In this document: piece by piece, positions 1 through 34,897 of the stretch
How the letters are laid out: every line of letters starts with the position of its first letter
How positions within the stretch are numbered: the stretch's first letter is position 1
Position numbers and translations under genes: made by a program
Source: a virus
Taxonomy: Duplodnaviria > Heunggongvirae > Uroviricota > Caudoviricetes
Length of the DNA: 34,897 nucleotides
Direction: 5' to 3' (one strand)
Virus record (IMG/VR): IMGVR_UViG_2579778778_000007
The notes under the pieces: model-generated
The model's database searches: none
What the model was told of the DNA's origin: nothing
Seen by the model: only the letters and a program-made list of their open reading frames with translations

Positions 1-19
1 CGCATCCCTGCGCTATATT

Positions 20-2386
20 TTAAATAAACATAAGAATAAACATCAGAAGTTCCTCGTATCTGATACCATACTGATAACCAGCAGGTTTAATAATAACCTG
101 CCTTCCTGTGTAATATTCCTCGTCGTACCACTCTCCTGTTTCATTGTTTTTAACACTCCTAATTAATACCTCTGGAGCATAAATATCATCCCATTCATCA
201 TAACACCAGAACGCATAGTTATTAGGTTCAAGACCGTATTTTCTGAGAATATTACCTACAGTTTGTGCACCAACACCGAAATGAATCCGAGCGCCATCAC
301 TCTTGATCTTTACTGCATCTTTAAATTTAAACCTCCAGATATTTTCCTTTATTTCAAGCGCAGCAAGACGCTCTGATTCTGTTGTTTTCTCGTCAGCCTC
401 AATACGCAATTTCAGCTCTTCATTCGACGTGTTGATACTGCCAGTACCAGCGTATACCTGTGACCATCGAAATGCTGATGTTCCGTTTGAGTTAACATTA
501 TCAACAGTTGGTTTTATAAGGCCAGAAAAATGAGTTTCAGGTGTATTAATATATGTATATGCACCTGCTGTACTGCGAGTCCTTAACTCAAAACTGTCTA
601 TATCAACACCAGTCCTACGAATTATAAGGAAGTTATTTCCTGCGGAACCAGTATCTGTTTGAGTGCTAACAGATAATCCGTTTCGTGTATCAATACGTAT
701 ATTCTTCCCGTTCTCCAGCGAAGCAGAATTATGTAGATGCAGCGAGTTGTCAGTGTAGAGATGGTGTTTACCTACATTACTAAATGTATAAGTATTGCTT
801 GTGTCATCACTGTTCCTATGGAATTGCTGAAGAGTGTAGGCAGAAGATGCTCCGTATCCATCACAATGGAAATTTCTGCACAGCTGCAAATCGAATAACA
901 ATACGGTGTCAGCATTAATGCTCACATTATTAAAGCATGTTGCAAAGTTGGCACCATACTGTGAATTGGAATCGCCAATCTGTGCGCACACATCAAGCAA
1001 ACCAAAAGTTACATTGGTAAAGTTATTTGCATCACCGGCGTCAAGAACAATCCCTTTCTTAGTCCCTGAATACCCTCTGGCAGTGCCGATCTCAATTCCC
1101 TGGAATGAACACACGCGAGCACGACTAAGCTTAAGACCAACCCATTCCAGACCATGATCGTAACCTTTTGCTGCGCGGTGAATAAACATACCATTCATGA
1201 TGAGCAGGAATCTGTTATCCAGCCGTACTGGTTCAAGTTGGGCATTAATACCAACATTTGTGCATATACATTCACCATAAGCATAACGATTCGTTTCAAA
1301 TATACGATCATCAGCGTCGTAAATGCCTCGTAATGCCTTGGCGGCATCAATATTAAGCAATGTAAAATATGTCTTCTGCTTAATTTCAAAAAAATTTGCA
1401 ACATTATGCGTTGTGATATCACTCACACGCATTGATAAAATCCCCTCTTCTGGAGCGGTGCGAATGAATCCATCAAGGAACTGTTCATTATAACTTTTGG
1501 CTATCTGATAACATCCAACAGCATCAATGCGTTCGATTGTGAATTGCCAACTATCACCACAGTTAAAAGACCATTCCCAACCGTATTTCTGTGCGAATTC
1601 ATCAGAATCAATATTTGCAGTCTCAGAACAGAAAGATAAAAATCTAAATGTTGGTTTTGGCCTTAGATGATTAAGCCCGACACCTCTTGGGGTATATATG
1701 GCATTAGCGCCATTCCCGCCTTTGCTTTTAATTGTAAGGTGACTTAAACCAAATTCAACATCATGCTTAGTTGGTGCAGCGAAAACAAATCCATCTTTTG
1801 GTGATGTGGTATTATCAAACACAATAACCGTTTTACCCTGTCCATCGCCACACATATTCACTGGTGGTATATTAACTGGTCCAATTAAATTATATGTTCC
1901 AGTTGGAATATATAACTTTCCACCATCTCCAAGAGCATTTGCTGCTGCAATAAATGCCACCGTATCATCGTTAACACCGTCACCTTTCGCCCCATAATGC
2001 TGTGGCGTAATTAACAGCATACGGTCAGAAAAAATCTCTGTCCTAAGTTGATCAGGATCGTATTTTAATACATTTGGAAAATAAAACTGCTGTGTACCAT
2101 ACGCATCATAAACAGCCATAGAATGGCCTTGCACAGTTACGAACTTGGCAATCTGTCCGTTATATACCGGATATCCAGCAGCATTAATGATGATTGGTTG
2201 CGGAACAGGAACGTGAGAGCCGTCTTCGTTCTCCACATAAACCTGAATCTGGTTTTCAGGATTTACCGGGTCAGTGTCAATTTTACCGATATAAATTTTG
2301 CCATTAGCTACGGCTTTAAAAGAACGCGCCATAGTGAAGAGTTGCGAAGGCATCGATACGATCACATTGGCTGTAATGTCTGTCAT
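20..2386 (-). CDS. Tailspike protein: P22 gp9-like N-terminal head-binding domain, pectate-lyase-like beta-helix receptor-binding domain, distinct C-terminal extension
   Basis: ORF track 788 aa; N-terminus [11 protein letters not shown]...[11 protein letters not shown]...[13 protein letters not shown] matches remembered P22 gp9 head-binding domain; [12 protein letters not shown] motif typical of beta-helix depolymerases. Confidence 0.85.
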
Positions 2387-2452
2387 TTAATTTGCTCCAG
2401 ATACAAGGAATCGCCGCAGCATGGCTACGGTTGGTATTTGTTTGGTTTTTGA

Positions 2453-2471
2453 ACTACGAAAATTTCGTAGT
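2453..2471. promoter_or_regulatory. Perfect 9-bp-arm palindrome (ACTACGAAA a TTTCGTAGT) in the tailspike leader, flanked by an 8-bp long-range inverted repeat (2414-2421 / 2501-2508)
   Basis: Read directly from sequence; lies between ant terminator and tailspike start. Confidence 0.3.
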
Positions 2472-2522
2472 GCTATCCATCAAGGCCATCGCCGCTTAGT
2501 TGCTGCGGTGAATTTTGGGCAT

Positions 2523-2545
2523 AAAAAAACCCAGCCGAAGCTGGG
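2523..2545 (-). terminator. Rho-independent terminator downstream of ant (minus strand: CCCAGC-UUCG-GCUGGG followed by U7)
   Basis: GC stem with tetraloop and A-run on plus strand (U-run on minus) 20 nt downstream of the ant stop codon. Confidence 0.6.
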
Positions 2546-2564
2546 TCGTTGCGTTGGTTATCTG

Positions 2565-3488
2565 TCAGTAGTTATGTACTGAAGGAGGCAATTCTTTATT
2601 CTTAAGTCTCATCCATGCGGAAAGATTCGTTGGTCCGTCTGGCTCATTGATATCAACATCTCGTGTGTGGTTGATTAAAACGTCTCTCGCCATTCCGATA
2701 ACATACGAGAACTCATGACCATAGTCGTAGCATCTGCCGGAATAGTTCGATTGAATTTGTTTTAGCGCCGGATACAGTTCGCGGAATAATGCCTGTGAGC
2801 GGTTGGCATAATCCCATAACCATACAAGGCTGTTTGCTTCTTTTGCAGAAAGCTCGTTGGTTTTCTTCTCTTGTTTGCCGATTAACTCGCCTTCAAGCGG
2901 AACGCGAGCTGCAAGTGACAGAGCTTCGGTAAACTGCTCATCGCTGATTTCTTTGTATGAACACCCAAAATGAGATTTCAGTGACGACCACATGGTAATC
3001 ATTGCCTTCGCCTGTTTTTCTTTTGGCAGAGACTGACCGCGACTCATGACGAGTTGTTTAATGGCTTCCTGCTGTTCAGTGGTGATTTTACCCGGCAACG
3101 CCTTTTTAGCTTTGCGTGGGTTAACTACATGGCCTTTAGTCCAGTACTCGTAGAGCACATCGTCACACTCTTCCTGATACTGGATTACATTGTCGCGGAT
3201 TTCAGGGCGGACTTTGTTAGGGCTGATGGTTTGCAACCAGCCATTCAGTTTACGTAAAGCAAGGCAAATCATGGTCTGCACACCGCCAACTGAAGGTATT
3301 GCGATTTCCACAATACCTTTAGCAAATCTTTGTTTTAACTTTGTAAACTGTGAAGCCCAATCCATACCCATTCCCTCAACGATAGGTTTCATTGGGGTGT
3401 ACGGCTCACCGTTGTGATTGACAACATAAAGCTCTGCGCCGTGGAATGGTACATTGATAGTAGATACTGCTGTTGCTATACTTTTCAT
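2565..3488 (-). CDS. ant: Antirepressor (Ant-like)
   Basis: ORF track 307 aa; position downstream of arc and divergent from mnt-like gene exactly as in P22 immI; N-terminal segment resembles antirepressor family as remembered. Confidence 0.55.
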
Positions 3489-3570
3489 GTCGTTAATTCC
3501 TATGCGTGGTTTTACGATACCGAAGCCCTGACTGTTCCCGCAGTTGGGGCTTCACTGTTTTGATTTCTTT
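3489..3570 (+). ncRNA. Candidate sar-like antisense small RNA covering the ant ribosome-binding site
   Basis: Plus-strand promoter TTGATA (3454-3459) - 17 nt - TATACT (3477-3482) inside the ant 5' end, reading antisense across the ant SD; plus-strand hairpin 3522-3553 followed by U-rich tail to 3570. Confidence 0.35.
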
Positions 3571-3586
3571 GCCGCATCCAAGCGAA

Positions 3587-3727
3587 TCACACCGTTATCC
3601 CCTCTCTCCTCAGGCTGTCCAGCACCCGTTTAATTACTTCTGCGCTGAATGAGCGACACTCTTCCTTTGCTTTTTCTTCAAGGATTTTTTCTAGCTTCTC
3701 TGGCATACGCAGTGTTTTTACCTTCAT
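3587..3727 (-). CDS. arc: Arc-like ribbon-helix-helix repressor (46 aa, below ORF-track size cutoff)
   Basis: Hand-translated MKVKTLRMPEKLEKILEEKAKEECRSFSAEVIKRVLDSLRREGITV; SD GGAGG 5 nt upstream of ATG; resembles P22 Arc as remembered; sits between mnt-like gene and ant. Confidence 0.6.
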   Translation of the reverse strand: MKVKTLRMPEKLEKILEEKAKEECRSFSAEVIKRVLDSLRREGITV

Positions 3728-3740
3728 TGCATCCTCCGTT

Positions 3741-3804
3741 GTATGTGGTACGCATACATAGTATTTAGGTACGCATTGATAGTCAATAGATACCTACATA
3801 TCCT
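3741..3804. promoter_or_regulatory. Divergent overlapping promoters (Pant-like on minus: TTGACT-17-TACTAT; Pmnt-like on plus: TTGATA-17-TATCCT) with dyad-symmetric operator candidates
   Basis: Direct repeat GGTACGCAT at 3747-3755 and 3768-3776; nested dyad AGGTA..ATTGA tag TCAAT..TACCT at 3767-3795 centred on the overlapping -35 elements. Confidence 0.45.
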
Positions 3805-3832
3805 GTGGTAAAAAATTATTCAGGATGCGCCG

Positions 3833-4084
3833 ATGTCTGATCGTAAGTACAAAAACCCTCAAGTGAATCTGAGGCTTCCTGTAGAGATAAAGGAACGTCT
3901 TATTGAACTGGCTGAGGCTAATTCTCGTTCATTAAATGCTGAGATGGTCGCGGCACTTGAAGCGTGGACCGAAAAAAATAAACACATTCAAGCACTAGAC
4001 CTTGCAACTATAGCATCACGATTGATAGATCTTGAACACGATGTTGAGACGCTAAAGACCATGTATGGTAAGGATGCAAAATGA
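3833..4084 (+). CDS. mnt: Mnt-like ribbon-helix-helix repressor
   Basis: ORF track 83 aa (same length as P22 Mnt as remembered); N-terminal RHH-like segment NLRLPVEIKERLIELAEANSRSLNAEM; divergent from arc-ant. Confidence 0.55.
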   Translation: MSDRKYKNPQVNLRLPVEIKERLIELAEANSRSLNAEMVAALEAWTEKNKHIQALDLATIASRLIDLEHDVETLKTMYGKDAK

Positions 4085-4290
4085 ATAAAAAACAGTTTAT
4101 TAAGTCAACAACGTCAAGCAAGGAAGAGCTAGAGAAAGAGCTAAACTCCCTGAAATATGCTCTGTGTCTGGTTTACTCAAGACTGCCAATGGAAGATAAA
4201 AACGCCATTTACAATGAAATGATTAGCAGCCTTGATTTTAACGATAGAGACCTAGCATCCCACCTCAACAGCTTCCGCGTCCCTGAGTAA
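4081..4290 (+). CDS. Hypothetical protein, translationally coupled to mnt-like gene (ATGA overlap)
   Basis: ORF track 69 aa; start overlaps mnt stop; no recognised homology. Confidence 0.35.
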   Translation: MNKKQFIKSTTSSKEELEKELNSLKYALCLVYSRLPMEDKNAIYNEMISSLDFNDRDLASHLNSFRVPE

Positions 4291-4450
4291 TTCTGTTGCG
4301 GATTTGCTTCTTACGGTGGTTTAAGCTGGAGAGCTTGGCTTCTGCTTCTGATATTTGCGCATCAAGATCTTTAAGCTCAAGATCTGAAAGTCGCTGGTCA
4401 AGCAGGGTTTGGTTCAATTCAATGTTGTTCAGACGTTCTTCTATGGTCAT
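4265..4450 (-). CDS. Hypothetical small coiled-coil protein
   Basis: ORF track 61 aa; strong SD AAGGAG 5 nt upstream of ATG; begins immediately after the terminator at 4464-4489; overlaps 3' end of the plus-strand ORF. Confidence 0.35.
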   Translation of the reverse strand: MTIEERLNNIELNQTLLDQRLSDLELKDLDAQISEAEAKLSSLNHRKKQIRNRITQGRGSC

Positions 4451-4463
4451 GATTTCTCCTTAT

Positions 4464-4489
4464 AAAAAACCCACCTGAAGGTGGGTTTT
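4464..4489. terminator. Bidirectional rho-independent terminator (AAAAAA-CCCACC-TGAA-GGTGGG-TTTT)
   Basis: Perfect 6-bp GC stem flanked by A-run and T-run; between convergent transcription units. Confidence 0.65.
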
Positions 4490-4493
4490 ATAA

Positions 4494-5462
4494 TTAGATT
4501 TCTGGTTTCATTCTTCCGAAAACCTTTTCTATTCCTTTTTCGTATTCTTCTCTTGTCTCACTCATCGCTGCGACACCAAGAAGCTTACCGATATGCTGAC
4601 GCAAAGCCTTGACACCAATTTCAGAAAGGAACAGATGCAACTTATCAGATTGTTTTCCGTTCTCGTCTCGGCTGGCTCGAATCTGTTCAAGGATTTTACC
4701 TTTACTCTTTGCTAGCGGGGTGTATATCTGCATGTTGGTTAGCTGCCCAAAACGAATAGGCCGTCCTTTCTCTGGCCTATTCAGGCCGTACAGTCGATAC
4801 CACTCCTCGTATAGCTCATCTGGAAATTCCTTTTCATATTGACGAGCCTCTTCACGAACAAACGCTTTGAACTCGTCAATGACAGCCTGAACTTCTGGAC
4901 GATAACCAGCAAGCGCATACGCAACCCCCTTAATTCCCGCCTTAGCGGAGGCATTAATAAGTCTCTGTGCTGCGGCGGCTGCCTTTAACCGTGATTGTGG
5001 TAGATCGTCATTATCTTTGGCTTCTATTAGTGCCCTACCAATATCAACAATTGCTGTAATGTCATAACCTAACGCTTGATGAACGGTTTTAGACTTCGAA
5101 GTAAGTTGAAATTTATAGGGATTTTCCATTTTTCGCTGCAATTCTAGATCTCGGTATTTGCTCATATACTGAGCGCCAAGCAGTTGATCTAAATCCCTGG
5201 CATGTTCACCAATCCCTAGCAACTGAGATAATCCAGTTTTCGTAACAACGACAGTTTTCGACTCGTCATCCAGTACATAACATTCAGCATCAATGCCAAA
5301 ATCATCTAAAAAGTTACCACGATGAGTTGCCCTGAGAATCTTACTTTTCCATCTTGCAGCAGCTGCTTTCTTTGCTATTTCAGAACGCTGCTCTTTAGTC
5401 AGCGACTTTGCGCGAGCGATCCCGCCCTTAGCTTTCCCTTCGCCACTTTTCTTTTCAGTCAT
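4494..5462 (-). CDS. Hypothetical protein (322 aa from ATG at 5462) with lysine/arginine-rich N-terminal segment; function unknown
   Basis: ORF track 4494-5525 begins at a TTG; in-frame ATG at 5460-5462 with SD-like AAAGGTG; occupies the locus where P22 has sieA. Confidence 0.7.
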   Translation of the reverse strand: MTEKKSGEGKAKGGIARAKSLTKEQRSEIAKKAAAARWKSKILRATHRGNFLDDFGIDAECYVLDDESKTVVVTKTGLSQLLGIGEHARDLDQLLGAQYMSKYRDLELQRKMENPYKFQLTSKSKTVHQALGYDITAIVDIGRALIEAKDNDDLPQSRLKAAAAAQRLINASAKAGIKGVAYALAGYRPEVQAVIDEFKAFVREEARQYEKEFPDELYEEWYRLYGLNRPEKGRPIRFGQLTNMQIYTPLAKSKGKILEQIRASRDENGKQSDKLHLFLSEIGVKALRQHIGKLLGVAAMSETREEYEKGIEKVFGRMKPEI

Positions 5463-5555
5463 AATGCAAGCACCTTTGTTGTGATGTATGCTTGCATTAT
5501 ATGCACTGTACACACATACAAGCAAGCATAAAACAAAAACAAAATGCTTGCATTA
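5461..5555. promoter_or_regulatory. Divergent control region with two paired inverted repeats of motif TGCTTGCA/TGCAAGCA (operator candidates)
   Basis: 12-bp perfect inverted repeat ATAATGCAAGCA (5461-5472) / TGCTTGCATTAT (5489-5500); second imperfect pair 5521-5528 / 5545-5552; each pair has a 16-bp spacer. Confidence 0.45.
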
Positions 5556-5618
5556 CAACCGCGCTACTCCAACTACACATTATCATCTGGTATCCTGCGC
5601 AAAACTAAGGAGGTTGGT

Positions 5619-5948
5619 GTGCTTGAATGGTTTCTGTTGGCTGCATTAGTCGTTTCTGGTTTGGTGTATGAGTATCGAATGCACTCTCTAACAAAAAAAA
5701 TAGGAATTCTAGAAAACGAATATTGTGCTCTCAAATCCTCACTGGAACGTGAGCAAGGAGACTTAAAAATCTCTCTGTCTAGCATTGAGCGTTCTATAGA
5801 GAGCCTAGAGGATAAGGTTGATCGTATAAAGAATGAGGATATTCATGATATTAAGGACGACATATCCTTCTTAAAATCTTGGTTGAAAAATGTTGGGAAA
5901 ATTGCCACATCAACACGAGATAAGCTCAATCCATCCATGGATGACTAA
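5619..5948 (+). CDS. Hypothetical membrane-anchored coiled-coil protein (about 109 aa from GTG; alternative ATG at 5544)
   Basis: ORF track 5544-5948; in-frame GTG at 5619 preceded by SD AAGGAGG with 5-nt spacer; N-terminal hydrophobic helix LEWFLLAALVVSGLVY then heptad-rich region. Confidence 0.5.
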   Translation: MLEWFLLAALVVSGLVYEYRMHSLTKKIGILENEYCALKSSLEREQGDLKISLSSIERSIESLEDKVDRIKNEDIHDIKDDISFLKSWLKNVGKIATSTRDKLNPSMDD

Positions 5949-8117
5949 TTACTCCTGTGCCATTCCGCTTAGCGATGCCACAATTCCAGCTCTTGCTAAA
6001 CGCTGGAACTCTTCGTTTCCTAGTGCCTCGCGTATTGCTTTTACGGCGGCCTTATTTGCCATAAATCTGCGTTCCGCCGCCGCTAATGCACCATCACTTG
6101 CCCCAACCTTAACTGCCTTTGTTGCCTCTTGAACAGCCTTTTCAATAGCGTAACGACCGCTTCTAGTTGCGGATAATTTCGCTATCGCTCCTTTTGCCAT
6201 TGCATCAATTGCCCCACCTGCAGCGCCACCCGCTATTGCTCCAATAACGCCTCCTCCAGAGAACCCTGCGATAGTGCCAGTAGTTCTAAAAGCGCCAGAC
6301 AATGCGCTCTCTAAAACTGGATGAAGGCCATTCTCAAGAGTGCTAATGGCTGGCATAGATCGCCCTGTCTGTTCAACATATCGAAGTGGCTTTGTTGCTG
6401 CTCGTGCAAGTTCTCCGTATGAACTTGTAATCCTGCCAAGTTCTGGAGAATATCGACTAATTGCCTTCACGTTTTGTGGGGTAAGAATAGTCGCGATATG
6501 CTTAATTCCAGCCTCTTCAGACTTACCTCCGCGTACCCCTTGCGACATTGCATCTTGTAATATTGATGCAATTGCTGGCGCGCGTTCCGACTCAGGTAGG
6601 GCGCTTATTATTTTATGGAACTGACCTGTTCCACTTTTTGCTGAACCCTGTAACGCCTTAGATCCATTAGTTACCAACTGATCAGTTGCAAGGTCTCTAC
6701 CAAACGCTGCTTCAGCCTGTTCTTGTGCTGTAAATCTTGCCTTTGACAGATCATTAGCTTTTTGCCAGTCATCAAGAAAACCGCCATTTTGAGCCATTAT
6801 GCGCATATCTTCCGTTGCTGCATCACGAAGCTCAGCCATGCGCCTTGCCGTATTTGCCTCACCAGACCTTATATACTTCTGCTCTGCGTCAGCAAGTTTA
6901 CTTCGCCATGCCTTCATGGCATCAAACGTGATTCCTTTTTTACCAGTTTTAGCATAAGCAGATGCGAATTGTTTCATCTCAGGAGTTAGCGGCATGCCAG
7001 CCAAAATATCACCCTGAATTGTAGCGTTCAGGTTTGACATTCTGGCCTTTGCGTCAGGCATCGTGGAGCGGACGCTATCCCATGCAGCCTTTTCTGAATT
7101 TTTCATTTTATCAATACTTGCCAAAACCCTTTGTTTTATGGCTGCACTTTTTTCTGATGCAGTTCCTGCTTCAGCCCCAAACTCATCCAATGCTGAGTTA
7201 AATTTCGACTCTATTTCACTGAATGCTTTGGTGTGTGCATCCTGTGTAATTCCGGGCTTTGACGCCAGAATCCCCTCCGCCTGAGCAAGACCACGACTAC
7301 CTGATCTCATGCCAGGAGTTAATGCGTTGATATCTATTCCAGCAGTATCTGCTGCTTTTGCTATTTCGTCTGACACATTAGCTGACTGTCTGGCAATAAT
7401 CTCTCTTCCTGTACCAGACTTTGCCATTTTCGAAACATCAGCAGCGGAATTTATTGCCCCGCCACCAAGAACTTGAGGTGATTTAGAGGTTAAGATCCTT
7501 CCAGCCCCAGAAAGTATCCCCTGAGCACCAATATTGATACCACCGTTAATGGCAGCATTTTGTGCAAAGTCGCCCTCCTGATTTGCAGCATCAGCAAGAG
7601 AACCTGCAATCATGTTTCCTGCGGAACCGATATCTTCAGCGAGCTTTGCTGGCGCTCCAGCAGCTTTTGCCGCTGTGCCAATTGGCAGGAGATACCCACC
7701 AATTGTTTCACCGGCTTGCGCGTAAGGGTCTGTCGGTCGATCGACAGGGCGATAAACATCATCCAAAACCTTTGGGCCACCAAGCCCCTGGCTGATTGCA
7801 TTAATCAGACTTGCGCCACCCTGCAATACGTCAAATGGTATGTTTACCAGACCACGACCAGCCTGTTCTGCAATTTGCCCTGCACTTTGACCACCAGTGA
7901 GCCAATCGCCAGCTTGTTGCATCAATGATGGTTCTTCTTTCTGCTGCTGAGGTGGAGGGTATGCTGCATAAAACTGATCTCTTGCTTCAGCCCATTTGTC
8001 ACCAGCCTTAGGGGCAACAACCTCATCAAAATATTGCGCTTGAGCCTGTGCTTTCTGTTCTTCAGTTAACGCCTGATACTGTGGAGAAGCGATAACATCT
8101 TTCCATGCTTTAGCCAT
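5949..8117 (-). CDS. Ejection (injection) protein, P22 gp16-like
   Basis: ORF track 722 aa; Ala/Gly-rich; synteny after gp20-like gene. Confidence 0.65.
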
Positions 8118-9466
8118 TAATCACCCCATAAAGACGAGAAACCAGACTTATTGCTGTCGCTTCCTGATTTTCGCTCACTAACATATGTGTCATAACCTGA
8201 TGAACTATATCCCATTGATTCAGCCTCCCTTGCTGCAACCTTTTGAAATACAGAATATTGCGATCGGATTTCAGATAACTGTTTTCTGACGACCTCTTCA
8301 GGCTGTGTTATATCGAGTTTCGCGATAAGGTTTTCCAGTTTTTGTCCTTCAGCATTGGAGAGGCTACCCATACCTCGCATAGTCTGCACGTTCTGGACAA
8401 ACGCACCCGACTTTAATTCTTCTATCGCATTACGGTTTGCAAGCCCTTCAGCACTTGTGAAGCCATCTATATTTCTTCCTTCGAAGCGACCGATACCTTC
8501 AAGCTCCTTCTTACCAAGCAAAGAATCTATTTTCTCTATCCCTCGCTCACCAGTAATCAACGCATTGTTGTAATTATTGTTGCCATCAAGCCATCTCTTA
8601 GCCTGAGACATTCTGGCTGACGTTGCAGCTTTACCGGTTAGCGGATCAATTCCCGTCGCTGCTATCTGTGAGTTAAGAGACAAAACATCCATATCCTGAA
8701 GTTGTCCTGCTCTTTCAAGGGCCGCCTGTGACTGCTTAAACACATACTTGTCGTGATTCAGTCTTGCCATTTGAGCCTTATAGGAAAGATCCTGCCCCCT
8801 AATAGCCCTCGCATTCGTCATGTCATTATTGCGAATGGTTTCGTTAATTCTTTGCTGCTCCTGCTGGCGACCAGCCATCTTATCCTGAACAGCAAACGCC
8901 TTTTCTGGTCCAAGCGCACCGAGAGACATAGTAGTCAGCATGTGTGATAGCTGCTCTGGATTCTGGATACCTGTCTGAATCATCCAGTCAGCATTCGCCC
9001 CCACGCGATTTAACCTGTCCTTGTTGTCAGTAATGAATTTACTGTAGGCTTCCGGTCCCTGAGAAAGAGCGACGTTAGCCCTCATGGCTAAATCGCCCAT
9101 ATCGTTGCGTTGCTGCTCATTAAGACCGGAAAACGCCTGTTGTGCCTGTGCAACAAACGCTGGATTTTCCTGGGCAAACTTAAATAGTCCCGATGGATCA
9201 CCAGAAGCCCATGCATCAGCGTGAACCTTATTGAACGCACTAATAGCTTTCTGTTGCTGTTCCTGATTGTAAATATCAGCAACTCCAGCCAGACCACGTA
9301 ACGCGGTCAGACCAACGTTATTTGCACCTGAGCGAGCCAGTTCATTGTTTTCGCGGATCAGACCAAGCGTTGCGTTAATGTCGCTTGCCTTTGGCGCATT
9401 CTCATTTTGCGTACCGATGCCAGCCAGAAAACCACCAGAATTAATACCCTGTTGCCACGTAGCCAT
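8117..9466 (-). CDS. Ejection protein, P22 gp20-like
   Basis: ORF track 449 aa; synteny between gp7-like and gp16-like genes. Confidence 0.7.
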
Positions 9467-9475
9467 GATTACCCC

Positions 9476-10165
9476 TTAAAACAACGAGCCAAGCAGACCA
9501 AGACCGCCGCCGATCGCAGCCCCCCACGGAGTTGATGAACCAATTAATTTCGCAAGTCCAGCCCCAGCAATAGCACCAGACGCACCTCCGCCAATAGCAG
9601 ATTGCATTGCTGATGGTCTGTTGGCATTTGCCGCTGCAAGAGCCGCACTTTGCTGCGAAATCTGACTCATGTTGTTGGCATATGTCTGCCCGGCGTTTGC
9701 CTGACCTTGCAGTGCGCCAAGACCAATATTTGCCAGATTCTGGTAGTTGTTCATCTGACCAGATAGCCATTGCTGACCAAGCGTTGGTGCGATTATTGCT
9801 AACTGATTACCGGTTGCAGTGGAACCCAATCCACCTGTTGCTTCCGCTGCCGCCAGACTCTGATAGCGCGCCTGACCAGCAAGGTCTTTGTACTGCTGAG
9901 AGTTGTAATACTGGTTAAGCGCCTGACCTTGCCCCTCCAGAGACGATAAGTTCTCGAGGCTGCCGACATACTTATCAGCCAGAGGAGTAAACGGCTTCAG
10001 GTTGTTCATGATGGTGTTGAACTGCTGATTTTGCAGGTCTGCTGCATACTTCTGAGCTTCTGCTGCATACTTTGCGCTTTTATCAGAGCCACCTTTCCCG
10101 CCTTTTTCAGGGCAATAAGGTTCCTCGCCGCGCAGTTTTCTGCCCAGCTTAAATGCATATAACAT
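9476..10165 (-). CDS. Ejection protein, P22 gp7-like
   Basis: ORF track 229 aa; near-identical to remembered P22 gp7 (MLYAF.LGRKLRGEEP...GGGLGLLGSLF). Confidence 0.85.
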   Translation of the reverse strand: MLYAFKLGRKLRGEEPYCPEKGGKGGSDKSAKYAAEAQKYAADLQNQQFNTIMNNLKPFTPLADKYVGSLENLSSLEGQGQALNQYYNSQQYKDLAGQARYQSLAAAEATGGLGSTATGNQLAIIAPTLGQQWLSGQMNNYQNLANIGLGALQGQANAGQTYANNMSQISQQSAALAAANANRPSAMQSAIGGGASGAIAGAGLAKLIGSSTPWGAAIGGGLGLLGSLF

Positions 10166-10167
10166 GG

Positions 10168-10626
10168 CTATCTCCCGTGATTCAGGAAGTCGATTAGTTC
10201 TTCGCGTGTGGCGCTGTAAAACGTCACGTCATCAACGCCTTTGAAGTATTTCTTGATGGTTCCTACACGCTTAAGGCCAATCATTGCGCAGTACATCTGA
10301 CCGTGGCGGAATTTGCGTGCAGCGAACGATGTGACGCACTGAACAGTGGTGTTAGTCAGAATGTATCGCCAGAACGCCAGCCCGATTTCCTTGCTGAAGC
10401 CACGAACCTCTGGCAGGTACATGGCGTGGCAATCGAATGTCAGCGGCTGAATCTCCTGATAGTAAACAATGCCGCCAAACTGACCGTGCACGTTAACCTC
10501 AAAGTAACGGCATTCAGGCTTGTAGTCGTATCCATCACCGTTGTTGCTCCCGGCAATAATGTCAGGGTGATTTCCGACTGCTTCGATCAGGTCGATGTTT
10601 CGCGTTGGTTTGAACTGAATCATCAC
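10168..10626 (-). CDS. Head completion / tail accessory protein, P22 gp14-like
   Basis: ORF track 152 aa; synteny between tail needle and gp7. Confidence 0.6.
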
Positions 10627-11576
10627 TGCTCCGCGATTATCTTGATGGTTGTGGCAGTAAACGCCGCCCCATTTGACTGGATGGTTAACGTACTGCCATT
10701 TGTGGCAAGAAAGCCGTCTTTATCCACGCTGAAGAACGTAGCTAACAGGATGTTATCGGTTGTTGTCGCCGAGTTGCGACTGCTTACCAGTGTGTCAGGA
10801 ACAGATCCGGAAAAGGTTAGCTGCATTGACCTGTTTGCGGTTCCGCTGGGCCACGTCCCGACAATCGACAGCTTGAAGAACAGGGTTTTGTTCTCGTTGA
10901 AAACAACCATCTTGTTGTTATCAGTATCGAAGAATGGTGCCAACGTCCCGGATGACGGCGTGAGCGTTTTCAGCAGGCTAACAAGGTTGGTCGGCGCTGT
11001 TGGAATGGTTACCGATACTCCTGAGTAAACAACCTCTGATTTCTTGCGCGTGGTGGCATACTCAAGCGCAGATATTCTTGTTGAGTGATCACCAACTGTG
11101 CTTTGTAGCGTCGAAATACTTCCCTCTGCCGCTGTGAGCCTGGTATCAAGTGCGTTGATATCGGTTGTATTCTGAGTTATTCGCGCATCATGGTTTGCTA
11201 ACTCAGATTCATTGGCAGCAATTCGCGTCTCGTGATCAGCCAGCTCTGTTTCGGCAGCCGTAATCCTTGTTTCATGATCTGCAAGAGTGCTTTCCGCTGC
11301 TGAGATTCTATGTTCATGATTGATGAGAGTTGCTTCAGCAGTTTCAATTCTGGATTCATGGTCTGCAAGGGTGACATCCTGCTCATCATTCTTCACCTGT
11401 GCATCATAAGCCCCCTTCCCTGCTTCGTTGGCCTTGTTAGCCACATTACCAACATCAGTACCCTGTGCAATAACGTAAAGCAGATACGACTGAGAGAAGA
11501 TATTGCGTGGAAGGACTGATGTATCGAGCCGCGTAGCCTGGATGATTACTGGCTCATTGAGATTCGAATCAGCCAT
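10623..11576 (-). CDS. Tail needle protein (P22 gp26-like N-terminus, extended repeat coiled coil, C-terminal globular domain)
   Basis: ORF track 317 aa; N-terminus [25 protein letters not shown]...[13 protein letters not shown] matches remembered gp26; repeated ADHExRI units. Confidence 0.85.
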
Positions 11577-12994
11577 TACTCAATCCTTATCTGGCAGCCA
11601 GACAGAGTTACAGGTGACTTCGTGATAACGCGCAATTTGAAGCCAACATTTTTCCTGATGCGCCCGACTCGCTTCCACAAAACGCGCTTGTCGTAAACGA
11701 ACGGTTCATTCTGCTCAATCATCTGCTCACGCCCGTAATTGATGCCGTCAGTGGTTGCAGAGAGGAACAGGCGGTCGGCGTACTGAGCTACGCCAGTGGA
11801 TGATTCCACCTCCAGATCGAAGCATCTGGCGTTATCCGCTTTGAAGAGTGGAGTAAACAGCAGGTGTTCCTGTTGCTTGTCGTACTGGCTGCTGATGTCG
11901 AATTGCAGTTTCCCGGTAACAGATTCCAGCTTATCGCCGCACGTTATCTGATTGCCTTCGTAAATGAAGTCGATAGCGCGGTACACATCGTCATACAGGC
12001 CTGTTTTCAGTACACACCATTGTGGGCCATTGGCGCTTGAAGATGCGTCGTACACGAGAACATGGCGCGGAAGGTGGATAATCAGCAGCTCATGCGCATC
12101 AAATCGCAGAGACTCCATCACGCCATCAGCCAGTTCATCGGCAGTGTAGGAGCGGAGGATTTTCTCAATGCTCGCGCAGGCGATTGGTGATACCTGACCG
12201 GAGCCGATGATGTATACAGACGGCGCACCTGTTGCCGGATTGCTGATGAACGCATACGAATCAGCAAACGGCGTTTTGCAGTAGGTTCCGGCGATTCCTT
12301 TTTGCACCATCAGTGATGGCTGTGCGACATACAAAGCAGCACCAACGGTGGTTGCCCCAGTCAGGGAAAAATATTCAATCGTCGATGAACCAAAGCAGAC
12401 GATGAAGTCTCGCCATGTACCTATGCCGATGATGCCGTCCGGCTGCGATTCTGCGCGATATTGTGCGCTGTAGCGGTCAGGATGCGATTCGTCTTCAAGG
12501 TCAGTGATAAACCATGAATCAGTTCCGTCTTTTGACCACGCATAACGCCCACGTAAGCGCGTAATGTCGCGGACCGAGCCTAACTCATACTGCGTGAATC
12601 CGCTGTCTGTAGGCCAGTTTGAGACTGTTTTGACCGCGCCATCATAACGATACTCGACCAGTTGACCATTAACGCCTACCGCCTGTGATGTCCGACCATG
12701 CGCCATTGATACGCGACCACTTCCGGCGACGTCACCGACCTCACTTTCGCCCTTATACAATTTGCCACCACACACGCGATAAACAGCATTCTGCGCCATG
12801 TTGTACTCGACGCCTCGCGATACGCCGTTCACATCAGAACGTTTGGTAATGCCAGGGAATGAGCGAAGATATCCGCTGCTGTTCAGGATTTCTTTGGGTG
12901 TAGCCAGCATATTCACTGGCAGATAGTCGATATAGTCGGCATTTCGGAAGTCTTTGCCGACACCTTTCATGAGCGGAAGTTGCTGAATCGGCAT
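11576..12994 (-). CDS. Head completion protein, P22 gp10-like
   Basis: ORF track 472 aa (same length as P22 gp10 as remembered); synteny. Confidence 0.8.
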
Positions 12995-13494
12995 TATTCG
13001 CTCCCGTTATCGCAAGGTTCCTTTCGCTGGAAGTAATTCCACCCGTTCCACTTCGCCAACTGATTACCGCTACCAACAGGCATACGGTTTGGATAACCGG
13101 ACTTACATTTAGCGGCTTTTGCTCTGTCCATTGCAGACAGTTTGACGAGTCGCTCTTTCCCGTATCTGGCAGTGGTTATAAGTTTTGTAGACGCTTCCAG
13201 TGCATAATCCGGAGCAATGCGGCAGGCAAGGTTGAAAATGACGGCATTGATAGCGTTATTTGATAAACCGTGCTCATCGCCCGGATCTGGAGCGACATCT
13301 GCATCAGCGAAAATGTAGCCAACGTTGATGCCAGGTGACGCATCACCGCCAAGCCATTCAGCCATCATCATTTCAAGGTCGTTGACGCCGTCTTCCATAG
13401 ACTGCGGTTCGACATCGGTTAACGTGGCATTTGATGCCACACCGAGCTTACGTAATGCCGCAAGGACTAAATCACCCTTCGTTGTCAGGTTCAT
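12994..13494 (-). CDS. Head completion protein, P22 gp4-like
   Basis: ORF track 12994-13575; homology to remembered gp4 begins at internal ATG 13492-13494 ([33 protein letters not shown]). Confidence 0.8.
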
Positions 13495-13714
13495 CTGCTG
13501 CCGCCTTAGGTTTTCGACCAGGCTTTTTACGCTGTTTTTCTTCTGGCTCTGGCTCTGGCTCTGGCCCTGCAACATCCTTCAGAAGGTCATCGGGATGTGC
13601 AAACCAACCAGCATCCAGATATTCCTGAATCTCTTCGGCTTTCACAATTTCAAAATCGTAGCCAACGCCTTTCCACTTCTTCATGTTGCCATGGCGAAAG
13701 ATCATGTGTGTCAT
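13472..13714 (-). CDS. Hypothetical small protein with PEPEPEPE segment and basic C-terminal tail
   Basis: ORF track 13472-13762; ATG at 13712-13714 with SD GGAG 6 nt upstream, immediately after the post-coat terminator. Confidence 0.45.
13545..13568. repeat. Hexanucleotide tandem repeat (GGCTCT)x3 plus GGCCCT
   Basis: Read directly; encodes PEPEPEP in the small ORF. Confidence 0.7.
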
Positions 13715-13728
13715 GCTTGTCTCCAGAT

Positions 13729-13750
13729 AAAAAAGGGAGCCGAAGCTCCC
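13729..13750 (-). terminator. Rho-independent terminator immediately after coat gene (minus strand GGGAGC-UUCG-GCUCCC-U6)
   Basis: Perfect 6-bp stem, tetraloop, run of 6 A on plus strand; 8 nt downstream of coat stop. Confidence 0.6.
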
Positions 13751-13758
13751 TCTGGTTA

Positions 13759-15054
13759 TCACGCAGTCTGGTTAGGAAGACCAACACCAATTGCCTCTGG
13801 TCGTACAGCACATGCTGAATACCACACAGCAATACGGCACTTACCAGACAGAGTGTTGATATCACCCTGCGTTGCGAAGATGCCGTTAACACCAATGCCT
13901 GGAATGCTGAAGGAAGACGTTTTCATGCCAGCAAACAGTTCATGGGTTACCGGGATCGGCTGAGACAGCAGACGGATTGAGTCATCAGCCCAGAACACGT
14001 TAGCGGTGGTTGTTGCCACGTTCAGAACGTTTACCGGAGTGGTATCAGCAAGAGAGGTGTTTACGTTAGCGTAAGCCTTCTCTTCTTTTGTCAGTGACGC
14101 GTCATCCAGTGCAATCGGTTTCGGCGTGATTTCGATGTGAGTACCATCGATCACACGGGTGATTGAGAAAGTCGCGTCATCAGTTAGCACGTTCTTCGCC
14201 ATCTGAGACAGGAATTTCACACCAGTGAAGCTGATTTTGTCGCCGCGCTTAAATCCGGTGGTGGAGGATACGGTCACCGTTGCAACACGGTTGTCGACGT
14301 TCTCTTTGTTACCATCGGTATCAAGGGTGTATGCCTGCGGCTTAAACTTCTGCGCACCAGAAACAGTTACACCAGTCGCGGTTGACTTGGTAACTGCCGG
14401 AAGTTTCGGTGAGCGAAGAATTTCATCAAAGCCAGCAATCTGACGCTGAATAGTACCGTTGCGATACGCTTCTTCAGGAACGCGCCCAAAGATGTCACCA
14501 TCTACCAGGTTGCGGCCTGCTTTGCGGTAATCGTCAGGGTTCAGGAAGTAACTGATGCCCATGTCGCGGTTTAGCTCACGGGAGAACATCAGGCGCTCTG
14601 CATCAGACACAAAATCCCAGCCAGACAGGCCAGTAGATGGACCAATTGCGCGGGTATCGTGAACAACAAGCGAGCCCATTTCAGTTGCCTGTTTGGCAAT
14701 CGCTGACTCAATGTTATTCGCCAGTTTTTTGGCGGATGCCTGGATGCGGCGACGGTAAGAACGCTCATCACGCAGGTCATCTGCACGAAGTTCGAAGAAA
14801 TCGTTATCCGGATCGCCCATGTTGCATTTCACGGAGAGTTCCAGAATCCCGGTAGCGTTGCCAGTTAAATCCCAGCCAGTCTGAGTTGGCGCTTCCTGCT
14901 CAACAGGCATCCACACGGTGTTGCTTGAACGCTGCATGGATTCTGCCGGAGGGGTGTATTTTGTCACTTTGGACGCCATTGGCGTCAGGTTCTGGACGGT
15001 TTCGATGATTTCATCCAGAGCATACGTGACCAGTTGACCTTCATTTAATGCCAT
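13759..15054 (-). CDS. Major coat protein, P22 gp5-like
   Basis: ORF track 431 aa; closely matches remembered P22 coat (MALNEGQ...[13 protein letters not shown]). Confidence 0.9.
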
Positions 15055-15965
15055 TATCGAATTCCTTTATTCAGTTGCGCCTTGAGCTTGCGGTATGTCT
15101 CTACATCCCCTTTGTTTGCTGCCGCTTCCATCTGCTTTTCAATCGCAGATATATTTGCAGCAACAGCGTGTCCATGAATGGGTTCATCAGGTAGCGGGGC
15201 TTCTGAAACAGGTTTGGCTCGAGGCTTGAGAGTTAAACGTTCTGACAGTCGAGTGAGTTCAATCAGCGCGGATTGCCCGTCCATCGCCAGCAACTGGCGT
15301 GTTTTCTCAGGATTAGCACCAAGGTGATACATGAGAGCGGCGGATTTCTCCGGGAAGAGGCGCATGATGTCGGCACCGACTGCTGGCGGCACCAGTTGCA
15401 TGAATGCATCCTCTTTCTCCTGATAGTCAGGGATATTGAGCTTTTCCGCTGCGTCGTAGTGCTTACGGGCTGCCTCGACGTATTGCGCTGATTGCTGGGT
15501 GAACTCCTGAGTTTTGCGACCCTGCTCGGCGACAGCCTGGCTTCGTGCGTCCATAGCCTTGATCTGCCATTCACTGTTTGCCTGCTGGAAGGCAGCCAGT
15601 GCGCGGCTCTGGTCATAGTCGTACTTAGCCAGTGCGTCTTCGGAAAGATAATCGTTAGGGTCTGGTTGTTTCGGTAACTCAGGGTTCACCCGCAGGTGCT
15701 CCGGCAATTCTCCACGCTTAACCGCTTCCATCTGCTGCTCAAGCTCACGCTGGCGTTTGCGTTCGATGCGGCGACGGGCAAATTCAGCATTAGTTGCCGG
15801 GTCTTGTTTTGGTTTCTCATCGTCTTTCAGGACAATCTCGAAGCCTTCTTCCTGACCTGCGTTGTCGTTGGCATTATCGACAACTAAGCCATCAGCAGAT
15901 GCCGCTGCATGATTGCCAGGCAGGGTTAATTCTTCAGAAGCCTGAATGTCGGTGGTTTGGTCCAT
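15054..15965 (-). CDS. Scaffolding protein, P22 gp8-like
   Basis: ORF track 303 aa (same length as P22 gp8 as remembered); C-terminal ...[12 protein letters not shown]. Confidence 0.85.
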
Positions 15966-15978
15966 GATTAACTCTCTC

Positions 15979-18144
15979 TTATTGAGGTGTCTCGGCTACT
16001 CCGCCGGAGGGGATTTGAACTTGACGCATAAGATTCGCGAAATCCATGCGTTGTGAATGAGTCTGGTCTGCATCTTTAAGAAGCAGCTCAGCGTTAGCAC
16101 GAGCATCTTTGCTGCGCTGTTGCTGGAATTGACCTACGAGCTTGAGGTACTCACGCAGTTCTGCCTGCTTGTCGAGGTCCATATTGTTGAAGATTTCTGC
16201 AATCTTCGCGGCGTTGAGTTGGTTCTGGGCTTCAACCTTGGCAGCTTCAACCTGAATCTGCGCCTGTTGGTTCTCTGCCTTGAGCAATTCAGCCTGACCT
16301 TGCAGAAGGATGCCCTGCGCCTGAATTTGCTCTGCTGATGGCTGCTGCGGCTGTTGTTGTGCCTGCTGCACCATCTCCATCTCTTCAGGTGTTTCTGGTT
16401 TCTTCAGCCCCATCATCACCAGTTGCTTGTTCGCGTACTCTCGCATCATCTCGACGCCTTTACCGTCAAGCAGCGTGAAGTATTGCAGCATCAGCATCTG
16501 GAACTCTGGAGTACCTTGCGGAACCTTGGTTAGTAACTCCTGAATCTCTGCGCGGTTCTGTTCCTTCATGCTCTGGAAGGATGGCCCAACGTCCGTATAG
16601 CACTCATAGCGACCACGAATGTCGTTGAGTGTGACCACATTGCCGGACTGATAATCGACAACTTGCGCATAGAGTTGAACGTCTTTCTCGCTTCCATCTT
16701 CAAGTGTCAGCGTTACATGACGAGGAACGTCATAAATATCGTTGACCATTGAGGCATAAATCTCGCCATCACGTCGCATTGCAGTAGCCAGGTTATCCTG
16801 AAACACGTATGTCTCAAGGTCTGCCCGCATGTTCAGTTGATTGACGGTATCGAAAGCGACCTGACCATTTGCCGCCTGCGCATCAACGCCAAGACTAGCC
16901 ACCTCTTTCACTGCGTTGGTGGCTGCCTCAAGCATGTAAGCGTTGGCTTGCGGCACTTCAGGGTTTTCCATGTAGGAGATTGGACCAATCGGCAGGTCGT
17001 TACCGTTTTCATCGGTCCTGTTCTGCAGATAGTACGGATAGTCATCATTTCCACCGTACATGTATTCGTAGCCTTCGATTTGCTCAGGGAAGAAGGTAGG
17101 TTTCTTCTTCGGTGAACGAGCAACAATATCGGCGTTGAATGACATGATCATGTTACGAAGGCGTTGACCGTCTTTCGTCAGCCTTACCACTCCTTCGTAG
17201 CACTCCTTGTCACCAGCGAATGACCATTCGCCATACACTGGAACGATTGGAATATGCTCTCCGGCTATCTTCTCGCGGTCTTTCAGTATCTGCGTGCAGG
17301 TGATGATCGACTTATACACACGCCGACGCTTCACCTTGCGCTCTGCTACCTTAATGAATCCACGATTAGCCAGGTCGTCGATGACGTCTTTGATATCCTG
17401 CTGGTAATAGCTGACCGGCTCACCTGTCAGCGGGTCGCGGTAGATGAAGACTTTCTCTTTCTTCTCTTCTACCTCGTAATACTCAGCGACGTAGACGACA
17501 TCATTCGATACCCACGGAAACAGCCATGTGTCGTTCGGATTCTGGAAAGATGGCAAGGTGTCAGGATCAATACCGTAATCCTCTGCGAACTCTTTCCAGC
17601 CATTGCGTGACAAAGCGTTAATCACCGTGCAGTGCTTAGCATCGCTCTTATCCATCTGCTTGCTGTTGGCGTCCCATATGACGTGCGAGCAGGCTTCATG
17701 GATTGGCAGGCGTCGGATTACCTGATTGTTGCTTGTTGGGTCGTTGTCTTCGTACTGGGTGACCAGACGCCATGCACCAACGCCGGACTCTATCTGCTCA
17801 CGAACGCCAACGTTAACGGCAATCTTTGCCGTGTTATGGCGCATATCAGTACGATACATTCCCATCAACACATCGGCAGCATCAGGATTAGCGCCGTCTT
17901 TGGGTCGGAAGAGAACGTCGATAGGATTCCGGCGCATCTCTGCTACCAGTTTCCTGACCACCGGGCGAACAACATCGAATTGTCCGCGATATTGCAGGGT
18001 AGTGTAGTTTGATAGCCAGTCATCCCATTGCGACACTCGGCTAAAATACAGGTCATTTGTCGCCTCGGTTCTGGCTTCATCGCTCGCCATCCAGTCCGCG
18101 TCAAACTTACACAGAATGGAATTGAGTCTGTTTTCGTCGGCCAT
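15979..18144 (-). CDS. Portal protein, P22 gp1-like
   Basis: ORF track 721 aa; extensive match to remembered P22 portal (FDADW.ASDEAR...[11 protein letters not shown]...SGGVAETPQ). Confidence 0.95.
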
Positions 18145-19470
18145 TTAAGTTCTCCGTGCGATGGGCCTGATTGGGGCTGGTATCTTTTTCTCTTTTGGTT
18201 TTTTGATGTCGCGCATCATTTTGGCGAAGCGGCGCATCATGTATGCATAGCGAACGGCTGATAGCACGTCGTCGTTAAGCTTGACGATCTTCCCGTTTTC
18301 ATCACGGTGATAGAGGCGGAACTCCTCAAAGAATGGCTCACAGGTGTTGAATACTTTGAAGCGACCATCGAGCATCATGTCGCGCAATTCAGTGATGCCA
18401 GGCTCCACGGCATTACCGCCATCAGGCCATGTCGCATGCTCCTGCAACATCATAAAACCAGCGTCTGCATACTGCCCTTTGAGCTGCTCACCGCCGCCCT
18501 TCTCATGCTGGTTTCCGTCATGAGGCCATGCTGTTGGCACTTTATGCGCCCATGATTTAACAGCTCCCCATGCCTGAACGGCTGTTTTTTCTTTCGCCTT
18601 CCACACGCGTGAAACGTAGATTGTGTCTGCGTCCTTATCCCACCAAAGCTGAACCTGCGCCTGCGGGTGATCCCATCCGAAATCCATCCCGCCAATTACG
18701 TAGAAGTGATCAGGACACTCGAACGGCTGACACTTAATCGTCTCTTCCGGTATCTGGAAGATTCGACCACTACCCATCGTAGGAATACCGCGAGCACGCG
18801 CCTCTCTCTCATGCTCGGGATATGATGCGATGATTTGCTCTTTCTGCTCGTCGGTATAGTGCTCAGCGTCATAGATGGTCATGTTGACCACTTTCTGCGA
18901 CTTGCTGGGGTTCTTCAGGAACTTGGTAACAACGTCAGACATCCCCATCAGCGGGGTAAACGTCAGAATTGAGAATTGCCCGTATTTGTTGGTACGGGTA
19001 AGACCTTCGCCATAAATGCTGTATGGTGGCTCTTCGTCAAACCACACGCCGTGGATTGTGTCACCCTGCCAGCGAGCGCGGCCTTGCGAGTATGGTTTGA
19101 AGTAGCAGATTGAAATGCCATCTTCAACGCCATCAGCCGTGTGATGCTTAACCAGAAGATGATCAACAAGGTTCGGAAAGAAAGGAGACTTCTTCCAGCT
19201 AATGATGTCCTCTTTCGGTATTGAACCGTAGCCCGGCTCATCATTCTCTTCAATACGACCGCACAGGATGCGTTGAGTCGTTTTAGTTACCGTCTCGTTT
19301 GTCTCGCCGCCAATCCAGAAGACAACAGGCTCATAGAAACGCTTACCTTTCCACTCACCGCCATATTTACCATCAGCAGGATAGCCTTTTGTGCCCGGAT
19401 AACGCCCGGTAAGGTGAAACGCGACTTCAGCAGCACCAGTAAATGACTTACCAAGCTGGTTACCAGCCAT
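18145..19470 (-). CDS. Terminase large subunit, apparently 5'-truncated (only available Met lies just before the Walker A motif GNQLGKS; frame stays open upstream to 19578 without a start codon)
   Basis: ORF track 441 aa; Walker A at residues 4-9; upstream in-frame peptide ...[23 protein letters not shown] has no ATG/GTG/TTG and abuts the truncated ninI 3' end. Confidence 0.75.
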   Translation of the reverse strand: MAGNQLGKSFTGAAEVAFHLTGRYPGTKGYPADGKYGGEWKGKRFYEPVVFWIGGETNETVTKTTQRILCGRIEENDEPGYGSIPKEDIISWKKSPFFPNLVDHLLVKHHTADGVEDGISICYFKPYSQGRARWQGDTIHGVWFDEEPPYSIYGEGLTRTNKYGQFSILTFTPLMGMSDVVTKFLKNPSKSQKVVNMTIYDAEHYTDEQKEQIIASYPEHEREARARGIPTMGSGRIFQIPEETIKCQPFECPDHFYVIGGMDFGWDHPQAQVQLWWDKDADTIYVSRVWKAKEKTAVQAWGAVKSWAHKVPTAWPHDGNQHEKGGGEQLKGQYADAGFMMLQEHATWPDGGNAVEPGITELRDMMLDGRFKVFNTCEPFFEEFRLYHRDENGKIVKLNDDVLSAVRYAYMMRRFAKMMRDIKKPKEKKIPAPIRPIARRT

Positions 19471-19537
19471 AAAACAGCGCTCTGGATAGTCATGCCCGGC
19501 GTCGATGAACTCACGCTGTTTGCTGTATGGCGTAAAT

Positions 19538-20149
19538 TCATATATCGATATACATCTGGTTGGAAAACTTGAGTGGTTTCACTGCTGGCGTATGACCAAA
19601 GATGAACGTGTCCGCGCCTTTGATTTCTTTCACGACCCCGTCTTGTGAGTTGCTGATTCGTTCGCGGCTCCAGATTACCTGCTGATGATCAACTGGCTTT
19701 CCAAACTCGTATTTATCACAAGGATAATCGGCGTGGCAGATGACATATTTTTTACCTTTGCTCACCAGTTCGATGATTAACGGAAGTTCACCTGCTTTAT
19801 GGGCAAGAGCTTTAGCCAGAATTTCTTTGTCGTAATCGAGATTAAAGAACCAGCCACCGCCATTAAGCAGCCAGTGATTGACGTTTCCACGCTCTGATAA
19901 GCCATCAATCATCATTTGCTCATGGTTTCCACGTACAGCTCTGAACCAGGGGAATGTGATTAATTCCAGGCATTCGACGTTCTCTGTACCGCGATCAACC
20001 AAATCGCCAACCGAGATAAGCAGGTCTTTTTTGGTGTCGAATCCTATCGTCTCCAGTTTTTTCATCAGGTTCGTGTAGCATCCGTGCAGATCGCCAACTA
20101 CCCAAATATTTCGGTATTTGCTGCCATCAATTTTTTCGTAATAGCGCAT
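19538..20149 (-). CDS. ninI: NinI serine/threonine protein phosphatase, C-terminally truncated at a deletion junction
   Basis: ORF track 19538-20224; homology to remembered lambda phosphatase from [25 protein letters not shown]; sequence diverges after ...NQMYID and stops. Confidence 0.85.
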
Positions 20150-20333
20150 CTCTTTCACTCCATCCGCGATGAACCATGAGAACGTCGTTGACGATGGCGT
20201 GCATTTTCCCGTCTTTATCATCAACGTATTTTCTTACCGTGCCGCGACTACATTTCAGTCTGCGTGCCACTTCTGTCTGGTTTCCGTATGCTTCAACGAG
20301 CATGTCTGGAATGGTTTTTACTGAGAACGTCAT
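20127..20333 (-). CDS. ninH: NinH
   Basis: ORF track 68 aa; matches remembered lambda NinH; ATGA overlap with ninG stop. Confidence 0.75.
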
Positions 20334-20674
20334 GCGGCCTCATCCCACTGAGCAGACGTGAGCGTTCCGCACGAGATACATGGTAAGTCGCGGTCTCTTT
20401 CTCTGATGAAGGCGTTTACGGCTTGTTGGGCTTGTTTAATCCAGTAACTGCGGGGCTTTAAGGCGAGTTTTCGAATCTTCAGTTTATCTTTCTGTTTCTG
20501 CTCCTCTCGTCGTCGTTTCTTCTCTGCTGCTTTTTCCGCTTTTTTTCGCTGTTTACTTTGTAGTTTGAGTGCTAACTGAGTTCCGTGTTCCGGGCAGCAC
20601 CACCACTGATTTGAGAATGCCGGGTGAAACCATTCCTTGCATATTTTGCATTTCCTTCGCGCTGGTTTAGCCAT
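20330..20674 (-). CDS. ninG: NinG (Rap) homologue, shortened (114 aa versus about 200 aa in lambda as remembered)
   Basis: ORF track 114 aa; N-terminal half matches remembered NinG (MAKPARR.C...EWFHPAF.NQWWC...[15 protein letters not shown]) then ends. Confidence 0.65.
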
Positions 20675-20843
20675 CGTCTTCTTCCTCGTACATTGAGCTA
20701 TTCGGATCGCTCATCAGTTCTGCGCAGCAGTGCTCACATACGTGAACTTCCAGCACATGCAGCTTCTGACCGCAATTAGCGCACGTTAAAGCCCGCTCGA
20801 CGCTTTCTTTCTGGTATTGAAGGGATTGGGATGGGCTAAGCAT
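20667..20843 (-). CDS. ninF: NinF (58 aa, below ORF-track size cutoff)
   Basis: Hand-translated [58 protein letters not shown]; matches remembered lambda NinF; stop overlaps ninG start. Confidence 0.75.
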
Positions 20844-21183
20844 TATTAGCGTCCTGCATCATGAGAAAGACAATCATGGCGGCGCGGAGTGGGTTATTGT
20901 CTATGGTAATAAATTCACAAAATCTATCCGCCTCCCACCAATATTCATTCTTCATTCCAGGATTATTTCTTTCGTATGCACATATGCTGATCTGATGTTT
21001 TGCGATTACAGGCCATGCGTCTGCTGGGTTATTGCAGTAGTCGTACCATCGATAATTACCATTTGCTTCATTGCCAACAGACCGTCCATCTGCGTTGTGC
21101 GGATAACCTAATGGTTTTGCCCCAACTATCACTTTAAATACTCGCTTGTTAATTTCAAAATCACTTAACTGTGAATAATCCAT
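20836..21183 (-). CDS. Hypothetical nin-region protein
   Basis: ORF track 20836-21225; likely start ATG 21181-21183 with SD GAGGAA 6 nt upstream; no confident homology. Confidence 0.6.
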   Translation of the reverse strand: MDYSQLSDFEINKRVFKVIVGAKPLGYPHNADGRSVGNEANGNYRWYDYCNNPADAWPVIAKHQISICAYERNNPGMKNEYWWEADRFCEFITIDNNPLRAAMIVFLMMQDANNA

Positions 21184-21185
21184 TG

Positions 21186-21362
21186 TCATTTCCTCGCACG
21201 ATGTCTTAGCCACCGGATATCCCACAGGTGAGCCGTGTAGTTGAAAGTTTTTACGTCAGATTCTTTGGGGATTGGCTTGCGTTTATTTCTGGAGCGTTTC
21301 GTTGGAAGGTATTTGCAGTTTTCGCAGATGATGTCGGTGAAACTTCGTCGCTGTCGTCTCAT
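21186..21362 (-). CDS. ninE: NinE
   Basis: ORF track 21186-21407; internal ATG at 21360-21362 gives [32 protein letters not shown]... matching remembered lambda NinE; ATGA overlap with ninB stop. Confidence 0.8.
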
Positions 21363-21733
21363 TCGTACCTCCTGTCGGTAAATCTGACACCCTGACCAAT
21401 AGCCCACGCTGTTGTGTACTCAATCAGACTTGCCATACGCTTCACACTCATCTGCGCGCTGCTTTCGCGGATGTTGACGTATTCGCCTTCAAGCCCGGGC
21501 AAAACATCAGCTTCCTGCTTTGTTGCCACTGCATGACCGCTGATCAACAAAACCTTCCATTGTTCTGGTTTTAACCATTTATCGCGCCACTGAACTTGCC
21601 TGGCGATATCTGCGACCATCGCGTGAAATTTTGCGTTCTGGTCAAGATTTCGCTTGTAGTCAGTAATGCGGATGGTGACTGGCTTGTCTTTATCGAGAGG
21701 AGTTGCGAGGATGCCCTGTATCTCGTGAGTCAC
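21359..21733 (-). CDS. ninB: NinB recombination protein
   Basis: ORF track 124 aa; similarity to remembered lambda NinB; synteny. Confidence 0.7.
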
Positions 21734-22916
21734 TTGGTAATGGGCGTTTATTGGTTCTGCTTTCCAGTGCGCGGTTAAGCTGCGTCAGAAGCACAACAAC
21801 GCAATCAAGCTCTTTGGCAAGGTTCTTCAGTCCTTTGGTGATCATGCCGTAAGCAAGGTCGTTGCGATCGGCCTTCTCAGCGGTCATTAGTGTCAGGTAA
21901 TCGACCAGAATCATGCCAACACATCCTTTTTCTCGCTTGATTCGACGGCTTTCGCTGACGATTTGAGCCAGAGATAATCCCGGCGTGTCGTCGATGTAAA
22001 GCAGGTCGATTTCACTCAAACGATTAGCTGTTTCGATCGCCCTGTTGAAGTCACCATCGTAATCACCCTGATAGCCGTCATCAGCGTCATTTGTCGCCGG
22101 AAGGTAAAAAATATTCGGGTTAACACCTGACTTCTGCCCTACCAGTTTTTCCAGTATCTGATCACCTGGCATTTCAAGGCTGAACATCAGAGCGGGCTTT
22201 TTCTCATGCACTGCGCAGTTGATTGCCATCTGGCTGTATAGCGTCGTTTTCCCCATCTTAGGGCGAGCGCCAATGACAAACAGAGAGCCTTTCACCAGAC
22301 CTTTCGGTGACAGCATCCTGTCCAGCGATGGGATCCCTGTGCTCATTCCTCGTTGTTCGCCTGACGGGTCAAATCGCTTCTCAAGGTCGCTAACCCAGTC
22401 TTCCATGACCTCACCAAATGAGCGAAGGCCGCGACGCGATCCGGTTTTTGCATGGTCTGTCAGTTGCGTGAAAATCGCCTGAATAGCTTCGTACTTCTGC
22501 GTCGCAGTCATTCCGTTGCGGGAATAGAGCAATTCCGTCGCTTCAGTCATGCGGTTGATGGCGTAGCGTTCCATTGCGGTTTCACGAACCTGCATTGCAT
22601 AGGCAACGATGTTTGCTGCGCTTGGCGTGTTCTTTGCGATCTCAGCGATATAAGCAAAACCGCCAACAGACACCGTTAACGATTTACGCTCCAGTTCATC
22701 GAAAAGCGTCAGGCCATCTACTGGCTTTTGCTCCCGGTGCATTCTGGTTATTTCTTCGAAAAGGATTTTGTGTGGTCGGCTGTAAAATGAATCGGGCTTC
22801 AGCATCGCCAGAACTTTCTGGACGCGCTCACTGCTGTCATCATCCAGAAGCAATCCACCAATCACCGCCTGCTCTGCCTCGATGCTATGGGGCGGCGCAT
22901 AAAAATTATCGGTCAT
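21690..22916 (-). CDS. Replicative DNA helicase (DnaB family)
   Basis: ORF track 21690-22931 (GTG); ATG at 22914-22916 with SD; N-terminal PHSIEAEQAVIGG and Walker A GARPKMGKT. Confidence 0.85.
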   Translation of the reverse strand: MTDNFYAPPHSIEAEQAVIGGLLLDDDSSERVQKVLAMLKPDSFYSRPHKILFEEITRMHREQKPVDGLTLFDELERKSLTVSVGGFAYIAEIAKNTPSAANIVAYAMQVRETAMERYAINRMTEATELLYSRNGMTATQKYEAIQAIFTQLTDHAKTGSRRGLRSFGEVMEDWVSDLEKRFDPSGEQRGMSTGIPSLDRMLSPKGLVKGSLFVIGARPKMGKTTLYSQMAINCAVHEKKPALMFSLEMPGDQILEKLVGQKSGVNPNIFYLPATNDADDGYQGDYDGDFNRAIETANRLSEIDLLYIDDTPGLSLAQIVSESRRIKREKGCVGMILVDYLTLMTAEKADRNDLAYGMITKGLKNLAKELDCVVVLLTQLNRALESRTNKRPLPSDSRDTGHPRNSSR

Positions 22917-23796
22917 CGTGTTCACCCTCACGAACTTTCAGGTAGGTATTGTCGTTAAGCAGGAAATCAAATCCCTTTTTGTGCCAGACGGTTCCGCGTT
23001 GATGGTTTGGACGCTCTTCGAACATCCATCGGCAATTTTCGCCTACGTAGCTCAAATAATTTCTCCAGTCCTGCATCGTGAACCCATGCCCGTCAAGCTG
23101 GCGGGTTATCACTCCGGCTTTGCGCCAGAACGTTCGGATCTGGTTTTTACGCTTGTCATTCAGTGCGCGGATTCTTGGCGCTTCAGGAAGGATTTCGTGG
23201 TAAGCATCGACAACATCCTGACAGCTGACGGGAGGTTTTTTCTTGTCAGACTTTTTGTCTGCTGTGGCACTCTCTAATACGTCAGTATTAGAGATATTAT
23301 TTATATTATTGTTTATGGACAACCGTTGGACAACCGTTGGACAATCTCCGCTGAGAGCCGCGCCATTACTTGTGTTTGCGTTGGACAACCGTTGGACAAC
23401 CGTTGGACAATTTTTTGCCTGAAAATCGTCATATTTAACGATTGTAAACAGGCTAAATTTCTTCCCCATCGAGCAAATATTAAGCATCCCTTTCGACTCA
23501 AAAGTCCGTAATAAGCTCCGAACTTTGTTGTCGGGGATGAATGTTTCTCTGACCAGCGACGGGCGTCCAGTTATCATCTGACCGCGATCAACAGTTATCG
23601 GCCCGATATCCGTATTGACGACAGTAGATTCGTGATTAGCCTTGAGGATTAAGTGAAGCCAAAGATGTACTGCCTGAGAGTCCTTATAGAGCCTGCTGTC
23701 CATAAACTGGCGGTGTATAGAGACATACCCCATACTGGATGCCTCCTGATGTTGTACAGGGTTATGCCTGTAATCAGCTAACTTAACGACGCCCAT
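22906..23796 (-). CDS. O: Replication initiator O-like protein (origin-binding), ori embedded in coding sequence
   Basis: ORF track 296 aa; iteron cluster inside the gene translates as repeated PTVVQRLS; followed by helicase gene. Confidence 0.75.
   Translation of the reverse strand: MGVVKLADYRHNPVQHQEASSMGYVSIHRQFMDSRLYKDSQAVHLWLHLILKANHESTVVNTDIGPITVDRGQMITGRPSLVRETFIPDNKVRSLLRTFESKGMLNICSMGKKFSLFTIVKYDDFQAKNCPTVVQRLSNANTSNGAALSGDCPTVVQRLSINNNINNISNTDVLESATADKKSDKKKPPVSCQDVVDAYHEILPEAPRIRALNDKRKNQIRTFWRKAGVITRQLDGHGFTMQDWRNYLSYVGENCRWMFEERPNHQRGTVWHKKGFDFLLNDNTYLKVREGEHDDR
23318..23412. repeat. Origin iterons: two clusters of three 11-bp direct repeats (GGACAACCGTT) followed by an AT-rich tract to about 23450
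   Basis: Read directly: 23318-23350 and 23383-23412. Confidence 0.8.
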
Positions 23797-23944
23797 GCTT
23801 CACTCCTGCTTTGGCTAGTCTGTAAACACCAACAAGGCGCTCTGCGAACGCCCTGTTATTTGCTGCGGCTACCACTAATCCCTCAGGTGAATCAGGGTGT
23901 CGAATCTCTTCTTTTTCCTGGTATTTCTTACGACGTTTTGTCAT
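23783..23944 (-). CDS. Hypothetical small basic protein (53 aa) between cII-like gene and O
   Basis: Hand-translated MTKRRKKYQEKEEIRHPDSPEGLVVAAANNRAFAERLVGVYRLAKAGVKHGRR; SD AGGAG 5 nt upstream; 3' end overlaps O start. Confidence 0.35.
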   Translation of the reverse strand: MTKRRKKYQEKEEIRHPDSPEGLVVAAANNRAFAERLVGVYRLAKAGVKHGRR

Positions 23945-23976
23945 AATTACTCCTGTGGATTGATCCAGTAATTCCC

Positions 23977-24273
23977 TCAGAATTGCATATCAATTTGCTT
24001 AAAATCCTCGGTGGCGGCCGGGGATTTTTTCTTTGTGATTTCATCAAGCGCATACTTAAAAGCCCTGCTAATCGGACTGATGTCTGATGCCATTCCGAAA
24101 GCACACAAGACCGAAGCAATAAATCTCCAGTCCGTTCTGCTTATCTTCGATTCATGACAGCCAATCATCTTTGCCAGACCGCGCTGGGTAAGCGTTGACA
24201 GGTTGATGAGTAAATCAGTTTCTGCGCGATCAATTTCTCGCTGTGTTGGCTTGCTGTAACTTGCTTGTGTCAT
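23977..24273 (-). CDS. cII: CII-like transcriptional activator (not lambda-type over most of its length)
   Basis: ORF track 98 aa; HTH-like TQRGLAKMIGCHESKISR; C-terminus KKKSPAATEDFKQIDMQF resembles remembered lambda CII tail; position after cro/nutR. Confidence 0.6.
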   Translation of the reverse strand: MTQASYSKPTQREIDRAETDLLINLSTLTQRGLAKMIGCHESKISRTDWRFIASVLCAFGMASDISPISRAFKYALDEITKKKSPAATEDFKQIDMQF

Positions 24274-24357
24274 TTGTTAATTTTCCAATAGTGAATAGTT
24301 AGTTGAAAGGTATGCGTGGAAACGCATATGGCCTTAGTTGGTCAGATATCTTGGGGC

Positions 24358-24393
24358 TCGCTTTGTCAGCGACGTAGGACGAATGTCCATTGT
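24358..24393 (-). promoter_or_regulatory. nutR-like site: boxA-like CGCTCTTTT (24385-24393) and boxB hairpin UCGCUGACAAAGCGA (24358-24372)
   Basis: boxB has same loop GACAA as nutL boxB at 27070-27084; boxA matches CGCTCTT consensus. Confidence 0.55.
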
Positions 24394-24410
24394 GAAAAGA
24401 GCGGTGTTAC

Positions 24411-24620
<210 letters not shown>

Positions 24621-24637
24621 TTAGTACATGCAACCAT

Positions 24638-24701
24638 TATCACCGCTAGAGGTAAAATAGTCAACACGCGCGGTGTTAGATATTTATCCCTTGCGGTGAT
24701 A
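24638..24701. promoter_or_regulatory. Lambda-type right operator OR1 (24638-24654), OR2 (24662-24678), OR3 (24685-24701) with pR/pRM
   Basis: 17-bp operators match remembered lambda OR; OR1 and OR2 each differ at one position from my remembered canonical sequence. Confidence 0.8.
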
Positions 24702-24708
24702 GATTTAA

Positions 24709-25425
<717 letters not shown>

Positions 25426-25502
25426 GGCCAGCAACGGATCACAACAAACACATGGGGCGGCGGATTAAGGGTGATGGAGAATCGAAATAAGTTGAGGTCA
25501 AC

Positions 25503-25658
25503 ATGAACACGTTCAGCATAATCGCGATACCTTTTTTTGCCCTTTCAGTGGTTCTGTTGACTCTTGGCGCTACCAGGAAGAACCAAGCCAGCTTCATCGT
25601 TGGCGGCGTGTTTATGGCGTCATGCGTGGTTAATGCCATTATCGGCATGTCTCTTTGA
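25503..25658 (+). CDS. Hypothetical small hydrophobic protein (51 aa, two predicted membrane helices), below ORF-track cutoff
   Basis: Hand-translated MNTFSIIAIPFFALSVVLLTLGATRKNQASFIVGGVFMASCVVNAIIGMSL; SD GAGG 5 nt upstream; 78 nt downstream of cI stop. Confidence 0.4.
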   Translation: MNTFSIIAIPFFALSVVLLTLGATRKNQASFIVGGVFMASCVVNAIIGMSL

Positions 25659-25850
25659 GCGCTATGAGATCAGGCATCCTCGTTACTTTGTCATGTGTGA
25701 CAGCCTGGTATGCACTCTGCGAGCTTTGATGTGGTTTACCACTTTAATAGTCACCGTATCACTAAACTGATTAGCTTTACTCATACTCTTGTGGATTCGC
25801 TATTTCTGATGTCAATGCAAAAAAATACTAAGGAAACAAAAAGGATACTT

Positions 25851-26117
25851 ATGTCAGATAACACTATTAAAATCATACCTCAGCACATGACCGCCACATC
25901 AGTTCTTATTACGCCTGATCGTGCTGAAACAATCATTACTTTTTACCGCCATGAATTTGAGCATCACATGCAGTCTGATGAGCAAGGAAATAATAGCTTC
26001 CAAGTAAAAGTTGAGTTGACCCCTAACATGTCAGTCTCAATGAGCCCGGATCAAGCTGTTGCATTAGTAAAATCATTACAGGTAGCTCTCAGGGATAATG
26101 GGCTATGGAAAGACTGA
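25851..26117 (+). CDS. Hypothetical protein (88 aa from ATG 25851)
   Basis: ORF track 25710-26117; ATG at 25851 preceded by AAAAAGGA; no recognised homology. Confidence 0.5.
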   Translation: MSDNTIKIIPQHMTATSVLITPDRAETIITFYRHEFEHHMQSDEQGNNSFQVKVELTPNMSVSMSPDQAVALVKSLQVALRDNGLWKD

Positions 26118-26755
26118 AGCCAGTTTCTTCAGTTCAACCTACCTCAGGAACAACATCATCAGTTCTTCCAAGTATTATAGTTAGTGCAACCCTAGCAGCG
26201 ACAACCGTTTCTCCTTATGGGGATCCATCTCAGTACCAAAGTATTGGTATTGATGCTAAGGTATCAAATAGAGTTTCATACGCCATGGACGAAACGGGTT
26301 TGCGCCCAAGTAAGGAAGATGTAGCGATGAAGAGTGATACCCTGGAGGTAAGCGTGAGCGGAATGTCCAGAGAAGAACTTGACGCAAAGCTTTCACAAAA
26401 CAAATCAGAGGTAGAGTCTATTGCTGCGGAAATGCGTCGCGAATCAGCTGACTTTAAAACCTATTATACTCAGCAATTTTCTTCTATTGAGAGAGGTATT
26501 GCTGAAATTAAAGGTGAAATCGGCGGTTTGAAAACGGGACTTACAACGACTCAGTGGGCGATGGCCGTTGGCTTGACTTTAGTTACTGTGATTCTGTCTG
26601 GCGTGATGTTAGCCTCAAGTTGGATTATCTCCGGCAATGACAAGTCACCATCAGTAACCAGCCCGGCTCCAATTATAATACAGGTACCGACACAGCAACC
26701 ATTAACGAGCGCTCCAACTAACCAATCGTCATCACAACAAGCTCCTAAGCAATAA
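26105..26755 (+). CDS. Hypothetical membrane-anchored protein: Ser/Thr-rich N-terminus, coiled coil, one transmembrane helix, Pro/Gln/Ser-rich tail (alternative start ATG 26327)
   Basis: ORF track 216 aa; 13-nt overlap with upstream gene; hydrophobic WAMAVGLTLVTVILSGVMLASSWII. Confidence 0.6.
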   Translation: MERLKPVSSVQPTSGTTSSVLPSIIVSATLAATTVSPYGDPSQYQSIGIDAKVSNRVSYAMDETGLRPSKEDVAMKSDTLEVSVSGMSREELDAKLSQNKSEVESIAAEMRRESADFKTYYTQQFSSIERGIAEIKGEIGGLKTGLTTTQWAMAVGLTLVTVILSGVMLASSWIISGNDKSPSVTSPAPIIIQVPTQQPLTSAPTNQSSSQQAPKQ

Positions 26756-26760
26756 ATAAA

Positions 26761-26787
26761 CCCGGCCACCGCGCCGGGTTTTCTTTG
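26761..26787 (+). terminator. Rho-independent terminator ending the cI-side operon just before OL
   Basis: CCCGGC-cac cgc-GCCGGG followed by TTTTCTTT, 6 nt after stop codon. Confidence 0.6.
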
Positions 26788-26938
26788 CCTCACGTTCGCC
26801 CCAAAACACATAACCAATTGTATTTATTTGAAAATTAATAGATACAACTCACTAAACATCGCAATTCAGATCTCTCGATCACCTCCCAAGCCACACACCC
26901 CTGCAAAAAAAATAAATCTATATAAAAAACATACAGAT

Positions 26939-27001
26939 AACCATCTGCGGTGATAAATTATCTCTGGCGGTGTTGACATAAATACCACTGGCGGTGATAC
27001 T
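26939..27001. promoter_or_regulatory. Lambda-type left operator OL3 (26939-26955), OL2 (26959-26975), OL1 (26983-26999) and pL (-35 TTGACA 26973-26978, -10 GATACT 26996-27001)
   Basis: Matches remembered lambda OL/pL; similarity to lambda ends about 15 nt after the -10. Confidence 0.85.
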
Positions 27002-27069
27002 AAACACATCAGCAGGACGCACTACTCACCAGGGCGGTGAATATACAACGATTCGAATATGAATCTACG

Positions 27070-27084
27070 GCGCTGACAAAGCGC
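27070..27084 (+). promoter_or_regulatory. nutL boxB hairpin GCGCUGACAAAGCGC (P22-type)
   Basis: Matches remembered P22 nutL boxB; between pL and N. Confidence 0.6.
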
Positions 27085-27249
27085 AATAACCAAAGTGAAC
27101 TTTGGGGTGTGGTGAAGGGTTCATGGACGGGAATATGTCGCACGTAAAGCGGCGAGGCCTGCGGGACTATTGCCGAATTGAAGTAGGCCGAAACAGGTCG
27201 AAATGGGTCTTCCACCTACCACACCACCAAAGTTCATCAGGAGGTCTAT

Positions 27250-27633
27250 ATGACACGCAGAACTCAGTTCAAAGGCAATTCACGTTCTCGTCGTCGTGAG
27301 CGTTTAAAGGCAAAGGCATTAGCTAACGGCGTACTGGCCCGCGAAGAAGCAATAAGTTCAGAAGTATTACACCGCCCTACTCTAAGCAGAGCGCAGATTC
27401 AGGCTAAAGGTACTCACGAAACGCCTGAGCGCATAGAAGACGCTAAGCCAATTAAGTTCATGGCACAGGACGTGATCTGGCAACAGAAAGAATACAGACG
27501 CAATCTGGAGAGAGCGGCCATTGTGTACGCGAATGAGTTTGGGCATAGGCAACCAGAAACTGGTGTATGTCTTCCAAATGTAGCTCTTTACGCGGCAGGC
27601 TACAGGAAATCAAAACAACTGACAGCGAGGTAA
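27250..27633 (+). CDS. N: N antiterminator, P22 gp24 / phage 21-type (not lambda-type)
   Basis: ORF track 127 aa; Arg-rich N-terminus; C-terminus LPNVALYAAGYRKSKQLTAR resembles remembered P22 gp24 tail; SD AGGAGG 5 nt upstream. Confidence 0.75.
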   Translation: MTRRTQFKGNSRSRRRERLKAKALANGVLAREEAISSEVLHRPTLSRAQIQAKGTHETPERIEDAKPIKFMAQDVIWQQKEYRRNLERAAIVYANEFGHRQPETGVCLPNVALYAAGYRKSKQLTAR

Positions 27634-27636
27634 GTG

Positions 27637-27861
27637 ATGAATCAGACATACATTCCATCATGCTTGAGAAATCTGCCAAAGCAGAAAGCAAAGCCCCGCA
27701 AGCAAGCCATAAAGGACGCTAAGGCAGAGGTTATTGATCAAGCAATACAATTGCTCAGGGAGGAGTTAAGAAGTGGCAAGCTCGAAGGAATGATGATGCC
27801 CTATCAGCGCGGATATCTATCGGCGATTAGTAAGTTGGAAGTATTGAAGAGTGAATTATGA
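27637..27861 (+). CDS. Hypothetical early-left protein
   Basis: ORF track 27634-27861; ATG 27637 with SD GAGG. Confidence 0.5.
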   Translation: MNQTYIPSCLRNLPKQKAKPRKQAIKDAKAEVIDQAIQLLREELRSGKLEGMMMPYQRGYLSAISKLEVLKSEL

Positions 27862-28175
27862 ACTATCTGGAATTTCCGGATGGTTCATTGTTTTGGCAGC
27901 AAACCACTTATTTGAGGTGGGATATGGAGTTTCATGAAAGTGCGATTTGTGATTTTCGCGCTAACGCAAATTCAGTAAAACCACAGCCAATTGCAGTTCT
28001 TTTTAAAACAATGGGTGCGTGGGCTGTTTTATGCTTCGCCGCTGACGACACTGACGCAAGAATGGCAATAGGCCAAGAGATGGAGATGGACCCGACAAAC
28101 GATGAATTCATAATTTATGGCGCTCCATCTAATTACTTACTTGATACCTGCAACATTTACAACAAGGCTGCCTGA
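27858..28175 (+). CDS. Hypothetical early-left protein
   Basis: ORF track 105 aa; ATGA overlap with upstream gene. Confidence 0.5.
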   Translation: MNYLEFPDGSLFWQQTTYLRWDMEFHESAICDFRANANSVKPQPIAVLFKTMGAWAVLCFAADDTDARMAIGQEMEMDPTNDEFIIYGAPSNYLLDTCNIYNKAA

Positions 28176-28543
28176 TGGTGGCCTTTATTTTTGGCATAAA
28201 CAATATTGGGGTAAAAATGAAAGTTTTAATGGTTTATGAAAATGTTCCAGAGTCGACTGAAATCTATATTTTTGATGCCAATGAAGATGAAGTTAACGAT
28301 TTAAAATTGTCTCACGGCAATTACACAAATGCTAATTGTGATGAAAGTATCGAAAAAGCACTATCACGTGTTCTTGTCAGAATCAGCGATCCAGAACATT
28401 GTGATAATGATTGGCTTTCTTATTGTGGAGCGGTAAAAACTGATGCAGGAAAATGGAGTAAAAGTAAAGTTGATAACTCAACTCCAATCATTATGAAAGA
28501 TAGTGATATTGAAATGGTAATAATAACCGGAATGATTGTGTAG
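28175..28543 (+). CDS. Hypothetical acidic protein (alternative start ATG 28217)
   Basis: ORF track 122 aa; AT-rich. Confidence 0.5.
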   Translation: MVAFIFGINNIGVKMKVLMVYENVPESTEIYIFDANEDEVNDLKLSHGNYTNANCDESIEKALSRVLVRISDPEHCDNDWLSYCGAVKTDAGKWSKSKVDNSTPIIMKDSDIEMVIITGMIV

Positions 28544-28649
28544 GATGCGAATAAGCGCTGTGTATTCATTCCAACGAGTGAATACACGGAGCAATGTCGC
28601 TCGTAACTAAACAGGAGACGACTTGTTCTGATTATTGGAAATCTTCTTT

Positions 28650-28676
28650 GCCCTCCAGTGTGAGGGCCTTTTTATA
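28650..28676 (+). terminator. Rho-independent terminator (GCCCTC-cagtgtg-GAGGGC-CTTTTTAT) upstream of cIII
   Basis: Read directly; positioned like a tL terminator that N-modified transcription reads through. Confidence 0.5.
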
Positions 28677-28739
28677 TGCATACCAATAATGCTTCACCAG
28701 AGGCATTTTCGTTATGCAATCAAACAGAAGGAGCATCCT

Positions 28740-28910
28740 ATGCAACAGTTCGCTATTGCAGGGGCGGCATCGGTTCGCCCTTTCAACCCGATTTTATCGG
28801 TACAGCATTCACGAAAAAACATTTTAACCGGAGCAGACTTTAAACAACCAAGAATGAAAAGCTTGCTCGAAAAGCTTTGGGATATTTTGAAACAACAAGG
28901 CCGTCCATGA
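28740..28910 (+). CDS. cIII: CIII-like protein
   Basis: ORF track 28635-28910; ATG 28740 with SD AAGGAG 6 nt upstream; MQQFAIAG...SLLEKLWDILKQQGRP resembles remembered lambda CIII. Confidence 0.55.
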   Translation: MQQFAIAGAASVRPFNPILSVQHSRKNILTGADFKQPRMKSLLEKLWDILKQQGRP

Positions 28911-29077
28911 GTTTTACAGATAACTGGTCAGACGAAGAATTCATTCGTCAGATGAAAGAATTAATCGGTAACGAAGGAGATATTCATGTCACTTGCAACC
29001 ACAGTGAAGGAGAGCAAGTTACAGAGACGCATGTACACGCAGCAGGCGTTAATGTATCGCCAGAAGGGAGATCGTGA
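28907..29077 (+). CDS. Hypothetical protein at the kil position (56 aa)
   Basis: ORF track 28877-29077; ATG overlaps cIII stop (ATGA); overlaps the next candidate in another frame. Confidence 0.3.
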   Translation: MSFTDNWSDEEFIRQMKELIGNEGDIHVTCNHSEGEQVTETHVHAAGVNVSPEGRS

Positions 29078-29156
29078 AGGTGTTCGCGTATTTTTAAATG
29101 CGGCAAAGACTGAAGTATTAAATCAGCGTTATTTCCTTGGGCCGTGTCCATTCTGA
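28986..29156 (+). CDS. Hypothetical protein at the arf position (56 aa), immediately upstream of erf
   Basis: Hand-translated MSLATTVKESKLQRRMYTQQALMYRQKGDREGVRVFLNAAKTEVLNQRYFLGPCPF; strong SD GGAG 6 nt upstream. Confidence 0.4.
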   Translation: MSLATTVKESKLQRRMYTQQALMYRQKGDREGVRVFLNAAKTEVLNQRYFLGPCPF

Positions 29157-29166
29157 GATCAAACAT

Positions 29167-29772
29167 ATGAGCAAAGAATTTTATGCAAGGCTGGCAGCCA
29201 TTCAGGAGAATCTGAACGCGCCAAAGAATCAGTACAACTCATTCGGTAAATATAAATACAGAAGCTGCGAAGACATTCTTGAAGGAGTTAAGCCGTTACT
29301 GAATGGTCTGTTTTTATCAATCAGCGATGAAGTTGTGTTGATTGGTGATCGGTATTACGTGAAAGCCACGGCAACTATTACCGATGGCGAAAACAGTCAT
29401 ACGGCAACCGCTCTTGCACGAGAGGAAGAAAGCAAGAAAGGAATGGATTCTGCACAAGTTACGGGAGCTACAAGCTCTTATGCACGCAAGTATTGCCTCA
29501 ATGGTTTATTCGGCATTGATGATGCGAAAGATGCAGATACCGACGAGCATAAACATCAGCAGAACGCAGCAGCAAAGCAATCAAAACCATCACCTACGCC
29601 TGAACAGGTTCTAAAAGCATTCACTGACGCAGCAATGCAGAAAAACACCGTGGAAGAGCTTAAACAGGCGTTCGCCAAAGCGTGGAAGATGCTCGAAGGC
29701 ACACCGGAGCAGCACAAAGCGCAGGACGTTTACAACATCAAACGAGACGAATTAGAAGGAGCGGCTGCTTAA
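29167..29772 (+). CDS. erf: Erf single-strand annealing recombinase (P22 Erf-like)
   Basis: ORF track 29137-29772; from MSKEFYARLAAIQENLNAPKNQYNSFGKYKYRSCEDILEGVKP closely matches remembered P22 Erf. Confidence 0.9.
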   Translation: MSKEFYARLAAIQENLNAPKNQYNSFGKYKYRSCEDILEGVKPLLNGLFLSISDEVVLIGDRYYVKATATITDGENSHTATALAREEESKKGMDSAQVTGATSSYARKYCLNGLFGIDDAKDADTDEHKHQQNAAAKQSKPSPTPEQVLKAFTDAAMQKNTVEELKQAFAKAWKMLEGTPEQHKAQDVYNIKRDELEGAAA

Positions 29773-30155
29773 TGGCACATTCGATTACTGTAAGACTAAA
29801 CAAGCCCGCAAGAGAGTTTCAGGCCGGGGAAAATATCGGATTCAACATCCGTGCTGGCGTTCAGTATTACGATCGCCAGACAAAAAAGAAAGAATGGACA
29901 AACTACAGCGCCGTTGTAGTTGCCAAGCCGGGAGCGCAAGCGGATTACTACCGTAGTGTTCTTGTTGAAGGTGGCATTGTGGAAATTACCGGAGAAAACA
30001 TCAGGGTTGATGTTTATCAGGGGCAAAATGGTCAATCAATCACTCTTGAATTACTGAATGCAAAGATTGGATTTGCAGCTTCAGGAAATGGCCCGCAGCA
30101 GCAAAGTAGTAACCAGCAGAACACTCCTGTATACGACGATTCCATCCCATTCTGA
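29772..30155 (+). CDS. ssb: Single-stranded DNA-binding protein-like (short SSB with C-terminal DDSIPF tail)
   Basis: ORF track 29682-30155; ATG 29772 overlaps erf stop; C-terminal acidic tail ...DDSIPF characteristic of SSB. Confidence 0.65.
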   Translation: MAHSITVRLNKPAREFQAGENIGFNIRAGVQYYDRQTKKKEWTNYSAVVVAKPGAQADYYRSVLVEGGIVEITGENIRVDVYQGQNGQSITLELLNAKIGFAASGNGPQQQSSNQQNTPVYDDSIPF

Positions 30156-30178
30156 TTCAGAAAAATAAGGATTTAATC

Positions 30179-30475
30179 ATGCCAGCGCCTCTGTATGGTG
30201 CGGATGACCCGCGCCGTTGTTCCGGCAATTCCATATCGGAGGTGCTGGATAAATTCAGAAAAAACTACGACCGGATAATGTCGCTACCGCAGGAAACGAA
30301 AGAGGAAAAGGAATTTCGCCACTGTATATGGCTTGCAGAGAAAGAAGAACGCGAGCGAATTTACCAGACATCAATCCGACCATTCCGCAAAGCCACATAT
30401 ACCCACTTCCCTGAATATATCGACCCGCGCCTGCGTAATTACCGCTCACGCTATGGCGCTATCAGTAATGACTGA
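30179..30475 (+). CDS. Hypothetical protein (positional analogue of P22 anti-RecBCD abc genes; homology not verified)
   Basis: ORF track 98 aa. Confidence 0.45.
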
Positions 30476-30485
30476 GGAATTCACC

Positions 30486-30656
30486 ATGAGAGGACTTGCA
30501 TACAATCCCGGCATTCTTCCGGCAGAAATGATTATTCGCCAACGCGTAAAGCCAATGCCATCGAGAGAGGAATTGCTTAAGAGAAATTCTTTTCCGTCAG
30601 TGAATCAAAACAAATATCTGAATGCGATGTGGCGGAGTGGGAGGACTAACAAATGA
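30486..30656 (+). CDS. Hypothetical small protein
   Basis: ORF track 30333-30656; ATG 30486 with SD GAGG. Confidence 0.35.
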
Positions 30657-31339
30657 CCACTATAACCAAAGAGCGACTACTGACAATCAAGCAGTGGCGC
30701 GAAACATACGGACCTGGTAGCAACGTAGTGCTTCCAGCAGAAGAAGCGGAAGAGCTGGCACGGATTGCACTGGCATCACTGGAACGCGAACAGATTCGCC
30801 ACGAGCATGCCAAATGGTCTGACTCCACATTTGGCTGCGTTGGCCCCATTGGTCCACTGAAACACCTCTCAAAAGAGGCTCTGGAAGCCGCAGCAGAACC
30901 AGACGATCTTAGCGAGTGGGCTGATATGCAGTTTCTGTTGTGGGATGCACAGCGCCGTGCTGGCATCAGCGATGCTGAAATTACCGCTGCTATGGAAGAT
31001 AAATTGAAGATCAACATGGAGCGCCAGTGGCCTGAGCCAAAAGATGGTGAGCCTCGCTTGCACATTAAAGAACCCGGCAACTATCCGGTAACTCCGGATG
31101 GTTGGATAAGCTGTAGTGAGCGAATGCCAGAAATGGGAGAGCGACAATGCTATGTGTTAGCAGCTGACTTTAAAAACAACTACCCACCAAACATCCCCAA
31201 CACTCAGGTCGGCGTATATGGCGACTGGTTTAATGATGGCAATCCCACTTGGGATGACGGTGATGGCGAAGACCTGTATCTCAAAGAGGTAACCCACTGG
31301 ATGCCTCTACCAGAACCGCCTCGATTAAAGGAGCTATAA
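30653..31339 (+). CDS. Phage protein with N-terminal DUF550-like and C-terminal DUF551-like regions
   Basis: ORF track 228 aa; C-terminal ...[11 protein letters not shown] as remembered for DUF551 proteins. Confidence 0.5.
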
Positions 31340-31453
31340 TAGTGAACTATTATATCTATTTGTATTAAAAGAGTTTTTATAAAATAAATCTTCCAAAGCA
31401 TGTAAAAACACTGTTAATCTTAACGTGTGTGAAACGTGAAGAGAGGTGTTGAA

Positions 31454-31735
31454 ATGAGCATTCATGATTTGTGTGAAGATCAAGAGCAATGGGCTATGCA
31501 GACCCTTATGGGATCAGGAGTTCTTGCAAGGTGCAGAATCCATAACGATGTAATTTTAGACAGCGGAAATGATGCTTATTCTGCTTATAAATTAGGAACT
31601 TACCTATATCAAAAAGATAATAGCTGCAACTTATTCAATACTCTTACTGAAGCCCGCGACGCAATAAAGGATGCATATGAATCGTATTGTGGGATTGATG
31701 ATTGCCCACAATGCTCAAAATACATTGACGATTAA
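31454..31735 (+). CDS. Hypothetical protein (AT-rich moron)
   Basis: ORF track 31436-31735; ATG 31454 with SD GAGAGGTG 5 nt upstream. Confidence 0.5.
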   Translation: MSIHDLCEDQEQWAMQTLMGSGVLARCRIHNDVILDSGNDAYSAYKLGTYLYQKDNSCNLFNTLTEARDAIKDAYESYCGIDDCPQCSKYIDD

Positions 31736-31752
31736 TAATATGAACAAGTAAC

Positions 31753-31783
31753 AATCCTCGCACTCGCGGGGATTTCTTTTATC
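31753..31783 (+). terminator. Rho-independent terminator
   Basis: 9-bp stem AATCCTCGC/GCGGGGATT (one G-U) followed by TCTTTTAT. Confidence 0.55.
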
Positions 31784-31822
31784 TGAACTTGCTACGGCGA
31801 ATTTTGTTTTATGGAGATGATT

Positions 31823-32122
31823 ATGGTCTGTTCAACATTAAACCCTCTAACGTTACAGAAATACCAGCAAGACCCTGAAGATTTATGCTCACTGTGTGGC
31901 GGAAATCATGGTAAAGCCGCCATGATCGAATGTAAGGACAAAATCCACATATGCCTTAATTGCGTTGATGTCCTCGTTGATATCAAAAATGAGAGAGAAG
32001 ATAAAAAGCGTAGCGAGGCTATTCGCGCATTAGATTCATGGATGCGAGATGGGTATAGTGCTGCGCAAATTTATGACTTCGCAATATCAAAAGGCGAAAT
32101 ACCAGGAGTGCGCATCGAATAA
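31823..32122 (+). CDS. Hypothetical protein with CxxC...CxxC zinc-ribbon-like motif
   Basis: ORF track 31811-32122; ATG 31823 has SD GGAG 6 nt upstream; CSLCGG...CLNC. Confidence 0.5.
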   Translation: MVCSTLNPLTLQKYQQDPEDLCSLCGGNHGKAAMIECKDKIHICLNCVDVLVDIKNEREDKKRSEAIRALDSWMRDGYSAAQIYDFAISKGEIPGVRIE

Positions 32123-32162
32123 GACGTAACCAATATTCGAATTGAAGAACTGAAAGAACACC

Positions 32163-32187
32163 AAGCCGCCTGATGGCGGTTTTTTCT
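32163..32187 (+). terminator. Rho-independent terminator upstream of xis
   Basis: GCCGCC-TGAT-GGCGGT followed by TTTTTCTT. Confidence 0.6.
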
Positions 32188-32212
32188 TGCGTGTAATTGC
32201 GGAGACTTTGCG

Positions 32213-32431
32213 ATGTACTTGACACTTCAGGAGTGGAACGCTCGCCAGCGACGCCCAAGAAGCCTTGAAACAGTTCGTCGATGGGTGCGCGAATGCAGGA
32301 TATTCCCTCCTCCGGTTAAGGATGGAAGAGAGTATCTGTTCCACGAATCAGCGGTAAAGGTTGACTTAAATCGACCAGTAACAGGTAGCCTTTTGAAGAG
32401 GATCAGAAATGGGAAGAAGGCGAAGTCATGA
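32213..32431 (+). CDS. xis: Excisionase, lambda Xis
   Basis: ORF track 72 aa; matches remembered lambda Xis; overlaps int start. Confidence 0.9.
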   Translation: MYLTLQEWNARQRRPRSLETVRRWVRECRIFPPPVKDGREYLFHESAVKVDLNRPVTGSLLKRIRNGKKAKS

Positions 32432-33479
32432 GCGCCGGGATTTACCCCCTAACCTTTATATAAGAAACAATGGATATTACTGCTACAGGGACCCAAGGAC
32501 GGGTAAAGAGTTTGGATTAGGCCGAGACAGGAGGATAGCAATCACTGAAGCTATACAGGCCAACATTGAGTTATTTTCAGGACACAAACACAAGCCTCTG
32601 ACAGCGAGAATCAACAGTGATAATTCTGTTACGTTACATTCATGGCTTGATCGCTACGAAAAAATCCTCGCCAGCAGAGGAATCAAGCAGAAGACACTCA
32701 TAAATTACATGAGCAAAATTAAAGCAATAAGGAGGGGTCTGCCTGATGCTCCACTTGAAGACATCACCACAAAAGAAATTGCGGCAATGCTCAATGGATA
32801 CATAGACGAGGGCAAGGCTGCGTCAGCCAAGTTAATCAGATCAACACTGAGCGATGCATTCCGAGAGGCAATAGCTGAAGGCCATATAACAACAAACCCT
32901 GTCGCTGCCACTCGCGCAGCAAAATCAGAGGTAAGGAGATCAAGACTTACGGCTGACGAATACCTGAAAATTTATCAAGCAGCAGAATCATCACCATGTT
33001 GGTTAAGACTTGCAATGGAACTGGCTGTTGTTACCGGACAGCGAGTTGGTGATTTATGCGAAATGAAGTGGTCTGATATCGTAGATGGATATCTTTACGT
33101 CGAGCAAAGCAAAACAGGCGTAAAAATTGCCATCCCTACAACATTGCATGTTGATGCTCTCGGAATATCAATGAAGGAAACACTTGATAAATGCAAAGAG
33201 ATTCTTGGCGGAGAAACCATAATTGCATCTACTCGTCGTGAACCGCTTTCATCCGGCACAGTATCAAGGTATTTTATGCGCGCACGAAAAGCATCAGGTC
33301 TTTCCTTCGAAGGGGATCCGCCTACCTTTCACGAGTTGCGCAGTTTGTCTGCAAGACTCTATGAGAAGCAGATAAGCGATAAGTTTGCTCAACATCTTCT
33401 CGGGCATAAGTCGGACACCATGGCATCACAGTATCGTGATGACAGAGGCAGGGAGTGGGACAAAATTGAAATCAAATAA
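32409..33479 (+). CDS. int: Integrase, lambda Int (tyrosine recombinase)
   Basis: ORF track 356 aa; essentially identical to remembered lambda Int. Confidence 0.95.
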   Translation: MGRRRSHERRDLPPNLYIRNNGYYCYRDPRTGKEFGLGRDRRIAITEAIQANIELFSGHKHKPLTARINSDNSVTLHSWLDRYEKILASRGIKQKTLINYMSKIKAIRRGLPDAPLEDITTKEIAAMLNGYIDEGKAASAKLIRSTLSDAFREAIAEGHITTNPVAATRAAKSEVRRSRLTADEYLKIYQAAESSPCWLRLAMELAVVTGQRVGDLCEMKWSDIVDGYLYVEQSKTGVKIAIPTTLHVDALGISMKETLDKCKEILGGETIIASTRREPLSSGTVSRYFMRARKASGLSFEGDPPTFHELRSLSARLYEKQISDKFAQHLLGHKSDTMASQYRDDRGREWDKIEIK

Positions 33480-33567
33480 TGATTTTATTTTGACTGATAG
33501 TGACCTGTTCGTTGCAACAAATTGATAAGCAATGCTTTTTTATAATGCCTACTTAGTATAAAAAAGC
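33480..33567. other. Prophage attL: lambda P' arm (33480-33552) and 15-bp core (33553-33567, GCTTTTTTATACTAA on minus strand) joined to bacterial arm
   Basis: Reverse complement reads ...GAAGCCTGCTTTTTTATACTAAGTAGGCATTATAAAAAAGCATTGCTTATCAATTTG..., matching remembered lambda att sequence with one difference. Confidence 0.85.
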
Positions 33568-33613
33568 AGGCTTCAACGGATTCATTTTTCTATTTCATAG
33601 CCCGGAGCAACCT

Positions 33614-34897
33614 GTGAACACATTTTCAGTTTCCCGTCTGGCGCTGGCATTGGCTTTTGGCGTGACGCTGACCGCCTGTAGCTCAACCCCGCCCGATCAA
33701 CGTCCTTCTGATCAAACCGCGCCTGGTACCTCTTCTCGCCCGATTCTGTCGGCAAAAGAAGCGCAGAATTTCGATGCTCAACACTATTTTGCATCCCTGA
33801 CACCAGGTGCTGCAGCGTGGAATCCTTCCCCGATTACCCTGCCTGCGCAACCTGACTTTGTTGTCGGCCCGGCGGGCACTCAAGGTGTAACGCATACCAC
33901 GATTCAGGCGGCGGTAGATGCGGCAATTATCAAGCGTACCAACAAGCGCCAGTATATTGCCGTGATGCCTGGTGAGTATCAGGGAACGGTATATGTCCCT
34001 GCCGCTCCGGGTGGAATTACTCTGTACGGTACAGGTGAAAAACCGATTGATGTGAAGATTGGGCTTTCCCTTGATGGTGGCATGAGCCCTGCCGACTGGC
34101 GTCACGACGTCAACCCGCGCGGCAAATATATGCCAGGTAAACCAGCGTGGTATATGTACGATAGCTGCCAGAGCAAACGCAGCGACAGTATCGGTGTTCT
34201 CTGCTCTGCGGTCTTCTGGTCACAAAACAATGGCCTGCAACTGCAAAATCTGACCATCGAAAACACGCTGGGCGATAGCGTAGATGCAGGTAACCATCCG
34301 GCGGTGGCACTGCGTACTGATGGTGACCAGGTACAGATTAACAACGTTAACATTCTCGGTCGTCAGAACACCTTCTTTGTCACCAACAGCGGTGTGCAGA
34401 ACCGTCTGGAAACCAACCGTCAGCCGCGTACGCTGGTGACCAACAGCTACATTGAAGGGGATGTGGATATCGTTTCTGGTCGCGGCGCAGTGGTGTTCGA
34501 TAACACCGAATTCCGCGTGGTGAACTCACGTACTCAGCAAGAAGCGTATGTGTTTGCACCGGCTACGCTGTCCAACATTTACTACGGTTTCCTCGCCGTA
34601 AACAGCCGTTTCAATGCTTTCGGTGATGGTGTGGCGCAACTGGGCCGCTCGCTGGATGTTGATGCCAATACCAACGGTCAGGTGGTGATCCGTGATAGCG
34701 CCATCAACGAAGGTTTTAACACGGCTAAACCGTGGGCCGATGCGGTGATCTCTAATCGTCCGTTTGCGGGTAATACCGGCAGCGTAGATGATAACGACGA
34801 AATACAGCGCAATCTGAATGACACTAACTACAACCGCATGTGGGAATACAATAACCGCGGCGTGGGTAGTAAAGTGGTTGCAGAGGCGAAGAAGTAA
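33614..34897 (+). CDS. ybhC: Host outer-membrane lipoprotein YbhC (pectinesterase-family protein)
   Basis: ORF track 427 aa; lipoprotein signal with lipobox LTAC; the host gene that flanks attB-lambda. Confidence 0.85.
   Translation: MNTFSVSRLALALAFGVTLTACSSTPPDQRPSDQTAPGTSSRPILSAKEAQNFDAQHYFASLTPGAAAWNPSPITLPAQPDFVVGPAGTQGVTHTTIQAAVDAAIIKRTNKRQYIAVMPGEYQGTVYVPAAPGGITLYGTGEKPIDVKIGLSLDGGMSPADWRHDVNPRGKYMPGKPAWYMYDSCQSKRSDSIGVLCSAVFWSQNNGLQLQNLTIENTLGDSVDAGNHPAVALRTDGDQVQINNVNILGRQNTFFVTNSGVQNRLETNRQPRTLVTNSYIEGDVDIVSGRGAVVFDNTEFRVVNSRTQQEAYVFAPATLSNIYYGFLAVNSRFNAFGDGVAQLGRSLDVDANTNGQVVIRDSAINEGFNTAKPWADAVISNRPFAGNTGSVDDNDEIQRNLNDTNYNRMWEYNNRGVGSKVVAEAKK

Follow-up and report, generated by a model that had tools for sequence, protein, structure and literature searches.

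A P22-like prophage of E. coli, probably defective, that carries a lambda-type immunity switch with HK97-type joints

The stretch of DNA analysed here (the window; 34,897 nucleotides) raises the question of how lambda-type immunity and integration modules came to lie among early and late genes of other kinds, and whether the module edges are as sharp as an earlier note on the same letters had claimed. The window is 100% identical to contig AYJZ01000009.1 of the draft assembly GCA_000511465.1. Its sequence indicates a P22-like (Lederbergvirus-type) prophage that falls almost wholly inside the window and is integrated at the lambda attachment site of E. coli, beside ybhC; the right prophage end (attL) is in the window and the left end (attR) is outside it. 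We mapped the modules with blastn and tblastn against lambda, HK97, P22 and IME10 (Table 1).

Table 1 Features of the prophage and its chromosomal flank, in window coordinates
Feature	Position	Strand	Remarks
Tailspike gene	20–2386	-	N-terminal P22 head-binding domain, Pfam Head_binding E=1.5e-66
immI region, P22-type	2565–4084	.	Pfam P22_AR_N, P22_AR_C and Arc domains
ant	2565–3488	-	
sar antisense RNA	3490–3556	+	Rfam sar RNA, 76.6 bits
Arc-like ORF, 46 aa	3587–3727	-	resemblance to P22 Arc, by eye
Mnt-like ribbon-helix-helix gene	3833–4084	+	
P22-type virion genes	5949–19544	-	gp16, gp20, gp7, gp14, gp26, gp10, gp4, coat, scaffold, portal, large terminase
nin region	19538–21733	-	ninI (truncated), ninH, ninG (truncated), ninF, ninX, ninE, ninB (truncated)
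Deletion D3 junction	19543–19545	.	ATA microhomology; base-level three-way alignment
Deletion D2 junction	20341/20342		260 bp; truncates ninG
Replication module	21690–23796	-	DnaB-type helicase (truncated) and O-like initiator; IME10-type, 99.3% aa identity
Deletion D1 junction	21712–21721	.	10-bp overlap; blastn against Ecol_545 prophage
Stretch common to HK97-type and IME10-type blocks	23766–23969	.	204 nt; orf53 and pO/oop conserved region
cII-like activator	23977–24273	-	HK97 allele, 100% identical to HK97; 35% aa identity to lambda cII
nutR	24358–24404	-	boxA CCGCTCTT 24397–24404; boxB UCGCUGACAAAGCGA 24358–24372, P22-type
Lambda-type switch overall (cro, pR, OR1–3, cI)	24411–25425	.	97.7% nt identity to lambda
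cro	24411–24611	-	lambda-type; 1/66 residues differs (K39N)
OR1; OR2; OR3	24638–24654; 24662–24678; 24685–24701		lambda-type operators beside pR
cI	24712–25425	+	lambda-type; 2/237 residues differ (T3A, K71N)
Cassette at rexAB position	25426–26755	+	orf51, gp49-like and gp48-like genes, all 100% identical to HK97
orf51			small ORF, predicted membrane character
gp49-like gene	25809–26117	+	
gp48-like gene	26105–26755	+	hydrophobic stretch near C-terminus
t_imm–OL–pL segment	26758–27023	+	lambda-type; ends at lambda joint 27023
OL3; OL2; OL1	26939–26955; 26959–26975; 26983–26999		lambda-type
pL	-35 at 26973; -10 at 26996–27001; +1 at 27008		
pL leader linker CATCAGCAGGACGCACT	27007–27023		17 nt, common to lambda, 434 and window
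nutL boxB GCGCUGACAAAGCGC	27070–27084	+	identical to P22 nutL boxB
N gene	27250–27633	+	HK97 allele; P22 gp24-like arginine-rich motif and C-terminus
Early-left genes	27637–32122	+	all non-lambda; mosaic of HK97-, IME10- and P22-type sequence
Integration module, lambda-type	32122–33567	+	xis, int, P' arm, att core; 98.3% nt identity to lambda
xis	32213–32431	+	
int	32409–33479	+	
att core GCTTTTTTATACTAA	33553–33567		15 bp, 15/15 match to lambda
ybhC, bacterial gene	33614–34897	+	chromosomal flank of lambda att site; so annotated under matches in complete E. coli genomes

The alignments with lambda, P22 and their relatives resolved into discrete blocks. By blastn, cro, OR and cI (window 24397–25421) correspond to lambda 38255–37231 at 97.7% nucleotide identity; t_imm, OL and pL (26759–27040) to lambda 35826–35550 at 89% overall and 100% across OL1–3; and xis, int and att (32122–33567) to lambda 29169–27724 at 98.3%, as expected from the earlier reading of int, xis and attL as lambda-type. 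Further blocks fall in the nin region (19543–20342, 20341–20809 and 21189–21355), and lambda 1–26999 had no blastn match anywhere in the window. At six joints, the change between lambda identity and its absence takes only a few bases, and the abrupt boundaries described before are real: matches per 40 nt inside and outside were 36 and 9 at the boxA joint, 38 and 8 at the cI stop, 37 and 11 at the rexB stop, 38 and 17 in the pL leader, 40 and 8 upstream of xis, and 39 and 10 at the att core. Inside, 90–100% of positions match; a few bases further out, five of the six joints are already down to chance level (8–11 matches per 40).

The pL-side joint lies at window 27023 (lambda 35567), which is position +16 of the pL transcript; it is 22 nt downstream of the -10 hexamer, not about 15 nt as first estimated; about 17 nt more of patchy lambda similarity follow. 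The cro-side joint (window 24397) is inside nutR boxA, 14 nt past the cro stop codon, which makes the earlier "just after cro" more exact. As in classical imm hybrids, one joint falls between the pL start and nutL and the other between the end of cro and nutR boxB. In the sequenced lambda imm434 (OM418626), lambda homology stops at 35583 and returns at 38247 (substitution 35584–38246), and the window's lambda-type block ends, at 35567 and 38255, are 16 nt and 8 nt from those joints, which upholds the likeness drawn in the earlier note. The two sets of joints lie on opposite edges of two short linkers, one made up of the initial 16 nt of the pL transcript, the other being nutR boxA, whose 8 nt (CCGCTCTT) are common to the window, lambda and 434. 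Lambda imm434 has a 434 cassette in a lambda background, whereas the window has a lambda cassette in an HK97/P22-type N–nut background.

Between these joints, the element has the hallmarks of the imm-lambda group: near-identical CI and Cro, tripartite OR and OL with lambda sequences, and the PR/PRM/PL layout. CI retains the Ala-Gly cleavage site and the Ser and Lys residues, OR3 is identical to that of lambda, OR1 and OR2 each differ at the central base only, and OL1–3 are each identical over 17/17 positions; pL and pR were both found by promoter scan. The products of cI, cro, int and xis are 98.5–99.2% identical to their lambda counterparts. CI made from PRM should repress pL and pR, and the host should then be immune to lambda-immunity phages. 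The lambda-type immunity module of the earlier note is borne out for cro–OR–cI and for OL–pL, but it is not continuous, as the part bounded by the cI and rexB stops (25422–26758) is non-lambda. Here rexAB would have been swapped out in a second, nested exchange that extends exactly between the cI stop codon and the t_imm terminator. The cassette at this position gave no significant Pfam match and no credible PADLOC match, the sub-threshold ones being orf51 to PF22571 (16.6 bits, cut-off 27) and the gp49-like ORF to PDC-S52 (E=0.0095).

The interval between the cI stop and t_imm has been named as a mosaic hotspot in the literature, and wild lambda-immunity phages were described by Degnan et al. 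2007. In other such phages, we read at least four different cassettes directly between these same joints. Eight of them (mEp234, HK106, HK542, HK544, mEp332, SfI, CL707 and PhiR5_2) have a cI–cro–operator block with the window's end points, and the cassette that separates their cI stop from t_imm varies. P22-type virion genes were seen in none of the wild lambda-immunity phages compared here, and the nut sites are lambda-type in most of them, whereas the window, HK97 and PhiR5_2 have P22-type boxB.

The surroundings of the switch are as non-lambda as had been proposed. Lambda N had no tblastn match in the window, and P22-type boxB (GCGCUGACAAAGCGC, UCGCUGACAAAGCGA) stands at both nut sites in place of lambda's GCCCUGAARAAGGGC, which fits the P22-like arginine-rich motif of N. 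The cII-like protein is only distantly related to that of lambda, neither the O-like protein nor the helicase matches lambda, Erf and SSB take the place of exo/bet, and no virion protein matched lambda by tblastn. N, nutL and nutR, all of P22 specificity, straddle lambda's cro–OR–cI and OL–pL, so that the immunity cassette would have moved as one piece, with crossovers at two short conserved lambdoid sequences, the start of the pL transcript (16 nt) and nutR boxA. The positions of the joints suggest homologous crossover at these linkers; a similar pattern would be expected of illegitimate recombination with subsequent selection.

By blastn, window 23766–27631 matches HK97 (NC_002167) at 99.64% identity, and in both this stretch runs from the beginning of the O-like gene over gp53, cII, cro, OR, cI, gp49, gp48, OL/pL and nutL to N. 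HK97 has the window's joints with lambda, including gp49/gp48 for rexAB, and lambda's att core; its erf–abc2 region is 94.7% and its xis–int–att region 98.7% identical to the window. Because they are shared with HK97, the immunity joints, which are published ones, are inherited and older than the window prophage, and not events peculiar to this element. HK97 nevertheless belongs to the siphoviruses and has head and tail genes of its own, where the virion genes of the window are P22-type; the O-like and helicase genes of HK97 are just 23–31% identical to the window's at the amino acid level. Compared with HK97, the window has an IME10-type replication module, has three different ORFs after N and is defective. 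The joints peculiar to the window prophage lie inside 23766–23969 and at the N stop codon (27631). In the former, the blastn blocks to IME10 (21712–23969) and to HK97 (23766–27631) overlap, with the replication/immunity joint inside the overlap; the conserved pO/oop sequence measures 33 nt (PMC3349717).

The remaining modules have other affinities. Window 11347–19544 is about 96% identical to IME10 and 77–87% to P22 (blastn), and the P22-like virion set includes portal, scaffold, coat, gp4, gp10 and gp26 (a tail needle with knob), gp7, gp20 and gp16, and a tailspike head-binding domain (Pfam P22_portal, P22_CoatProtein, Phage-scaffold, P22_Tail-4, Phage_stabilise, P22_gp7 and Head_binding). 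The receptor-binding part of the tailspike is unrelated to that of P22 or IME10, and tblastn covers just 15–21% of the protein. In immI, the Arc-like ORF had no family match, nor any tblastn match with P22 Arc as the query. The early-left genes comprise three unknown ORFs, a cIII-like gene, Erf, SSB, Abc2, a dATP/dGTP pyrophosphohydrolase-DUF551 protein and small ORFs. In the integration module, Int is 99.2% identical to lambda Int (three residues differ) with all six catalytic residues present (R212, K235, H308, R311, H333 and Y342), and the Int and Xis sequences appear intact. The att core and adjoining bacterial DNA constitute attL, with ybhC alongside, the lambda site being between ybhC and ybhB. 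One substitution, at 33550, falls in what we take to be the C' core-type Int site.

Three microhomology deletions, absent from the earlier note, affect the replication, nin and late genes. D1 took away 232 bp from the end of the helicase gene, a pair of small ORFs and 48 bp from the beginning of ninB, and in an intact relative the missing part measures 1254 bp; translation of the helicase meets a premature stop at residue 402 of 478 (403–478 missing), and ninB lacks its first 16 codons. D3 joins the 3'-truncated ninI (lambda 43830) to P22-type gene 2, about 100 nt inside gene 2, with loss of the Q antiterminator, holin, endolysin, Rz and small terminase; tblastn found no Q, S, R, Rz or small terminase in the whole window. 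The large terminase lacks at least its first 33 residues (1–33, P22 numbering) and its native start, leaving no complete pair of small and large subunits for headful packaging. The intact gene order across D3 is present in strain Ecol_545 and phage Huey, and the exact NinI fusion protein occurs on five public contigs with the same neighbouring genes. The earlier label of P22-like late genes suits the virion genes but not the Q activator gene, lysis cassette and small terminase, which are missing; and the immunity and integration modules, both rightly called lambda-type, are not alone, since ninE, F, G, H and I, unmentioned there, are lambda-type too (92–97% nucleotide identity). The truncated helicase, ninB, ninG, ninI and large terminase, together with the lost Q, lysis and small terminase genes, indicate that the prophage is defective, in that a functional one has intact replication genes, Q and a holin/endolysin/spanin cassette. 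We infer that the element is incapable of autonomous replication, late-gene activation, host lysis and DNA packaging, although a further prophage in the cell might, in principle, provide what is missing in trans.

P22-like coliphages IME10, CurroJimenez, Louie, Dewey and Huey have the window's virion gene order and sequence but differ from it in immunity type, tailspike receptor-binding domain and gp16/gp20 alleles. Huey, which is viable, pairs lambda-type int/xis with a repressor of the classical lambdoid kind (434-type), and therefore matches the window prophage in overall architecture; it retains the Q, lysis and small terminase genes and intact helicase that the window prophage lacks.

Gradual, uneven divergence from a common ancestor without recombination, with a conserved regulatory core and fast-changing flanks, would account for flanking genes that are distant homologues of lambda's, such as cII at 35% identity, and for the patchy similarity past the pL joint. 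It is refuted by the step-like identity profile, with its drop to chance level at five of six joints; moreover, the flanks are 99.6% identical to HK97 and 99% to IME10, and rexAB and gp49/gp48, like exo/bet and erf/ssb, have no detectable similarity to each other. We give this reading practically no credence. Almost as improbable is an artefact, whether a short-read assembly chimera of lambdoid prophages or contamination by a lambda cloning vector. The source is a draft assembly and nin-region sequences are repeated among prophages, but the junction overlaps of 2–10 bp are, in our judgement, too short to mislead an assembler, and the fusion protein with its neighbours recurs on five contigs, one of them longer than 1 Mb. 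The lambda-type segments are, besides, 97–98% and not 100% identical to lambda, the integrase end runs straight into chromosomal ybhC, and the HK97 isolate independently has the same immunity-region joints.

A recent, independent recombination of this prophage with lambda itself, giving a new natural imm hybrid, deserves slightly more weight and is still very unlikely. In its favour, among the sequenced phage isolates listed with the full lambda cI–cro block (all but 40 records, the genus being checked for part of them), we recognised none as P22-like. However, the cassette and both flanks (cII, nutR, rex-position genes, nutL and N) are 99.6% identical to HK97 and just 97.7% to lambda, and with flanks of HK97 type the window-specific joints are elsewhere. 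The best explanation, in which we have high confidence, is that HK97-type immunity joints sit in a lambdoid mosaic, a P22-like prophage made defective by the three deletions. It combines P22/IME10-type virion genes, a P22-type immI (ant, sar, mnt), an IME10-type replication module, a cII–cro–cI–rex-position cassette–N block near-identical to that of siphovirus HK97, and int–xis–att of lambda/HK97 type.

Mosaicism of this lambdoid kind is ordinary and already known, and there is nothing new in the joints; the element neatly illustrates the modular theory of lambdoid phage evolution, with little import beyond correct annotation, in which it should be listed as defective. It does offer a natural immunity cassette bounded 8–16 nt from the laboratory joints of lambda imm434, both sets lying on short conserved linkers. 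We suggest only tentatively, as a rather doubtful proposal, that the boxA (8-nt) and pL-leader (17-nt) linkers are recurrent natural crossover points across siphovirus and podovirus lambdoids and, separately, that the element is domesticated. If it is, the cluster of three deletions would have put replication, late transcription, lysis and packaging out of action, and the rest would have been kept for lambda immunity, the rex-position cassette of predicted membrane proteins and the P22-type immI functions. The host is predicted to be immune to lambda and HK97-type phages, and incoming phages could acquire intact modules (lambda immunity, lambda int/att and P22 virion genes) from the prophage by recombination.

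Compared with phage genomes by megablast, window positions 2,000-24,000 were closest to the P22-like coliphages IME10, CurroJimenez, Louie and Dewey (93-96% identity) and more distant from Salmonella P22 (about 82%), and positions 23,000-34,900 were closest to the siphovirus HK97 (98%); lambda itself covers only 24% of the latter interval. Contig AYJZ01000009.1 (assembly GCA_000511465.1) matches positions 9538-30149 at 100% identity, and the right end of the window reaches the chromosomal gene ybhC. These matches identify the window as a prophage, resident in a chromosome of E. coli type. A scan of the window for tRNA genes found none.

Local blastn of the window against lambda, HK97, P22 and IME10 returned the lambda-type sequence as discrete blocks (Table), and nothing in the window matched lambda 1-26999. 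By tblastn, identity to the lambda proteins is 98.5-99.2% for cI, cro, xis and int. In ungapped views, identity changed in a step at each of the six joints where it switches on or off (boxA, cI stop, rexB stop, pL leader, upstream of xis, att core), the matches per 40 nt inside/outside the joint being 36/9, 38/8, 37/11, 38/17, 40/8 and 39/10. These steps bear out the abrupt module boundaries claimed in the earlier note and led us to reject gradual divergence, the alternative that the note itself had named. The note had placed the ends of lambda identity just after cro and about 15 nt downstream of the pL -10 hexamer. The former lies, as described, 14 nt beyond the cro stop codon; the latter falls on window 27023 (+16 of the pL transcript; lambda 35567), near pL but 22 nt past the hexamer, with about 17 nt of patchy similarity to lambda beyond it.

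Coordinates of the main features of the prophage
Feature	Window position	Strand	Lambda position	Details
Virion genes	20 to about 19544	minus		
Early genes	right of virion genes			
sar antisense RNA	3490-3556	+		Rfam, 76.6 bits
ninE, F, G, H, I	19543-21355, three blocks		nin region	92-97% identity (blastn)
D3	19543-19545			ATA overlap; lost: ninI (at lambda 43830) through about 100 nt inside P22-type gene 2
D2	20341/20342			2-bp overlap; 260 bp lost within ninG
D1	21712-21721			10-bp overlap; 1254 bp lost: helicase residues 403-478, two small ORFs, ninB first 16 codons
cro, OR, cI	24397-25421		38255-37231	97.7% identity (blastn)
orf51	rex position, within 25503-26755			51 aa, hydrophobic
gp49-like gene	rex position, within 25503-26755			HK97 homologue
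gp48-like gene	rex position, within 25503-26755			216 aa, hydrophobic stretch near C-terminus
t_imm, OL, pL	26759-27040		35826-35550	89% overall identity (blastn)
xis, int, att	32122-33567		29169-27724	98.3% identity (blastn)
attL	33553-33567			

OL1-3 are identical to those of lambda, and OR1 and OR2 each depart from it at one base only, position 9 in the middle of the 17-bp operator (window 24646, 24670), so the prophage should specify lambda immunity. The OR1 change also occurs in HK97; the OR2 change is in neither HK97 nor lambda. Beside the att core, a single A-to-T change at 33550 (window CTACTTAGT versus CAACTTAGT in lambda and HK97) presumably falls inside the C' core-type Int-binding site of attL and might reduce excision.

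The note had also likened the immunity boundaries to those of classical imm hybrids. The imm434 boundaries are not annotated in the lambda GenBank record J02459; we measured them on the sequenced lambda imm434 genome OM418626, from a phage collection, after alignment to lambda. Lambda homology in this genome stops at 35583 and restarts at 38247, and the lambda block of the window ends at 35567 and 38255, which supports the likeness to within 16 nt and 8 nt. In a three-way alignment, lambda, 434 and the window share two short linkers: CATCAGCAGGACGCACT at the pL transcript start (lambda 35583-35567) and CCGCTCTT at nutR boxA (lambda 38248-38255). The joints lie at the immunity-proximal linker edges in lambda imm434, whereas they lie at the distal edges in the window and HK97.

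Window 23766-27631, which spans the start of O, gp53, cII, nutR, cro, cI, the cassette at the rex position, OL/pL, nutL and N, is 99.64% identical to HK97 (blastn), indicating that all lambda/non-lambda joints of the immunity region already exist in HK97. The same joints occur in mEp234, HK106 and PhiR5_2. Three further joints are specific to this prophage: one within a 204-nt stretch (23766-23969) common to the HK97-type and IME10-type blocks, which contains the conserved pO/oop sequence noted in PMC3349717; one at the N stop codon (27631); and one in a 64-nt stretch 5' of xis (32122-32189) common to lambda, P22 and IME10.

The N gene and the two nut sites, all of P22 specificity, flank the lambda-type block on opposite sides. 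The nutL boxB, GCGCUGACAAAGCGC, is the same as that of P22 nutL, the nutR boxB is UCGCUGACAAAGCGA, and N resembles P22 gp24 in its arginine-rich motif and C-terminus. Since N and nut are matched across the block, the OL-cI-OR-cro cassette would have been transferred whole, whether it entered or left a P22-specificity N/nut background. Crossover in the short conserved linkers would be the simplest route of exchange; illegitimate recombination followed by selection could instead have placed the joints there.

When 50 window proteins were searched by tblastn against lambda, HK97, P22 and IME10, neither N, the O-like protein, the helicase nor any virion protein matched lambda. The O-like protein and helicase match IME10 at 99.3% identity, cII shares 35% identity with its lambda counterpart, and Erf, SSB and Abc2 (PHROG assignments) take the positions of lambda exo, bet and gam. 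The tblastn and boxB comparisons show that N, nut, cII, O/helicase, erf/ssb and the virion genes had correctly been called non-lambda; the modules that the note listed stand, but it left out the lambda-type ninE-ninI genes and the interruption of the immunity region. A 30-bp direct repeat inside the O-like gene (23316-23345 and 23382-23411, 66 bp apart) probably represents origin iterons.

The interruption of the immunity region runs from the cI stop (25423-25425) to the stop of the last cassette gene (26753-26755). The place of lambda rexA and rexB is taken there by gp49 and gp48 homologues of HK97 and by a small ORF predicted to have membrane character; each is 100% identical to its HK97 counterpart. 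Lambda-type sequence starts again exactly at the t_imm terminator hairpin. When six other phages of lambda immunity were compared, direct reading of this interval gave at least four different cassettes, all starting at the cI stop and ending at the same terminator. A passage in a citing paper credits Degnan et al. 2007 with recognizing the cI-to-N interval as a mosaic hotspot. The rex-position cassette had no significant Pfam match and no credible PADLOC match, and across it and the other accessory (moron) genes only a P63C domain and an Arc fold were significant. By position only, its ORFs are a candidate exclusion cassette.

Comparison with IME10, P22 and the intact prophage in strain Ecol_545 identified three deletion junctions, D1-D3 (Table). 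By tblastn, Q, holin, endolysin, Rz and the small terminase were not found anywhere in the window. The three deletions together are predicted to abolish replication, activation of the late genes, lysis and packaging; the prophage appears defective, a point that the earlier note missed. Genes outside the deletions are intact, among them the portal gene (99.6% identity to IME10); their integrity suggests that the deletions are recent. The three microhomology deletions lie within about 2.2 kb (19543-21721), and the genes in the rest of the prophage, roughly 30 kb, show no apparent damage; the cluster could be stepwise domestication, or simply decay. The first 44 residues of the 269-aa IME10 'regulatory protein Q' (NC_019501, 14843-15652) match the C-terminal region of the window NinI, which suggests that the start was mis-called, or a fusion made, in this record.

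A search of 5,426 complete E. coli genomes returned no record that crosses the D3 junction, and an exact-pattern search of one genome per species was also negative; the junction was detected only by exact-protein look-up, which placed the exact NinI fusion protein on 5 public contigs, one longer than 1 Mb, with the same neighbouring genes. This recurrence, together with the junction overlaps of 2-10 bp, which we judged too short for an assembly artefact, led us to reject that explanation. Contamination with lambda vector was likewise rejected, as the lambda-type segments are 97-98% rather than 100% identical to lambda and the int end adjoins ybhC.

A P22-type second immunity region (immI) lies at 3490-3556 (+) and 3587-4084; it comprises the sar antisense RNA, an Arc-like ORF of 46 aa that has diverged, an Mnt-like gene with an Arc fold, and ant. 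The sar RNA (Table) was the only RNA family in an Rfam scan of the window. With immI beside the lambda-type immC, the element carries both control systems. At the sieA position of P22, between mnt and gene 16 (4494-5948; GC about 40-44%, low), are a minus-strand 343-aa ORF that carries the P63C domain and another ORF, of 134 aa, without a family match. In the tailspike (20-2386), a P22 head-binding domain is followed by a pectate-lyase-like region and then by weak matches, below Pfam cut-offs, to endosialidase catalytic and Peptidase_S74 chaperone domains. The tail needle gp26 (10623-11576; 317 aa) has the knob domain Phage_tail_NK among precomputed Pfam hits.

Viable isolates are known that likewise join virion genes of P22 type to a lambda-type int/xis and a classical lambdoid repressor; one is Huey, whose immunity is 434-type and in which NinI, Q, the lysis genes and the small and large terminases follow one another in intact order. 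Co-transfer of cI and cro, and modular exchange in lambdoid phages in general, are well documented (PMC9836094). The mosaic is a correctly described instance of an already known phenomenon, at known joints.

Follow-up and report, generated by a model that had tools for sequence, protein, structure and literature searches.

A probable P22-type immI module, with a sar-family antisense RNA, in a defective P22-like prophage of Escherichia coli

What kind of control region lies beside the tailspike gene of this Escherichia coli prophage, where an antirepressor gene, two small genes for ribbon-helix-helix proteins and a predicted antisense RNA are packed together, and does it work as its counterpart in phage P22 does? 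We propose, with a probability of about 0.9, that positions 2565-4084 of the window (by which we mean the whole stretch of DNA that was analysed, 34,897 nucleotides) are the immI region, also called the "ant moron" (mnt, arc, sar and ant), of a P22-like (Lederbergvirus) prophage, and that it should work as the region of P22 does. Such a module is of an ordinary and well-understood kind of phage control that is already known, and it is found here in a less studied sequence variant. Its significance extends little beyond annotation. The Ant, Arc-like and Mnt-like proteins and the sar RNA are each homologous to their P22 counterparts. Along the window the order is tailspike, ant, arc and then the divergent mnt, which is the P22 order, and a non-coding gap of 105 bp separates the 46-aa reading frame from the divergent one of 83 aa. 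The initial annotation of this DNA had proposed a P22 immI layout, and all of its elements are present where that annotation had placed them or within a few bases. The genes to which we refer are as follows.

20-2386, minus strand: tailspike gene, with the P22 head-binding domain
2528-2547, minus strand: t_ant, an intrinsic terminator downstream of ant, consisting of the hairpin GACCCAGCTTCGGCTGGGTT and then a T run
2565-3488, minus strand: ant, the antirepressor gene (307 aa)
3587-3727, minus strand: arc-like gene, encoding a ribbon-helix-helix protein of 46 aa and lying directly upstream of ant as the first gene of the predicted Pant operon
3833-4084, plus strand: mnt-like gene (83 aa, ribbon-helix-helix with a C-terminal extension)
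4081-4290, plus strand: reading frame of 69 aa, function not assigned
24712-25425: C2/cI-like repressor gene

The product of ant matches both of the P22 antirepressor domains (Pfam P22_AR_N, E 2.8e-44, and P22_AR_C, E 5.9e-30) and is 56% identical over its full length to P22 Ant (BK000583; 307 and 300 aa, respectively, E 2e-119), and its RefSeq name is 'phage antirepressor Ant'. The protein had been described as Ant-like, with antirepressor homology named as the point on which that description should be judged, and this homology is found across both domains. The sequence of t_ant is identical to that of the annotated ant terminator of P22. By analogy with P22, Ant would inactivate the cI/C2-type repressor of the prophage, and hence its synthesis would have to be held off. 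That repressor gene is part of an immC region in the same window, which comprises cI/C2-like repressor, CII-like and N-like genes, and the window further carries Erf, integrase and replication genes. Since these genes accompany immI, the window represents a P22-like prophage whose immunity is of the classic bipartite type. The combination of lambda-type immunity and an immI region in one prophage had been singled out as notable, a view that we do not share, as immC together with immI in one genome is the defining arrangement of P22 and has long been known (PMC8022706, PMC11016777). That the 'ant moron' varies from one P22-like phage to another is likewise known from earlier work (PMC2629481). 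In several complete E. coli genomes there are prophages 99-100% identical to the window over the immI region, and 472 of 5,426 genomes contain a match.

The prophage itself is defective. Homology to terL breaks off at about position 19544, with 100 nt left to the terL start, and a NinI-like gene adjoins. Because the terL homology abuts the NinI-like gene at this point, the late antiterminator (the late regulator), the lysis genes and terS are missing along with the 5' end of terL, and this deletion is a modestly new point. Derepression of Ant therefore could not yield phage from this copy. It is thus conceivable, although we consider it rather improbable, that the immI module is intact in sequence and yet a functionless relic that would at most affect other phages in trans, whether co-resident or superinfecting, with Ant serving as an anti-repressor and Mnt and Arc as immunity functions. 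The deletion at about 19544 speaks for such a relic, as does the reported action of P22 Ant on superinfecting phage (PMC11016777). Against it, the four components are intact, 99-100% identical to other E. coli copies and nearly identical to those of phage CUS-3. Moreover, the question of a relic bears on the relevance of the module in its host and leaves the identity and the working of the region unchanged. Lambdoid prophages resident in the same cell could still be affected by such an intact antirepressor module, even though the prophage that carries it is defective.

The features that belong to the antisense RNA are listed below.

3454-3482, plus strand: Psar (promoter scan), with the -35 hexamer TTGATA at 3454-3459, a 17-nt spacer, a TG extended -10 and the -10 hexamer TATACT at 3477-3482
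3489 to about 3561, plus strand: predicted sar antisense RNA, with its 5' end at G3489 by homology with P22 and its 3' end predicted in the U run 3558-3561
3489-3518, plus strand: sar stem-loop 1, complementary to the ant ribosome-binding site and bearing at its apex (3498-3501) the anti-Shine-Dalgarno UCCU
3522-3553, plus strand: sar stem-loop 2, a Rho-independent terminator with a 14-bp stem (terminator scan), followed by ACUGUUUUGAUUU

The antisense RNA is a member of the Rfam sar family. The match to RF00262 at 3490-3556 on the plus strand scores 76.6 bits against a gathering score of 43 (E 7.9e-16) and covers model positions 1-68 of 68. The other Rfam matches (ctRNA_pGA1, sroH, Phe_leader and others) are below their gathering scores and lie on terminator hairpins, and we regard them as chance. 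The RNA is antisense to the arc-ant intercistronic region and to the ant Shine-Dalgarno (AGGA, the complement of 3498-3501), and its predicted first base, G3489, comes directly after the complement of the ant ATG. When 3490-3570 (81 nt) is folded, two hairpins result (-28.3 kcal/mol, z -5.2), and both the MFE and the centroid folds have the same architecture as P22 sar. An antisense RNA of approximately 80 nt, ending in a hairpin and U-tail at 3522-3570, had been predicted. The hairpin and tail are indeed there, as the terminator scan returns the 14-bp hairpin at 3522-3553 and the DNA that follows it reads ACTGTTTTGATTTC, and the sar-like nature of the RNA is borne out over the full length of the RF00262 model, but the length has to be shortened, since by homology with P22 the transcript would be about 70-73 nt. 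We infer both that this transcript is produced and where exactly its ends lie.

The promoter that was expected within the first ant codons, TTGATA-17-TATACT, is found at 3454-3482 on the plus strand, where it matches the consensus at 10 of 12 positions and lies inside ant codons 2-12, antisense to ant. Its -10 hexamer and TG align exactly with those of the annotated Psar of P22 and epsilon34, and the region aligns base for base with P22 (BK000583) and epsilon34, in both of which sar, Psar and the sar terminator are annotated, across the -10, the ant start codon and the second hairpin. A generic promoter scan finds three sites in 2.2 kb where 3.4 are expected by chance, and hence the promoters discussed here rest on homology and conservation, in the case of Pant and Pmnt on conservation, and not on the consensus match. 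For Psar, every sar allele has a -10-like hexamer in the same register relative to the ant start codon, and just one of them (L046) lacks the TG upstream of it. In the RefSeq E. coli record that was examined, ant and both Arc-family genes are annotated, and sar is annotated neither in that record nor in the record of CUS-3, which makes the present locus a clean case for adding the annotation to E. coli and CUS-3 records.

The two halves of sar differ greatly in how they vary. IMG/VR was scanned with the stem-loop 2 sequence with one loop base left free (N; C or A), which returned at least 120 contigs, and stem-loop 2 is otherwise invariant in these contigs and in P22, epsilon34 and CUS-3. Among phage records and the IMG/VR matches listed there are 49 distinct sar variants, each of which was folded separately, the MAFFT alignment having put stem 1 out of structural register. 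Stem 1 forms in all 49 of the listed variants, though the stem sequences differ, with 5' half alleles that include GUUGGU/ACUGAC, GUCGU.AA/UU.ACGAU, GUCAAUA/UGUUGAU and GUCUUUUAUCC/GGAUGGGGGAC as well as others. The exact 73-nt sar sequence of the window occurs at 22 or more loci among the matches listed. Because the 5' alleles and the 3' tails assort independently among these matches, the invariant stem-loop 2 appears to be a mosaic junction.

This pattern might be taken to mean that the hairpin at 3522-3553 is a mere terminator or a recombination 'boundary sequence', that the Psar-like hexamers simply reflect the coding sequence of ant and that there is no functional antisense RNA at all. 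In favour of this view, the hairpin itself stays constant whereas the sequences on its two sides assort independently among phages, the CUS-3 record annotates the stretch around stem-loop 2 as boundary sequence, and the promoter-scan rate equals that of chance. We nevertheless think this very unlikely, given that the full-length covariance-model match includes the variable 5' hairpin, that every listed allele retains stem 1 although its sequence varies and that the -10-like hexamer stays in a fixed register with the ant start, with the TG in all alleles but one. In addition, the homologous transcript of P22 was detected experimentally, as stated in PMC13397905, which cites Liao et al. 1987. 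A role for stem-loop 2 as a bidirectional terminator that would also act on arc-ant was considered and rejected, as there is no T run after the hairpin on the minus strand, and the hairpin should therefore not stop arc-ant transcription. The RNA is not obligatory for the repressor module, because many of the Arc-like/Mnt-like modules in IMG/VR are without a recognisable sar.

The two repressor genes complete the module. The 46-aa Arc-like gene had been noticed outside the open reading frame list that accompanied the initial annotation, from which it was absent solely because it is short, and it is confirmed at 3587-3727 on the minus strand, with a Shine-Dalgarno (GGAGGA) 5 nt upstream and its stop codon at 3587. 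Its product matches Pfam Arc (PF03869) with E 1.2e-7 and 31.9 bits (cutoff 20.4), is 33% identical to P22 Arc (E 8e-9), has Arc repressor entries as its best PDB matches and is RefSeq protein WP_000865491.1, annotated as an Arc family DNA-binding protein. Likewise, the divergent gene that had been called Mnt-like, at 3833-4084 on the plus strand, deserves that name, as its product (RefSeq WP_001283827.1) matches Pfam Arc (E 3.2e-10, likewise above the curated cutoff) and shares 32% identity with P22 Mnt across 79 residues (E 6e-12), the two proteins being of equal length (83 aa). The BLAST alignment to P22 Mnt extends over residues 8-80 and so reaches the C-terminal domain, and the best PDB match, 1MNT, covers residues 8-51 only. 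That the two genes are instead unrelated ribbon-helix-helix genes (antitoxins or CopG/ParG-like regulators) that neighbour ant by chance and do not regulate it can be dismissed as highly improbable, for although such proteins are short, their Pfam assignments overlap (with weak matches here to TraY, FitA and RHH_5) and the Arc-like/Mnt-like pair can also be found without sar, it is specifically Arc and Mnt that the two proteins match best, position and orientation are as in P22, the Mnt-like protein has the length of P22 Mnt and aligns into its C-terminal domain, ant follows the Arc-like gene with no minus-strand terminator between them, and a toxin-like partner gene is absent.

In a sample of 80 IMG/VR loci whose proteins are 49-100% identical to the Mnt-like protein, an Arc-like partner is present in 76. 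The N-terminal strand of the Arc-like protein, MKVKTLRMPE, is unchanged in most of the relatives, including both of the main subfamilies, and the remainder of the protein diverges strongly; smaller Arc-like groups differ in this N-terminal stretch. In most relatives MKVKTLRMPE and the operator DNA both stay unchanged. The 69-aa reading frame at 4081-4290 overlaps the mnt-like gene by an ATGA start/stop, matches phrog_16466 (unknown function) and is probably co-transcribed with the mnt-like gene; the same reading frame is present in Emek as orf69. The mnt gene of the 'Gally' prophage of strain LF82 is reported to be induced 40-fold in macrophages (PMC9928086). We do not claim a link to that gene, as the primer arms published for delta-mnt have no match in the window or in the homologous locus of NRG 857C. 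As a separate observation, NRG 857C encodes Arc-like and Mnt-like proteins that are identical to those of the window.

Where would these two repressors act? The non-coding gap between their genes contains the following predicted elements.

3740-3758, either strand: dyad O1, TGTATGTG-gta-CGCATACA, an inverted repeat with 8 pairs when G-T is allowed, situated over the predicted Pant start
3747-3788, plus strand: two tandem 21-bp units, each headed by GGTACGCAT, 76% identical and spaced by 21 bp
3758-3786, minus strand: predicted Pant-like promoter, TTGACT-17-TACTAT (promoter scan), directed towards arc and ant
3762-3800, either strand: dyad O2, with its core at 3767-3795 and its centre at 3781, arms 3762-3779 and 3783-3800 (18 nt, 78% complementary), spanning both -35 hexamers
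3776-3804, plus strand: predicted Pmnt-like promoter, TTGATA-17-TATCCT (promoter scan)

The direct repeats and the dyad that had been noticed here both hold up. There are exactly two copies of the repeat GGTACGCAT in the whole 34.9 kb of the window, at 3747-3755 and 3768-3776 (chance expectation 0.23; two copies were reached in 1 of 100 shuffles), and the dyad said to be centred on overlapping -35 elements has its two arms at the positions given above for O2, about the centre at 3781, with the plus-strand TTGATA (3776-3781) and the minus-strand TTGACT (3786-3781) overlapping by one base. Conservation was assessed with 41 distinct upstream sequences from the 80 IMG/VR loci with Mnt-like relatives. 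The operator/promoter core, although non-coding, is strongly conserved, at 91-99% over 3740-3804 compared with 62-72% in the adjacent mRNA leaders and 78-88% in the first codons, and within it O1 is conserved at 93%, O2 at 96% and the -35 core TTGATAGTCAA at 99%. The predicted -10 hexamers vary and yet both keep A2 and T6, with TAnnnT in nearly all cases. Thus, the Pant -10 reads TACTAT, TAATAT, CACTAT or TGGTAT across divergent loci, with A2 and T6 invariant, and the Pmnt -10 among relatives reads TATCCT, TATTCT, TAATCT, TAACAT, TACCAT, TAATAT or TACTAT, which is always TAnnnT.

On this arrangement the predicted Pant and Pmnt would stand back to back and share only their -35 elements. As candidate operators, O1 would serve to block Pant alone and O2 to shut both promoters. 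Our guess is that the Mnt-like protein binds O1, because from that site it would keep Pant off and leave its own promoter alone, and that the Arc-like protein binds O2, from which it would block both promoters. The set of Arc-like protein, Mnt-like protein and operators is a distinct and widely conserved allele, which is a further modestly new point. We give roughly even odds to the broader proposal that this set represents a distinct immI specificity that would be heteroimmune to P22, that its control is rewired, with the -35 elements overlapping within O2 and with O1 over the Pant start within the 21-bp tandem pair, and that the unannotated arc would explain the control of ant in CUS-3-type phages. 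If true, the rewired promoter layout would imply a repression logic unlike that of the face-to-face promoters of P22.

The mechanism that we propose is patterned on that of P22 immI, as described in PMC2629481, PMC11016777 and PMC13397905. In the lysogen, the Mnt-like repressor, made from its own promoter, would block the divergent Pant. Should Pant fire, the Arc-like repressor would be made first and would shut the promoter region down again. The sar RNA, initiated at Psar inside the first ant codons, would cross the ant ribosome-binding site and end at the hairpin and U tract, and, as in P22, it would pair with the leader of the ant mRNA and so block translation of Ant. Any Ant that is made would, as in P22, inactivate the cI/C2-type repressor.

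How does this region compare with those already known? The immI region of P22 (mnt, arc, sar and ant; BK000583, 14519-15993) has the same gene order and orientation beside the tailspike gene, and P22 sar likewise runs antisense across the ant ribosome-binding site from a promoter that lies within ant. The two RNAs differ by one loop base in stem-loop 2 and by their stem 1, which is GUUGGU/ACUGAC in P22 and GUCGU/ACGAU in the window. The Psar of P22 is GTGTTA-17-TATACT, and the -35 of the window, TTGATA, is closer to consensus because of a 6-bp (two-codon) indel in ant relative to P22. The spacer between arc and ant is 98 nt in the window and 68 nt in P22, and sieA of P22 is absent from the window, with a P63C-domain gene and small reading frames in its place. 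The differences are greater in the repressors, with Arc and Mnt of P22 only 33 and 32% identical to the proteins of the window, and in the operators, where O_arc and O_mnt of P22 have no sequence in common with those of the window. The P22 promoters Pant (1794-1822, plus strand) and Pmnt (1827-1799, minus strand; both in L004 numbering) are face to face and fully overlapping. In the window, the best candidates, which are also conserved, are those predicted at 3786-3758 on the minus strand and 3776-3804 on the plus strand, and back-to-back promoters are thus predicted to be the one real architectural difference from P22. Because the predicted promoter geometry differs and the operators have no sequence in common with O_arc and O_mnt, the regulatory logic may differ from that of P22 in detail, and the conserved alternative operator/promoter layout offers a natural comparison with P22 Arc and Mnt for the study of ribbon-helix-helix specificity.

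The annotated sar of epsilon34 has a terminator hairpin identical to that of the window, and RF00262 and epsilon34 sar have the same two-hairpin form, in which hairpin 1 carries the anti-Shine-Dalgarno. The window has another allele of hairpin 1, as this tracks the ant leader sequence, and the 3' tail is ACUGUUUU in the window compared with AACUUU in RF00262 and epsilon34. A near-identical region is present in CUS-3, a phage of E. coli K1 (CP000711, 5572-7262), which is 93-96% identical to the window in nucleotide sequence over ant, sar, the promoter/operator region and the first mnt, with an Rfam sar match of 84.6 bits. CUS-3 has in addition, between arc and sar, a 67-aa Cys-rich reading frame (phrog_7150), as well as a second mnt of the P22-like type, and its tailspike is an endosialidase. 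CUS-3 has been said apparently to lack arc (PMC2629481). It encodes the same Arc-like protein as the window, unannotated, which contradicts that published view and is also modestly new, and the presence of an unannotated arc in CUS-3-type phages corrects the published inference of an Arc-less control of ant (PMC2629481).

The 32-nt terminator hairpin of the sar antisense RNA (window 3522-3553) is constant except for one loop base across the 49 sar variants among the matches listed, while in the listed IMG/VR loci (L007-L126) the 5' half and the 3' tail of the RNA, and also the arc allele downstream of it, reassort independently, and this combination of a constant hairpin with independently assorting flanks suggests that the hairpin serves as a recombination junction joining mosaic modules.

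The operator core, which is the conserved non-coding DNA between the divergent Arc-like and Mnt-like genes, is kept in the Arc-like/Mnt-like relatives L132, L165, L181, L184, L187, L196-L198, L205, L207 and L127 (SEN22), and in these same loci the Rfam sar family was not found within 1.5 kb on each side of the Mnt-like gene. The Arc-like/Mnt-like pair of SEN22 adjoins a putative antirepressor of another, shorter type. The retention of the operator core without sar, together with the SEN22 arrangement, indicates at the level of sequence that the repressor module is not tied to sar or to a P22-type Ant.

The Arc-like and Mnt-like proteins of the adherent-invasive E. coli (AIEC) strain NRG 857C (L209, 1029940-1030437) carry the same WP accessions as, and are identical to, their counterparts in the genome that matches the window at 100% over this region. 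A 40-fold induction of 'mnt' in macrophages was reported for the 'Gally' prophage of strain LF82 (PMC9928086), but since the published LF82 delta-mnt primers match neither the NRG 857C locus nor the window, this induction cannot be assigned to the window-type Mnt-like gene.

The prophage itself appears, as judged from its gene content, to be defective. Neither the gene 23/Q-type antiterminator nor the lysis cassette nor terS is present, and ~33 codons of terL are gone as well: the terL/portal homology to P22-like phages fails to reach the terL start by 100 nt. The junction lies at ~19544, within 19470-19560. Two genes of the window are described here:

19538-20224, minus strand, NinI-like phosphatase gene, whose 3' end adjoins the broken terL homology
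20-2386, minus strand, tailspike of 788 aa, ORF intact, with P22 head-binding and pectate-lyase-like domains

The endosialidase C-terminal and chaperone domains were matched only weakly by this tailspike. Its reading frame is intact, whereas an IS3 element splits the tailspike gene of E. coli GPEC79-13-647 (L006), a genome with 100% identity to the window across immI.

Where P22 carries sieA and orf59a, the window has different genes (4081-5525):

from 4081, plus strand, 69-aa ORF overlapping the stop codon of mnt
within 4081-5525, convergent, 61-aa ORF
within 4081-5525, 343-aa protein with a P63C domain
4466-4489, bidirectional terminator hairpin

The E. coli K1 phage CUS-3 provides a further comparison:

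L001 (CP000711), 3551-3957, region of the Arc-like gene, without annotation, and an extra ORF

The extra ORF, which encodes 67 aa, is Cys-rich (phrog_7150) and sits between arc and sar. CUS-3 was described as apparently lacking arc (PMC2629481), whereas an Arc-like gene is present, its product being not annotated in CP000711 and near-identical to the 46-aa protein of the window.

Follow-up and report, generated by a model that had tools for sequence, protein, structure and literature searches.

A 322-aa gene of the P63C family, together with the cluster of repeats at its start, probably constitutes a moron complete in itself, extending from 4464 to about 5556 and repressed by its own product. 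It was found in a 34,897-nucleotide stretch of viral DNA (IMG/VR record IMGVR_UViG_2579778778_000007), referred to here as the window. Four copies of a 10-bp near-palindrome, ATGCWWGCAT, are arranged in two inverted pairs around the promoter and start codon of the gene. The same four-site motif stands upstream of P63C relatives in very distant bacteria, so that it probably serves as the gene's own on/off switch.

The setting is a pair of independent accessory ('moron') units in the ant-moron region of an HK620-like, P22-family E. coli prophage. As a first-pass annotation had recognized, the locus lies between gene 16 (5949-8117) and mnt/arc/ant, the position of sieA in P22. This region is known as the hyper-variable 'ant moron'.

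Four sites surround the predicted promoter and start codon of the P63C gene

The P63C gene occupies 4494-5462 on the minus strand, and its ATG is preceded by AAAGGTG. All four sites are given here on the same strand. The upstream flanking site O1 (5544-5553, ATGCAAGCAT) falls at family position -91 to -84 from the ATG. O2 (5520-5529, ATGCTTGCTT) holds a -35-like TTGCTT (5525-5520), which sits 18 nt upstream of the -10. O3 (5488-5497, ATGCAAGCAT) is fused to the -10 element TATAAT (5501-5496), and the predicted +1 of the transcript lies near 5489, within O3. O4 (5464-5473, GTGCTTGCAT) is placed between the Shine-Dalgarno sequence (SD; AAAGGTG, 5471-5477) and the ATG. Both the promoter and the +1 are consensus-based predictions. 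The promoter was not called in a promoter scan, because its -35 matches at only three of six positions.

The repeat region forms a 34-nt imperfect palindrome. The first of the two inverted pairs reported in the first-pass annotation is indeed a perfect 12/12 repeat (5461-5472 / 5489-5500), while the second is exact over 8 bp only (5522-5529 / 5544-5551). The 95 bp given there for the intergenic region corresponds to the span of the repeat cluster (5461-5555, about 95 bp); from one start codon to the other there are 156 bp (5463-5618). The exact octamer is present at the locus in three copies rather than four because O2 reads AGCAAGCA. Over the whole window it occurs four times against 3.25 expected, which is not significant alone, with three of the four copies within 90 bp. 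Good ATGCWWGCAT sites are found in the 35-kb window at the P63C promoter only. It is the comparison across the family, not the octamer count, that settles that the repeats exceed chance.

The left edge of the cassette is marked by an intrinsic terminator of the P63C gene (4464-4489, minus strand), with a CCCACC/GGTGGG stem, a 4-nt loop and a following U6. The corresponding RNA (4452-4500, minus strand) folds with -18.6 kcal/mol (z -4.6). The DNA match to phage 611R6 begins at window positions 4462-4464, as does that to E. coli genomes in which the cassette is directly next to mnt.

The sites are conserved with the gene across distant bacteria

Upstream regions were taken from 164 P63C-family loci, 124 of them unique. 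The exact AA-TT-AA-TT order at fixed positions is seen in 63 of the 124, with cores at -91..-84, -67..-61, -35..-31 and -11..-8 relative to the ATG. The O4 core either precedes the ATG by 6-10 nt, most often 6-9, or overlaps it as ATGCTTGC-ATG. Within the 166 nt scanned at each family member (160 nt upstream of the ATG and 6 coding), GC(AA/TT)GC cores show a 23-fold enrichment over the remaining sequence of the same loci, about 1 Mb. Core spacings are 24, 32 and 24 nt; 60 of 65 loci have their O2 and O3 cores 31-32 nt apart, implying a promoter spacer of 17-18 nt. Directly upstream of the O3 core, the family logo reads T86 A89 T63 A66 A87 T95. In an alignment of 68 diverse sequences (A2), 6-8 core positions are invariant and the spacers are unconserved. 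Coding DNA of these loci is only about 64-73% identical.

The same layout and distances to the ATG are found upstream of P63C relatives with only 45-50% identity. Layout-bearing loci come from isolates of Proteobacteria and Myxococcota and from metagenome-assembled genomes (MAGs) of Acidobacteriota and Firmicutes. MAG contigs account for many of the distant loci; the same sites are present in isolate genomes of Burkholderia, Rhodanobacter, Massilia, Caballeronia, Mesorhizobium and Myxococcus. The product of orf23 of the Salmonella phage ST104 is 31% identical overall and about 75% identical within the N-terminal motif described below, and its locus carries the same four sites and an upstream terminator. 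Where the P63C gene is linked to an IS, the promoter of the transposase is embedded in palindromes that have the AAGCAT half-site in common. Sequence comparison establishes that the sites exist, how they are arranged and that they are conserved together with the gene in very distant bacteria, irrespective of the neighbouring genes.

Departures from the layout bear on which part of the protein would read the sites. Four family members without the N-terminal motif are also without the sites. A single 5' replacement event could account for the joint loss, since motif and sites are physically adjacent. The 933W clade has different repeats, ACGTGCA in three copies. In an Acidobacteriota clade the motif is present but the repeats are different, so the specificity determinant is not pinned to that motif. 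Across the family, no clean correlation was seen between operator type and the residues of the N-terminal motif.

The 322-aa protein belongs to the P63C family

Neither protein of the locus had been assigned to a family in the first-pass annotation. Homology searches, as proposed there, placed both. The 322-aa protein matches PF10546 with 52.7 bits over aa 199-286 (gathering score 26.1 bits) and PHROG 2384 over its full length (E 1.7e-104, aa 6-321 against positions 4-328 of the 338-position profile). Its RefSeq name is 'P63C domain-containing protein' (WP_000136767.1). The prototype of the family is p63 of Myxococcus phage Mx8. There are 1,682 close homologues, and a profile search yielded 3,074 cluster representatives at 50% identity. 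Relatives occur in phage 933W, in ST104/ST64T-like phages and in Burkholderia and Gordonia phages. No family was found in NCBIfam, no KilA-N match in Pfam at E <= 1 and no match to the PADLOC models at E <= 1.

Three parts of the protein are predicted. A basic pair of helices with the GG-ARA-RW motif spans about aa 11-38. It is followed by an alpha/beta domain (43-134) and, at the C-terminus, by a helical domain (137-315) within which the Pfam P63C region (199-286) lies. The reading frame and its lysine/arginine-rich N-terminus were confirmed, 13 of the first 41 residues being K or R. In an alignment of 56 family sequences (A1), 47 columns are invariant. The AF2 model has a mean pLDDT of 78, with low confidence for the N-terminal helices (54-68). 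Mx8 p63 is the top match in BFVD, and this fold match is weak (E 1.5e-3, probability 0.98, TM 0.21-0.26). A run of further weak BFVD matches hints at a Bro-N/Ant-N-like domain. The P63C domain was reportedly defined among Bro-N/KilA-N-type phage regulators by Iyer, Koonin and Aravind in 2002. Profile comparisons with single sequences, the window's own Ant and Roi of 933W, were negative for a Bro-N/AntA relationship, which leaves the weak BFVD matches as the only basis for the Bro-N-like idea.

The literature searched for 'P63C domain' contained no paper dealing with its function, and neither the four-site operator nor the GG-ARA-RW motif nor the linkage to IS1 was found described there. Searches on ISPa14 and on IS1 passenger genes returned nothing relevant.

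A model for autorepression and insulation

The first unit (4464 to about 5556, minus strand) comprises its own predicted sigma-70 promoter, the four sites, the gene and its own terminator. The P63C protein would bind the sites and shut its own promoter by occlusion at O2 and O3, aided by O1 and O4. The basic helices at the N-terminus would probably make the contact, and the Bro-N/Ant-like alpha/beta domain may contribute. Such autorepression would maintain a low, constant level of the protein in the lysogen. The operator role claimed earlier for the repeats is thereby retained for the large gene, as a prediction from their placement over the -35, the -10/+1 and the RBS/ATG and from the way they travel with the gene across phyla.

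The arrangement may also insulate the gene. The native mRNA is expected to begin at the 3' end of O3 and to have an open leader: from the predicted +1, the leader is unstructured (-2.7 kcal/mol, z +0.5). Transcripts entering from outside, here late-operon RNA from gene 16 on the same strand, would carry both arms and fold, burying the SD and AUG. RNA with both O3 and O4 is predicted to fold with -16.4 kcal/mol (z -3.9), and the entire 136-nt region with -49 kcal/mol (z -4.4).

These strong predicted hairpins are also what would be expected if the inverted repeats functioned solely at the RNA level, as mRNA hairpins controlling translation or stability that no protein reads. Arm complementarity is retained in 92% of cells, and the outermost pair covaries (CG 20, UA 19, UG 17, other 12), its compensatory changes exceeding those in all 500 shuffles. 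We nevertheless consider this explanation unlikely. The covariation does not extend beyond one or two flanking pairs and in part follows lineages. The 6-8 core positions remain invariant across phyla as loops and spacers drift, a constancy that a hairpin does not need. Every 10-mer is itself near-palindromic, and one sequence is common to all four sites. In addition, the fusion of TATAAT to O3 puts the +1 at the end of O3, so that the native mRNA would be without the 5' arm. Rfam 15 gave no family at the gathering score, only sub-threshold hairpins resembling miRNA precursors (at most 29 bits, with cut-offs of at least 100).

A smaller chance is given to the view that the sites serve transposition, either bound by an IS1-family transposase with an InsA-like HTH or as relics of IS ends in a decaying prophage copy. 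In 39 of 78 species-level loci, the P63C gene and an IS1-family transposase gene diverge from each other on either side of the sites, and the start of the transposase gene is flanked by related half-sites. However, all 80 viral/prophage loci keep the four sites intact without a transposase, over 56-100% protein divergence. The sites are internal to a 2.2-2.3-kb unit, and the ends of one such unit (locus L014) bear different terminal repeats. Nor is an IS1-family transposase annotated in the 100%-identical E. coli counterparts of the window.

hkcB is an independent gene beside gene 16

The second reading frame, of 109 aa (5619-5948, plus strand), begins with a GTG 4 nt after AAGGAGG. It is likewise real, and its hydrophobic N-terminus, a predicted membrane anchor, was verified (Kyte-Doolittle 19-residue mean 1.61). 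A coiled coil is predicted as well; Pfam returned only weak matches of the coiled-coil type, and PADLOC searches with the small reading frames gave only trivial coiled-coil matches. The protein is HkcB of HK620 (98.2% identity in amino acids, 98.5% in nucleotides) and matches PHROG 5962 (E 1.9e-61). Published mentions treat hkcB as a gene of unknown role. It abuts the stop of gene 16 and is always found beside that gene in HK620, epsilon34, CUS-3 and SEN22.

A conserved mosaic junction and translation-initiation region (5582-5621, plus strand; SD AAGGAGG and GTG) precedes hkcB. More than 100 E. coli genomes have it with 100% identity although the genes on either side differ, and it is common to whichever gene fills the slot beside gene 16. 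Module breakpoints were located at 5588, 5616 and 5621. No convincing rightward sigma-70 promoter for hkcB was found by eye or by scan. We conclude that hkcB is an accessory gene in its own right. Its product is one of at least three small envelope proteins that replace one another in the slot beside the ejection gene 16.

The first-pass annotation had taken the two genes for one autoregulated two-component module for exclusion or abortive infection under a shared control region. In its favour, they diverge from a stretch that holds the repeats, at the positional equivalent of P22 sieA, and the 34-nt palindrome could in principle serve both directions. The two-component proposal is not supported, and we regard it as highly improbable: the genes assort independently, no convincing rightward promoter was found, and each gene has other partners. 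Among 5,426 complete E. coli genomes, the P63C cassette is present in 46 and hkcB in 82, and the two lie side by side in 16. In HK620, the partner of hkcB is instead hkcC, and the DNA of that phage is homologous to the window only from about 5588 onwards. In one E. coli strain, the identical P63C protein and repeats stand beside a gene for a 75-aa membrane protein; in another, the neighbouring gene encodes a 161-aa lipoprotein. In most enteric loci, the cassette is accompanied by two other small genes or an upstream terminator, and outside Enterobacterales P63C loci are entirely without hkcB. Judged by these comparisons, the 322-aa and 109-aa genes are not a module, and the apparent 'divergent pair' is a mosaic junction.

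Discussion

For genome annotation, the locus illustrates that an apparent divergent pair can be a mosaic junction rather than an operon-like module. Across phyla, the same P63C cassette moves from one kind of carrier to another, accessory slots of prophages and IS1-family transposons, and conservation of a non-coding motif over such distances is unusual. P63C-domain proteins are common in phages and prophages, for example Shiga-toxin phage 933W and ST104/ST64T-like Salmonella phages, and the defined 10-bp motif with its predicted promoter/operator layout provides a testable handle on the family. The candidate DNA-binding N-terminal motif also occurs in small 'histone H1-like' proteins, whose family has more than 3,400 members.

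Our best guess for the effector activity of the protein's 280-aa body is a function in conflicts between phages or mobile elements, whether prophage- or transposon-borne. Going by position only, superinfection exclusion or abortive infection is plausible. A broader proposal, which we put forward as doubtful, is that P63C proteins are a large and hitherto unrecognized class of sequence-specific DNA-binding effectors of prophages and IS1-family transposons, acting in mobile-element conflicts by BstA-like abortive infection or exclusion, and that the site cluster is both an operator and a copy-number-sensing decoy. If this were true, the decoy would neutralize the P63C protein when the carrier element replicates, resulting in an aba-like self-immunity.

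Comparison with known systems

SieA of P22 has the same map position, between gene 16 and mnt. Like HkcB and its alternates it is a small envelope protein, and hkcB is a more natural positional analogue of sieA than the P63C cassette is. Homology to SieA was rejected for both proteins: BLASTP of HkcB gave no alignment, and hhalign of the P63C profile gave a probability of 0.2%.

BstA of the Salmonella prophage BTP1 is an abortive infection protein with a cognate DNA element, aba (PMC8585504). Like the P63C protein, it is prophage-borne, has about 300 aa and combines a putative DNA-binding N-terminal half with a second domain, and its gene start is overlapped by a cognate DNA element of small size. 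The P63C relative in ST104 occupies exactly the slot of bstA, immediately behind cI; the window's P63C gene lies in the ant moron, and the post-cI slot is taken only by that 31%-identical relative. Unlike the P63C sites, which are four palindromic 10-mers, aba measures 63 bp and contains direct repeats of CCCGCC. Homology of the proteins was rejected (hhalign of A1 against BTP1 BstA, probability 5.7%).

The transposase genes of IS10 and IS50 are protected from external read-through transcription by fold-back of the RNA. As predicted for the P63C gene, their native start lies between or inside inverted-repeat arms, the 3' arm covers the RBS/AUG, and outside transcripts alone fold. The P63C case differs in that folding is a prediction, that the arms double as sites conserved in sequence, and that the regulated gene does not encode a transposase.

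A further parallel is found in the same region of P22, where the autorepressed regulators Arc and Mnt act at Pant/Pmnt through multiple palindromic operators, annotated over the -35, -10 and +1. The presence of several P63C sites may, by analogy with Arc/Mnt, point to cooperative binding. The P63C protein differs from these repressors in its length of 322 aa, with a large conserved body beyond any DNA-binding part, and in not being a ribbon-helix-helix protein. Its sites differ as well: one lies over the start codon, and the operator sequence is conserved across phyla.

Two genes in the ant moron of a P22-like prophage

The window is a P22-like prophage of E. coli (Lederbergvirus, HK620-type) and matches the chromosome of strain MB46 at 100% identity. 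In minus-strand order it carries genes 7, 20 and 16 (5949-8117), the P63C/hkcB locus and orf61, followed by mnt (plus strand), arc, ant and the tailspike gene. The stretch from gene 16 to the tailspike is the hyper-variable 'ant moron' of P22-like phages (PMC2629481), where sieA is located in the P22 annotation. Both open reading frames proposed in the first-pass annotation, of 322 aa (4494-5462, minus) and 109 aa (5619-5948, plus), are present. They were thought not to be assignable to any family, but the larger is a P63C protein (Pfam, 52.7 bits against a cut-off of 26.1; PHROG 2384 over the full length, E 1.7e-104; RefSeq name P63C domain-containing protein) and the smaller is HkcB of HK620 (98% identity; PHROG 5962). 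HkcB is on record only as a function-unknown gene adjoining gene 16 in HK620 and epsilon34 (PMC2629481). Neither protein gave a meaningful match to the PADLOC defence models, and sequence comparison detected no resemblance of either to SieA.

Several smaller features were observed in this region. Two convergent, overlapping ORFs of 69 aa (4081-4290, plus) and 61 aa (4265-4450, minus), the latter a coiled coil, match the function-less families PHROG 16466 and 7586; they are common to phages Emek and Kapi1 and missing from other carriers of the P63C cassette. In some E. coli prophages, orf61 and the P63C terminator are separated by an insertion of 348 bp (L003:2752-3142 in a comparison locus; window equivalents 4450/4464), which encodes a ~67-aa ORF containing one TM segment plus two CxxC pairs (zinc-ribbon-like). 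In one E. coli prophage, a gene annotated as ClpP proteolytic subunit lies straight after mnt in the ant moron (L005:2399-2935).

hkcB and the P63C gene are independent units

The proposal that the two genes form a two-component module is refuted by their distribution, as each occurs with other partners across genomes. In HK620, hkcB adjoins the unrelated gene hkcC, and DNA homology to the window starts only at ~5588. E. coli A2 and GF66.2 carry a P63C protein and repeat region identical to those of the window; the neighbour is a 75-aa protein with two TM segments in A2 and a lipoprotein of 161 aa in GF66.2. A survey of 5,426 complete E. coli genomes counted 46 with the P63C gene plus repeats, 82 with hkcB and only 16 with the junction of both.

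A 40-bp segment (5582-5621) that includes the SD AAGGAGG and the GTG is present unchanged (100%) in over 100 E. coli genomes in which the flanking genes on either side vary. It is a mosaic boundary and at the same time serves as the translation-initiation region for any gene beside gene 16. On the mnt side, the cassette is closed by a strong intrinsic terminator (4464-4489), and in phage 611R6 and several genomes the DNA match begins exactly at this terminator, directly beside mnt. Independent assortment, the mosaic boundary and the terminator edge together identify the P63C unit, as judged from sequence, as a ~1.1-kb moron comprising promoter, operators, gene and terminator.

In the loci of A2 and GF66.2, the genes for the two-TM protein (L004:4768-4995) and the lipoprotein (L005:4371-4856, LLAGC lipobox) replace hkcB beside gene 16. 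In position, hkcB and these two alternates, all of them small envelope proteins abutting the ejection gene 16, would be the better analogues of sieA.

A four-site element is conserved across relatives

The motif ATGCWWGCAT occurs four times upstream of the P63C gene: O1 (5544-5553), O2 (5520-5529), O3 (5488-5497) and O4 (5464-5473). Of the two inverted-repeat pairs described earlier, the first is a perfect 12-bp repeat (5461-5472 / 5489-5500) as claimed, but the second is exact over just 8 bp (5522-5529 / 5544-5551). The supposed 95-bp intergenic gap could not be reproduced, the start codons being 156 bp apart, and an exact octamer said to occur four times has three copies. A direct repeat of ATGCTTGCATTA is present at 5488 and 5544, and the region as a whole is a 34-nt imperfect palindrome. 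Good motif matches within the window are confined to the P63C promoter.

The first three bases of O1 also form a plus-strand ATG in frame with hkcB (5544-5618); a start there gives a 134-aa ORF, as annotated in phage 611R6. The 109-aa form is favoured by the conserved SD and GTG at 5619 as well as by the breakpoint of HK620 at ~5588.

For relatives at 80 loci from genomes (a single genome for each species) and 80 from viruses, we inspected the 130 nt 5' of each start. The order of motifs is near-universal: ATGCAAGCAT, ~14 nt, ATGCTTGCAT, ~22 nt, TATA-ATGCAAGCAT, ~14 nt including the SD, and (A/G)TGCTTGC-AT(G). The exact AA-TT-AA-TT order of core centres is found in 63 of 124 unique upstream regions, with cores at -91..-84, -67..-61, -35..-31 and -11..-8 relative to the ATG. 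The GC(AA/TT)GC core is enriched 23-fold over the remaining 1 Mb of the loci, and across 68 diverse sequences each site has 6-8 invariant positions while the spacers are unconserved. Relatives sharing the layout encode proteins with just 45-50% identity to that of the window, and between such loci the coding DNA is ~64-73% identical. Hosts include isolates of Burkholderia, Rhodanobacter, Massilia, Caballeronia, Mesorhizobium and Myxococcus, as well as MAGs assigned to Acidobacteriota, Syntrophaceae, Oscillospiraceae and others. The comparison marks the repeats as a deeply conserved cis-element of the P63C gene.

The sites overlap a predicted promoter and a predicted RNA hairpin

A hexamer ending in the first two bases of O3 reads TATAAT in the logo (T86 A89 T63 A66 A87 T95). 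With the O2 and O3 cores spaced by 31-32 nt, the TTGC(A/T)T within O2 falls 17-18 nt upstream of this -10. In the window, the predicted minus-strand elements are a -35 (TTGCTT, 5525-5520) within O2, a -10 (TATAAT, 5501-5496) fused to O3 and a +1 near 5489, followed by the SD (5471-5477) and the ATG (5462) of the P63C gene. With these positions, O2 and O3 would lie on the promoter and O4 on the ribosome-binding region, with O1 flanking upstream, a layout predicted to be that of an autorepressed promoter. A simple promoter scan of the window did not call the P63C promoter because its -35 is weak. The earlier idea of autoregulation gains strong comparative support from the conserved sites over the predicted promoter; the P63C gene would be negatively autoregulated through the putative operators O1-O4.

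RNA containing O3 and O4 is predicted to fold into a 14-bp hairpin (-16.4 kcal/mol, z -3.9), with the AUG inside the stem and the SD enclosed by the 14-nt loop. The predicted fold of the entire 136-nt region reaches -49 kcal/mol (z -4.4), and RNA starting at the predicted +1 has an open leader (-2.7 kcal/mol, z +0.5). The outermost O3/O4 arm pair covaries (CG 20, UA 19, UG 17, other 12); the number of cells with a change on both sides is above 500 of 500 shuffles, the signal being partly lineage-bound. No Rfam family matches the repeat region. An RNA element alone, to which this fold and covariation could be ascribed, does not account for three features of the repeats: the invariant core sequence, the internal palindromy of each 10-mer and the identity of all four sites.

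The hairpin may provide a second layer of control. Only transcripts from outside would carry both arms and hence be silenced; at this locus these would be late-operon RNA of the same strand, from gene 16. Silencing of read-through by fold-back is an established principle for IS10 and IS50, and by analogy it may apply to the P63C gene. We consider negative autoregulation combined with read-through insulation a somewhat probable mechanism for the four-site element.

Candidate binder of the sites

Indirect evidence makes the P63C protein itself the candidate binder. The sites stay with the P63C gene regardless of its neighbours. A co-directional gene closed by a terminator lies next upstream in most enteric loci, and the viral loci (80/80) are free of any transposase and nonetheless keep the sites. 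Orf23 of Salmonella phage ST104 is 31% identical to the window protein overall and ~75% identical in a shared N-terminal motif, GKxKGG(I/V)ARAxxL(T/S)xExRSxIAxKAAAARW, and its promoter carries the same four sites. Four relatives without the motif have no sites either; since motif and sites are adjacent, their joint loss could reflect a single replacement event. The repeats of the 933W clade (27% identity) differ, and an Acidobacteriota clade has the motif with other repeats, TATACTTGC...GCAAGTATA, sharing the half-site GCAAG(C/T)AT. In 933W (L166:3379-3423, 5' of ST933Wp35), three ACGTGCA copies, one of them inverted, replace ATGCWWGCAT. The annotated start of ST104 orf23, 36 nt 5' of the conserved ATG and within the operator region (L167:2917-2953), is probably mis-called.

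The AF2 model of the 322-aa protein (mean pLDDT 78) comprises a basic helix pair (residues 11-38, low confidence), an alpha/beta domain modelled with confidence (43-134) and, at the C-terminus, a helical domain. Its top match among predicted viral structures is Mx8 p63, followed by a run of weak matches to Ant-N-terminal, Bro-N and 'repressor domain' proteins. These are hints that the alpha/beta domain may belong to the Ant-N/Bro-N-type phage DNA-binding domains, a relationship not confirmed by single-sequence profile comparisons.

The cassette is also linked to transposases

Among 78 species-level loci, 39, all outside Enterobacterales, have the P63C-family gene in divergent orientation to a ~290-aa IS1-family transposase (Pfam DDE_Tnp_IS1, with or without the InsA zinc ribbon; NCBIfam transpos_IS1, E 6e-17); two further loci have an IS4-like transposase instead. 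Homology between the transposase-linked loci forms a single 2.2-2.3-kb unit, in one locus (L014) bounded by 48-nt imperfect terminal inverted repeats. The transposase promoter lies within palindromes sharing the AAGCAT half-site. The cassette is therefore in circulation in two forms, transposon passenger and prophage moron.

The unit (L012-L083, e.g. L014:3944-6304) runs from a divergent transposase through the four-site region to the P63C-family gene, with a convergent ~80-aa ORF often following. This ORF is added in 22 of 78 loci, and its C-terminus is the GG-ARA-RW motif, the basic N-terminal motif of the P63C-family protein, here in the form GGLKGGKARAxxLSxExRxEIAxKAAxARW (e.g. L029:3015-3242, L013:5971-6246, L020:5965-6231). 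Its family numbers more than 3,400 members of ~80 aa that lack Pfam domains; one is annotated 'histone H1'.

Possible function and comparison with known systems

The P63C family itself was already known; what has apparently not been described before is the conserved operator architecture, along with the shared N-terminal motif and the linkage to IS1. P63C genes occupy the ant moron in the window, the slot immediately after cI in ST104 and the nin region in 933W. The post-cI slot is that of rexAB in lambda and bstA in BTP1. These positions point to an accessory role, expressed in the lysogen, with defence or exclusion as a possibility. ST104 orf23 lies behind an upstream terminator of its own, and ST933Wp35 lies between a DNA methyltransferase and roi.

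Profile comparison found no homology between the P63C protein and BstA. In architecture, BstA is the nearest worked-out analogue, and its cognate DNA element likewise overlaps the start of its gene (PMC8585504).

Follow-up and report, generated by a model that had tools for sequence, protein, structure and literature searches.

The 34,897-nucleotide stretch analyzed here (the window) carries a P22-like prophage at the lambda attachment site that was very probably crippled by a spontaneous deletion of ~5 kb, the third of three deletions at this locus. It leaves ninI, truncated at its 3' end, fused to the large terminase gene (terL), truncated at its 5' end, and homology coordinates and alignments place the junction, J3, at positions 19543..19544, with ~5.0 kb missing. 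J3 is real and recent, a lineage-specific stage in a defective prophage's decay.

The prophage combines three parts: a lambdoid early region, virion genes of P22 type, and an integration module of lambda type. The virion genes, identified with PHROGs and Pfam, occupy positions 20..18144 on the minus strand and form a full P22-type set, comprising portal, scaffold, coat, gp4, gp10, tail needle with knob, gp14, the gp7/gp20/gp16-type ejection proteins, and a tailspike with a P22-type N-terminal domain; an immI region (ant, mnt-like) also lies within these limits. These genes are apparently intact: their PHROGs matches span the whole profile length, seven Pfam families (PF16510, PF09306, PF11651, PF11650, PF11134, PF16532, and PF25688) match the identical genes of contig L003, and no lesion was detected in the ~18 kb downstream of terL, the whole virion module included. 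The portal protein exactly matches an allele that is very common. All members of the early and immunity set are present (cI, cro, cII, N, an O-like initiator, a DnaB-type helicase, nin, erf/abc, and int/xis), with damage to the helicase gene, ninB, and ninG. The immunity region (24411..25425) contains cro (24411-24611, minus strand), a PR-like promoter (24664-24636), and cI, encoding HTH and S24 peptidase domains (24712-25425, plus strand). The prophage end and host flank (32213..34897, plus strand) carry xis (32213-32431), a lambda-type int (32409-33479), and the E. coli gene ybhC (33614-34897), with an exact lambda att core (GCTTTTTTATACTAA, 33553-33567) between int and ybhC. ybhC was found in 5,417/5,426 E. 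coli genomes, and the gal-side neighborhood was also seen for the integration locus; the prophage adjoins ybhC, occupying the lambda attachment site in its E. coli host chromosome. PADLOC returned no match for the accessory genes at 25710-26755, 4494-5948, 27858-28543, and 30653-31339, and a tRNA scan of the window found none.

The genes at the junction and in the terL/nin region all lie on the minus strand. In megablast comparisons with phages, terL and portal homology runs to position 19544 (Dewey, HZ41, and IME10; 97-98% identity) and nin homology begins at 19543 (Huey, 97.6%). A three-way alignment of the window with the 5' end of Dewey terL and the 3' end of Huey ninI gives an overlap of 2 nt, TA on the coding strand, that is common to the ninI and terL sides. 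J3 is a direct homology break within two open reading frames, not a statistical pattern, and measured against the E. coli VR50 prophage, in which both flanks are present, 5,001 bp are missing. An earlier note on this DNA, made from the sequence alone, had proposed that a deletion fused truncated ninI to 5'-truncated terL and that ninI homology stops after NQMYID; alignment with intact relatives bears out both proposals and places the breakpoint to the base. A NinI-TerL translational fusion was considered and rejected: the terL frame is shifted by +1 from that of ninI, which ends at the stop codon at 19540-19538.

The truncated ninI' (19538..20149, minus strand; ATG at 20149, TGA at 19540-19538) encodes a serine/threonine phosphatase of 203 amino acids ending in FSNQMYIDI. 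Intact ninI has 672 nt and encodes 223 amino acids; the window copy lacks the last 65 nt. Its final native codon is GAT (19546-19544), and the terminal Ile codon and TGA stop derive from terL sequence and replace the native C-terminal 21 codons. A profile search found the Metallophos domain complete in NinI', which may still be active.

The terL remnant (18145..19544, minus strand) retains 1400/1500 nt of a gene that encodes 499 amino acids when intact; the first 100 nt are missing, and the ribosome-binding site, start codon, and codons 1-33 are gone. Upstream of ATG 19470, 36 codons are open in the terL frame, and ATG, GTG, and TTG are all absent from them, as the earlier note had read. This ATG (codon 59) is the sole canonical start left in terL and would yield a product of 441 amino acids, with Walker A (GNQLGKS) directly after Met59. 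The 441-amino-acid frame covers positions 3-214/215 of PF03237 and 1-154/155 of PF17289 (the Walker A ATPase and RNaseH-like nuclease domains), so that the sequence of both activities is present, but its expression is doubtful. The public record annotates a 468-amino-acid terminase from an ATA codon, a call that is an annotation artifact. The lost codons 1-33 include the TerS-binding N terminus: the TerS-binding site of P22 TerL has been mapped to its first 23 residues (PMC9611059), and residues 1-33 of P22 TerL are present as a separate chain in PDB 6VI1/6XMI. In addition, the Gln of a PYSKQ motif precedes the Walker A Gln by 20 residues, the same spacing as that from Q143 to Q163 in T4 gp17, for which the mutants Q143A and Q163A were reported to be inactive, and this Gln falls upstream of the sole remaining terL start codon.

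In relatives, the two breakpoints lie ~5.0 kb apart, and the DNA between them encodes Q, the lysis proteins holin, endolysin, and Rz, accessory proteins, and TerS. This canonical arrangement is seen in the fECg99.1 and VR50 prophages, and all 10 of 10 loci with an identical portal protein carry Q, a lysis cassette, DUF2560, a 162-amino-acid TerS, and a 499-amino-acid TerL. PHROGs and Pfam searches of open reading frames of at least 50 amino acids outside assigned genes found no homologue of Q, holin, endolysin, Rz, or TerS (PF16677) in the window, and the Q-to-terS segments of three relatives had no match to it by blastn or tblastx, in agreement with the earlier note, which had listed Q, the lysis genes, and the small terminase as missing. 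The terS gene carries pac in P22. The late promoter/terminator region of Q has gone along with Q itself; the earlier note had predicted that late transcription could not be activated. We find no convincing terminator, however, between the PR operon and the late genes now fused to it, and N-dependent read-through is therefore conceivable; the prediction stands for the Q-dependent route but is less secure for late transcription as a whole.

Two older deletions lie nearby. The first, J1 (21712..21721), fuses a 3'-truncated dnaB-type helicase gene to a 5'-truncated ninB and removes ~835 bp relative to Huey; its exact overlap is 2 nt (CA) inside a 7/10 imperfect match. The helicase gene dnaB' (21690..22916, minus strand) encodes 408 amino acids versus 478 in Huey and has lost its C terminus, with coverage of the DnaB_C profile at 1-199/255 versus 1-244 in Huey; the same truncated gene was found in contigs L003, L007, and L008. 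The ninB remnant (21359..21733, minus strand) lacks its first 48 nt and the first 16 profile positions, and its open frame starts at a GTG in dnaB-derived sequence. The second, J2 (20341/20342), is an in-frame deletion of 261 bp (87 codons) in ninG with TG microhomology, leaving a gene (20330..20674, minus strand) whose 114-amino-acid product matches NinG profile positions 1-108/193; carriers of this junction were found by exact-protein look-up. Both deletions have the scarless 2-nt signature seen at J3. The O-like initiator is full length, but the earlier description of the replication genes as intact does not survive the loss of the helicase C terminus, the truncation of ninB, and the 87 codons missing from ninG.

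The order of events is suggested by a sibling lineage that carries the helicase/ninB and ninG deletions without J3. Public contig ERR13185745_47 (L008), from an independently built Logan assembly, is identical to window positions 23674-19543 at 4132/4132 positions, J1 and J2 included. Past 19543, it runs into a 223-amino-acid NinI, Q (PF06530), holin (PF05106), and endolysin. The contig ends in the endolysin gene and informs on the nin-side state only, the structural half not having been recovered; on that side, it represents the predeletion state for J3. J3 itself is rare: it was found in 0/5,426 complete E. coli genomes and 0/50,697 phage records. An exact 30-mer spanning it also had no matches in a genome contig collection, a result that carries no weight because this collection has one genome per species.

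We propose that the helicase/ninB and ninG deletions occurred before the third event, a spontaneous ~5-kb deletion that joined the truncated ninI to terL at its codon 34. This last event would have removed Q with the late promoter/terminator region, holin, endolysin, Rz, a few accessory genes, and terS, together with the terL start codon and TerS-binding N terminus. That the two ends have only 2 nt in common suggests illegitimate end joining of the microhomology type or slippage during replication, a mechanism that we infer from an overlap near chance level. On the gene content, SOS induction could still derepress PL and PR, and excision would probably be allowed, but the element would be unable to replicate from its own helicase, and Q-dependent late transcription, host lysis, and DNA packaging would all be impossible. 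Because pac is missing, it would probably not be packaged by a helper terminase either. The element would thus persist as a nonlethal remnant conferring immunity. A plausible selective logic is that, once replication was lost, induction would have killed the host without progeny, which would favor loss of the Q-lysis block. Functions of Q, lysis, or terminase could be provided in trans by a further prophage elsewhere in the genome, beyond the window, and the truncated helicase, the shortened NinG, or TerL translated from Met59 might retain some activity.

It is improbable, in our estimation, that the three deletions instead reflect stepwise domestication rather than neutral decay, with the virion genes kept by selection. 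If they did, replication would have been lost first, J3 would then have linked the 18-kb virion operon, itself intact, straight onto the N-antiterminated PR operon, and SOS-induced cells would produce P22-like procapsids free of DNA, together with tails and tailspikes, without lysing; alternatively, only immunity and exclusion functions would have been kept, without lysis. The element shows zero divergence from the undeleted sibling, however, so that the intactness of its virion genes is equally explained by recency, and the loss of ~5 kb in a single clean step, the most recent of three deletions, speaks for an ordinary decaying prophage.

There is very little chance that J3 is an assembly artifact, in which two prophage segments were misjoined or collapsed although the Q-lysis-terS segment is complete in the real chromosome. 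Several lambdoid prophages whose nin and lysis modules are nearly identical are frequently found in one E. coli genome, the J3 flanks occur at 1-4 places per genome, and such repeats do break short-read assemblies; the sibling contig itself ends in its endolysin gene. The joined sequences have just 2 nt in common, though, which leaves nothing repeated to collapse. The exact ninI' fusion protein (WP_025653474.1) occurs on only 5 contigs, but these include one of 4.87 Mb and others of 150 kb, and contig L003 is 100% identical to the window across 6.5 kb around J3. The locus also has two further clean deletions, which are present in the independently built Logan assembly.

An equally slight probability attaches to an origin in a mobile element (adjacent deletion mediated by an IS), in site-specific recombination, or in deliberate engineering. 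Relatives do have IS elements in this region, with an IS3-family gene beside terS in contig L016 and another near the VR50 prophage. The alignment at J3 nevertheless contains no IS remnant, inverted repeat, FRT/lox-type scar, att-like repeat, or foreign sequence, and PHROGs and Pfam searches found no transposase open reading frame in the window; both end points lie inside open reading frames at nonhomologous positions, and the two other deletions are scarless in the same way. That the arrangement is a natural functional variant, with Q, lysis genes, and terS elsewhere or with a terminase family that starts at Walker A, we regard as next to negligible: the Pfam Terminase_6N model does begin only at residue 57 of full-length TerL, and the product from Met59 covers nearly all of it along with the whole nuclease domain, but the missing functions have no homologues across the window, TerL has 499 amino acids in the isolated phage Dewey as well as in all 10 identical-portal loci, 74 nt of terL coding sequence remain upstream of Met59 without a start codon, the mapped TerS-binding site is among the residues lost, and ninI is cut within its open reading frame.

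The spontaneous deletion that we favor is a known type of event and a routine prophage-decay lesion. The locus should be labeled a defective prophage, with terL, ninI, ninG, ninB, and the helicase gene marked as truncated, and predictors that score a prophage as intact on its virion genes would err here. The locus provides a small, clean snapshot of three scarless microhomology deletions with a sibling lineage one step behind; it fits the established view that host-killing functions go early and opens no new question.

Compared with Dewey, HZ41, IME10, P22, and the VR50 and fECg99.1 prophages, the gene order is the same, with DNA identity of 97-98% over terL and portal and 97-100% over nin. 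The window shares with intact P22-like relatives the P22-type virion genes and the lambdoid early region of cI, cro, cII, N, O, DnaB, and nin, but unlike them it lacks the ~5 kb that extend from codon 203 of ninI to codon 33 of terL, its helicase gene and ninB are truncated, and its ninG is shortened. The cryptic lambdoid prophages of K-12 (DLP12, Rac, Qin, and e14) likewise carry deletions that leave them noninducible or nonproductive; these are old remnants from which most virion genes have gone, and DLP12 retains Q and a lysis cassette. A general model of prophage decay and domestication was reportedly set out by Bobay, Touchon, and Rocha in PNAS in 2014. As in the K-12 prophages, host-killing functions have been lost from the window while immunity and accessory genes persist; in contrast to them, decay is very recent (0 substitutions over 4.1 kb relative to the sibling allele), and the virion module has no detected lesion, whereas Q, lysis, and terS are gone. 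The classical nin-region deletion, lambda nin5, spans 2.8 kb and removes terminators upstream of Q while keeping Q, lysis, and packaging, and the phage is viable. Both nin5 and J3 are simple deletions in the P-to-Q interval that rewire PR transcription into downstream genes, but J3 starts in ninI and takes everything from Q through the terL start, leaving a dead phage.

From its ORF content and from scans against PHROGs and Pfam, the window reads as a P22-like prophage. The minus strand carries, from right to left, the early genes cro, cII, an O-like initiator and a DnaB-type helicase, then ninB, ninE, ninX, ninF, ninG, ninH and ninI, with the large terminase gene terL directly after ninI, and a P22-type virion module (portal, scaffold, coat, gp4, gp10, tail needle with knob, gp14, gp7/gp20/gp16-type ejection proteins and tailspike) together with an immI region (mnt-like, ant). 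The plus strand encodes cI, two genes of unknown function, N, cIII, erf, ssb, abc2, ea-type genes, xis and a lambda-type integrase (356 aa). An exact copy of the 15-bp lambda att core, GCTTTTTTATACTAA, is located at 33553-33567, and the final gene of the window (33614-34897) is E. coli ybhC, found in 5,417 of 5,426 complete E. coli genomes, whose neighbourhood is the gal side of the lambda attachment site. The att core and the terminal ybhC in this neighbourhood show the window to be a chromosomal E. coli prophage rather than a free phage genome. The region 32213-34897 is mosaic, the P22-type virion module being combined with lambda-type int/xis and an att core directly adjoining ybhC, the arrangement of a P22-like phage that integrates where lambda does.

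Several accessory genes were noted. Two co-oriented plus-strand genes between cI and N (25710-26117 and 26105-26755), in the rexAB/sieB position, belong to PHROG families of unknown function, have no Pfam or PADLOC match, and are candidate superinfection-exclusion or defence morons. The early-left accessory region holds a single 228-aa ORF (30653-31339, plus strand) with a dATP/dGTP pyrophosphohydrolase domain (PF04447) and DUF551 (PF04448). Between the ejection-protein genes and the immI region, the position of sieA in P22, a P63C-domain protein of 343 aa (minus strand) is paired with a divergent 134-aa ORF of unknown function (plus strand) at 4494-5948, with no PADLOC match.

The ninI frame runs from an ATG at 20149 to a TGA at 19540-19538 (203 aa, C terminus NQMYIDI), and the terL frame has 36 open codons preceding the ATG at 19470, none of them ATG, GTG or TTG, with the Walker A motif GNQLGKS just after this Met. 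In a megablast search of 50,697 phage records, homology to the terL/portal region of the P22-like Escherichia phages Dewey, HZ41 and IME10 (97-98%) reached 19544, and nin homology to phage Huey (97.6%) began at 19543. Measured against the intact 1500-nt terL (499 aa) of the isolated phage Dewey and the intact 672-nt ninI (223 aa) of Huey, the window copies lack the first 100 nt of terL and the last 65 nt of ninI. Since terL is read in the +1 frame with respect to ninI, the two are not translated as one protein, and a NinI-TerL product can be ruled out. The earlier note had described a deletion fusing truncated ninI to a 5'-truncated terminase, and its breakpoint proved exact to the base by ORF reading, megablast and three-way alignment. 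This junction (J3, 19543/19544) was found in 0 of 5,426 complete E. coli genomes and in none of the phage records. Misassembly is an unlikely source of the join, which involves no repeat and is carried by several independent assemblies, with the same lesions in a Logan assembly. The three-way alignment showed a 2-nt overlap, "TA," and no scar at J3 that would support an IS-mediated or engineered origin.

In a prophage of E. coli VR50 that keeps both flanks, 5,001 bp separate the positions of the two breakpoints, and the intervening segment comprises Q, an HNH gene, holin, lysozyme, Rz, a KilA-N gene, a small ORF, DUF2560 and terS, as well as the first 100 nt of terL; the layout in fECg99.1 matches. 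All of the 10 loci with a portal protein identical to that of the window keep Q, holin, endolysin, Rz and DUF2560, along with a 162-aa small terminase, TerS (PF16677), and a 499-aa large terminase, TerL. When the segments of three relatives were compared with the whole window by blastn and tblastx, the sole match was 25 nt at the ninG/ninH boundary, and none of the remaining ORFs of at least 50 aa fell in a Q, holin, endolysin, spanin or TerS family of PHROGs or Pfam, confirming that Q, the lysis genes and the small terminase are missing throughout the window. A relocation of the late genes is refuted by that comparison, and a terminase naturally starting at Walker A by the 499-aa TerL of Dewey and of 10/10 same-portal loci. 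HNH or NUMOD4 homing-endonuclease genes occur at several sites in relatives (Dewey and the loci L017, L006 and L004), among them the scaffold-coat gap in Dewey and L017 and a site near Q in VR50; no such gene is present in the window.

Set against Huey, VR50 and fECg99.1, the window shows two further deletions, both with breaks inside ORFs. At J1 (21712-21721, in the truncated helicase/ninB region 21359-22916), a helicase gene lacking its final 232 nt is joined to a ninB lacking its initial 48 nt, a loss of ∼835 bp relative to Huey, with an exact overlap "CA" within a 7/10 imperfect match. Pfam coverage is 1-199 of 255 for DnaB_C (versus 1-244) and 17-131 for NinB (versus 1-131). The truncated helicase is probably dead, since the part lost includes what we take to be motif H4 and the arginine finger of DnaB-family helicases; contrary to the earlier note, the replication genes are thus not intact. 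Among the matches listed, four complete genomes cover J1 as two pieces with 579 extra bp between them and, their J1 flanks being that much further apart, represent the undeleted form. J2 (20341/20342, in ninG at 20330-20674) is an in-frame deletion of 261 bp (87 codons) with a "TG" overlap. Intact ninG copies from other E. coli prophages contain the extra 261 bp and match its flanks at 100%; NinG profile coverage is 1-108 of 193.

The exact fusion form of NinI (WP_025653474.1) occurs in only 5 contigs, including a 4.87-Mb contig and AYJZ01000009.1, which matches the window at 100% over 6.5 kb. The exact shortened NinG (114 aa) occurs in only about 6 contigs, and looking it up yielded a second kind of contig, Logan ERR13185745_47, from a sibling prophage. 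Over the stretch compared (1-6027, the contig ending within the endolysin gene, before the terminase region), it is identical to window 23674-19543 at 4132/4132 positions and, exactly from the breakpoint on, carries the remainder of ninI (223 aa in all), followed by Q (PF06530), holin (PF05106) and endolysin. This is the nin-side allele preceding the large deletion, and its identity up to the breakpoint indicates that J3 is very recent. Because the contig holds both J1 and J2, these are older than J3, and it is a snapshot of decay one step earlier, with the small deletions present and ninI, Q, holin and endolysin intact.

The deleted TerL codons 1-33 match the part of P22 TerL that PDB entries 6VI1/6XMI contain as a chain of its own (33 residues), and the TerS-binding site of P22 TerL has been mapped to the first 23 residues (review, PMC9611059). 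Met59 is the only usable terL start, with no obvious Shine-Dalgarno sequence by eye (GACTATCCAGAGCGCTGTTTTATG), and a product started there retains the Pfam ATPase and nuclease domains and is without the Gln of "PYSKQ." The Walker A Gln follows this Gln at a distance of 20 residues, the spacing of Q143 to Q163 in T4 gp17, which suggests equivalence to Q143; gp17 Q143A and Q163A mutants were reported inactive (bioRxiv 10.1101/2021.03.08.434477). The public annotation of AYJZ01000009.1 has a 468-aa terminase whose start is an ATA codon within ninI (window 19551), an annotation artefact that masks the truncation of terL. In P22, pac sits in gene 3, and terS, hence pac, is absent from the window; with both gone and the TerL N terminus lost, packaging appears excluded on several counts.

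All three deletions are scarless with a 2-nt overlap, and the joins were probably formed by slippage during replication or by illegitimate recombination of the microhomology type. Induction would still derepress PL and PR, given the intact cI S24 domain and a PR-like promoter at 24664-24636, and, with int, xis and the att core all undamaged, may allow excision, while phage replication, Q-dependent late transcription, lysis and packaging would be absent. The predicted block to late transcription stands insofar as Q was lost with its promoter region and terminator; it is not certain, as no convincing minus-strand terminator was found between the nin genes and truncated terL and N-modified PR transcription could read on into the virion genes. 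A replication-dead prophage that still lysed its host on induction would be pure cost; under the standard model of prophage domestication, the Q-lysis block would be expected to go next.

The virion and early modules are of the P22-like prophage type, and every gene-content feature assessed for a functional prophage was deficient (Q, lysis cassette and TerS absent, TerL and helicase truncated). Apart from the replication genes, the original deletion reading was essentially right. The phenomenon is an ordinary one, a deletion-derived defective prophage. In being so derived and defective it resembles the cryptic lambdoid prophages of E. coli K-12; unlike them, it is very young and has lost the Q-lysis-terS block, with a virion module in which no lesion was detected.

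Follow-up and report, generated by a model that had tools for sequence, protein, structure and literature searches.

Genes 49 and 48 of phage HK97 form a conserved two-gene prophage module carried as cargo in the rex slot

The segment that separates a lambda-type cI gene from OL in the viral DNA analyzed here (a stretch of 34,897 nucleotides, hereafter the window) is accessory cargo of an HK97-type prophage, carried in the slot that houses rexAB in lambda. It comprises genes 49 and 48 and, upstream of these, a small lineage-specific gene for a membrane peptide. The conserved unit is the gp49-gp48 pair, a widespread prophage cargo module that spans prophages of Escherichia, Citrobacter, Klebsiella, Salmonella, Yersinia, Serratia, Cronobacter, Morganella, Kosakonia, and Xenorhabdus. 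Although HK97 is among the model phages, the genes that replace rexAB in it have had no assigned role since its genome was published. Gp48 and Gp49 are no orphans, and their place in a conserved module turns a single curiosity into a testable family. The pair may exclude other phages.

Identity and boundaries of the cassette

An earlier note on this DNA, made from the sequence alone, had described a three-gene cassette of undescribed genes between cI and OL. The three open reading frames (ORFs) are present on the plus strand, at 25503-25658 (51 aa, here called orf51), 25851-26117 (88 aa), and 26105-26755 (216 aa). The cassette had, however, been described before. Positions 25426 to 26790 match phage HK97 at 99.8% nucleotide identity over 1,365 nt and lie between cI and N in both genomes, and the two larger ORFs are those annotated in HK97, without assigned function, as Gp49 (88 aa, NP_037734) and Gp48 (216 aa, NP_037733). 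The Gp49 and Gp48 proteins of the window show no amino acid difference from the HK97 copies. HK225 has the cassette too, as do 53 of 5,426 complete E. coli genomes.

Neither Pfam nor NCBIfam returned anything significant for the three proteins, PADLOC-DB 2.0 (2023 version) held no matching family at E ≤1 for any of them, and PHROGs yielded only phrog_26809 (Gp49) and phrog_5820 (Gp48), neither with an assigned function. The statement that the proteins belong to no recognizable family thus held up in these databases. No match to Rex families was found for any of the three in Pfam, NCBIfam, PHROGs, or PADLOC, confirming that rexAB has been replaced by genes for proteins that do not resemble RexA or RexB. 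Our search of the full-text literature found no study of HK97 genes 48 and 49 and no tested phenotype for either family.

The elements that flank the segment are of lambda type, as had been claimed. Upstream of the slot lies the repressor gene cI (24712-25425, plus strand; 237 aa, cI/Gp50 in HK97), whose product scores 518 bits against lambda repressor (PDB 3BDN). Operator matching located lambda-type OR operators at 24638-24701 and, on the plus strand, OL3, OL2, and OL1 at 26939-26955, 26959-26975, and 26983-26999, that is, seven matches at OR and OL versus 0.53 expected by chance. The pL promoter lies at 26973-27001 on the same strand (TTGACA-17-GATACT).

The slot is framed by a conserved recombination joint on each side, formed by the 3′ end of cI on the left and by the lambdoid terminator on the right. 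The left joint comprises a 51-nt flank after cI (25426-25476, plus strand) that mEp234, HK106, and mEp506 share at 100% identity despite their different cargo; in phages with other repressors, similarity to the window starts at 25401, 25450, or 25015. The right joint is a rho-independent terminator, AAACCCGGCCACCGCGCCGGGTTT followed by a T-run (26758-26790, plus strand), whose hairpin at 26758-26781 has 9 base pairs, including 6 G-C pairs; the similarity of mEp234 to the window restarts at 26759. The cassette had been said to be closed by a terminator just before OL3. The terminator exists, but its hairpin stands ~150 nt before OL3, and we rejected it as part of the cassette because it is a conserved lambdoid joint: the segment 26756-26940 is common to 228 phage records, lambda included at 86.6%. 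Near-identical hairpins are found 3′ of the Klebsiella and Rac-like versions of the module.

The same cassette was found behind the HK225 repressor, behind a 139-aa HTH repressor, and behind a hybrid cI, and mEp234, which has the same cI as the window, has hicAB at the cassette position. The presence of HicAB in the slot shows that it is a general cargo bay, not dedicated to one function. Mosaicism of the cI-N slot was reported previously (Degnan 2007, cited in PMC8585504 and PMC7067206), and the rex slot is known to carry rexAB and BstA (PMC8585504) as well as GiPD474 (PMC12724215). Together with hicAB in mEp234, these cases bear out the earlier view of the slot as a known site for cargo and defense genes.

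The cassette lies on the cI strand. From the cI stop to gp49, neither a terminator nor a promoter (at ≥9/12 matches) is predicted, and a strong terminator is predicted 3′ of gp48. Since the cassette is co-oriented with cI and no terminator or strong promoter intervenes, its cotranscription with the repressor in a lysogen, as first proposed, is a reasonable inference, and this layout suggests that the cassette is transcribed from PRM. A search of Rfam over 24300-27400 returned no credible RNA. The AT-rich spacer of 192 nt between orf51 and gp49 (25659-25850, plus strand; GC content down to 0.36-0.375) contains no recognized element. A promoter was sought in it at ≥9/12 matches, and none was found, nor was there an Rfam match; a separate gp49-gp48 promoter in the spacer was therefore rejected.

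Morons were defined as having their own promoter, their own terminator, and a GC content unlike that of their neighbors (Juhala et al., as quoted in PMC3594210). Positions 25426 to 25850 hold no sigma-70-like promoter at ≥9/12 matches, the terminator is that of the conserved flank, and the GC content is 0.36-0.375 at 25700-25999 versus 0.45-0.49 in cI.

A lineage-specific membrane peptide upstream of the pair

The first ORF of the cassette, orf51, is unannotated in HK97. Hydropathy analysis of its product gives hydrophobic segments at residues 1 to 25 and 28 to 51, in agreement with the two-helix hydrophobic peptide reported for this position, and the sequence reads GAGG-N5-ATG at its start. 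Exactly this protein is called from 772 contigs. At 90%, it falls in a cluster of 25 members, and the 15 that were aligned are all 51 aa long and differ mostly by conservative substitutions; among the variants, 5 changes are synonymous and 4 nonsynonymous. The gene is missing from the Klebsiella, Rac-like, Yersinia, Kosakonia, and Morganella versions of the module. Therefore, orf51 probably encodes a real peptide with two transmembrane (TM) segments, but a lineage-specific one, and while all three ORFs of the cassette exist, the conserved unit is limited to two genes.

A 69-aa ORF on the minus strand (25439-25648), which matches HK225 F845_gp45, was also considered and rejected. Its exact sequence is missing from a collection of 15 billion proteins, and the substitutions I43S, P28L, H9L, and M4T are nonconservative in that frame, whereas they are conservative in the orf51 frame.

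The Gp49 and Gp48 proteins

Gp49 is a small, acidic protein (pI 5.4) with no TM segment by hydropathy. An AlphaFold2 model (pLDDT 68) shows strands at residues 5 to 8, 15 to 20, 27 to 41, and 49 to 64 and a helix at residues 66 to 82, and the protein is predicted to be soluble, with four β-strands and a C-terminal helix. The Gp49 family comprises 35 proteins from eight enterobacterial genera. A longer, 135-aa form starting at 25710 was rejected, because a 1-nt insertion at 25818 in locus L010 breaks the extension and leaves the 88-aa ORF intact, and because the Klebsiella homologue begins at the same Met as the 88-aa ORF.

Gp48 consists of a variable N terminus, an SREELDAKL head motif, a coiled coil, one C-terminal TM segment, and a short Pro-rich tail. 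In the AlphaFold2 model, helices span residues 89 to 139 and 147 to 177, and the remainder is disordered. Hydropathy analysis gives one strong TM segment at ~146 to 178 (Kyte-Doolittle score 2.25). Both support the earlier reading of the 216-aa protein as a membrane-anchored coiled coil. The best-predicted part (pLDDT 79 to 82) is the conserved head motif, SREELDAKLSQNKSEV, with the coiled-coil stalk (residues 88 to 139; 26366-26521, plus strand). The TM anchor (residues ~147 to 178; 26543-26638, plus strand), placed by hydropathy, includes a TTTQW motif and is followed by a Pro/Gln/Ser-rich tail (26639-26752, plus strand) that is predicted to be periplasmic and contains a PIIIQVP motif at 26669-26689. 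Residues 17 to 36 were rejected as a second TM segment or signal peptide, since they score only 1.42 on the Kyte-Doolittle scale and are lacking in most subfamilies.

An internal translation start within gp48, just ahead of the conserved motif, is possible: the sequence at 26344-26365 (plus strand) reads GGAGG, five bases, a GTG (V84), and an ATG (M87). The GGAGG-N5-GTG arrangement is kept at the same place in the Klebsiella homologue, and several family members have predicted starts at the conserved head motif.

A profile search with Gp48 collected at least 210 clusters at 50% identity, 109 of which were found at E ≤1e-10. The TM segment is present in all of the members scored (92/92, minimum Kyte-Doolittle score 1.59), and in 103 family sequences residues E91, A94, L96, E102, Q150, and P189 are each at least 90% conserved. 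We describe the Gp48 family here as a new family of predicted tail-anchored coiled-coil proteins of the inner membrane. Both ends of the protein vary. Tail lengths in the family run from 1 to 75 aa, with an (AP)n tract in the Rac-like homologues whose length differs between loci. The hypervariable N-terminal region (residues 1 to 86 in Gp48; 26105-26362, plus strand), a candidate binding site for Gp49, ranges from 4 to 119 aa, with a mean pairwise identity of 0.14 versus 0.41 for the coiled coil, and a P(A)Y motif occurs in only 10 of 86 N termini.

This conservation bears on the view that the ORFs are evolutionary filler without a selected function. The annotation of HK97 gives Gp48 and Gp49 no function, and the 24 E. 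coli-lineage copies are so nearly identical that they carry little information on selection. The complete lack of gp48 polymorphism among them indicates recent spread, with no visible arms-race turnover at that level. However, diverged homologues keep the length, the architecture, the gene order, and the start/stop overlap down to 34% identity, and the number of clusters found at E ≤1e-10 also speaks for selection. Filler, already disfavored, is thus hardly credible as an explanation.

Among the known families, Pfam PF07798 (CCDC90-like/DUF1640) is weakly matched by 32 of 103 Gp48 relatives at E <0.01. The best relative tested individually reaches 32.3 bits over profile positions 57 to 167, across the stalk and the TM segment, so that all members tested in this way stay below the gathering threshold of 33.5 bits; HK97 Gp48 itself scores 12.6 bits (E = 0.12). 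On these profile scores, the members of the Gp48 family are subthreshold relatives of DUF1640/CCDC90-like proteins. For SieB, Gp48 gave no Pfam match at E ≤1, presuming that SieB has a Pfam model, and SieB was not among the 25 Pfam families listed for the 103 relatives. A search of the PDB with the Gp48 family profile returned coiled-coil noise only (best E = 0.0022), the Gp48 model, itself of low confidence, had no match in BFVD, and fold comparisons gave no informative match.

The pair across prophages

At every locus examined, a small ORF upstream abuts or overlaps the gp48-like gene, and in most of them a Gp49 relative is recognizable. In the window, the two genes share 13 nt, from the start of gp48 to the end of gp49, and the Klebsiella pair, with 66% (gp49) and 34% (gp48) identity, has the same 13-nt overlap. 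The partner protein of Rac-like prophages is found in 784 blocks of the collection, and gp49/gp48-type pairs are also present in Yersinia, Kosakonia, and Morganella. The motif class of the Gp48 N terminus tracks the type of partner in four pairings. Patterns at about a dozen loci thus suggest that Gp49 and Gp48 interact. The tracking of partner type with N-terminal class, together with the low identity of the N terminus relative to the coiled coil, was counted in favor of a sensor/effector arrangement.

The pair lies downstream of at least five unrelated repressor types. In a Morganella myovirus prophage it is found at the prophage end, between a tail-fiber assembly gene and an invertase gene, far from any repressor. 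The pair therefore moves as a unit, both among unrelated repressor types and, in a myovirus prophage, to a different accessory slot. A scan of genome contigs gave only 3 loci. In all contexts seen, the family is found in prophages, and sporadically.

These contexts argue against a role of the pair in phage development, be it by tuning the switch from lysogeny to lytic growth (a role reported for RexA/RexB) or through induction, the timing of lysis, or the attachment of replication to the membrane. Tight linkage to many repressor types could reflect a regulatory partnership. Some lysis-associated proteins have a coiled coil and a C-terminal TM segment, and the architecture of Gp48 may recall them. 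Nevertheless, the repressors concerned belong to at least five unrelated families, the Morganella location argues against a repressor-specific role, and lambda, mEp234, and HK106, with the same cI, manage without the pair. We consider a developmental role improbable.

The gene order also invites comparison with a toxin-antitoxin-like addiction module that would stabilize the prophage, with Gp48 as a membrane toxin and Gp49 as its translationally coupled antidote encoded upstream. The gene for a small acidic protein comes first and is overlapped over 13 nt by that for a membrane protein, the pair is inherited as a unit, and mEp234 has HicAB in the same slot. However, no similarity to toxin-antitoxin families was found in Pfam, NCBIfam, or PADLOC, which leaves such a module with a small probability. 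As it would be compatible with defense, it partly overlaps the exclusion of other phages that we favor.

Possible roles of the pair

The model that we favor starts from the lysogen, in which orf51, gp49, and gp48 would be read off the cI transcript from PRM, ending at the terminator. Gp48 would be inserted N-in/C-out in the inner membrane with an oligomeric stalk, possibly trimeric like those of DUF1640 proteins, and Gp49 would bind its disordered, fast-evolving N-terminal tail. The pair would then act as a sensor or regulator and a membrane effector that exclude superinfecting phages, which is the least supported step. In the favored, RexA/RexB-like version, a phage cue would alter the Gp49-Gp48 interaction and Gp48 would perturb the membrane, leading to abortive infection; alternatively, DNA entry would be blocked at the inner membrane.

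By analogy with RexAB, a sensor and membrane-effector role of Gp49 and Gp48 is plausible, if somewhat short of probable. The complete proposal is more tentative, and we hold it to be doubtful as a whole: a new two-component, lysogen-expressed exclusion system in which Gp49 would read a phage cue through the Gp48 N-terminal tail and Gp48, representing a bacterial and phage branch of DUF1640/MCUR1, would disable the membrane or block DNA entry.

Several observations were counted against defense. The defense-prone position is circumstantial, and the slot also houses toxin-antitoxin genes and genes with no assigned role. The scarcity of the P(A)Y motif among the N termini and the lack of gp48 polymorphism among the E. 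coli-lineage copies were weighed on the same side. A protein with a single TM segment is no obvious channel, and HK97 already has a characterized exclusion protein, gp15 (PMC3594210).

The pair might instead be cargo for lysogenic conversion or host physiology, Gp48 and Gp49 together modulating a process of the host inner membrane (a transporter, a protease, division, or a stress response), with Gp48 in the part of a membrane scaffold or tether. This would recall the DUF1640/MCUR1 proteins, which are distantly similar and for which a scaffold role has been proposed, and members of the Gp48 family score up to 32.3 bits on PF07798 across the stalk and TM segment. Gp48 is a tail-anchored coiled coil without an enzymatic or pore-like domain, a match to the defense families of PADLOC is absent, and morons often aid host fitness rather than defense (PMC3594210). 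Conversely, the hypervariable Gp48 N terminus and its covarying partner are better explained by a conflict interface than by a conserved host target, the sporadic family is confined to prophages in all contexts seen, and HK97 Gp48 has only a low score on PF07798. We consider a role in host physiology rather unlikely.

Testing should be cheap, since HK97 and lysogens of it are available, along with panels of E. coli phages. If the pair proves to be a defense system, it would be a mechanistically distinct, membrane-anchored addition to the repressor-linked repertoire of prophages, and it would offer a handle on prokaryotic DUF1640-like proteins and a first prokaryotic function for that family. 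If not, it would caution against reading a position in the rex slot as a sign of defense.

Comparison with known systems

RexA/RexB, which depolarize the membrane and so exclude T4 rII among other phages, occupy the same slot, between cI and the terminator before OL and co-oriented with cI, and they are likewise encoded by two genes, one for a cytoplasmic and one for a membrane protein. In contrast, they have no sequence similarity to Gp49/Gp48. RexB crosses the membrane several times, whereas Gp48 has one C-terminal TM segment after a long coiled coil. RexAB is described as a sensor for the activation of a membrane ion channel, with RexB as the channel (PMC8585504, PMC10884400). RexA binds DNA and is structurally similar to RdgC (PMC12315714), whereas Gp49 is an 88-aa protein with a predicted β-sheet and helix.

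BstA of Salmonella BTP1 (PMC8585504) and GiPD474 of Gifsy-1 (PMC12724215) are proven defense genes located downstream of, and presumed to be cotranscribed with, a prophage repressor gene. They differ from the HK97 pair in that they are single, unrelated proteins, neither of which is a membrane coiled coil; BstA acts at phage DNA replication sites, and GiPD474 has an ATPase domain. The gp15 protein of HK97 is a small inner-membrane protein expressed by the prophage that stops genome entry of other phages (PMC3594210). For the orf51 product and Gp48, which come from the same phage type, an inner-membrane location is likewise predicted, but gp15 is encoded by a tail-operon moron with its own promoter and terminator (PMC3594210) and has no similarity to the cassette genes.

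The HicAB cassettes of mEp234, HK106, and mEp506 share the slot, the cI, the 51-nt left joint, and the terminator joint with the window, but contain an unrelated toxin-antitoxin pair and a third ORF. The likeness of gp49-gp48 to type II toxin-antitoxin systems consists of the small upstream gene and the 13-nt overlap, without family homology. Finally, the CCDC90-like/DUF1640 proteins of PF07798 (MCUR1, CCDC90B) share with Gp48 the succession of a head, a coiled-coil stalk, and a C-terminal TM segment. As described in PMC4786415, they are integral to membranes in prokaryotes and mitochondria and carry a motif where the stalk begins, with the β-layer consensus [aliphatic]-A-T-K-[polar]-[DE]. The Gp48 family has [MIVF]-[ST]-[RK]-x-E-[LIF], a similar motif that is one residue shorter and matches the consensus inexactly.

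Locus layout and relation to HK97

The three plus-strand ORFs pointed out in the earlier note were confirmed at 25503-25658 (51 aa, hereafter orf51), 25851-26117 (88 aa) and 26105-26755 (216 aa). They follow a lambda repressor gene, cI (24712-25425; 518 bits to PDB 3BDN), and lambda-type operators lie on either side, at 24638-24701 and 26939-26999 (seven matches versus 0.53 expected by chance), with pL at 26973-27001 and a terminator, a G+C-rich hairpin with a T-run, at 26758-26790. Because the lambda repressor, the flanking operators, pL and the hairpin are all in place, the elements are arranged as in lambda (cI - cargo - terminator - OL/pL - N), as had been proposed for cI and OL/pL, and only the cargo differs.

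The cassette segment is 99.8% identical to that of phage HK97, whose annotation names the 88-aa product Gp49 and the 216-aa product Gp48. As sequence, then, the cassette was already known, and the description of these ORFs as undescribed has to be withdrawn. The phage HK225 copy is as close, 53 of 5,426 complete E. coli genomes carry an equally close one, and over 22860-27978 the window is 100% identical to a 34,878-bp IMG/VR contig. The window is an HK97-like prophage. Similarity to HK97 is lost 3′ of N at 27631-28548 and returns at 28548 (~95%); thus the early-left operon differs there from that of HK97, and the window represents a relative of HK97 rather than HK97 itself. A full-text literature search, with the likeliest primary papers outside its reach, found no function or phenotype for these ORFs. 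The locus is known as sequence (HK97 gp49/gp48); to our knowledge, and as far as searched, the family-level picture has not been described.

A two-gene conserved unit

In that picture, which is directly testable, accessory slots of prophages carry a conserved gene pair, one member encoding a small protein and the other a tail-anchored coiled-coil protein. The pair replaces the three-gene unit first envisaged, as no other genus has orf51 in its version of the module. Hydropathy agrees with the two-helix hydrophobic peptide proposed for orf51, with two hydrophobic segments separated by ATRKNQ. Its start is GAGG-N5-ATG, and gene calls include it on 772 contigs, although HK97 and usually also PGAP leave it unannotated. 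The 90% cluster has 25 members (Escherichia, Citrobacter, Enterobacter, Shigella); the 15 aligned are each exactly 51 aa long, with mostly conservative substitutions. Its variants comprise five synonymous and four nonsynonymous changes (p ~ 0.05, a binomial estimate with about three-quarters of sites taken as nonsynonymous), which lends weak support to coding. orf51 is probably a real small membrane protein, a lineage-specific addition outside the conserved unit.

Gp48, a membrane-anchored coiled coil

The anticipated membrane-anchored coiled coil was recovered in Gp48. Hydropathy gives a single strong transmembrane (TM) segment at ~147-178. A low-confidence AlphaFold2 model (pLDDT 49.8) has two helices, a long one spanning residues 89-139 and another spanning 147-177, and leaves the N-terminal 88 and C-terminal 40 residues disordered. 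The protein is likely N-in/C-out, i.e., tail-anchored, because it has no signal peptide and ~146 residues precede the TM segment.

A word-indexed search found only 11 relatives of Gp48, whereas an exhaustive profile search reached 210 clusters (50% identity), of which 109 had E <= 1e-10. Members begin with a variable N terminus (4-119 aa), followed by the shared motif [ST]REELDAKLxxNKAEV, a coiled coil whose length varies (64-124 residues between motif and TM), one TM segment and a tail in which QP(I/V)(I/V)IQVP is frequent; in pairwise comparison, identity is 0.14 for the N terminus and 0.41 for the stalk. Weak Pfam matches to PF07798 (CCDC90-like/DUF1640), spanning stalk and TM segment, occur in 32 of 103 members. 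The best score among ten members tested singly was 32.3 bits (cut-off, 33.5), and HK97 Gp48 itself scored 12.6. DUF1640 includes membrane proteins described as "head - stalk - TM" (PMC4786415), which the Gp48 family resembles below the Pfam threshold; by sequence it would be at most a sub-threshold relative.

Within gp48, at 26344-26365, an in-frame GGAGG-N5-GTG (V84) and then an ATG (M87) directly precede the SREELDAKL motif. Since the GGAGG-N5-GTG is kept at the same place in a Klebsiella gp48-like gene and several family members have their predicted start there, a short isoform devoid of the variable N terminus is possible from this putative internal start. In Rac-like homologues (L035-L038, ~4880-4950), an (AP)n tract in the predicted periplasmic tail varies in length among loci that do not otherwise differ, and the proteins accordingly measure 203, 207, 211 and 215 aa, which suggests slippage-driven length change.

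Gp49 and its pairing with Gp48

For Gp49, an acidic soluble protein, the AlphaFold2 model (pLDDT 68, 30-sequence alignment) comprises four beta-strands plus a C-terminal helix, and structure searches with this model returned no convincing neighbour. Every locus examined has, upstream of the gp48-like gene, a small ORF that adjoins or overlaps it. In Klebsiella, after a 132-aa YdaS/YdaT-type repressor, the partner (88 aa) is 66% identical to Gp49 and the Gp48-like protein 34% identical to Gp48, with the same 13-nt overlap. In Rac-like loci, a 101-aa partner, present in 784 blocks of the collection, and a Gp48-like protein of 203-215 aa lie between the repressor and kilR-ydaE-recE. The pair follows an S24 repressor in Yersinia (98 and 196-202 aa) and Kosakonia (84 and 247 aa), and in Morganella (L042/L043, 3501-4543; 97 and 248 aa) it lies between a tail-fibre assembly gene and a Gin-type invertase. 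The pair is shown to be mobile between accessory slots. The Morganella morganii pair sits at the edge of a Mu/P2-like prophage, far from any repressor, with a weak promoter-like site (ATGACG-17-AATAAT) 18 nt upstream.

A profile made from the partners in these loci recovers 35 proteins with the common pattern ITFxRH ... VxLxMSxxxAxxLxxxL. In four pairings, the kind of partner corresponds to the motif class at the N terminus of its Gp48: Gp49 with IIVSATLAA..SPYG, ITFCRH with MPAYHEK, INFFKM with TPAYYD, and SITFVKY with LSPYPH. From about a dozen loci, we infer that Gp49 may bind Gp48 at its disordered N-terminal tail. In a few loci the partner is longer (106-147 aa) and shows no evident similarity to Gp49, and the partner slot may be open to non-homologous proteins. 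The loci L030/L039 (Xenorhabdus) and L031 encode short Gp48-family members (136-169 aa), nearly devoid of the N-terminal region; the partners that precede them, 106 or 125 aa long, are unrelated, and the gene directly 3′ in L030 looks tail- or baseplate-like, judged by eye from its translation.

Mosaic joints

Alignment of 24 cassette copies to the window reveals sharp mosaic boundaries of similarity, the left one at 25401, 25450 or 25015 and the right one at 26789 or slightly beyond. The joint at 25015 is inside cI and yields a hybrid repressor. Three IMG/VR prophages (L012, L021 and L024) encode a 233-aa repressor with the lambda cI C-terminal domain (~99% identical from 25015 onward), a different N-terminal DNA-binding domain, a joint at the hinge, and then the same cassette.

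The first 51 nt 3′ of cI are common to mEp234, HK106 and mEp506, which have the same cI and slot boundaries and in which a HicA/HicB toxin-antitoxin pair and a 141-aa ORF replace HK97 genes 49/48 (L007, mEp234, 2864-3994). That gp49/gp48 itself forms a toxin-antitoxin-like addiction module appears quite improbable.

The terminator had been taken as the cassette's own end. Because it and the next ~150 nt (26756-26940) recur in 228 phage records, among them lambda (86.6%) and numerous Stx phages (82-90%), it is a conserved lambdoid joint outside the cargo. Near-identical hairpins (CCGGCCACTGCGCCGGGTTTTT) occur 3′ of the diverged Klebsiella and Rac-like modules.

A possible role in exclusion

By analogy with RexA/RexB, gp49/gp48 could be a lysogen-expressed exclusion device, a tentative reading that we favour over the others and consider plausible without calling it probable. 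The cassette would be transcribed with cI from PRM in a lysogen, since a sequence scan found no terminator or promoter between cI and gp49; a role for the pair in the phage's own switch or in lysis seems unlikely. Gp48 would form oligomers tail-anchored in the inner membrane, Gp49 would bind it, and the soluble partner would gate the membrane effector; in the alternative version, the two proteins would act at the inner membrane to prevent entry. Against an exclusion device stand the single TM segment, which offers no obvious pore, and the zero polymorphism of gp48 among E. coli copies; a host-physiology or scaffold role is a lesser but real possibility. The pair also has no PADLOC match and no phenotype in the searchable literature, which again count against exclusion; that it has no function at all is barely credible.

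The observation in the earlier note is thus confirmed with corrections, and its interpretation is supported in part, as to different cargo in a lambda geometry, and not as to undescribed ORFs. PMC8585504 and PMC7067206, with reference to Degnan 2007, already present the cI-N interval as a mosaic hotspot with rexAB and BstA. Should the pair prove to be a defence system, it would join a known kind, repressor-linked exclusion cargo, as a new form.

Follow-up and report, generated by a model that had tools for sequence, protein, structure and literature searches.

The segment between the recombination genes and xis of a lambda/P22-type hybrid prophage, read as the probable xis-proximal variable end of the lambdoid exo-xis region

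The AT-rich segment at positions 31340–32190 of the prophage analysed here (IMG/VR record IMGVR_UViG_2579778778_000007; by "the window" we mean the whole stretch of 34,897 bp) is best read as the variable part of the lambdoid exo-xis (ea) region that lies next to xis, and as belonging to the N-antiterminated early-left operon; we put the probability of this reading at roughly 0.8. The segment carries two small genes, here called gene 1 and gene 2, the first belonging to the family of lambda Ea8.5 and the second to that of ST933Wp03/L0063 of phage 933W, and each is followed by a predicted intrinsic terminator (T1 and T2). A first-pass annotation, made from the letters of the sequence, had described the same segment as moron-like cargo, independently acquired and possibly expressed in the lysogen. 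The region is already known as lambda's and 933W's exo-xis region, and both genes and both terminators are to be found in databases and papers; the only additions made here are the assignment of a predicted ClpX-type zinc finger to the 933W-type family and an explicit reading of a remnant of lambda orf55 behind gene 2.

The prophage as a whole is a three-way hybrid, with P22-like virion and replication genes (IME10, ∼95%), the immunity region of lambda (cI/cro/oR/oL) and the int, xis and att functions of lambda; its N protein is not of the lambda type, and its cII is likewise of a non-lambda type. It is integrated beside ybhC, at the lambda attachment site, with attR and then host ybhC lying 3′ of int. 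The features to which we refer are collected in Table 1, where J1 denotes the junction that contains T1; the corresponding junction at T2 is called J2.

Table 1. Coordinates in the window of the segment next to xis, its neighbours and other early-left features.
Feature	Position	Strand	Basis or remark
rex-position ORF, 51 aa, hydrophobic	25503-25658	+	
rex-position ORF, 135 aa	25710-26117	+	
rex-position ORF, 216 aa, C-terminal hydrophobic stretch	26105-26755	+	
pL	26973-27001	+	TTGACA-17-GATACT (promoter scan)
N antiterminator gene	27250-27633	+	Pfam N_peptide, E=2e-15
erf	29167-29772	+	
ssb	29772-30155	+	
abc2	30179-30475	+	
dATP/dGTP-pyrophosphohydrolase + DUF551 gene	30653-31339	+	
AT-rich spacer before gene 1	31340-31453	+	114 bp, 27% GC
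Gene 1, Ea8.5 family, 93 aa	31454-31735	+	Pfam, PDB 2M7A
T1, predicted terminator hairpin and T-tract	31753-31783	+	Equals lambda t3
Rest of junction J1: weakened t4 copy, T-rich run, GGAG ribosome-binding site	31788-31822	+	
Gene 2, 933W ST933Wp03/L0063 family, 99 aa	31823-32122	+	Lambda orf55 slot
Lambda orf55 remnant, non-coding, last 17 codons	32123-32173	+	Alignment and orf55 translation
T2, predicted terminator hairpin and T-tract	32163-32187	+	Equals lambda t5
xis, lambda-type	32213-32431	+	Pfam Exc E=4e-41; 98.3% identity to lambda
int, lambda-type	32409-33479	+	98.3% identity to lambda

The list of open reading frames and the sequence itself place two small + strand genes with Shine-Dalgarno sequences where the first-pass annotation had put them. 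Gene 1 has GAGAGG 7 nt 5′ of its ATG (the program-called open reading frame begins at the GTG at 31436), and gene 2 has GGAG at 31813–31816, 6 nt upstream of its start. An alternative start of gene 2 at 31811 (MEMI..., as in the 933W annotation) was rejected because the conserved GGAG would lie inside the gene and because the start of lambda orf55 is at the position equivalent to 31823. The open reading frames on the minus strand within the segment (38–85 aa) were also set aside; all of them overlap well-supported + strand genes, and they are without support of their own. A search of Rfam at E≤1 over 30500–33700 returned only a chance miRNA match, with no known RNA family in the junctions.

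Gene 1 is matched by Pfam PF20735 (Lambda_ea8_5) at 56.2 bits, against a cutoff of 27, over residues 8–93 of 93, and by phrog_6325 at E=4e-56. Its product aligns with lambda Ea8.5 at equal length (93 residues) and without gaps, at 41% identity, and agrees with the PDB 2M7A chain at 92 of 93 residues, Y42S being the sole difference; nothing of substance sets it apart from that prophage protein. An identical protein, WP_000022062.1, is called 'Ea8.5 family phage-derived protein' by RefSeq in some genomes. These comparisons establish gene 1, at the level of sequence, as a member of the Ea8.5 family of homeodomain/zinc-finger proteins. Lambda Ea8.5 has two prophage homologues of solved structure, and it is these that revealed the hybrid homeodomain/zinc-finger fold (Kwan et al. 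2013, cited in PMC8614690); reports of yeast two-hybrid partners and of an effect on cell division concern only the lambda protein itself (PMC8614690). Gene 1 stands shortly upstream of xis, as lambda ea8.5 does, and the same arrangement is seen in other E. coli prophages; this variant of the gene is present in 111 of 5426 complete E. coli genomes, and its usual partner is orf55.

The marked AT-richness that had drawn attention to the segment was confirmed by GC profiling, with 38.4% GC for 31340–32190 versus 46.6% prophage-wide, a value within the lowest 0.8% of 851-bp prophage windows. Two more stretches of the prophage, at ∼27800–28600 and ∼1226–2100, are equally AT-rich. Because the GC content of lambda ea8.5 is itself 38.7%, the low GC is a trait of the ea8.5 family and not a mark of recent foreign origin. 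The spacer in front of gene 1 has no counterpart in lambda by blastn and no stable fold (z = −0.23); spacer and gene 1 travel together, being 99–100% identical as a unit in 91 E. coli genomes.

All plausible genes from N to int are on the + strand, and the genes of the segment lie 4.5–5 kb downstream of pL and N on that same strand. The oL/pL region (26759–27040) is 89% identical to that of lambda, and cro-oR-cI is 97.7% identical. A scan for sigma-70-like promoters that finds both pL and pR gave nothing on the + strand from 28913 to 33439 that reached 9/12, although such a scan misses weak or activator-dependent promoters, pRM and pI among those not picked up; when relaxed it gave only 8/12 matches at 31324–31353, a density that does not exceed the 2.4 per kb of the background. 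The exo-xis genes are transcribed early from pL, and the block of them nearest to xis varies in both the number and the kind of its genes (PMC8614690, PMC4195576); lambda ea8.5 in particular has been reported as a pL-transcribed early gene (PMC4195576).

These observations bear on an alternative reading, in which one or both genes form an independently acquired and autonomous promoter-terminator cassette, expressed from the repressed prophage to the benefit of the lysogen. Morons of lambdoid phages are said, by Hendrix and colleagues, to be promoter-gene-terminator units, and the segment is like them in consisting of small accessory genes of deviant composition (the low GC just given), with a predicted intrinsic terminator behind each gene, and in its patchy spread: gene 2 is found in 316 of the 5426 complete E. 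coli genomes (∼6%), and both genes occur together in only seven. The replacement of orf55 by gene 2, described below, also speaks for acquisition. The segment is unlike morons, however, in that no promoter-like site was detected by a scan capable of detecting pL and pR, in that it lies in the early-left operon and not in a late or structural region, and in that its ribosome-binding site and both of its terminators are common to lambda's own ea8.5 and orf55. Moreover, gene 2 has taken the exact place of another ORF and has not been inserted between two genes that are neighbours in other phages; gene 1, for its part, is homologous to lambda ea8.5 and syntenic with it, and lambda ea8.5 is a reported pL-transcribed early gene (PMC4195576) that is equally low in GC. 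We therefore regard the cassette reading as very unlikely, and lysogenic expression of the genes appears unlikely from their sequence context. Of the first-pass annotation's notion of independently acquired cargo, what stands is the accessory and mosaic nature of the segment, its distinct composition and the exchange that brought gene 2 in; what falls away is a cassette with signals of its own, since the ribosome-binding site and terminators are those of lambda and promoter prediction gave it no promoter. Nor does the segment stand apart from the conserved lambdoid early-left backbone, for the most part, given that homology searching makes gene 1 a homologue of lambda ea8.5 both in position and in sequence.

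At the position of lambda rexA/rexB (25425–26759), between a cI that is 97.7% identical to that of lambda and oL/pL, there are three unrelated + strand open reading frames (Table 1); a Pfam scan of the 135-aa and 216-aa products gave no match. This is the expected place for lysogen-expressed exclusion or defence cargo, and these open reading frames are better moron or defence candidates than the segment at 31340–32190.

The relationship of the segment to lambda can be followed in two blastn matches. Window 31689–31821 corresponds to lambda 29420–29288 at 81%, covering the 3′ end of ea8.5 and the spacer up to the orf55 start, and window 32122–33567 corresponds to lambda 29169–27724 at 98.3%, running from the final ∼50 nt of orf55 through T2, xis and int to attP. 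The lambda annotation reads ea8.5 - orf55 (lambdap35) - xis - int, and the two matches therefore give the order ea8.5-T1-orf55-T2-xis in lambda and ea8.5-like-T1-gene 2-T2-xis in the window. One stretch, AGACGTAACC...GCCGCCTGATGGCGGTTTTTT, is shared at 100% identity by lambda, 933W, E. coli FT130 and the window. In lambda it encodes the C-terminus of Orf55 (DVTNIRIEELKEHQAA, then the stop), with the stop codon in the loop of T2, and in the window, 933W and FT130 the same stretch falls after the stop codon of gene 2. Gene 2 has therefore replaced orf55 codons 1–39 exactly from the ATG, and the end of orf55 persists as a non-coding remnant before T2; for 933W, 'a portion of orf55' close to xis had already been remarked on (Donaldson 2021, PMC8614690).

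The segment thus shares with the exo-xis end of lambda the gene order, the strand, the low GC of the ea8.5 gene and the position downstream of pL and N, with a T1/t4/Shine-Dalgarno junction that is ∼95% identical, a T2 and orf55 tail that are 100% identical and xis/int that are 98% identical. It differs in that orf55 codons 1–39 have been swapped for an unrelated 99-codon zinc-finger gene, in that t4 is weakened, and in that the upstream genes are of the P22 type (erf, ssb, abc2, dATP/dGTP-pyrophosphohydrolase-DUF551) instead of exo/bet/gam, orf60a–orf73 and ea22. The part from T1 through gene 2 and the orf55 remnant to T2 (31749–32188) is 97.3% identical in nucleotide sequence to phage 933W, in which, as in many Stx phages, the same gene lies directly upstream of xis and is annotated as hypothetical. 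933W is like the window in having gene 2 immediately before the excisionase gene, but its upstream neighbour is an ASCH-domain gene and not an Ea8.5 homologue, and its xis/int are of an unrelated type.

The terminator-like hairpin and T-tract that had been claimed behind each gene were both found, and both fold better than shuffled sequences. T1 has a 9-bp stem (five GC) at 31753–31774 followed by TCTTTTAT, and T2 has an 8-bp stem (five GC) at 32163–32182 followed by TTTCTT; as isolated RNAs they are predicted to fold at −13.1 and −16.1 kcal/mol, with z = −3.7 and −2.95, respectively, versus dinucleotide shuffles. A scan of 6 kb returned 12 terminator-like sites, versus 5.9 ± 3.2 in shuffles, with T1 and T2 among the best three. 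T2 abuts a TTGC-N6-TTGC motif at 32187–32200, which we take to be the CII-dependent int promoter pI, given the 98% identity to lambda and the textbook lambda pI. Lambda, 933W and the window have one and the same T1 stem, from which that of E. coli FT130 departs by a single change at its base; T2 is 100% identical in all four. Behind T1, J1 contains a second hairpin (CTTGC-TACG-GCGAA) and then the GGAG of gene 2, and T1, this hairpin and the GGAG are near identical across lambda, 933W, FT130 and the window. Terminators t3, t4 and t5 have been predicted within lambda's exo-xis region with ERPIN and RNAmotif (Bloch et al. 2014, PMC4195576, Table 4), and sequence comparison with that table equates T1 with t3 and T2 with t5, the second hairpin of J1 being a weakened copy of t4; conservation is thus uneven along this junction.

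The T1 hairpin was sought by exact match in IMG/VR and was found at 120 loci or more. Among the matches listed, the gene upstream of T1 is an ASCH-domain gene in 32, a DUF551/EaA-type gene in 23 and an Ea8.5 homologue in 21, the rest being other genes, and the slot downstream of T1 is occupied by orf55 in about half of the loci, by gene 2 in ∼6, and by at least 10 other, unrelated ORF families; J1 with its GGAG precedes orf55 and these other families alike. The breakpoints among these listed matches directly follow one of three elements, namely the T1 T-tract, the second hairpin or the GGAG. At the other side of the slot, J2 adjoins three unrelated excisionase types, those of lambda, 933W and TorI. 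On this distribution the T1- and T2-bearing junctions are, as far as their sequences go, conserved boundaries within a mosaic, beside which many different small genes can stand, and not the private ends of a cassette; the pattern is the classic one of module exchange among lambdoid phages.

The slot families among the matches listed include one of 114 aa (MSDLAMKVLKWQ...) in ∼18 loci, one of 266 aa (MTIHFHGSPIWG...) in eight and one of 245 aa (MKNNVMKNGTID...) in five. Elsewhere in the prophage, a hairpin at 28159–28203 (AAGGCTGCCTGATGGTGGCCTT and TATTTTT) closely resembles T2, its loop containing a stop codon, as that of T2 does, and here the following start codon too; lambda has a 93%-identical counterpart at 34059–34103, just downstream of ral. 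The open reading frame that starts in this hairpin (28175–28543; 122 aa, 33% GC) is without a Pfam match, and is an AT-rich early-left accessory gene.

The conservation of the junctions could also mean that the hairpins are kept mainly as exchange linkers, or as elements for the processing or stability of the pL transcript, with termination being incidental. J1 and J2 are 95–100% identical amid unrelated flanking genes, and the orf55 remnant is 100% identical; among the matches listed, moreover, the breakpoints are right at the hairpin edges and T1 flanks many different genes. However, T1 and T2 have the canonical anatomy of intrinsic terminators, a GC-rich stem followed by a T-tract, on the transcribed strand only, there was no Rfam match in the search given above, and the high identity may simply mean recent recombination among E. 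coli prophages. We consider it unlikely that termination is incidental, and note that the roles of linker and terminator are compatible with one another.

Gene 2 does contain the CxxC...CxxC motif ascribed to it, in the form CxxC-x18-CxxC (C22-x2-C25 and C44-x2-C47). It matches phrog_3680 at E=5e-67, and an exhaustive HMMER search of 1.84 billion representatives gave 25 relatives at E≤0.001. In a 16-member alignment of the family the four cysteines (C22, C25, C44 and C47) are the sole invariant columns, and the full-length relatives have in common the CxxC-x18-CxxC motif and a C-terminal helical part. The family profile matches PDB 1OVX, the zinc-binding domain (ZBD) of ClpX, at E=6e-7, and six more ClpX chains at E<0.01; Pfam zf-C4_ClpX (PF06689) is matched by 14 of the 16 family members, with a best E of 1.5e-7, the window protein alone scoring 15.7 bits (E=0.014), which is below the cutoff of 27. 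Comparison of the family with ClpX by hhalign gave a probability of 96.7%, using a ClpX sequence that we presume to be accurate and that is consistent with the PDB alignments of the profile search. An AlphaFold model built on the 16-sequence alignment (pLDDT 81.6) has a small zinc knuckle and then a long helix; an earlier model, from a 5-sequence alignment and with a pLDDT of 54.5, was set aside. Searches of fold databases with the model gave no significant match, although the best Foldseek PDB matches, themselves not significant, include ClpX models and 2DS5 (target TM 0.68, 34% identity). The profile evidence identifies a predicted ClpX-type C4 zinc finger in the gene 2 family, which is a modest new addition to what was known of it.

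In the protein the predicted ClpX-type C4 zinc finger is N-terminal and a small helical module C-terminal, with a long helix between them. The C-terminal ∼40 residues (RKxEAIxALxxWxxxGYSxxQIYDLAIxKGEIPG) are also seen as a separate module on unrelated N-terminal domains of 140–215 residues, in the proteins that we designate P0029, P0031 and P0032 and also in P0019 and P0017; because this module is fused to unrelated N-terminal domains, gene 2 would appear to encode a two-module protein. Distant homologues of gene 2 in Enterobacter and Rosenbergiella prophages are located 1–3 genes upstream of xis/int (a locus search with a 6-member alignment gave three loci). We also observed a 94%-identical copy of gene 2 on a 2749-bp contig labelled as a Segatella copri MAG (Bacteroidota), which almost certainly reflects misbinned E. 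coli prophage DNA rather than a true extension of host range.

The likeness to ClpX raises the question of whether ClpX is a target. The N-terminal ZBD of ClpX (PF06689; 1OVX, 2DS5) has the identical C4 spacing and then a helix, and the similarity at profile level is significant over ∼40 residues; gene 2 is unlike ClpX in being a free-standing protein of 99 aa, with no AAA+ module and with an extra C-terminal helical module. The protein might therefore be a free-standing mimic of the ZBD that pairs with ClpX, or competes for docking adaptors or substrates (SspB, lambda O-type replication proteins), and so alters early ClpXP proteolysis. Besides the spacing, the two share a CSxCG...IC..C..L...I motif, and the matches of the family profile to ClpX ZBD chains (E=6e-7 to 5e-6), those of 14 of the 16 members to zf-C4_ClpX, the hhalign result and the presence of ClpX models and 2DS5 among the best, if not significant, Foldseek matches all point in the same direction. 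The treble-clef zinc finger is, however, a generic dimerisation and binding module, and homology of fold does not make ClpX the target; the window protein is below the Pfam threshold (15.7 versus 27 bits), the fold searches gave no significant match, and a literature search on L0063/933W, on small proteins of prophages that contain the ClpX zinc-binding domain and on zf-C4_ClpX found nothing relevant on such a protein. We consider a mimic of this kind improbable. It is a still more doubtful proposal that gene 2 and its enterobacterial prophage relatives are early decoys of the ClpX docking domain, made from pL within minutes of infection or induction, that re-route ClpXP proteolysis, for instance so that the phage replication initiator is stabilised or SspB-delivered substrates are blocked.

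To return to the exo-xis reading, both genes would be transcribed from pL as distal members of the early-left operon, with N-modified polymerase reading through T1 and T2. Transcription from pL by such polymerase implies that the two proteins would be made early after infection or induction, and that the genes would be silent in the repressed lysogen. At T1 and T2, polymerase without the N modification would be halted ahead of xis and int. Since phages that are otherwise unrelated have these two hairpins in nearly the same form, they may also offer stretches of homology for the exchange of small accessory genes. The products of gene 1 and gene 2 are most likely, by analogy with other exo-xis genes, small proteins that depend on zinc and that regulate or bind proteins of the host or the phage, by which they may tune the lysis-lysogeny decision, an analogy that extrapolates from phenotypes seen on plasmid overexpression of the whole region.

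As found, the segment is an instance of textbook lambdoid mosaic architecture, and as such it matters little. The orf55 remnant and the hairpin junctions nonetheless show cleanly, in a dated case, how one ORF was replaced by another at conserved boundaries beside xis, and the predicted ClpX-type zinc finger of the 933W-type gene offers something testable about an exo-xis gene carried by phages of clinical relevance. If the proposal of ClpX decoys were true, these would represent a new class of phage-encoded protease modulator, situated beside xis in Stx phages such as 933W.

Follow-up and report, generated by a model that had tools for sequence, protein, structure and literature searches.

What does one base of difference mean in an attachment site that otherwise reads as that of phage lambda? 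The question arises near the end of a 34,897-nt stretch of viral DNA (IMG/VR record IMGVR_UViG_2579778778_000007), which we refer to throughout as the window. Positions 33480-33613 of the window are intergenic, bounded on one side by the stop codon of int (33479) and on the other by the GTG start of ybhC (33614). Read on the minus strand, the junction inside this interval is GCCT-GCTTTTTTATACTAA-GTAGGCATTA, or over a longer reach ...gaagcct GCTTTTTTATACTAA GTAGGCATTATAAAAAAGCATTGC..., where reference lambda has GTTGGCATTA.

A lambda-type attL with one changed base

The following elements could be placed at the junction and on its bacterial side.

33553-33567, minus strand: 15-bp common core GCTTTTTTATACTAA, the sole exact match within the window and the same in lambda, K-12 attB and JEP4
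33556-33562, minus strand: 7-bp overlap (strand-exchange) region TTTATAC, placed by motif
33561-33569, minus strand: B core-type Int half-site CTGCTTTTT on the bacterial side, with a flank the same as the K-12 attB left arm
33549-33557, minus strand: C' core-type Int half-site (top strand ACTAAGTAG, bottom strand CTACTTAGT), with one mismatch to lambda CAACTTAGT
33550, minus strand: variant base, A on the attP top strand (T on the window plus strand) where lambda has T; lambda position 27741, +10 from the core centre
33515-33527, minus strand: core consensus TATCAATTTGTTG of the IHF H' site, no difference from lambda
33497-33506, minus strand: P'1 arm-type Int site AGGTCACTAT, no difference from lambda
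33487-33496, minus strand: P'2 arm-type Int site CAGTCAAAAT, no difference from lambda
33476-33485, minus strand: P'3 arm-type Int site AAATCATTAT, overlapping the int stop codon, no difference from lambda
33557-33568 and 33533-33544: arms of a 12-bp perfect inverted repeat around a 12-nt loop (33545-33556); DNA fold -11.3 kcal/mol, z = -4.4
33568-33613, plus strand: 46 bp of bacterial attB left-arm DNA, from the core to ybhC, the same as K-12 MG1655
33614-34897, plus strand: ybhC, intact, 427 aa, 427/427 (100%) identical to K-12 YbhC

The 15-bp core is the sequence common to attP and attB, and TTTATAC at 33556-33562 is what we take, from established knowledge of lambda att sites, to be the lambda overlap region. 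Alignment of the window to the attP of NC_001416 showed agreement throughout the core and the 73-base P' arm up to int, save one base. Alongside the core and overlap, the region holds a bacterial B half-site and left arm, H' with P'1-P'3, and adjacent int and xis genes, as a lambda-type attL would; C' matches CAACTTAGT at 8/9 bases, with T rather than A at position 2. From this arrangement we read 33476-33569 as the attL (B-O-P') of a prophage carrying a lambda-type int-xis-attP module at canonical attB-lambda. The core occurs once in the window, which begins 19 bp beyond the tailspike gene, and attR lies outside it.

An earlier note on this DNA, made from the letters alone, had described attL as identical to lambda except for one base next to the core and had given the lambda sequence as ACTAAGTTGGCATTA. 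Against NC_001416 attP that sequence proved correct: 33550 is the sole mismatch, and reference lambda lacks the window's base. The wording 'next to the core' is apt in that the base lies just outside the 15-bp core, but the base is more than a neighbour of the core, being position 2 of the C' Int-binding half-site. We number it by the 9-bp core-type consensus CAACTTNNT, taking both consensus and numbering from established lambda att knowledge. As the sole difference from lambda across the core and P' arm, it changes C' from CAACTTAGT to CTACTTAGT. It lies beyond the 7-bp overlap, to the phage (P') side, and stands well apart from the H' consensus core. Lambda attP has the inverted repeat too. 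The variant falls in its loop and leaves the arms untouched.

A half-site with the same base at position 2 already exists in nature. In attB-lambda, the B half-site CTGCTTTTT shares with the variant C' a T at position 2; at other positions the two half-sites differ. B is the bacterial half-site and the weakest. It shows that Int works on a half-site with T at position 2.

The bacterial side bears out the earlier note's view that ybhC is intact and that integration was at the normal attB-lambda. Because YbhC and the 46-bp attB left arm are intact and the same as in K-12 MG1655, we place the insertion at the canonical site between ybhB and ybhC. A scan of the region between int and ybhC found no terminator-like site. 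A terminator or promoter as the explanation of the region was therefore rejected: the one promoter-like match is weak, falls within int coding sequence and has no bearing on the variant. Since int and ybhC are co-directional, 134 bp apart and without a terminator-like site between them, read-through of prophage int transcripts into ybhC is possible in lysogens.

A P22-like mosaic with a lambda-type integration module

The prophage beyond this junction is of another kind. Its informative features are these.

20-2386, minus strand: tailspike with P22 head-binding domain, the first ORF of the window
2565-3488: P22-type antirepressor, with P22 antirepressor domains
21690-22931: DnaB-type helicase
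24712-25425: S24/HTH repressor
30653-31339, plus strand: ORF of the early-left accessory region fusing a dATP/dGTP pyrophosphohydrolase domain (PF04447) to DUF551
32213-32431, plus strand: xis, 72 aa, one substitution relative to lambda Xis (G59S)
32409-33479, plus strand: int, 356 aa, 353/356 (99.2%) identical to lambda Int (H164P, A245T, I248V)

Positions 2049-23969 match the P22-like phage IME10 at ~95% identity, and the early-left region (24001-33567) matches HK97 at 98% identity over 73% of its length. Identity as phage lambda (Lambdavirus) was therefore rejected on three counts: IME10-like morphogenesis genes, P22 tailspike and antirepressor domains, and the HK97-like early-left region. 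On gene content we classify the prophage as a P22-like (Lederbergvirus-type) mosaic that is lambda-type only in its int-xis-att module, its virion and replication genes resembling those of P22 or HK97. With lambda attL/attP (NC_001416 27714-27854) it shares the core, overlap, H', P'1-P'3, adjacent int, xis and the ybhB/ybhC insertion point, whereas the C' base pair at +10 (CAACTTAGT to CTACTTAGT) and the P22-like surroundings differ. A second IMG/VR contig, UViG_2579778654_000005 (34,878 bp), is 100% identical to the window over the window's last 1987 bases and probably represents the same prophage.

Distribution of the A allele

A lambda-type core and P' arm is carried by 1936 of 5426 complete E. 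coli genomes (~36%), mostly beside ybhC. Among these module-bearing genomes, 1801/1936 contain the exact lambda 88-mer and 3 the exact 88-mer of the window. We also searched the 5426 genomes with a 40-mer specific to the allele, all of whose 28-base seeds cover the variant; it matched the same three genomes and nothing else, placing the A allele in 3/1936, or ~0.15%, of such lysogens. Across complete E. coli genomes, conservation of the att-int module far exceeds that of the prophages bearing it.

The three carriers, FORC_082 (chicken meat, Korea), 'numer 3' (pigeon, China) and 22KM0354 (dog, Switzerland), are unrelated, and each has a P22-like prophage between ybhB and ybhC. Their prophages share with the window attL, the A allele, the insertion site and P22-like morphogenesis genes, but are unlike it in their immunity, replication, tailspike and accessory genes. 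The window aligns to them only at 32122-34897, at 98-99.8% identity; this span takes in xis, int, attL, ybhC and the end of the ORF upstream. In all three (L003, L004 and L005) attR lies next to ybhB and its overlap sequence is unchanged.

The attR of 22KM0354 (L005, NZ_CP151071) has a feature of its own. Near locus position 6623 it reads cattca-ACTTTTTTATACTAA-cttgag, so that the first base of the core is A and not G. Its C half-site is CAACTTTTT versus CAGCTTTTT in lambda, which brings it nearer to the consensus CAACTTNNT and leaves the overlap unaltered. We take this as a second natural core-type-site variant within one phage.

Among phage records, a single 100% match was found, JEP4 (MT740315, Lederbergvirus), which carries the A allele in attP. 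JEP4 was isolated from chicken faeces, plaque-purified and lytically propagated (PMC8425383). It shares with the window A at +10 and, over a 1350-nt span (core, P' arm, int), all but 1 base; it differs in having the attP form, with a phage P arm across the core, and in being otherwise a different P22-like mosaic, which is not among the best matches to window positions 1-24000. The 39-kb JEP4 record is classified as Lederbergvirus, with a P22-type tailspike and a lambda-type integrase; JEP4 is a temperate phage that formed part of a biocontrol cocktail. From electron microscopy it was called Myoviridae (PMC8425383).

In IMG/VR, six contigs carry the A allele, and the +10 base among the matches listed is T in at least 117 and A in at least 3, with no C or G. 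One metagenome contig (L147) has the A allele in attP form, with a tailspike head-binding domain across the core. Among GTDB species representatives, all 18 matches (L126-L143) carry T, most of them as attP-form lambda DNA in unrelated taxa, and they are thus uninformative about the allele. The attP-form sequences number 15/18; the taxa include Chromatiales, Shewanella, Pseudomonas, Paenibacillus, Bradyrhizobium and Oceanobacillus, among others, and the contigs are often ~48.4-48.5 kb. These sequences have the look of lambda control or vector DNA that has contaminated public assemblies.

These occurrences bear directly on whether the base is an error of sequencing or assembly in the window. 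A single base amid homopolymer-rich flanks is a place where such an error might fall. The change is, however, a substitution and not a homopolymer-length error, and the same base recurs in independent assemblies from different laboratories, hosts, countries and int haplotypes, which makes an error extremely improbable. Because the allele is found in 3 complete genomes, 6 IMG/VR contigs, JEP4 and 1 metagenome contig, it is no sequencing artefact. The A allele is real, heritable and rare, and it is present in free-phage (attP) configurations.

The same carriers speak to a history of decay, in which the mutation would have arisen in the attL of a trapped prophage and would impair excision. The FORC_082 prophage would suit such a history: it is visibly degraded, its replication and antirepressor genes being truncated and its annotation lacking repressor and lysis genes. 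Yet the A allele is also present in the attP form, in the plaque-forming JEP4 and in the metagenomic phage contig, and has therefore passed through excision or lytic growth. In the window, moreover, int and xis are both intact. We regard decay as very unlikely; together, the attP-form carriers and the independent occurrences essentially exclude both decay and sequencing error.

Linkage to int and to neighbouring att sequence

We set 9 A-allele sequences against 102 with the T allele over the 1350 nt that span core, P' arm and int. Within these 1350 nt no site was fixed in A-carriers yet absent from T-carriers, and a compensatory change in Int or Xis was rejected, as nothing in the comparison was both A-specific and fixed. 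The A-carriers fall on at least 5 int haplotypes that lie 12-22 nt apart, and two of these are identical to common T haplotypes over their first 500 nt. A single recent clone was likewise rejected, because A haplotypes are as distant from one another as from T haplotypes. With at least five haplotypes, two of them matching common T haplotypes, the A allele would be an old polymorphism that homologous recombination has spread, or else the product of recurrent mutation.

The integrase of the window shows no sign of having adjusted to the allele. We take R212, K235, H308, R311, H333 and Y342 to be the catalytic residues of lambda Int, and all six are unchanged. Positions N99 and H329, which separate lambda from HK022 specificity (PMC10863862), are also as in lambda Int. 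Both sets are unchanged because the window Int differs from lambda only at residues 164, 245 and 248. At these residues P164 and V248 are the majority alleles (92/102 T-allele sequences) and T245 occurs in ~50% of T-carriers, so the differences of the window Int from reference lambda are ordinary wild alleles and not compensations. In H164 and I248, reference lambda itself has minority alleles. The 10/102 sequences that share them are probably laboratory lambda itself, since they are 100% identical to lambda over 1350 nt.

Beyond the core, the two arms differ in how much they vary. The core-proximal P arm (H2 region) of JEP4, HK97 and P22-like prophages shows many differences from lambda, for example taatggtttttaatgtttcacgttca versus tatatcattttacgtttctcgttca, and the P' arm is invariant where the P arm varies (L002, L003, L004 and L030 versus L001). 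Judged from these alignments, the two arms of one att site appear to evolve very differently.

Tolerance or function

Our preferred reading, to which we give a probability of roughly 0.85, is that T(+10)A is a rare natural polymorphism, tolerated and probably near-neutral, at a low-information position of a weak, arm-assisted site. We infer tolerance from the persistence of the allele. Its rarity (~0.15%) fits neutrality with a recent origin and fits a mild fitness cost as well.

C' is usually considered the strongest of the core sites, and it may be less forgiving than B or B'. The published evidence on position 2 comes from B and B' only. In a collection of more than 300 functional secondary lambda sites, conservation is high at the T-run and at the equivalents of B half-site positions 1 and 4, and position 2 is not conserved (PMC5605937). 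In the Int tetramer structure, R109 is reported to touch the backbone phosphate of the A opposite T20 of attB, at the symmetric position in B'; human attH has G at that B' position, yet it too recombines (PMC2831311). Int has high affinity for arm-type sites and low affinity for core-type sites, and in attL it bridges C' to P'1 and B to P'2 over an IHF-bent H' (PMC4880445).

These properties suggest how a tolerated A allele would operate. Int would bind C' weakly through its core-binding and catalytic domains, and would be brought there by the intramolecular bridge from the high-affinity P'1 site over the IHF-bent H', all of these elements being intact. Position 2 of the half-site would contribute little specificity. 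An A allele would then be expected to serve in both integration and excision and to travel with the phage. Excision would put the +10 base back into attP and leave attB wild-type, because +10 lies outside the overlap and on the P' side, so that the phage would inherit the allele. The A allele in attP-form phage genomes fits such a return to attP.

The alternative is that the base does something. As a functional allele, it would tune Int occupancy at C' and alter the efficiency of integration or excision, or the attL intasome, and it would have been selected in some P22-like phages. Its presence on five or more int haplotypes, of which two equal common T haplotypes over the adjacent 500 nt, would fit recurrent origin or spread by recombination, and every carrier with visible morphogenesis genes is P22-like. 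It can also be read directly from the sequence that, with this change, the outer triplets of the two attL half-sites, B and C', become symmetric (CCT...AGG). Against function stand a frequency of only 3/1936, the existence of P22-like prophages with the T allele (L070, L088 and L102), the lack of any co-varying residue in Int or Xis, and the low information content of position 2. On balance we consider a functional allele unlikely. Those T-bearing P22-like loci also led us to reject the A allele as a requirement of P22-like phages. A sharper version holds that T(+10)A is non-neutral in that weakened or re-phased Int binding at an intasome-nucleating C' shifts the balance between integration and excision, and that this explains its spread or recurrence on several int haplotypes in P22-like coliphages; we hold this version to be decidedly unlikely.

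Implications

As a tolerated polymorphism, the allele matters little in itself. The site is a textbook lambda-type attL at its canonical location, the att/Int/Xis/IHF system is equally textbook, and the A allele was already in public records (JEP4, FORC_082 and others); our literature search found no paper commenting on it. What the locus adds is documentation of a rare C' allele travelling with viable phages. As a natural experiment, it suggests that A-to-T at position 2 is tolerated even in C'. Tolerance at this position bears on the engineering of lambda Int att sites and on the prediction of att sites in prophage annotation. Lastly, because the module is common to P22-like and HK97-like mosaics, a 'lambda attL' is not diagnostic of lambda and does not imply a lambda prophage.
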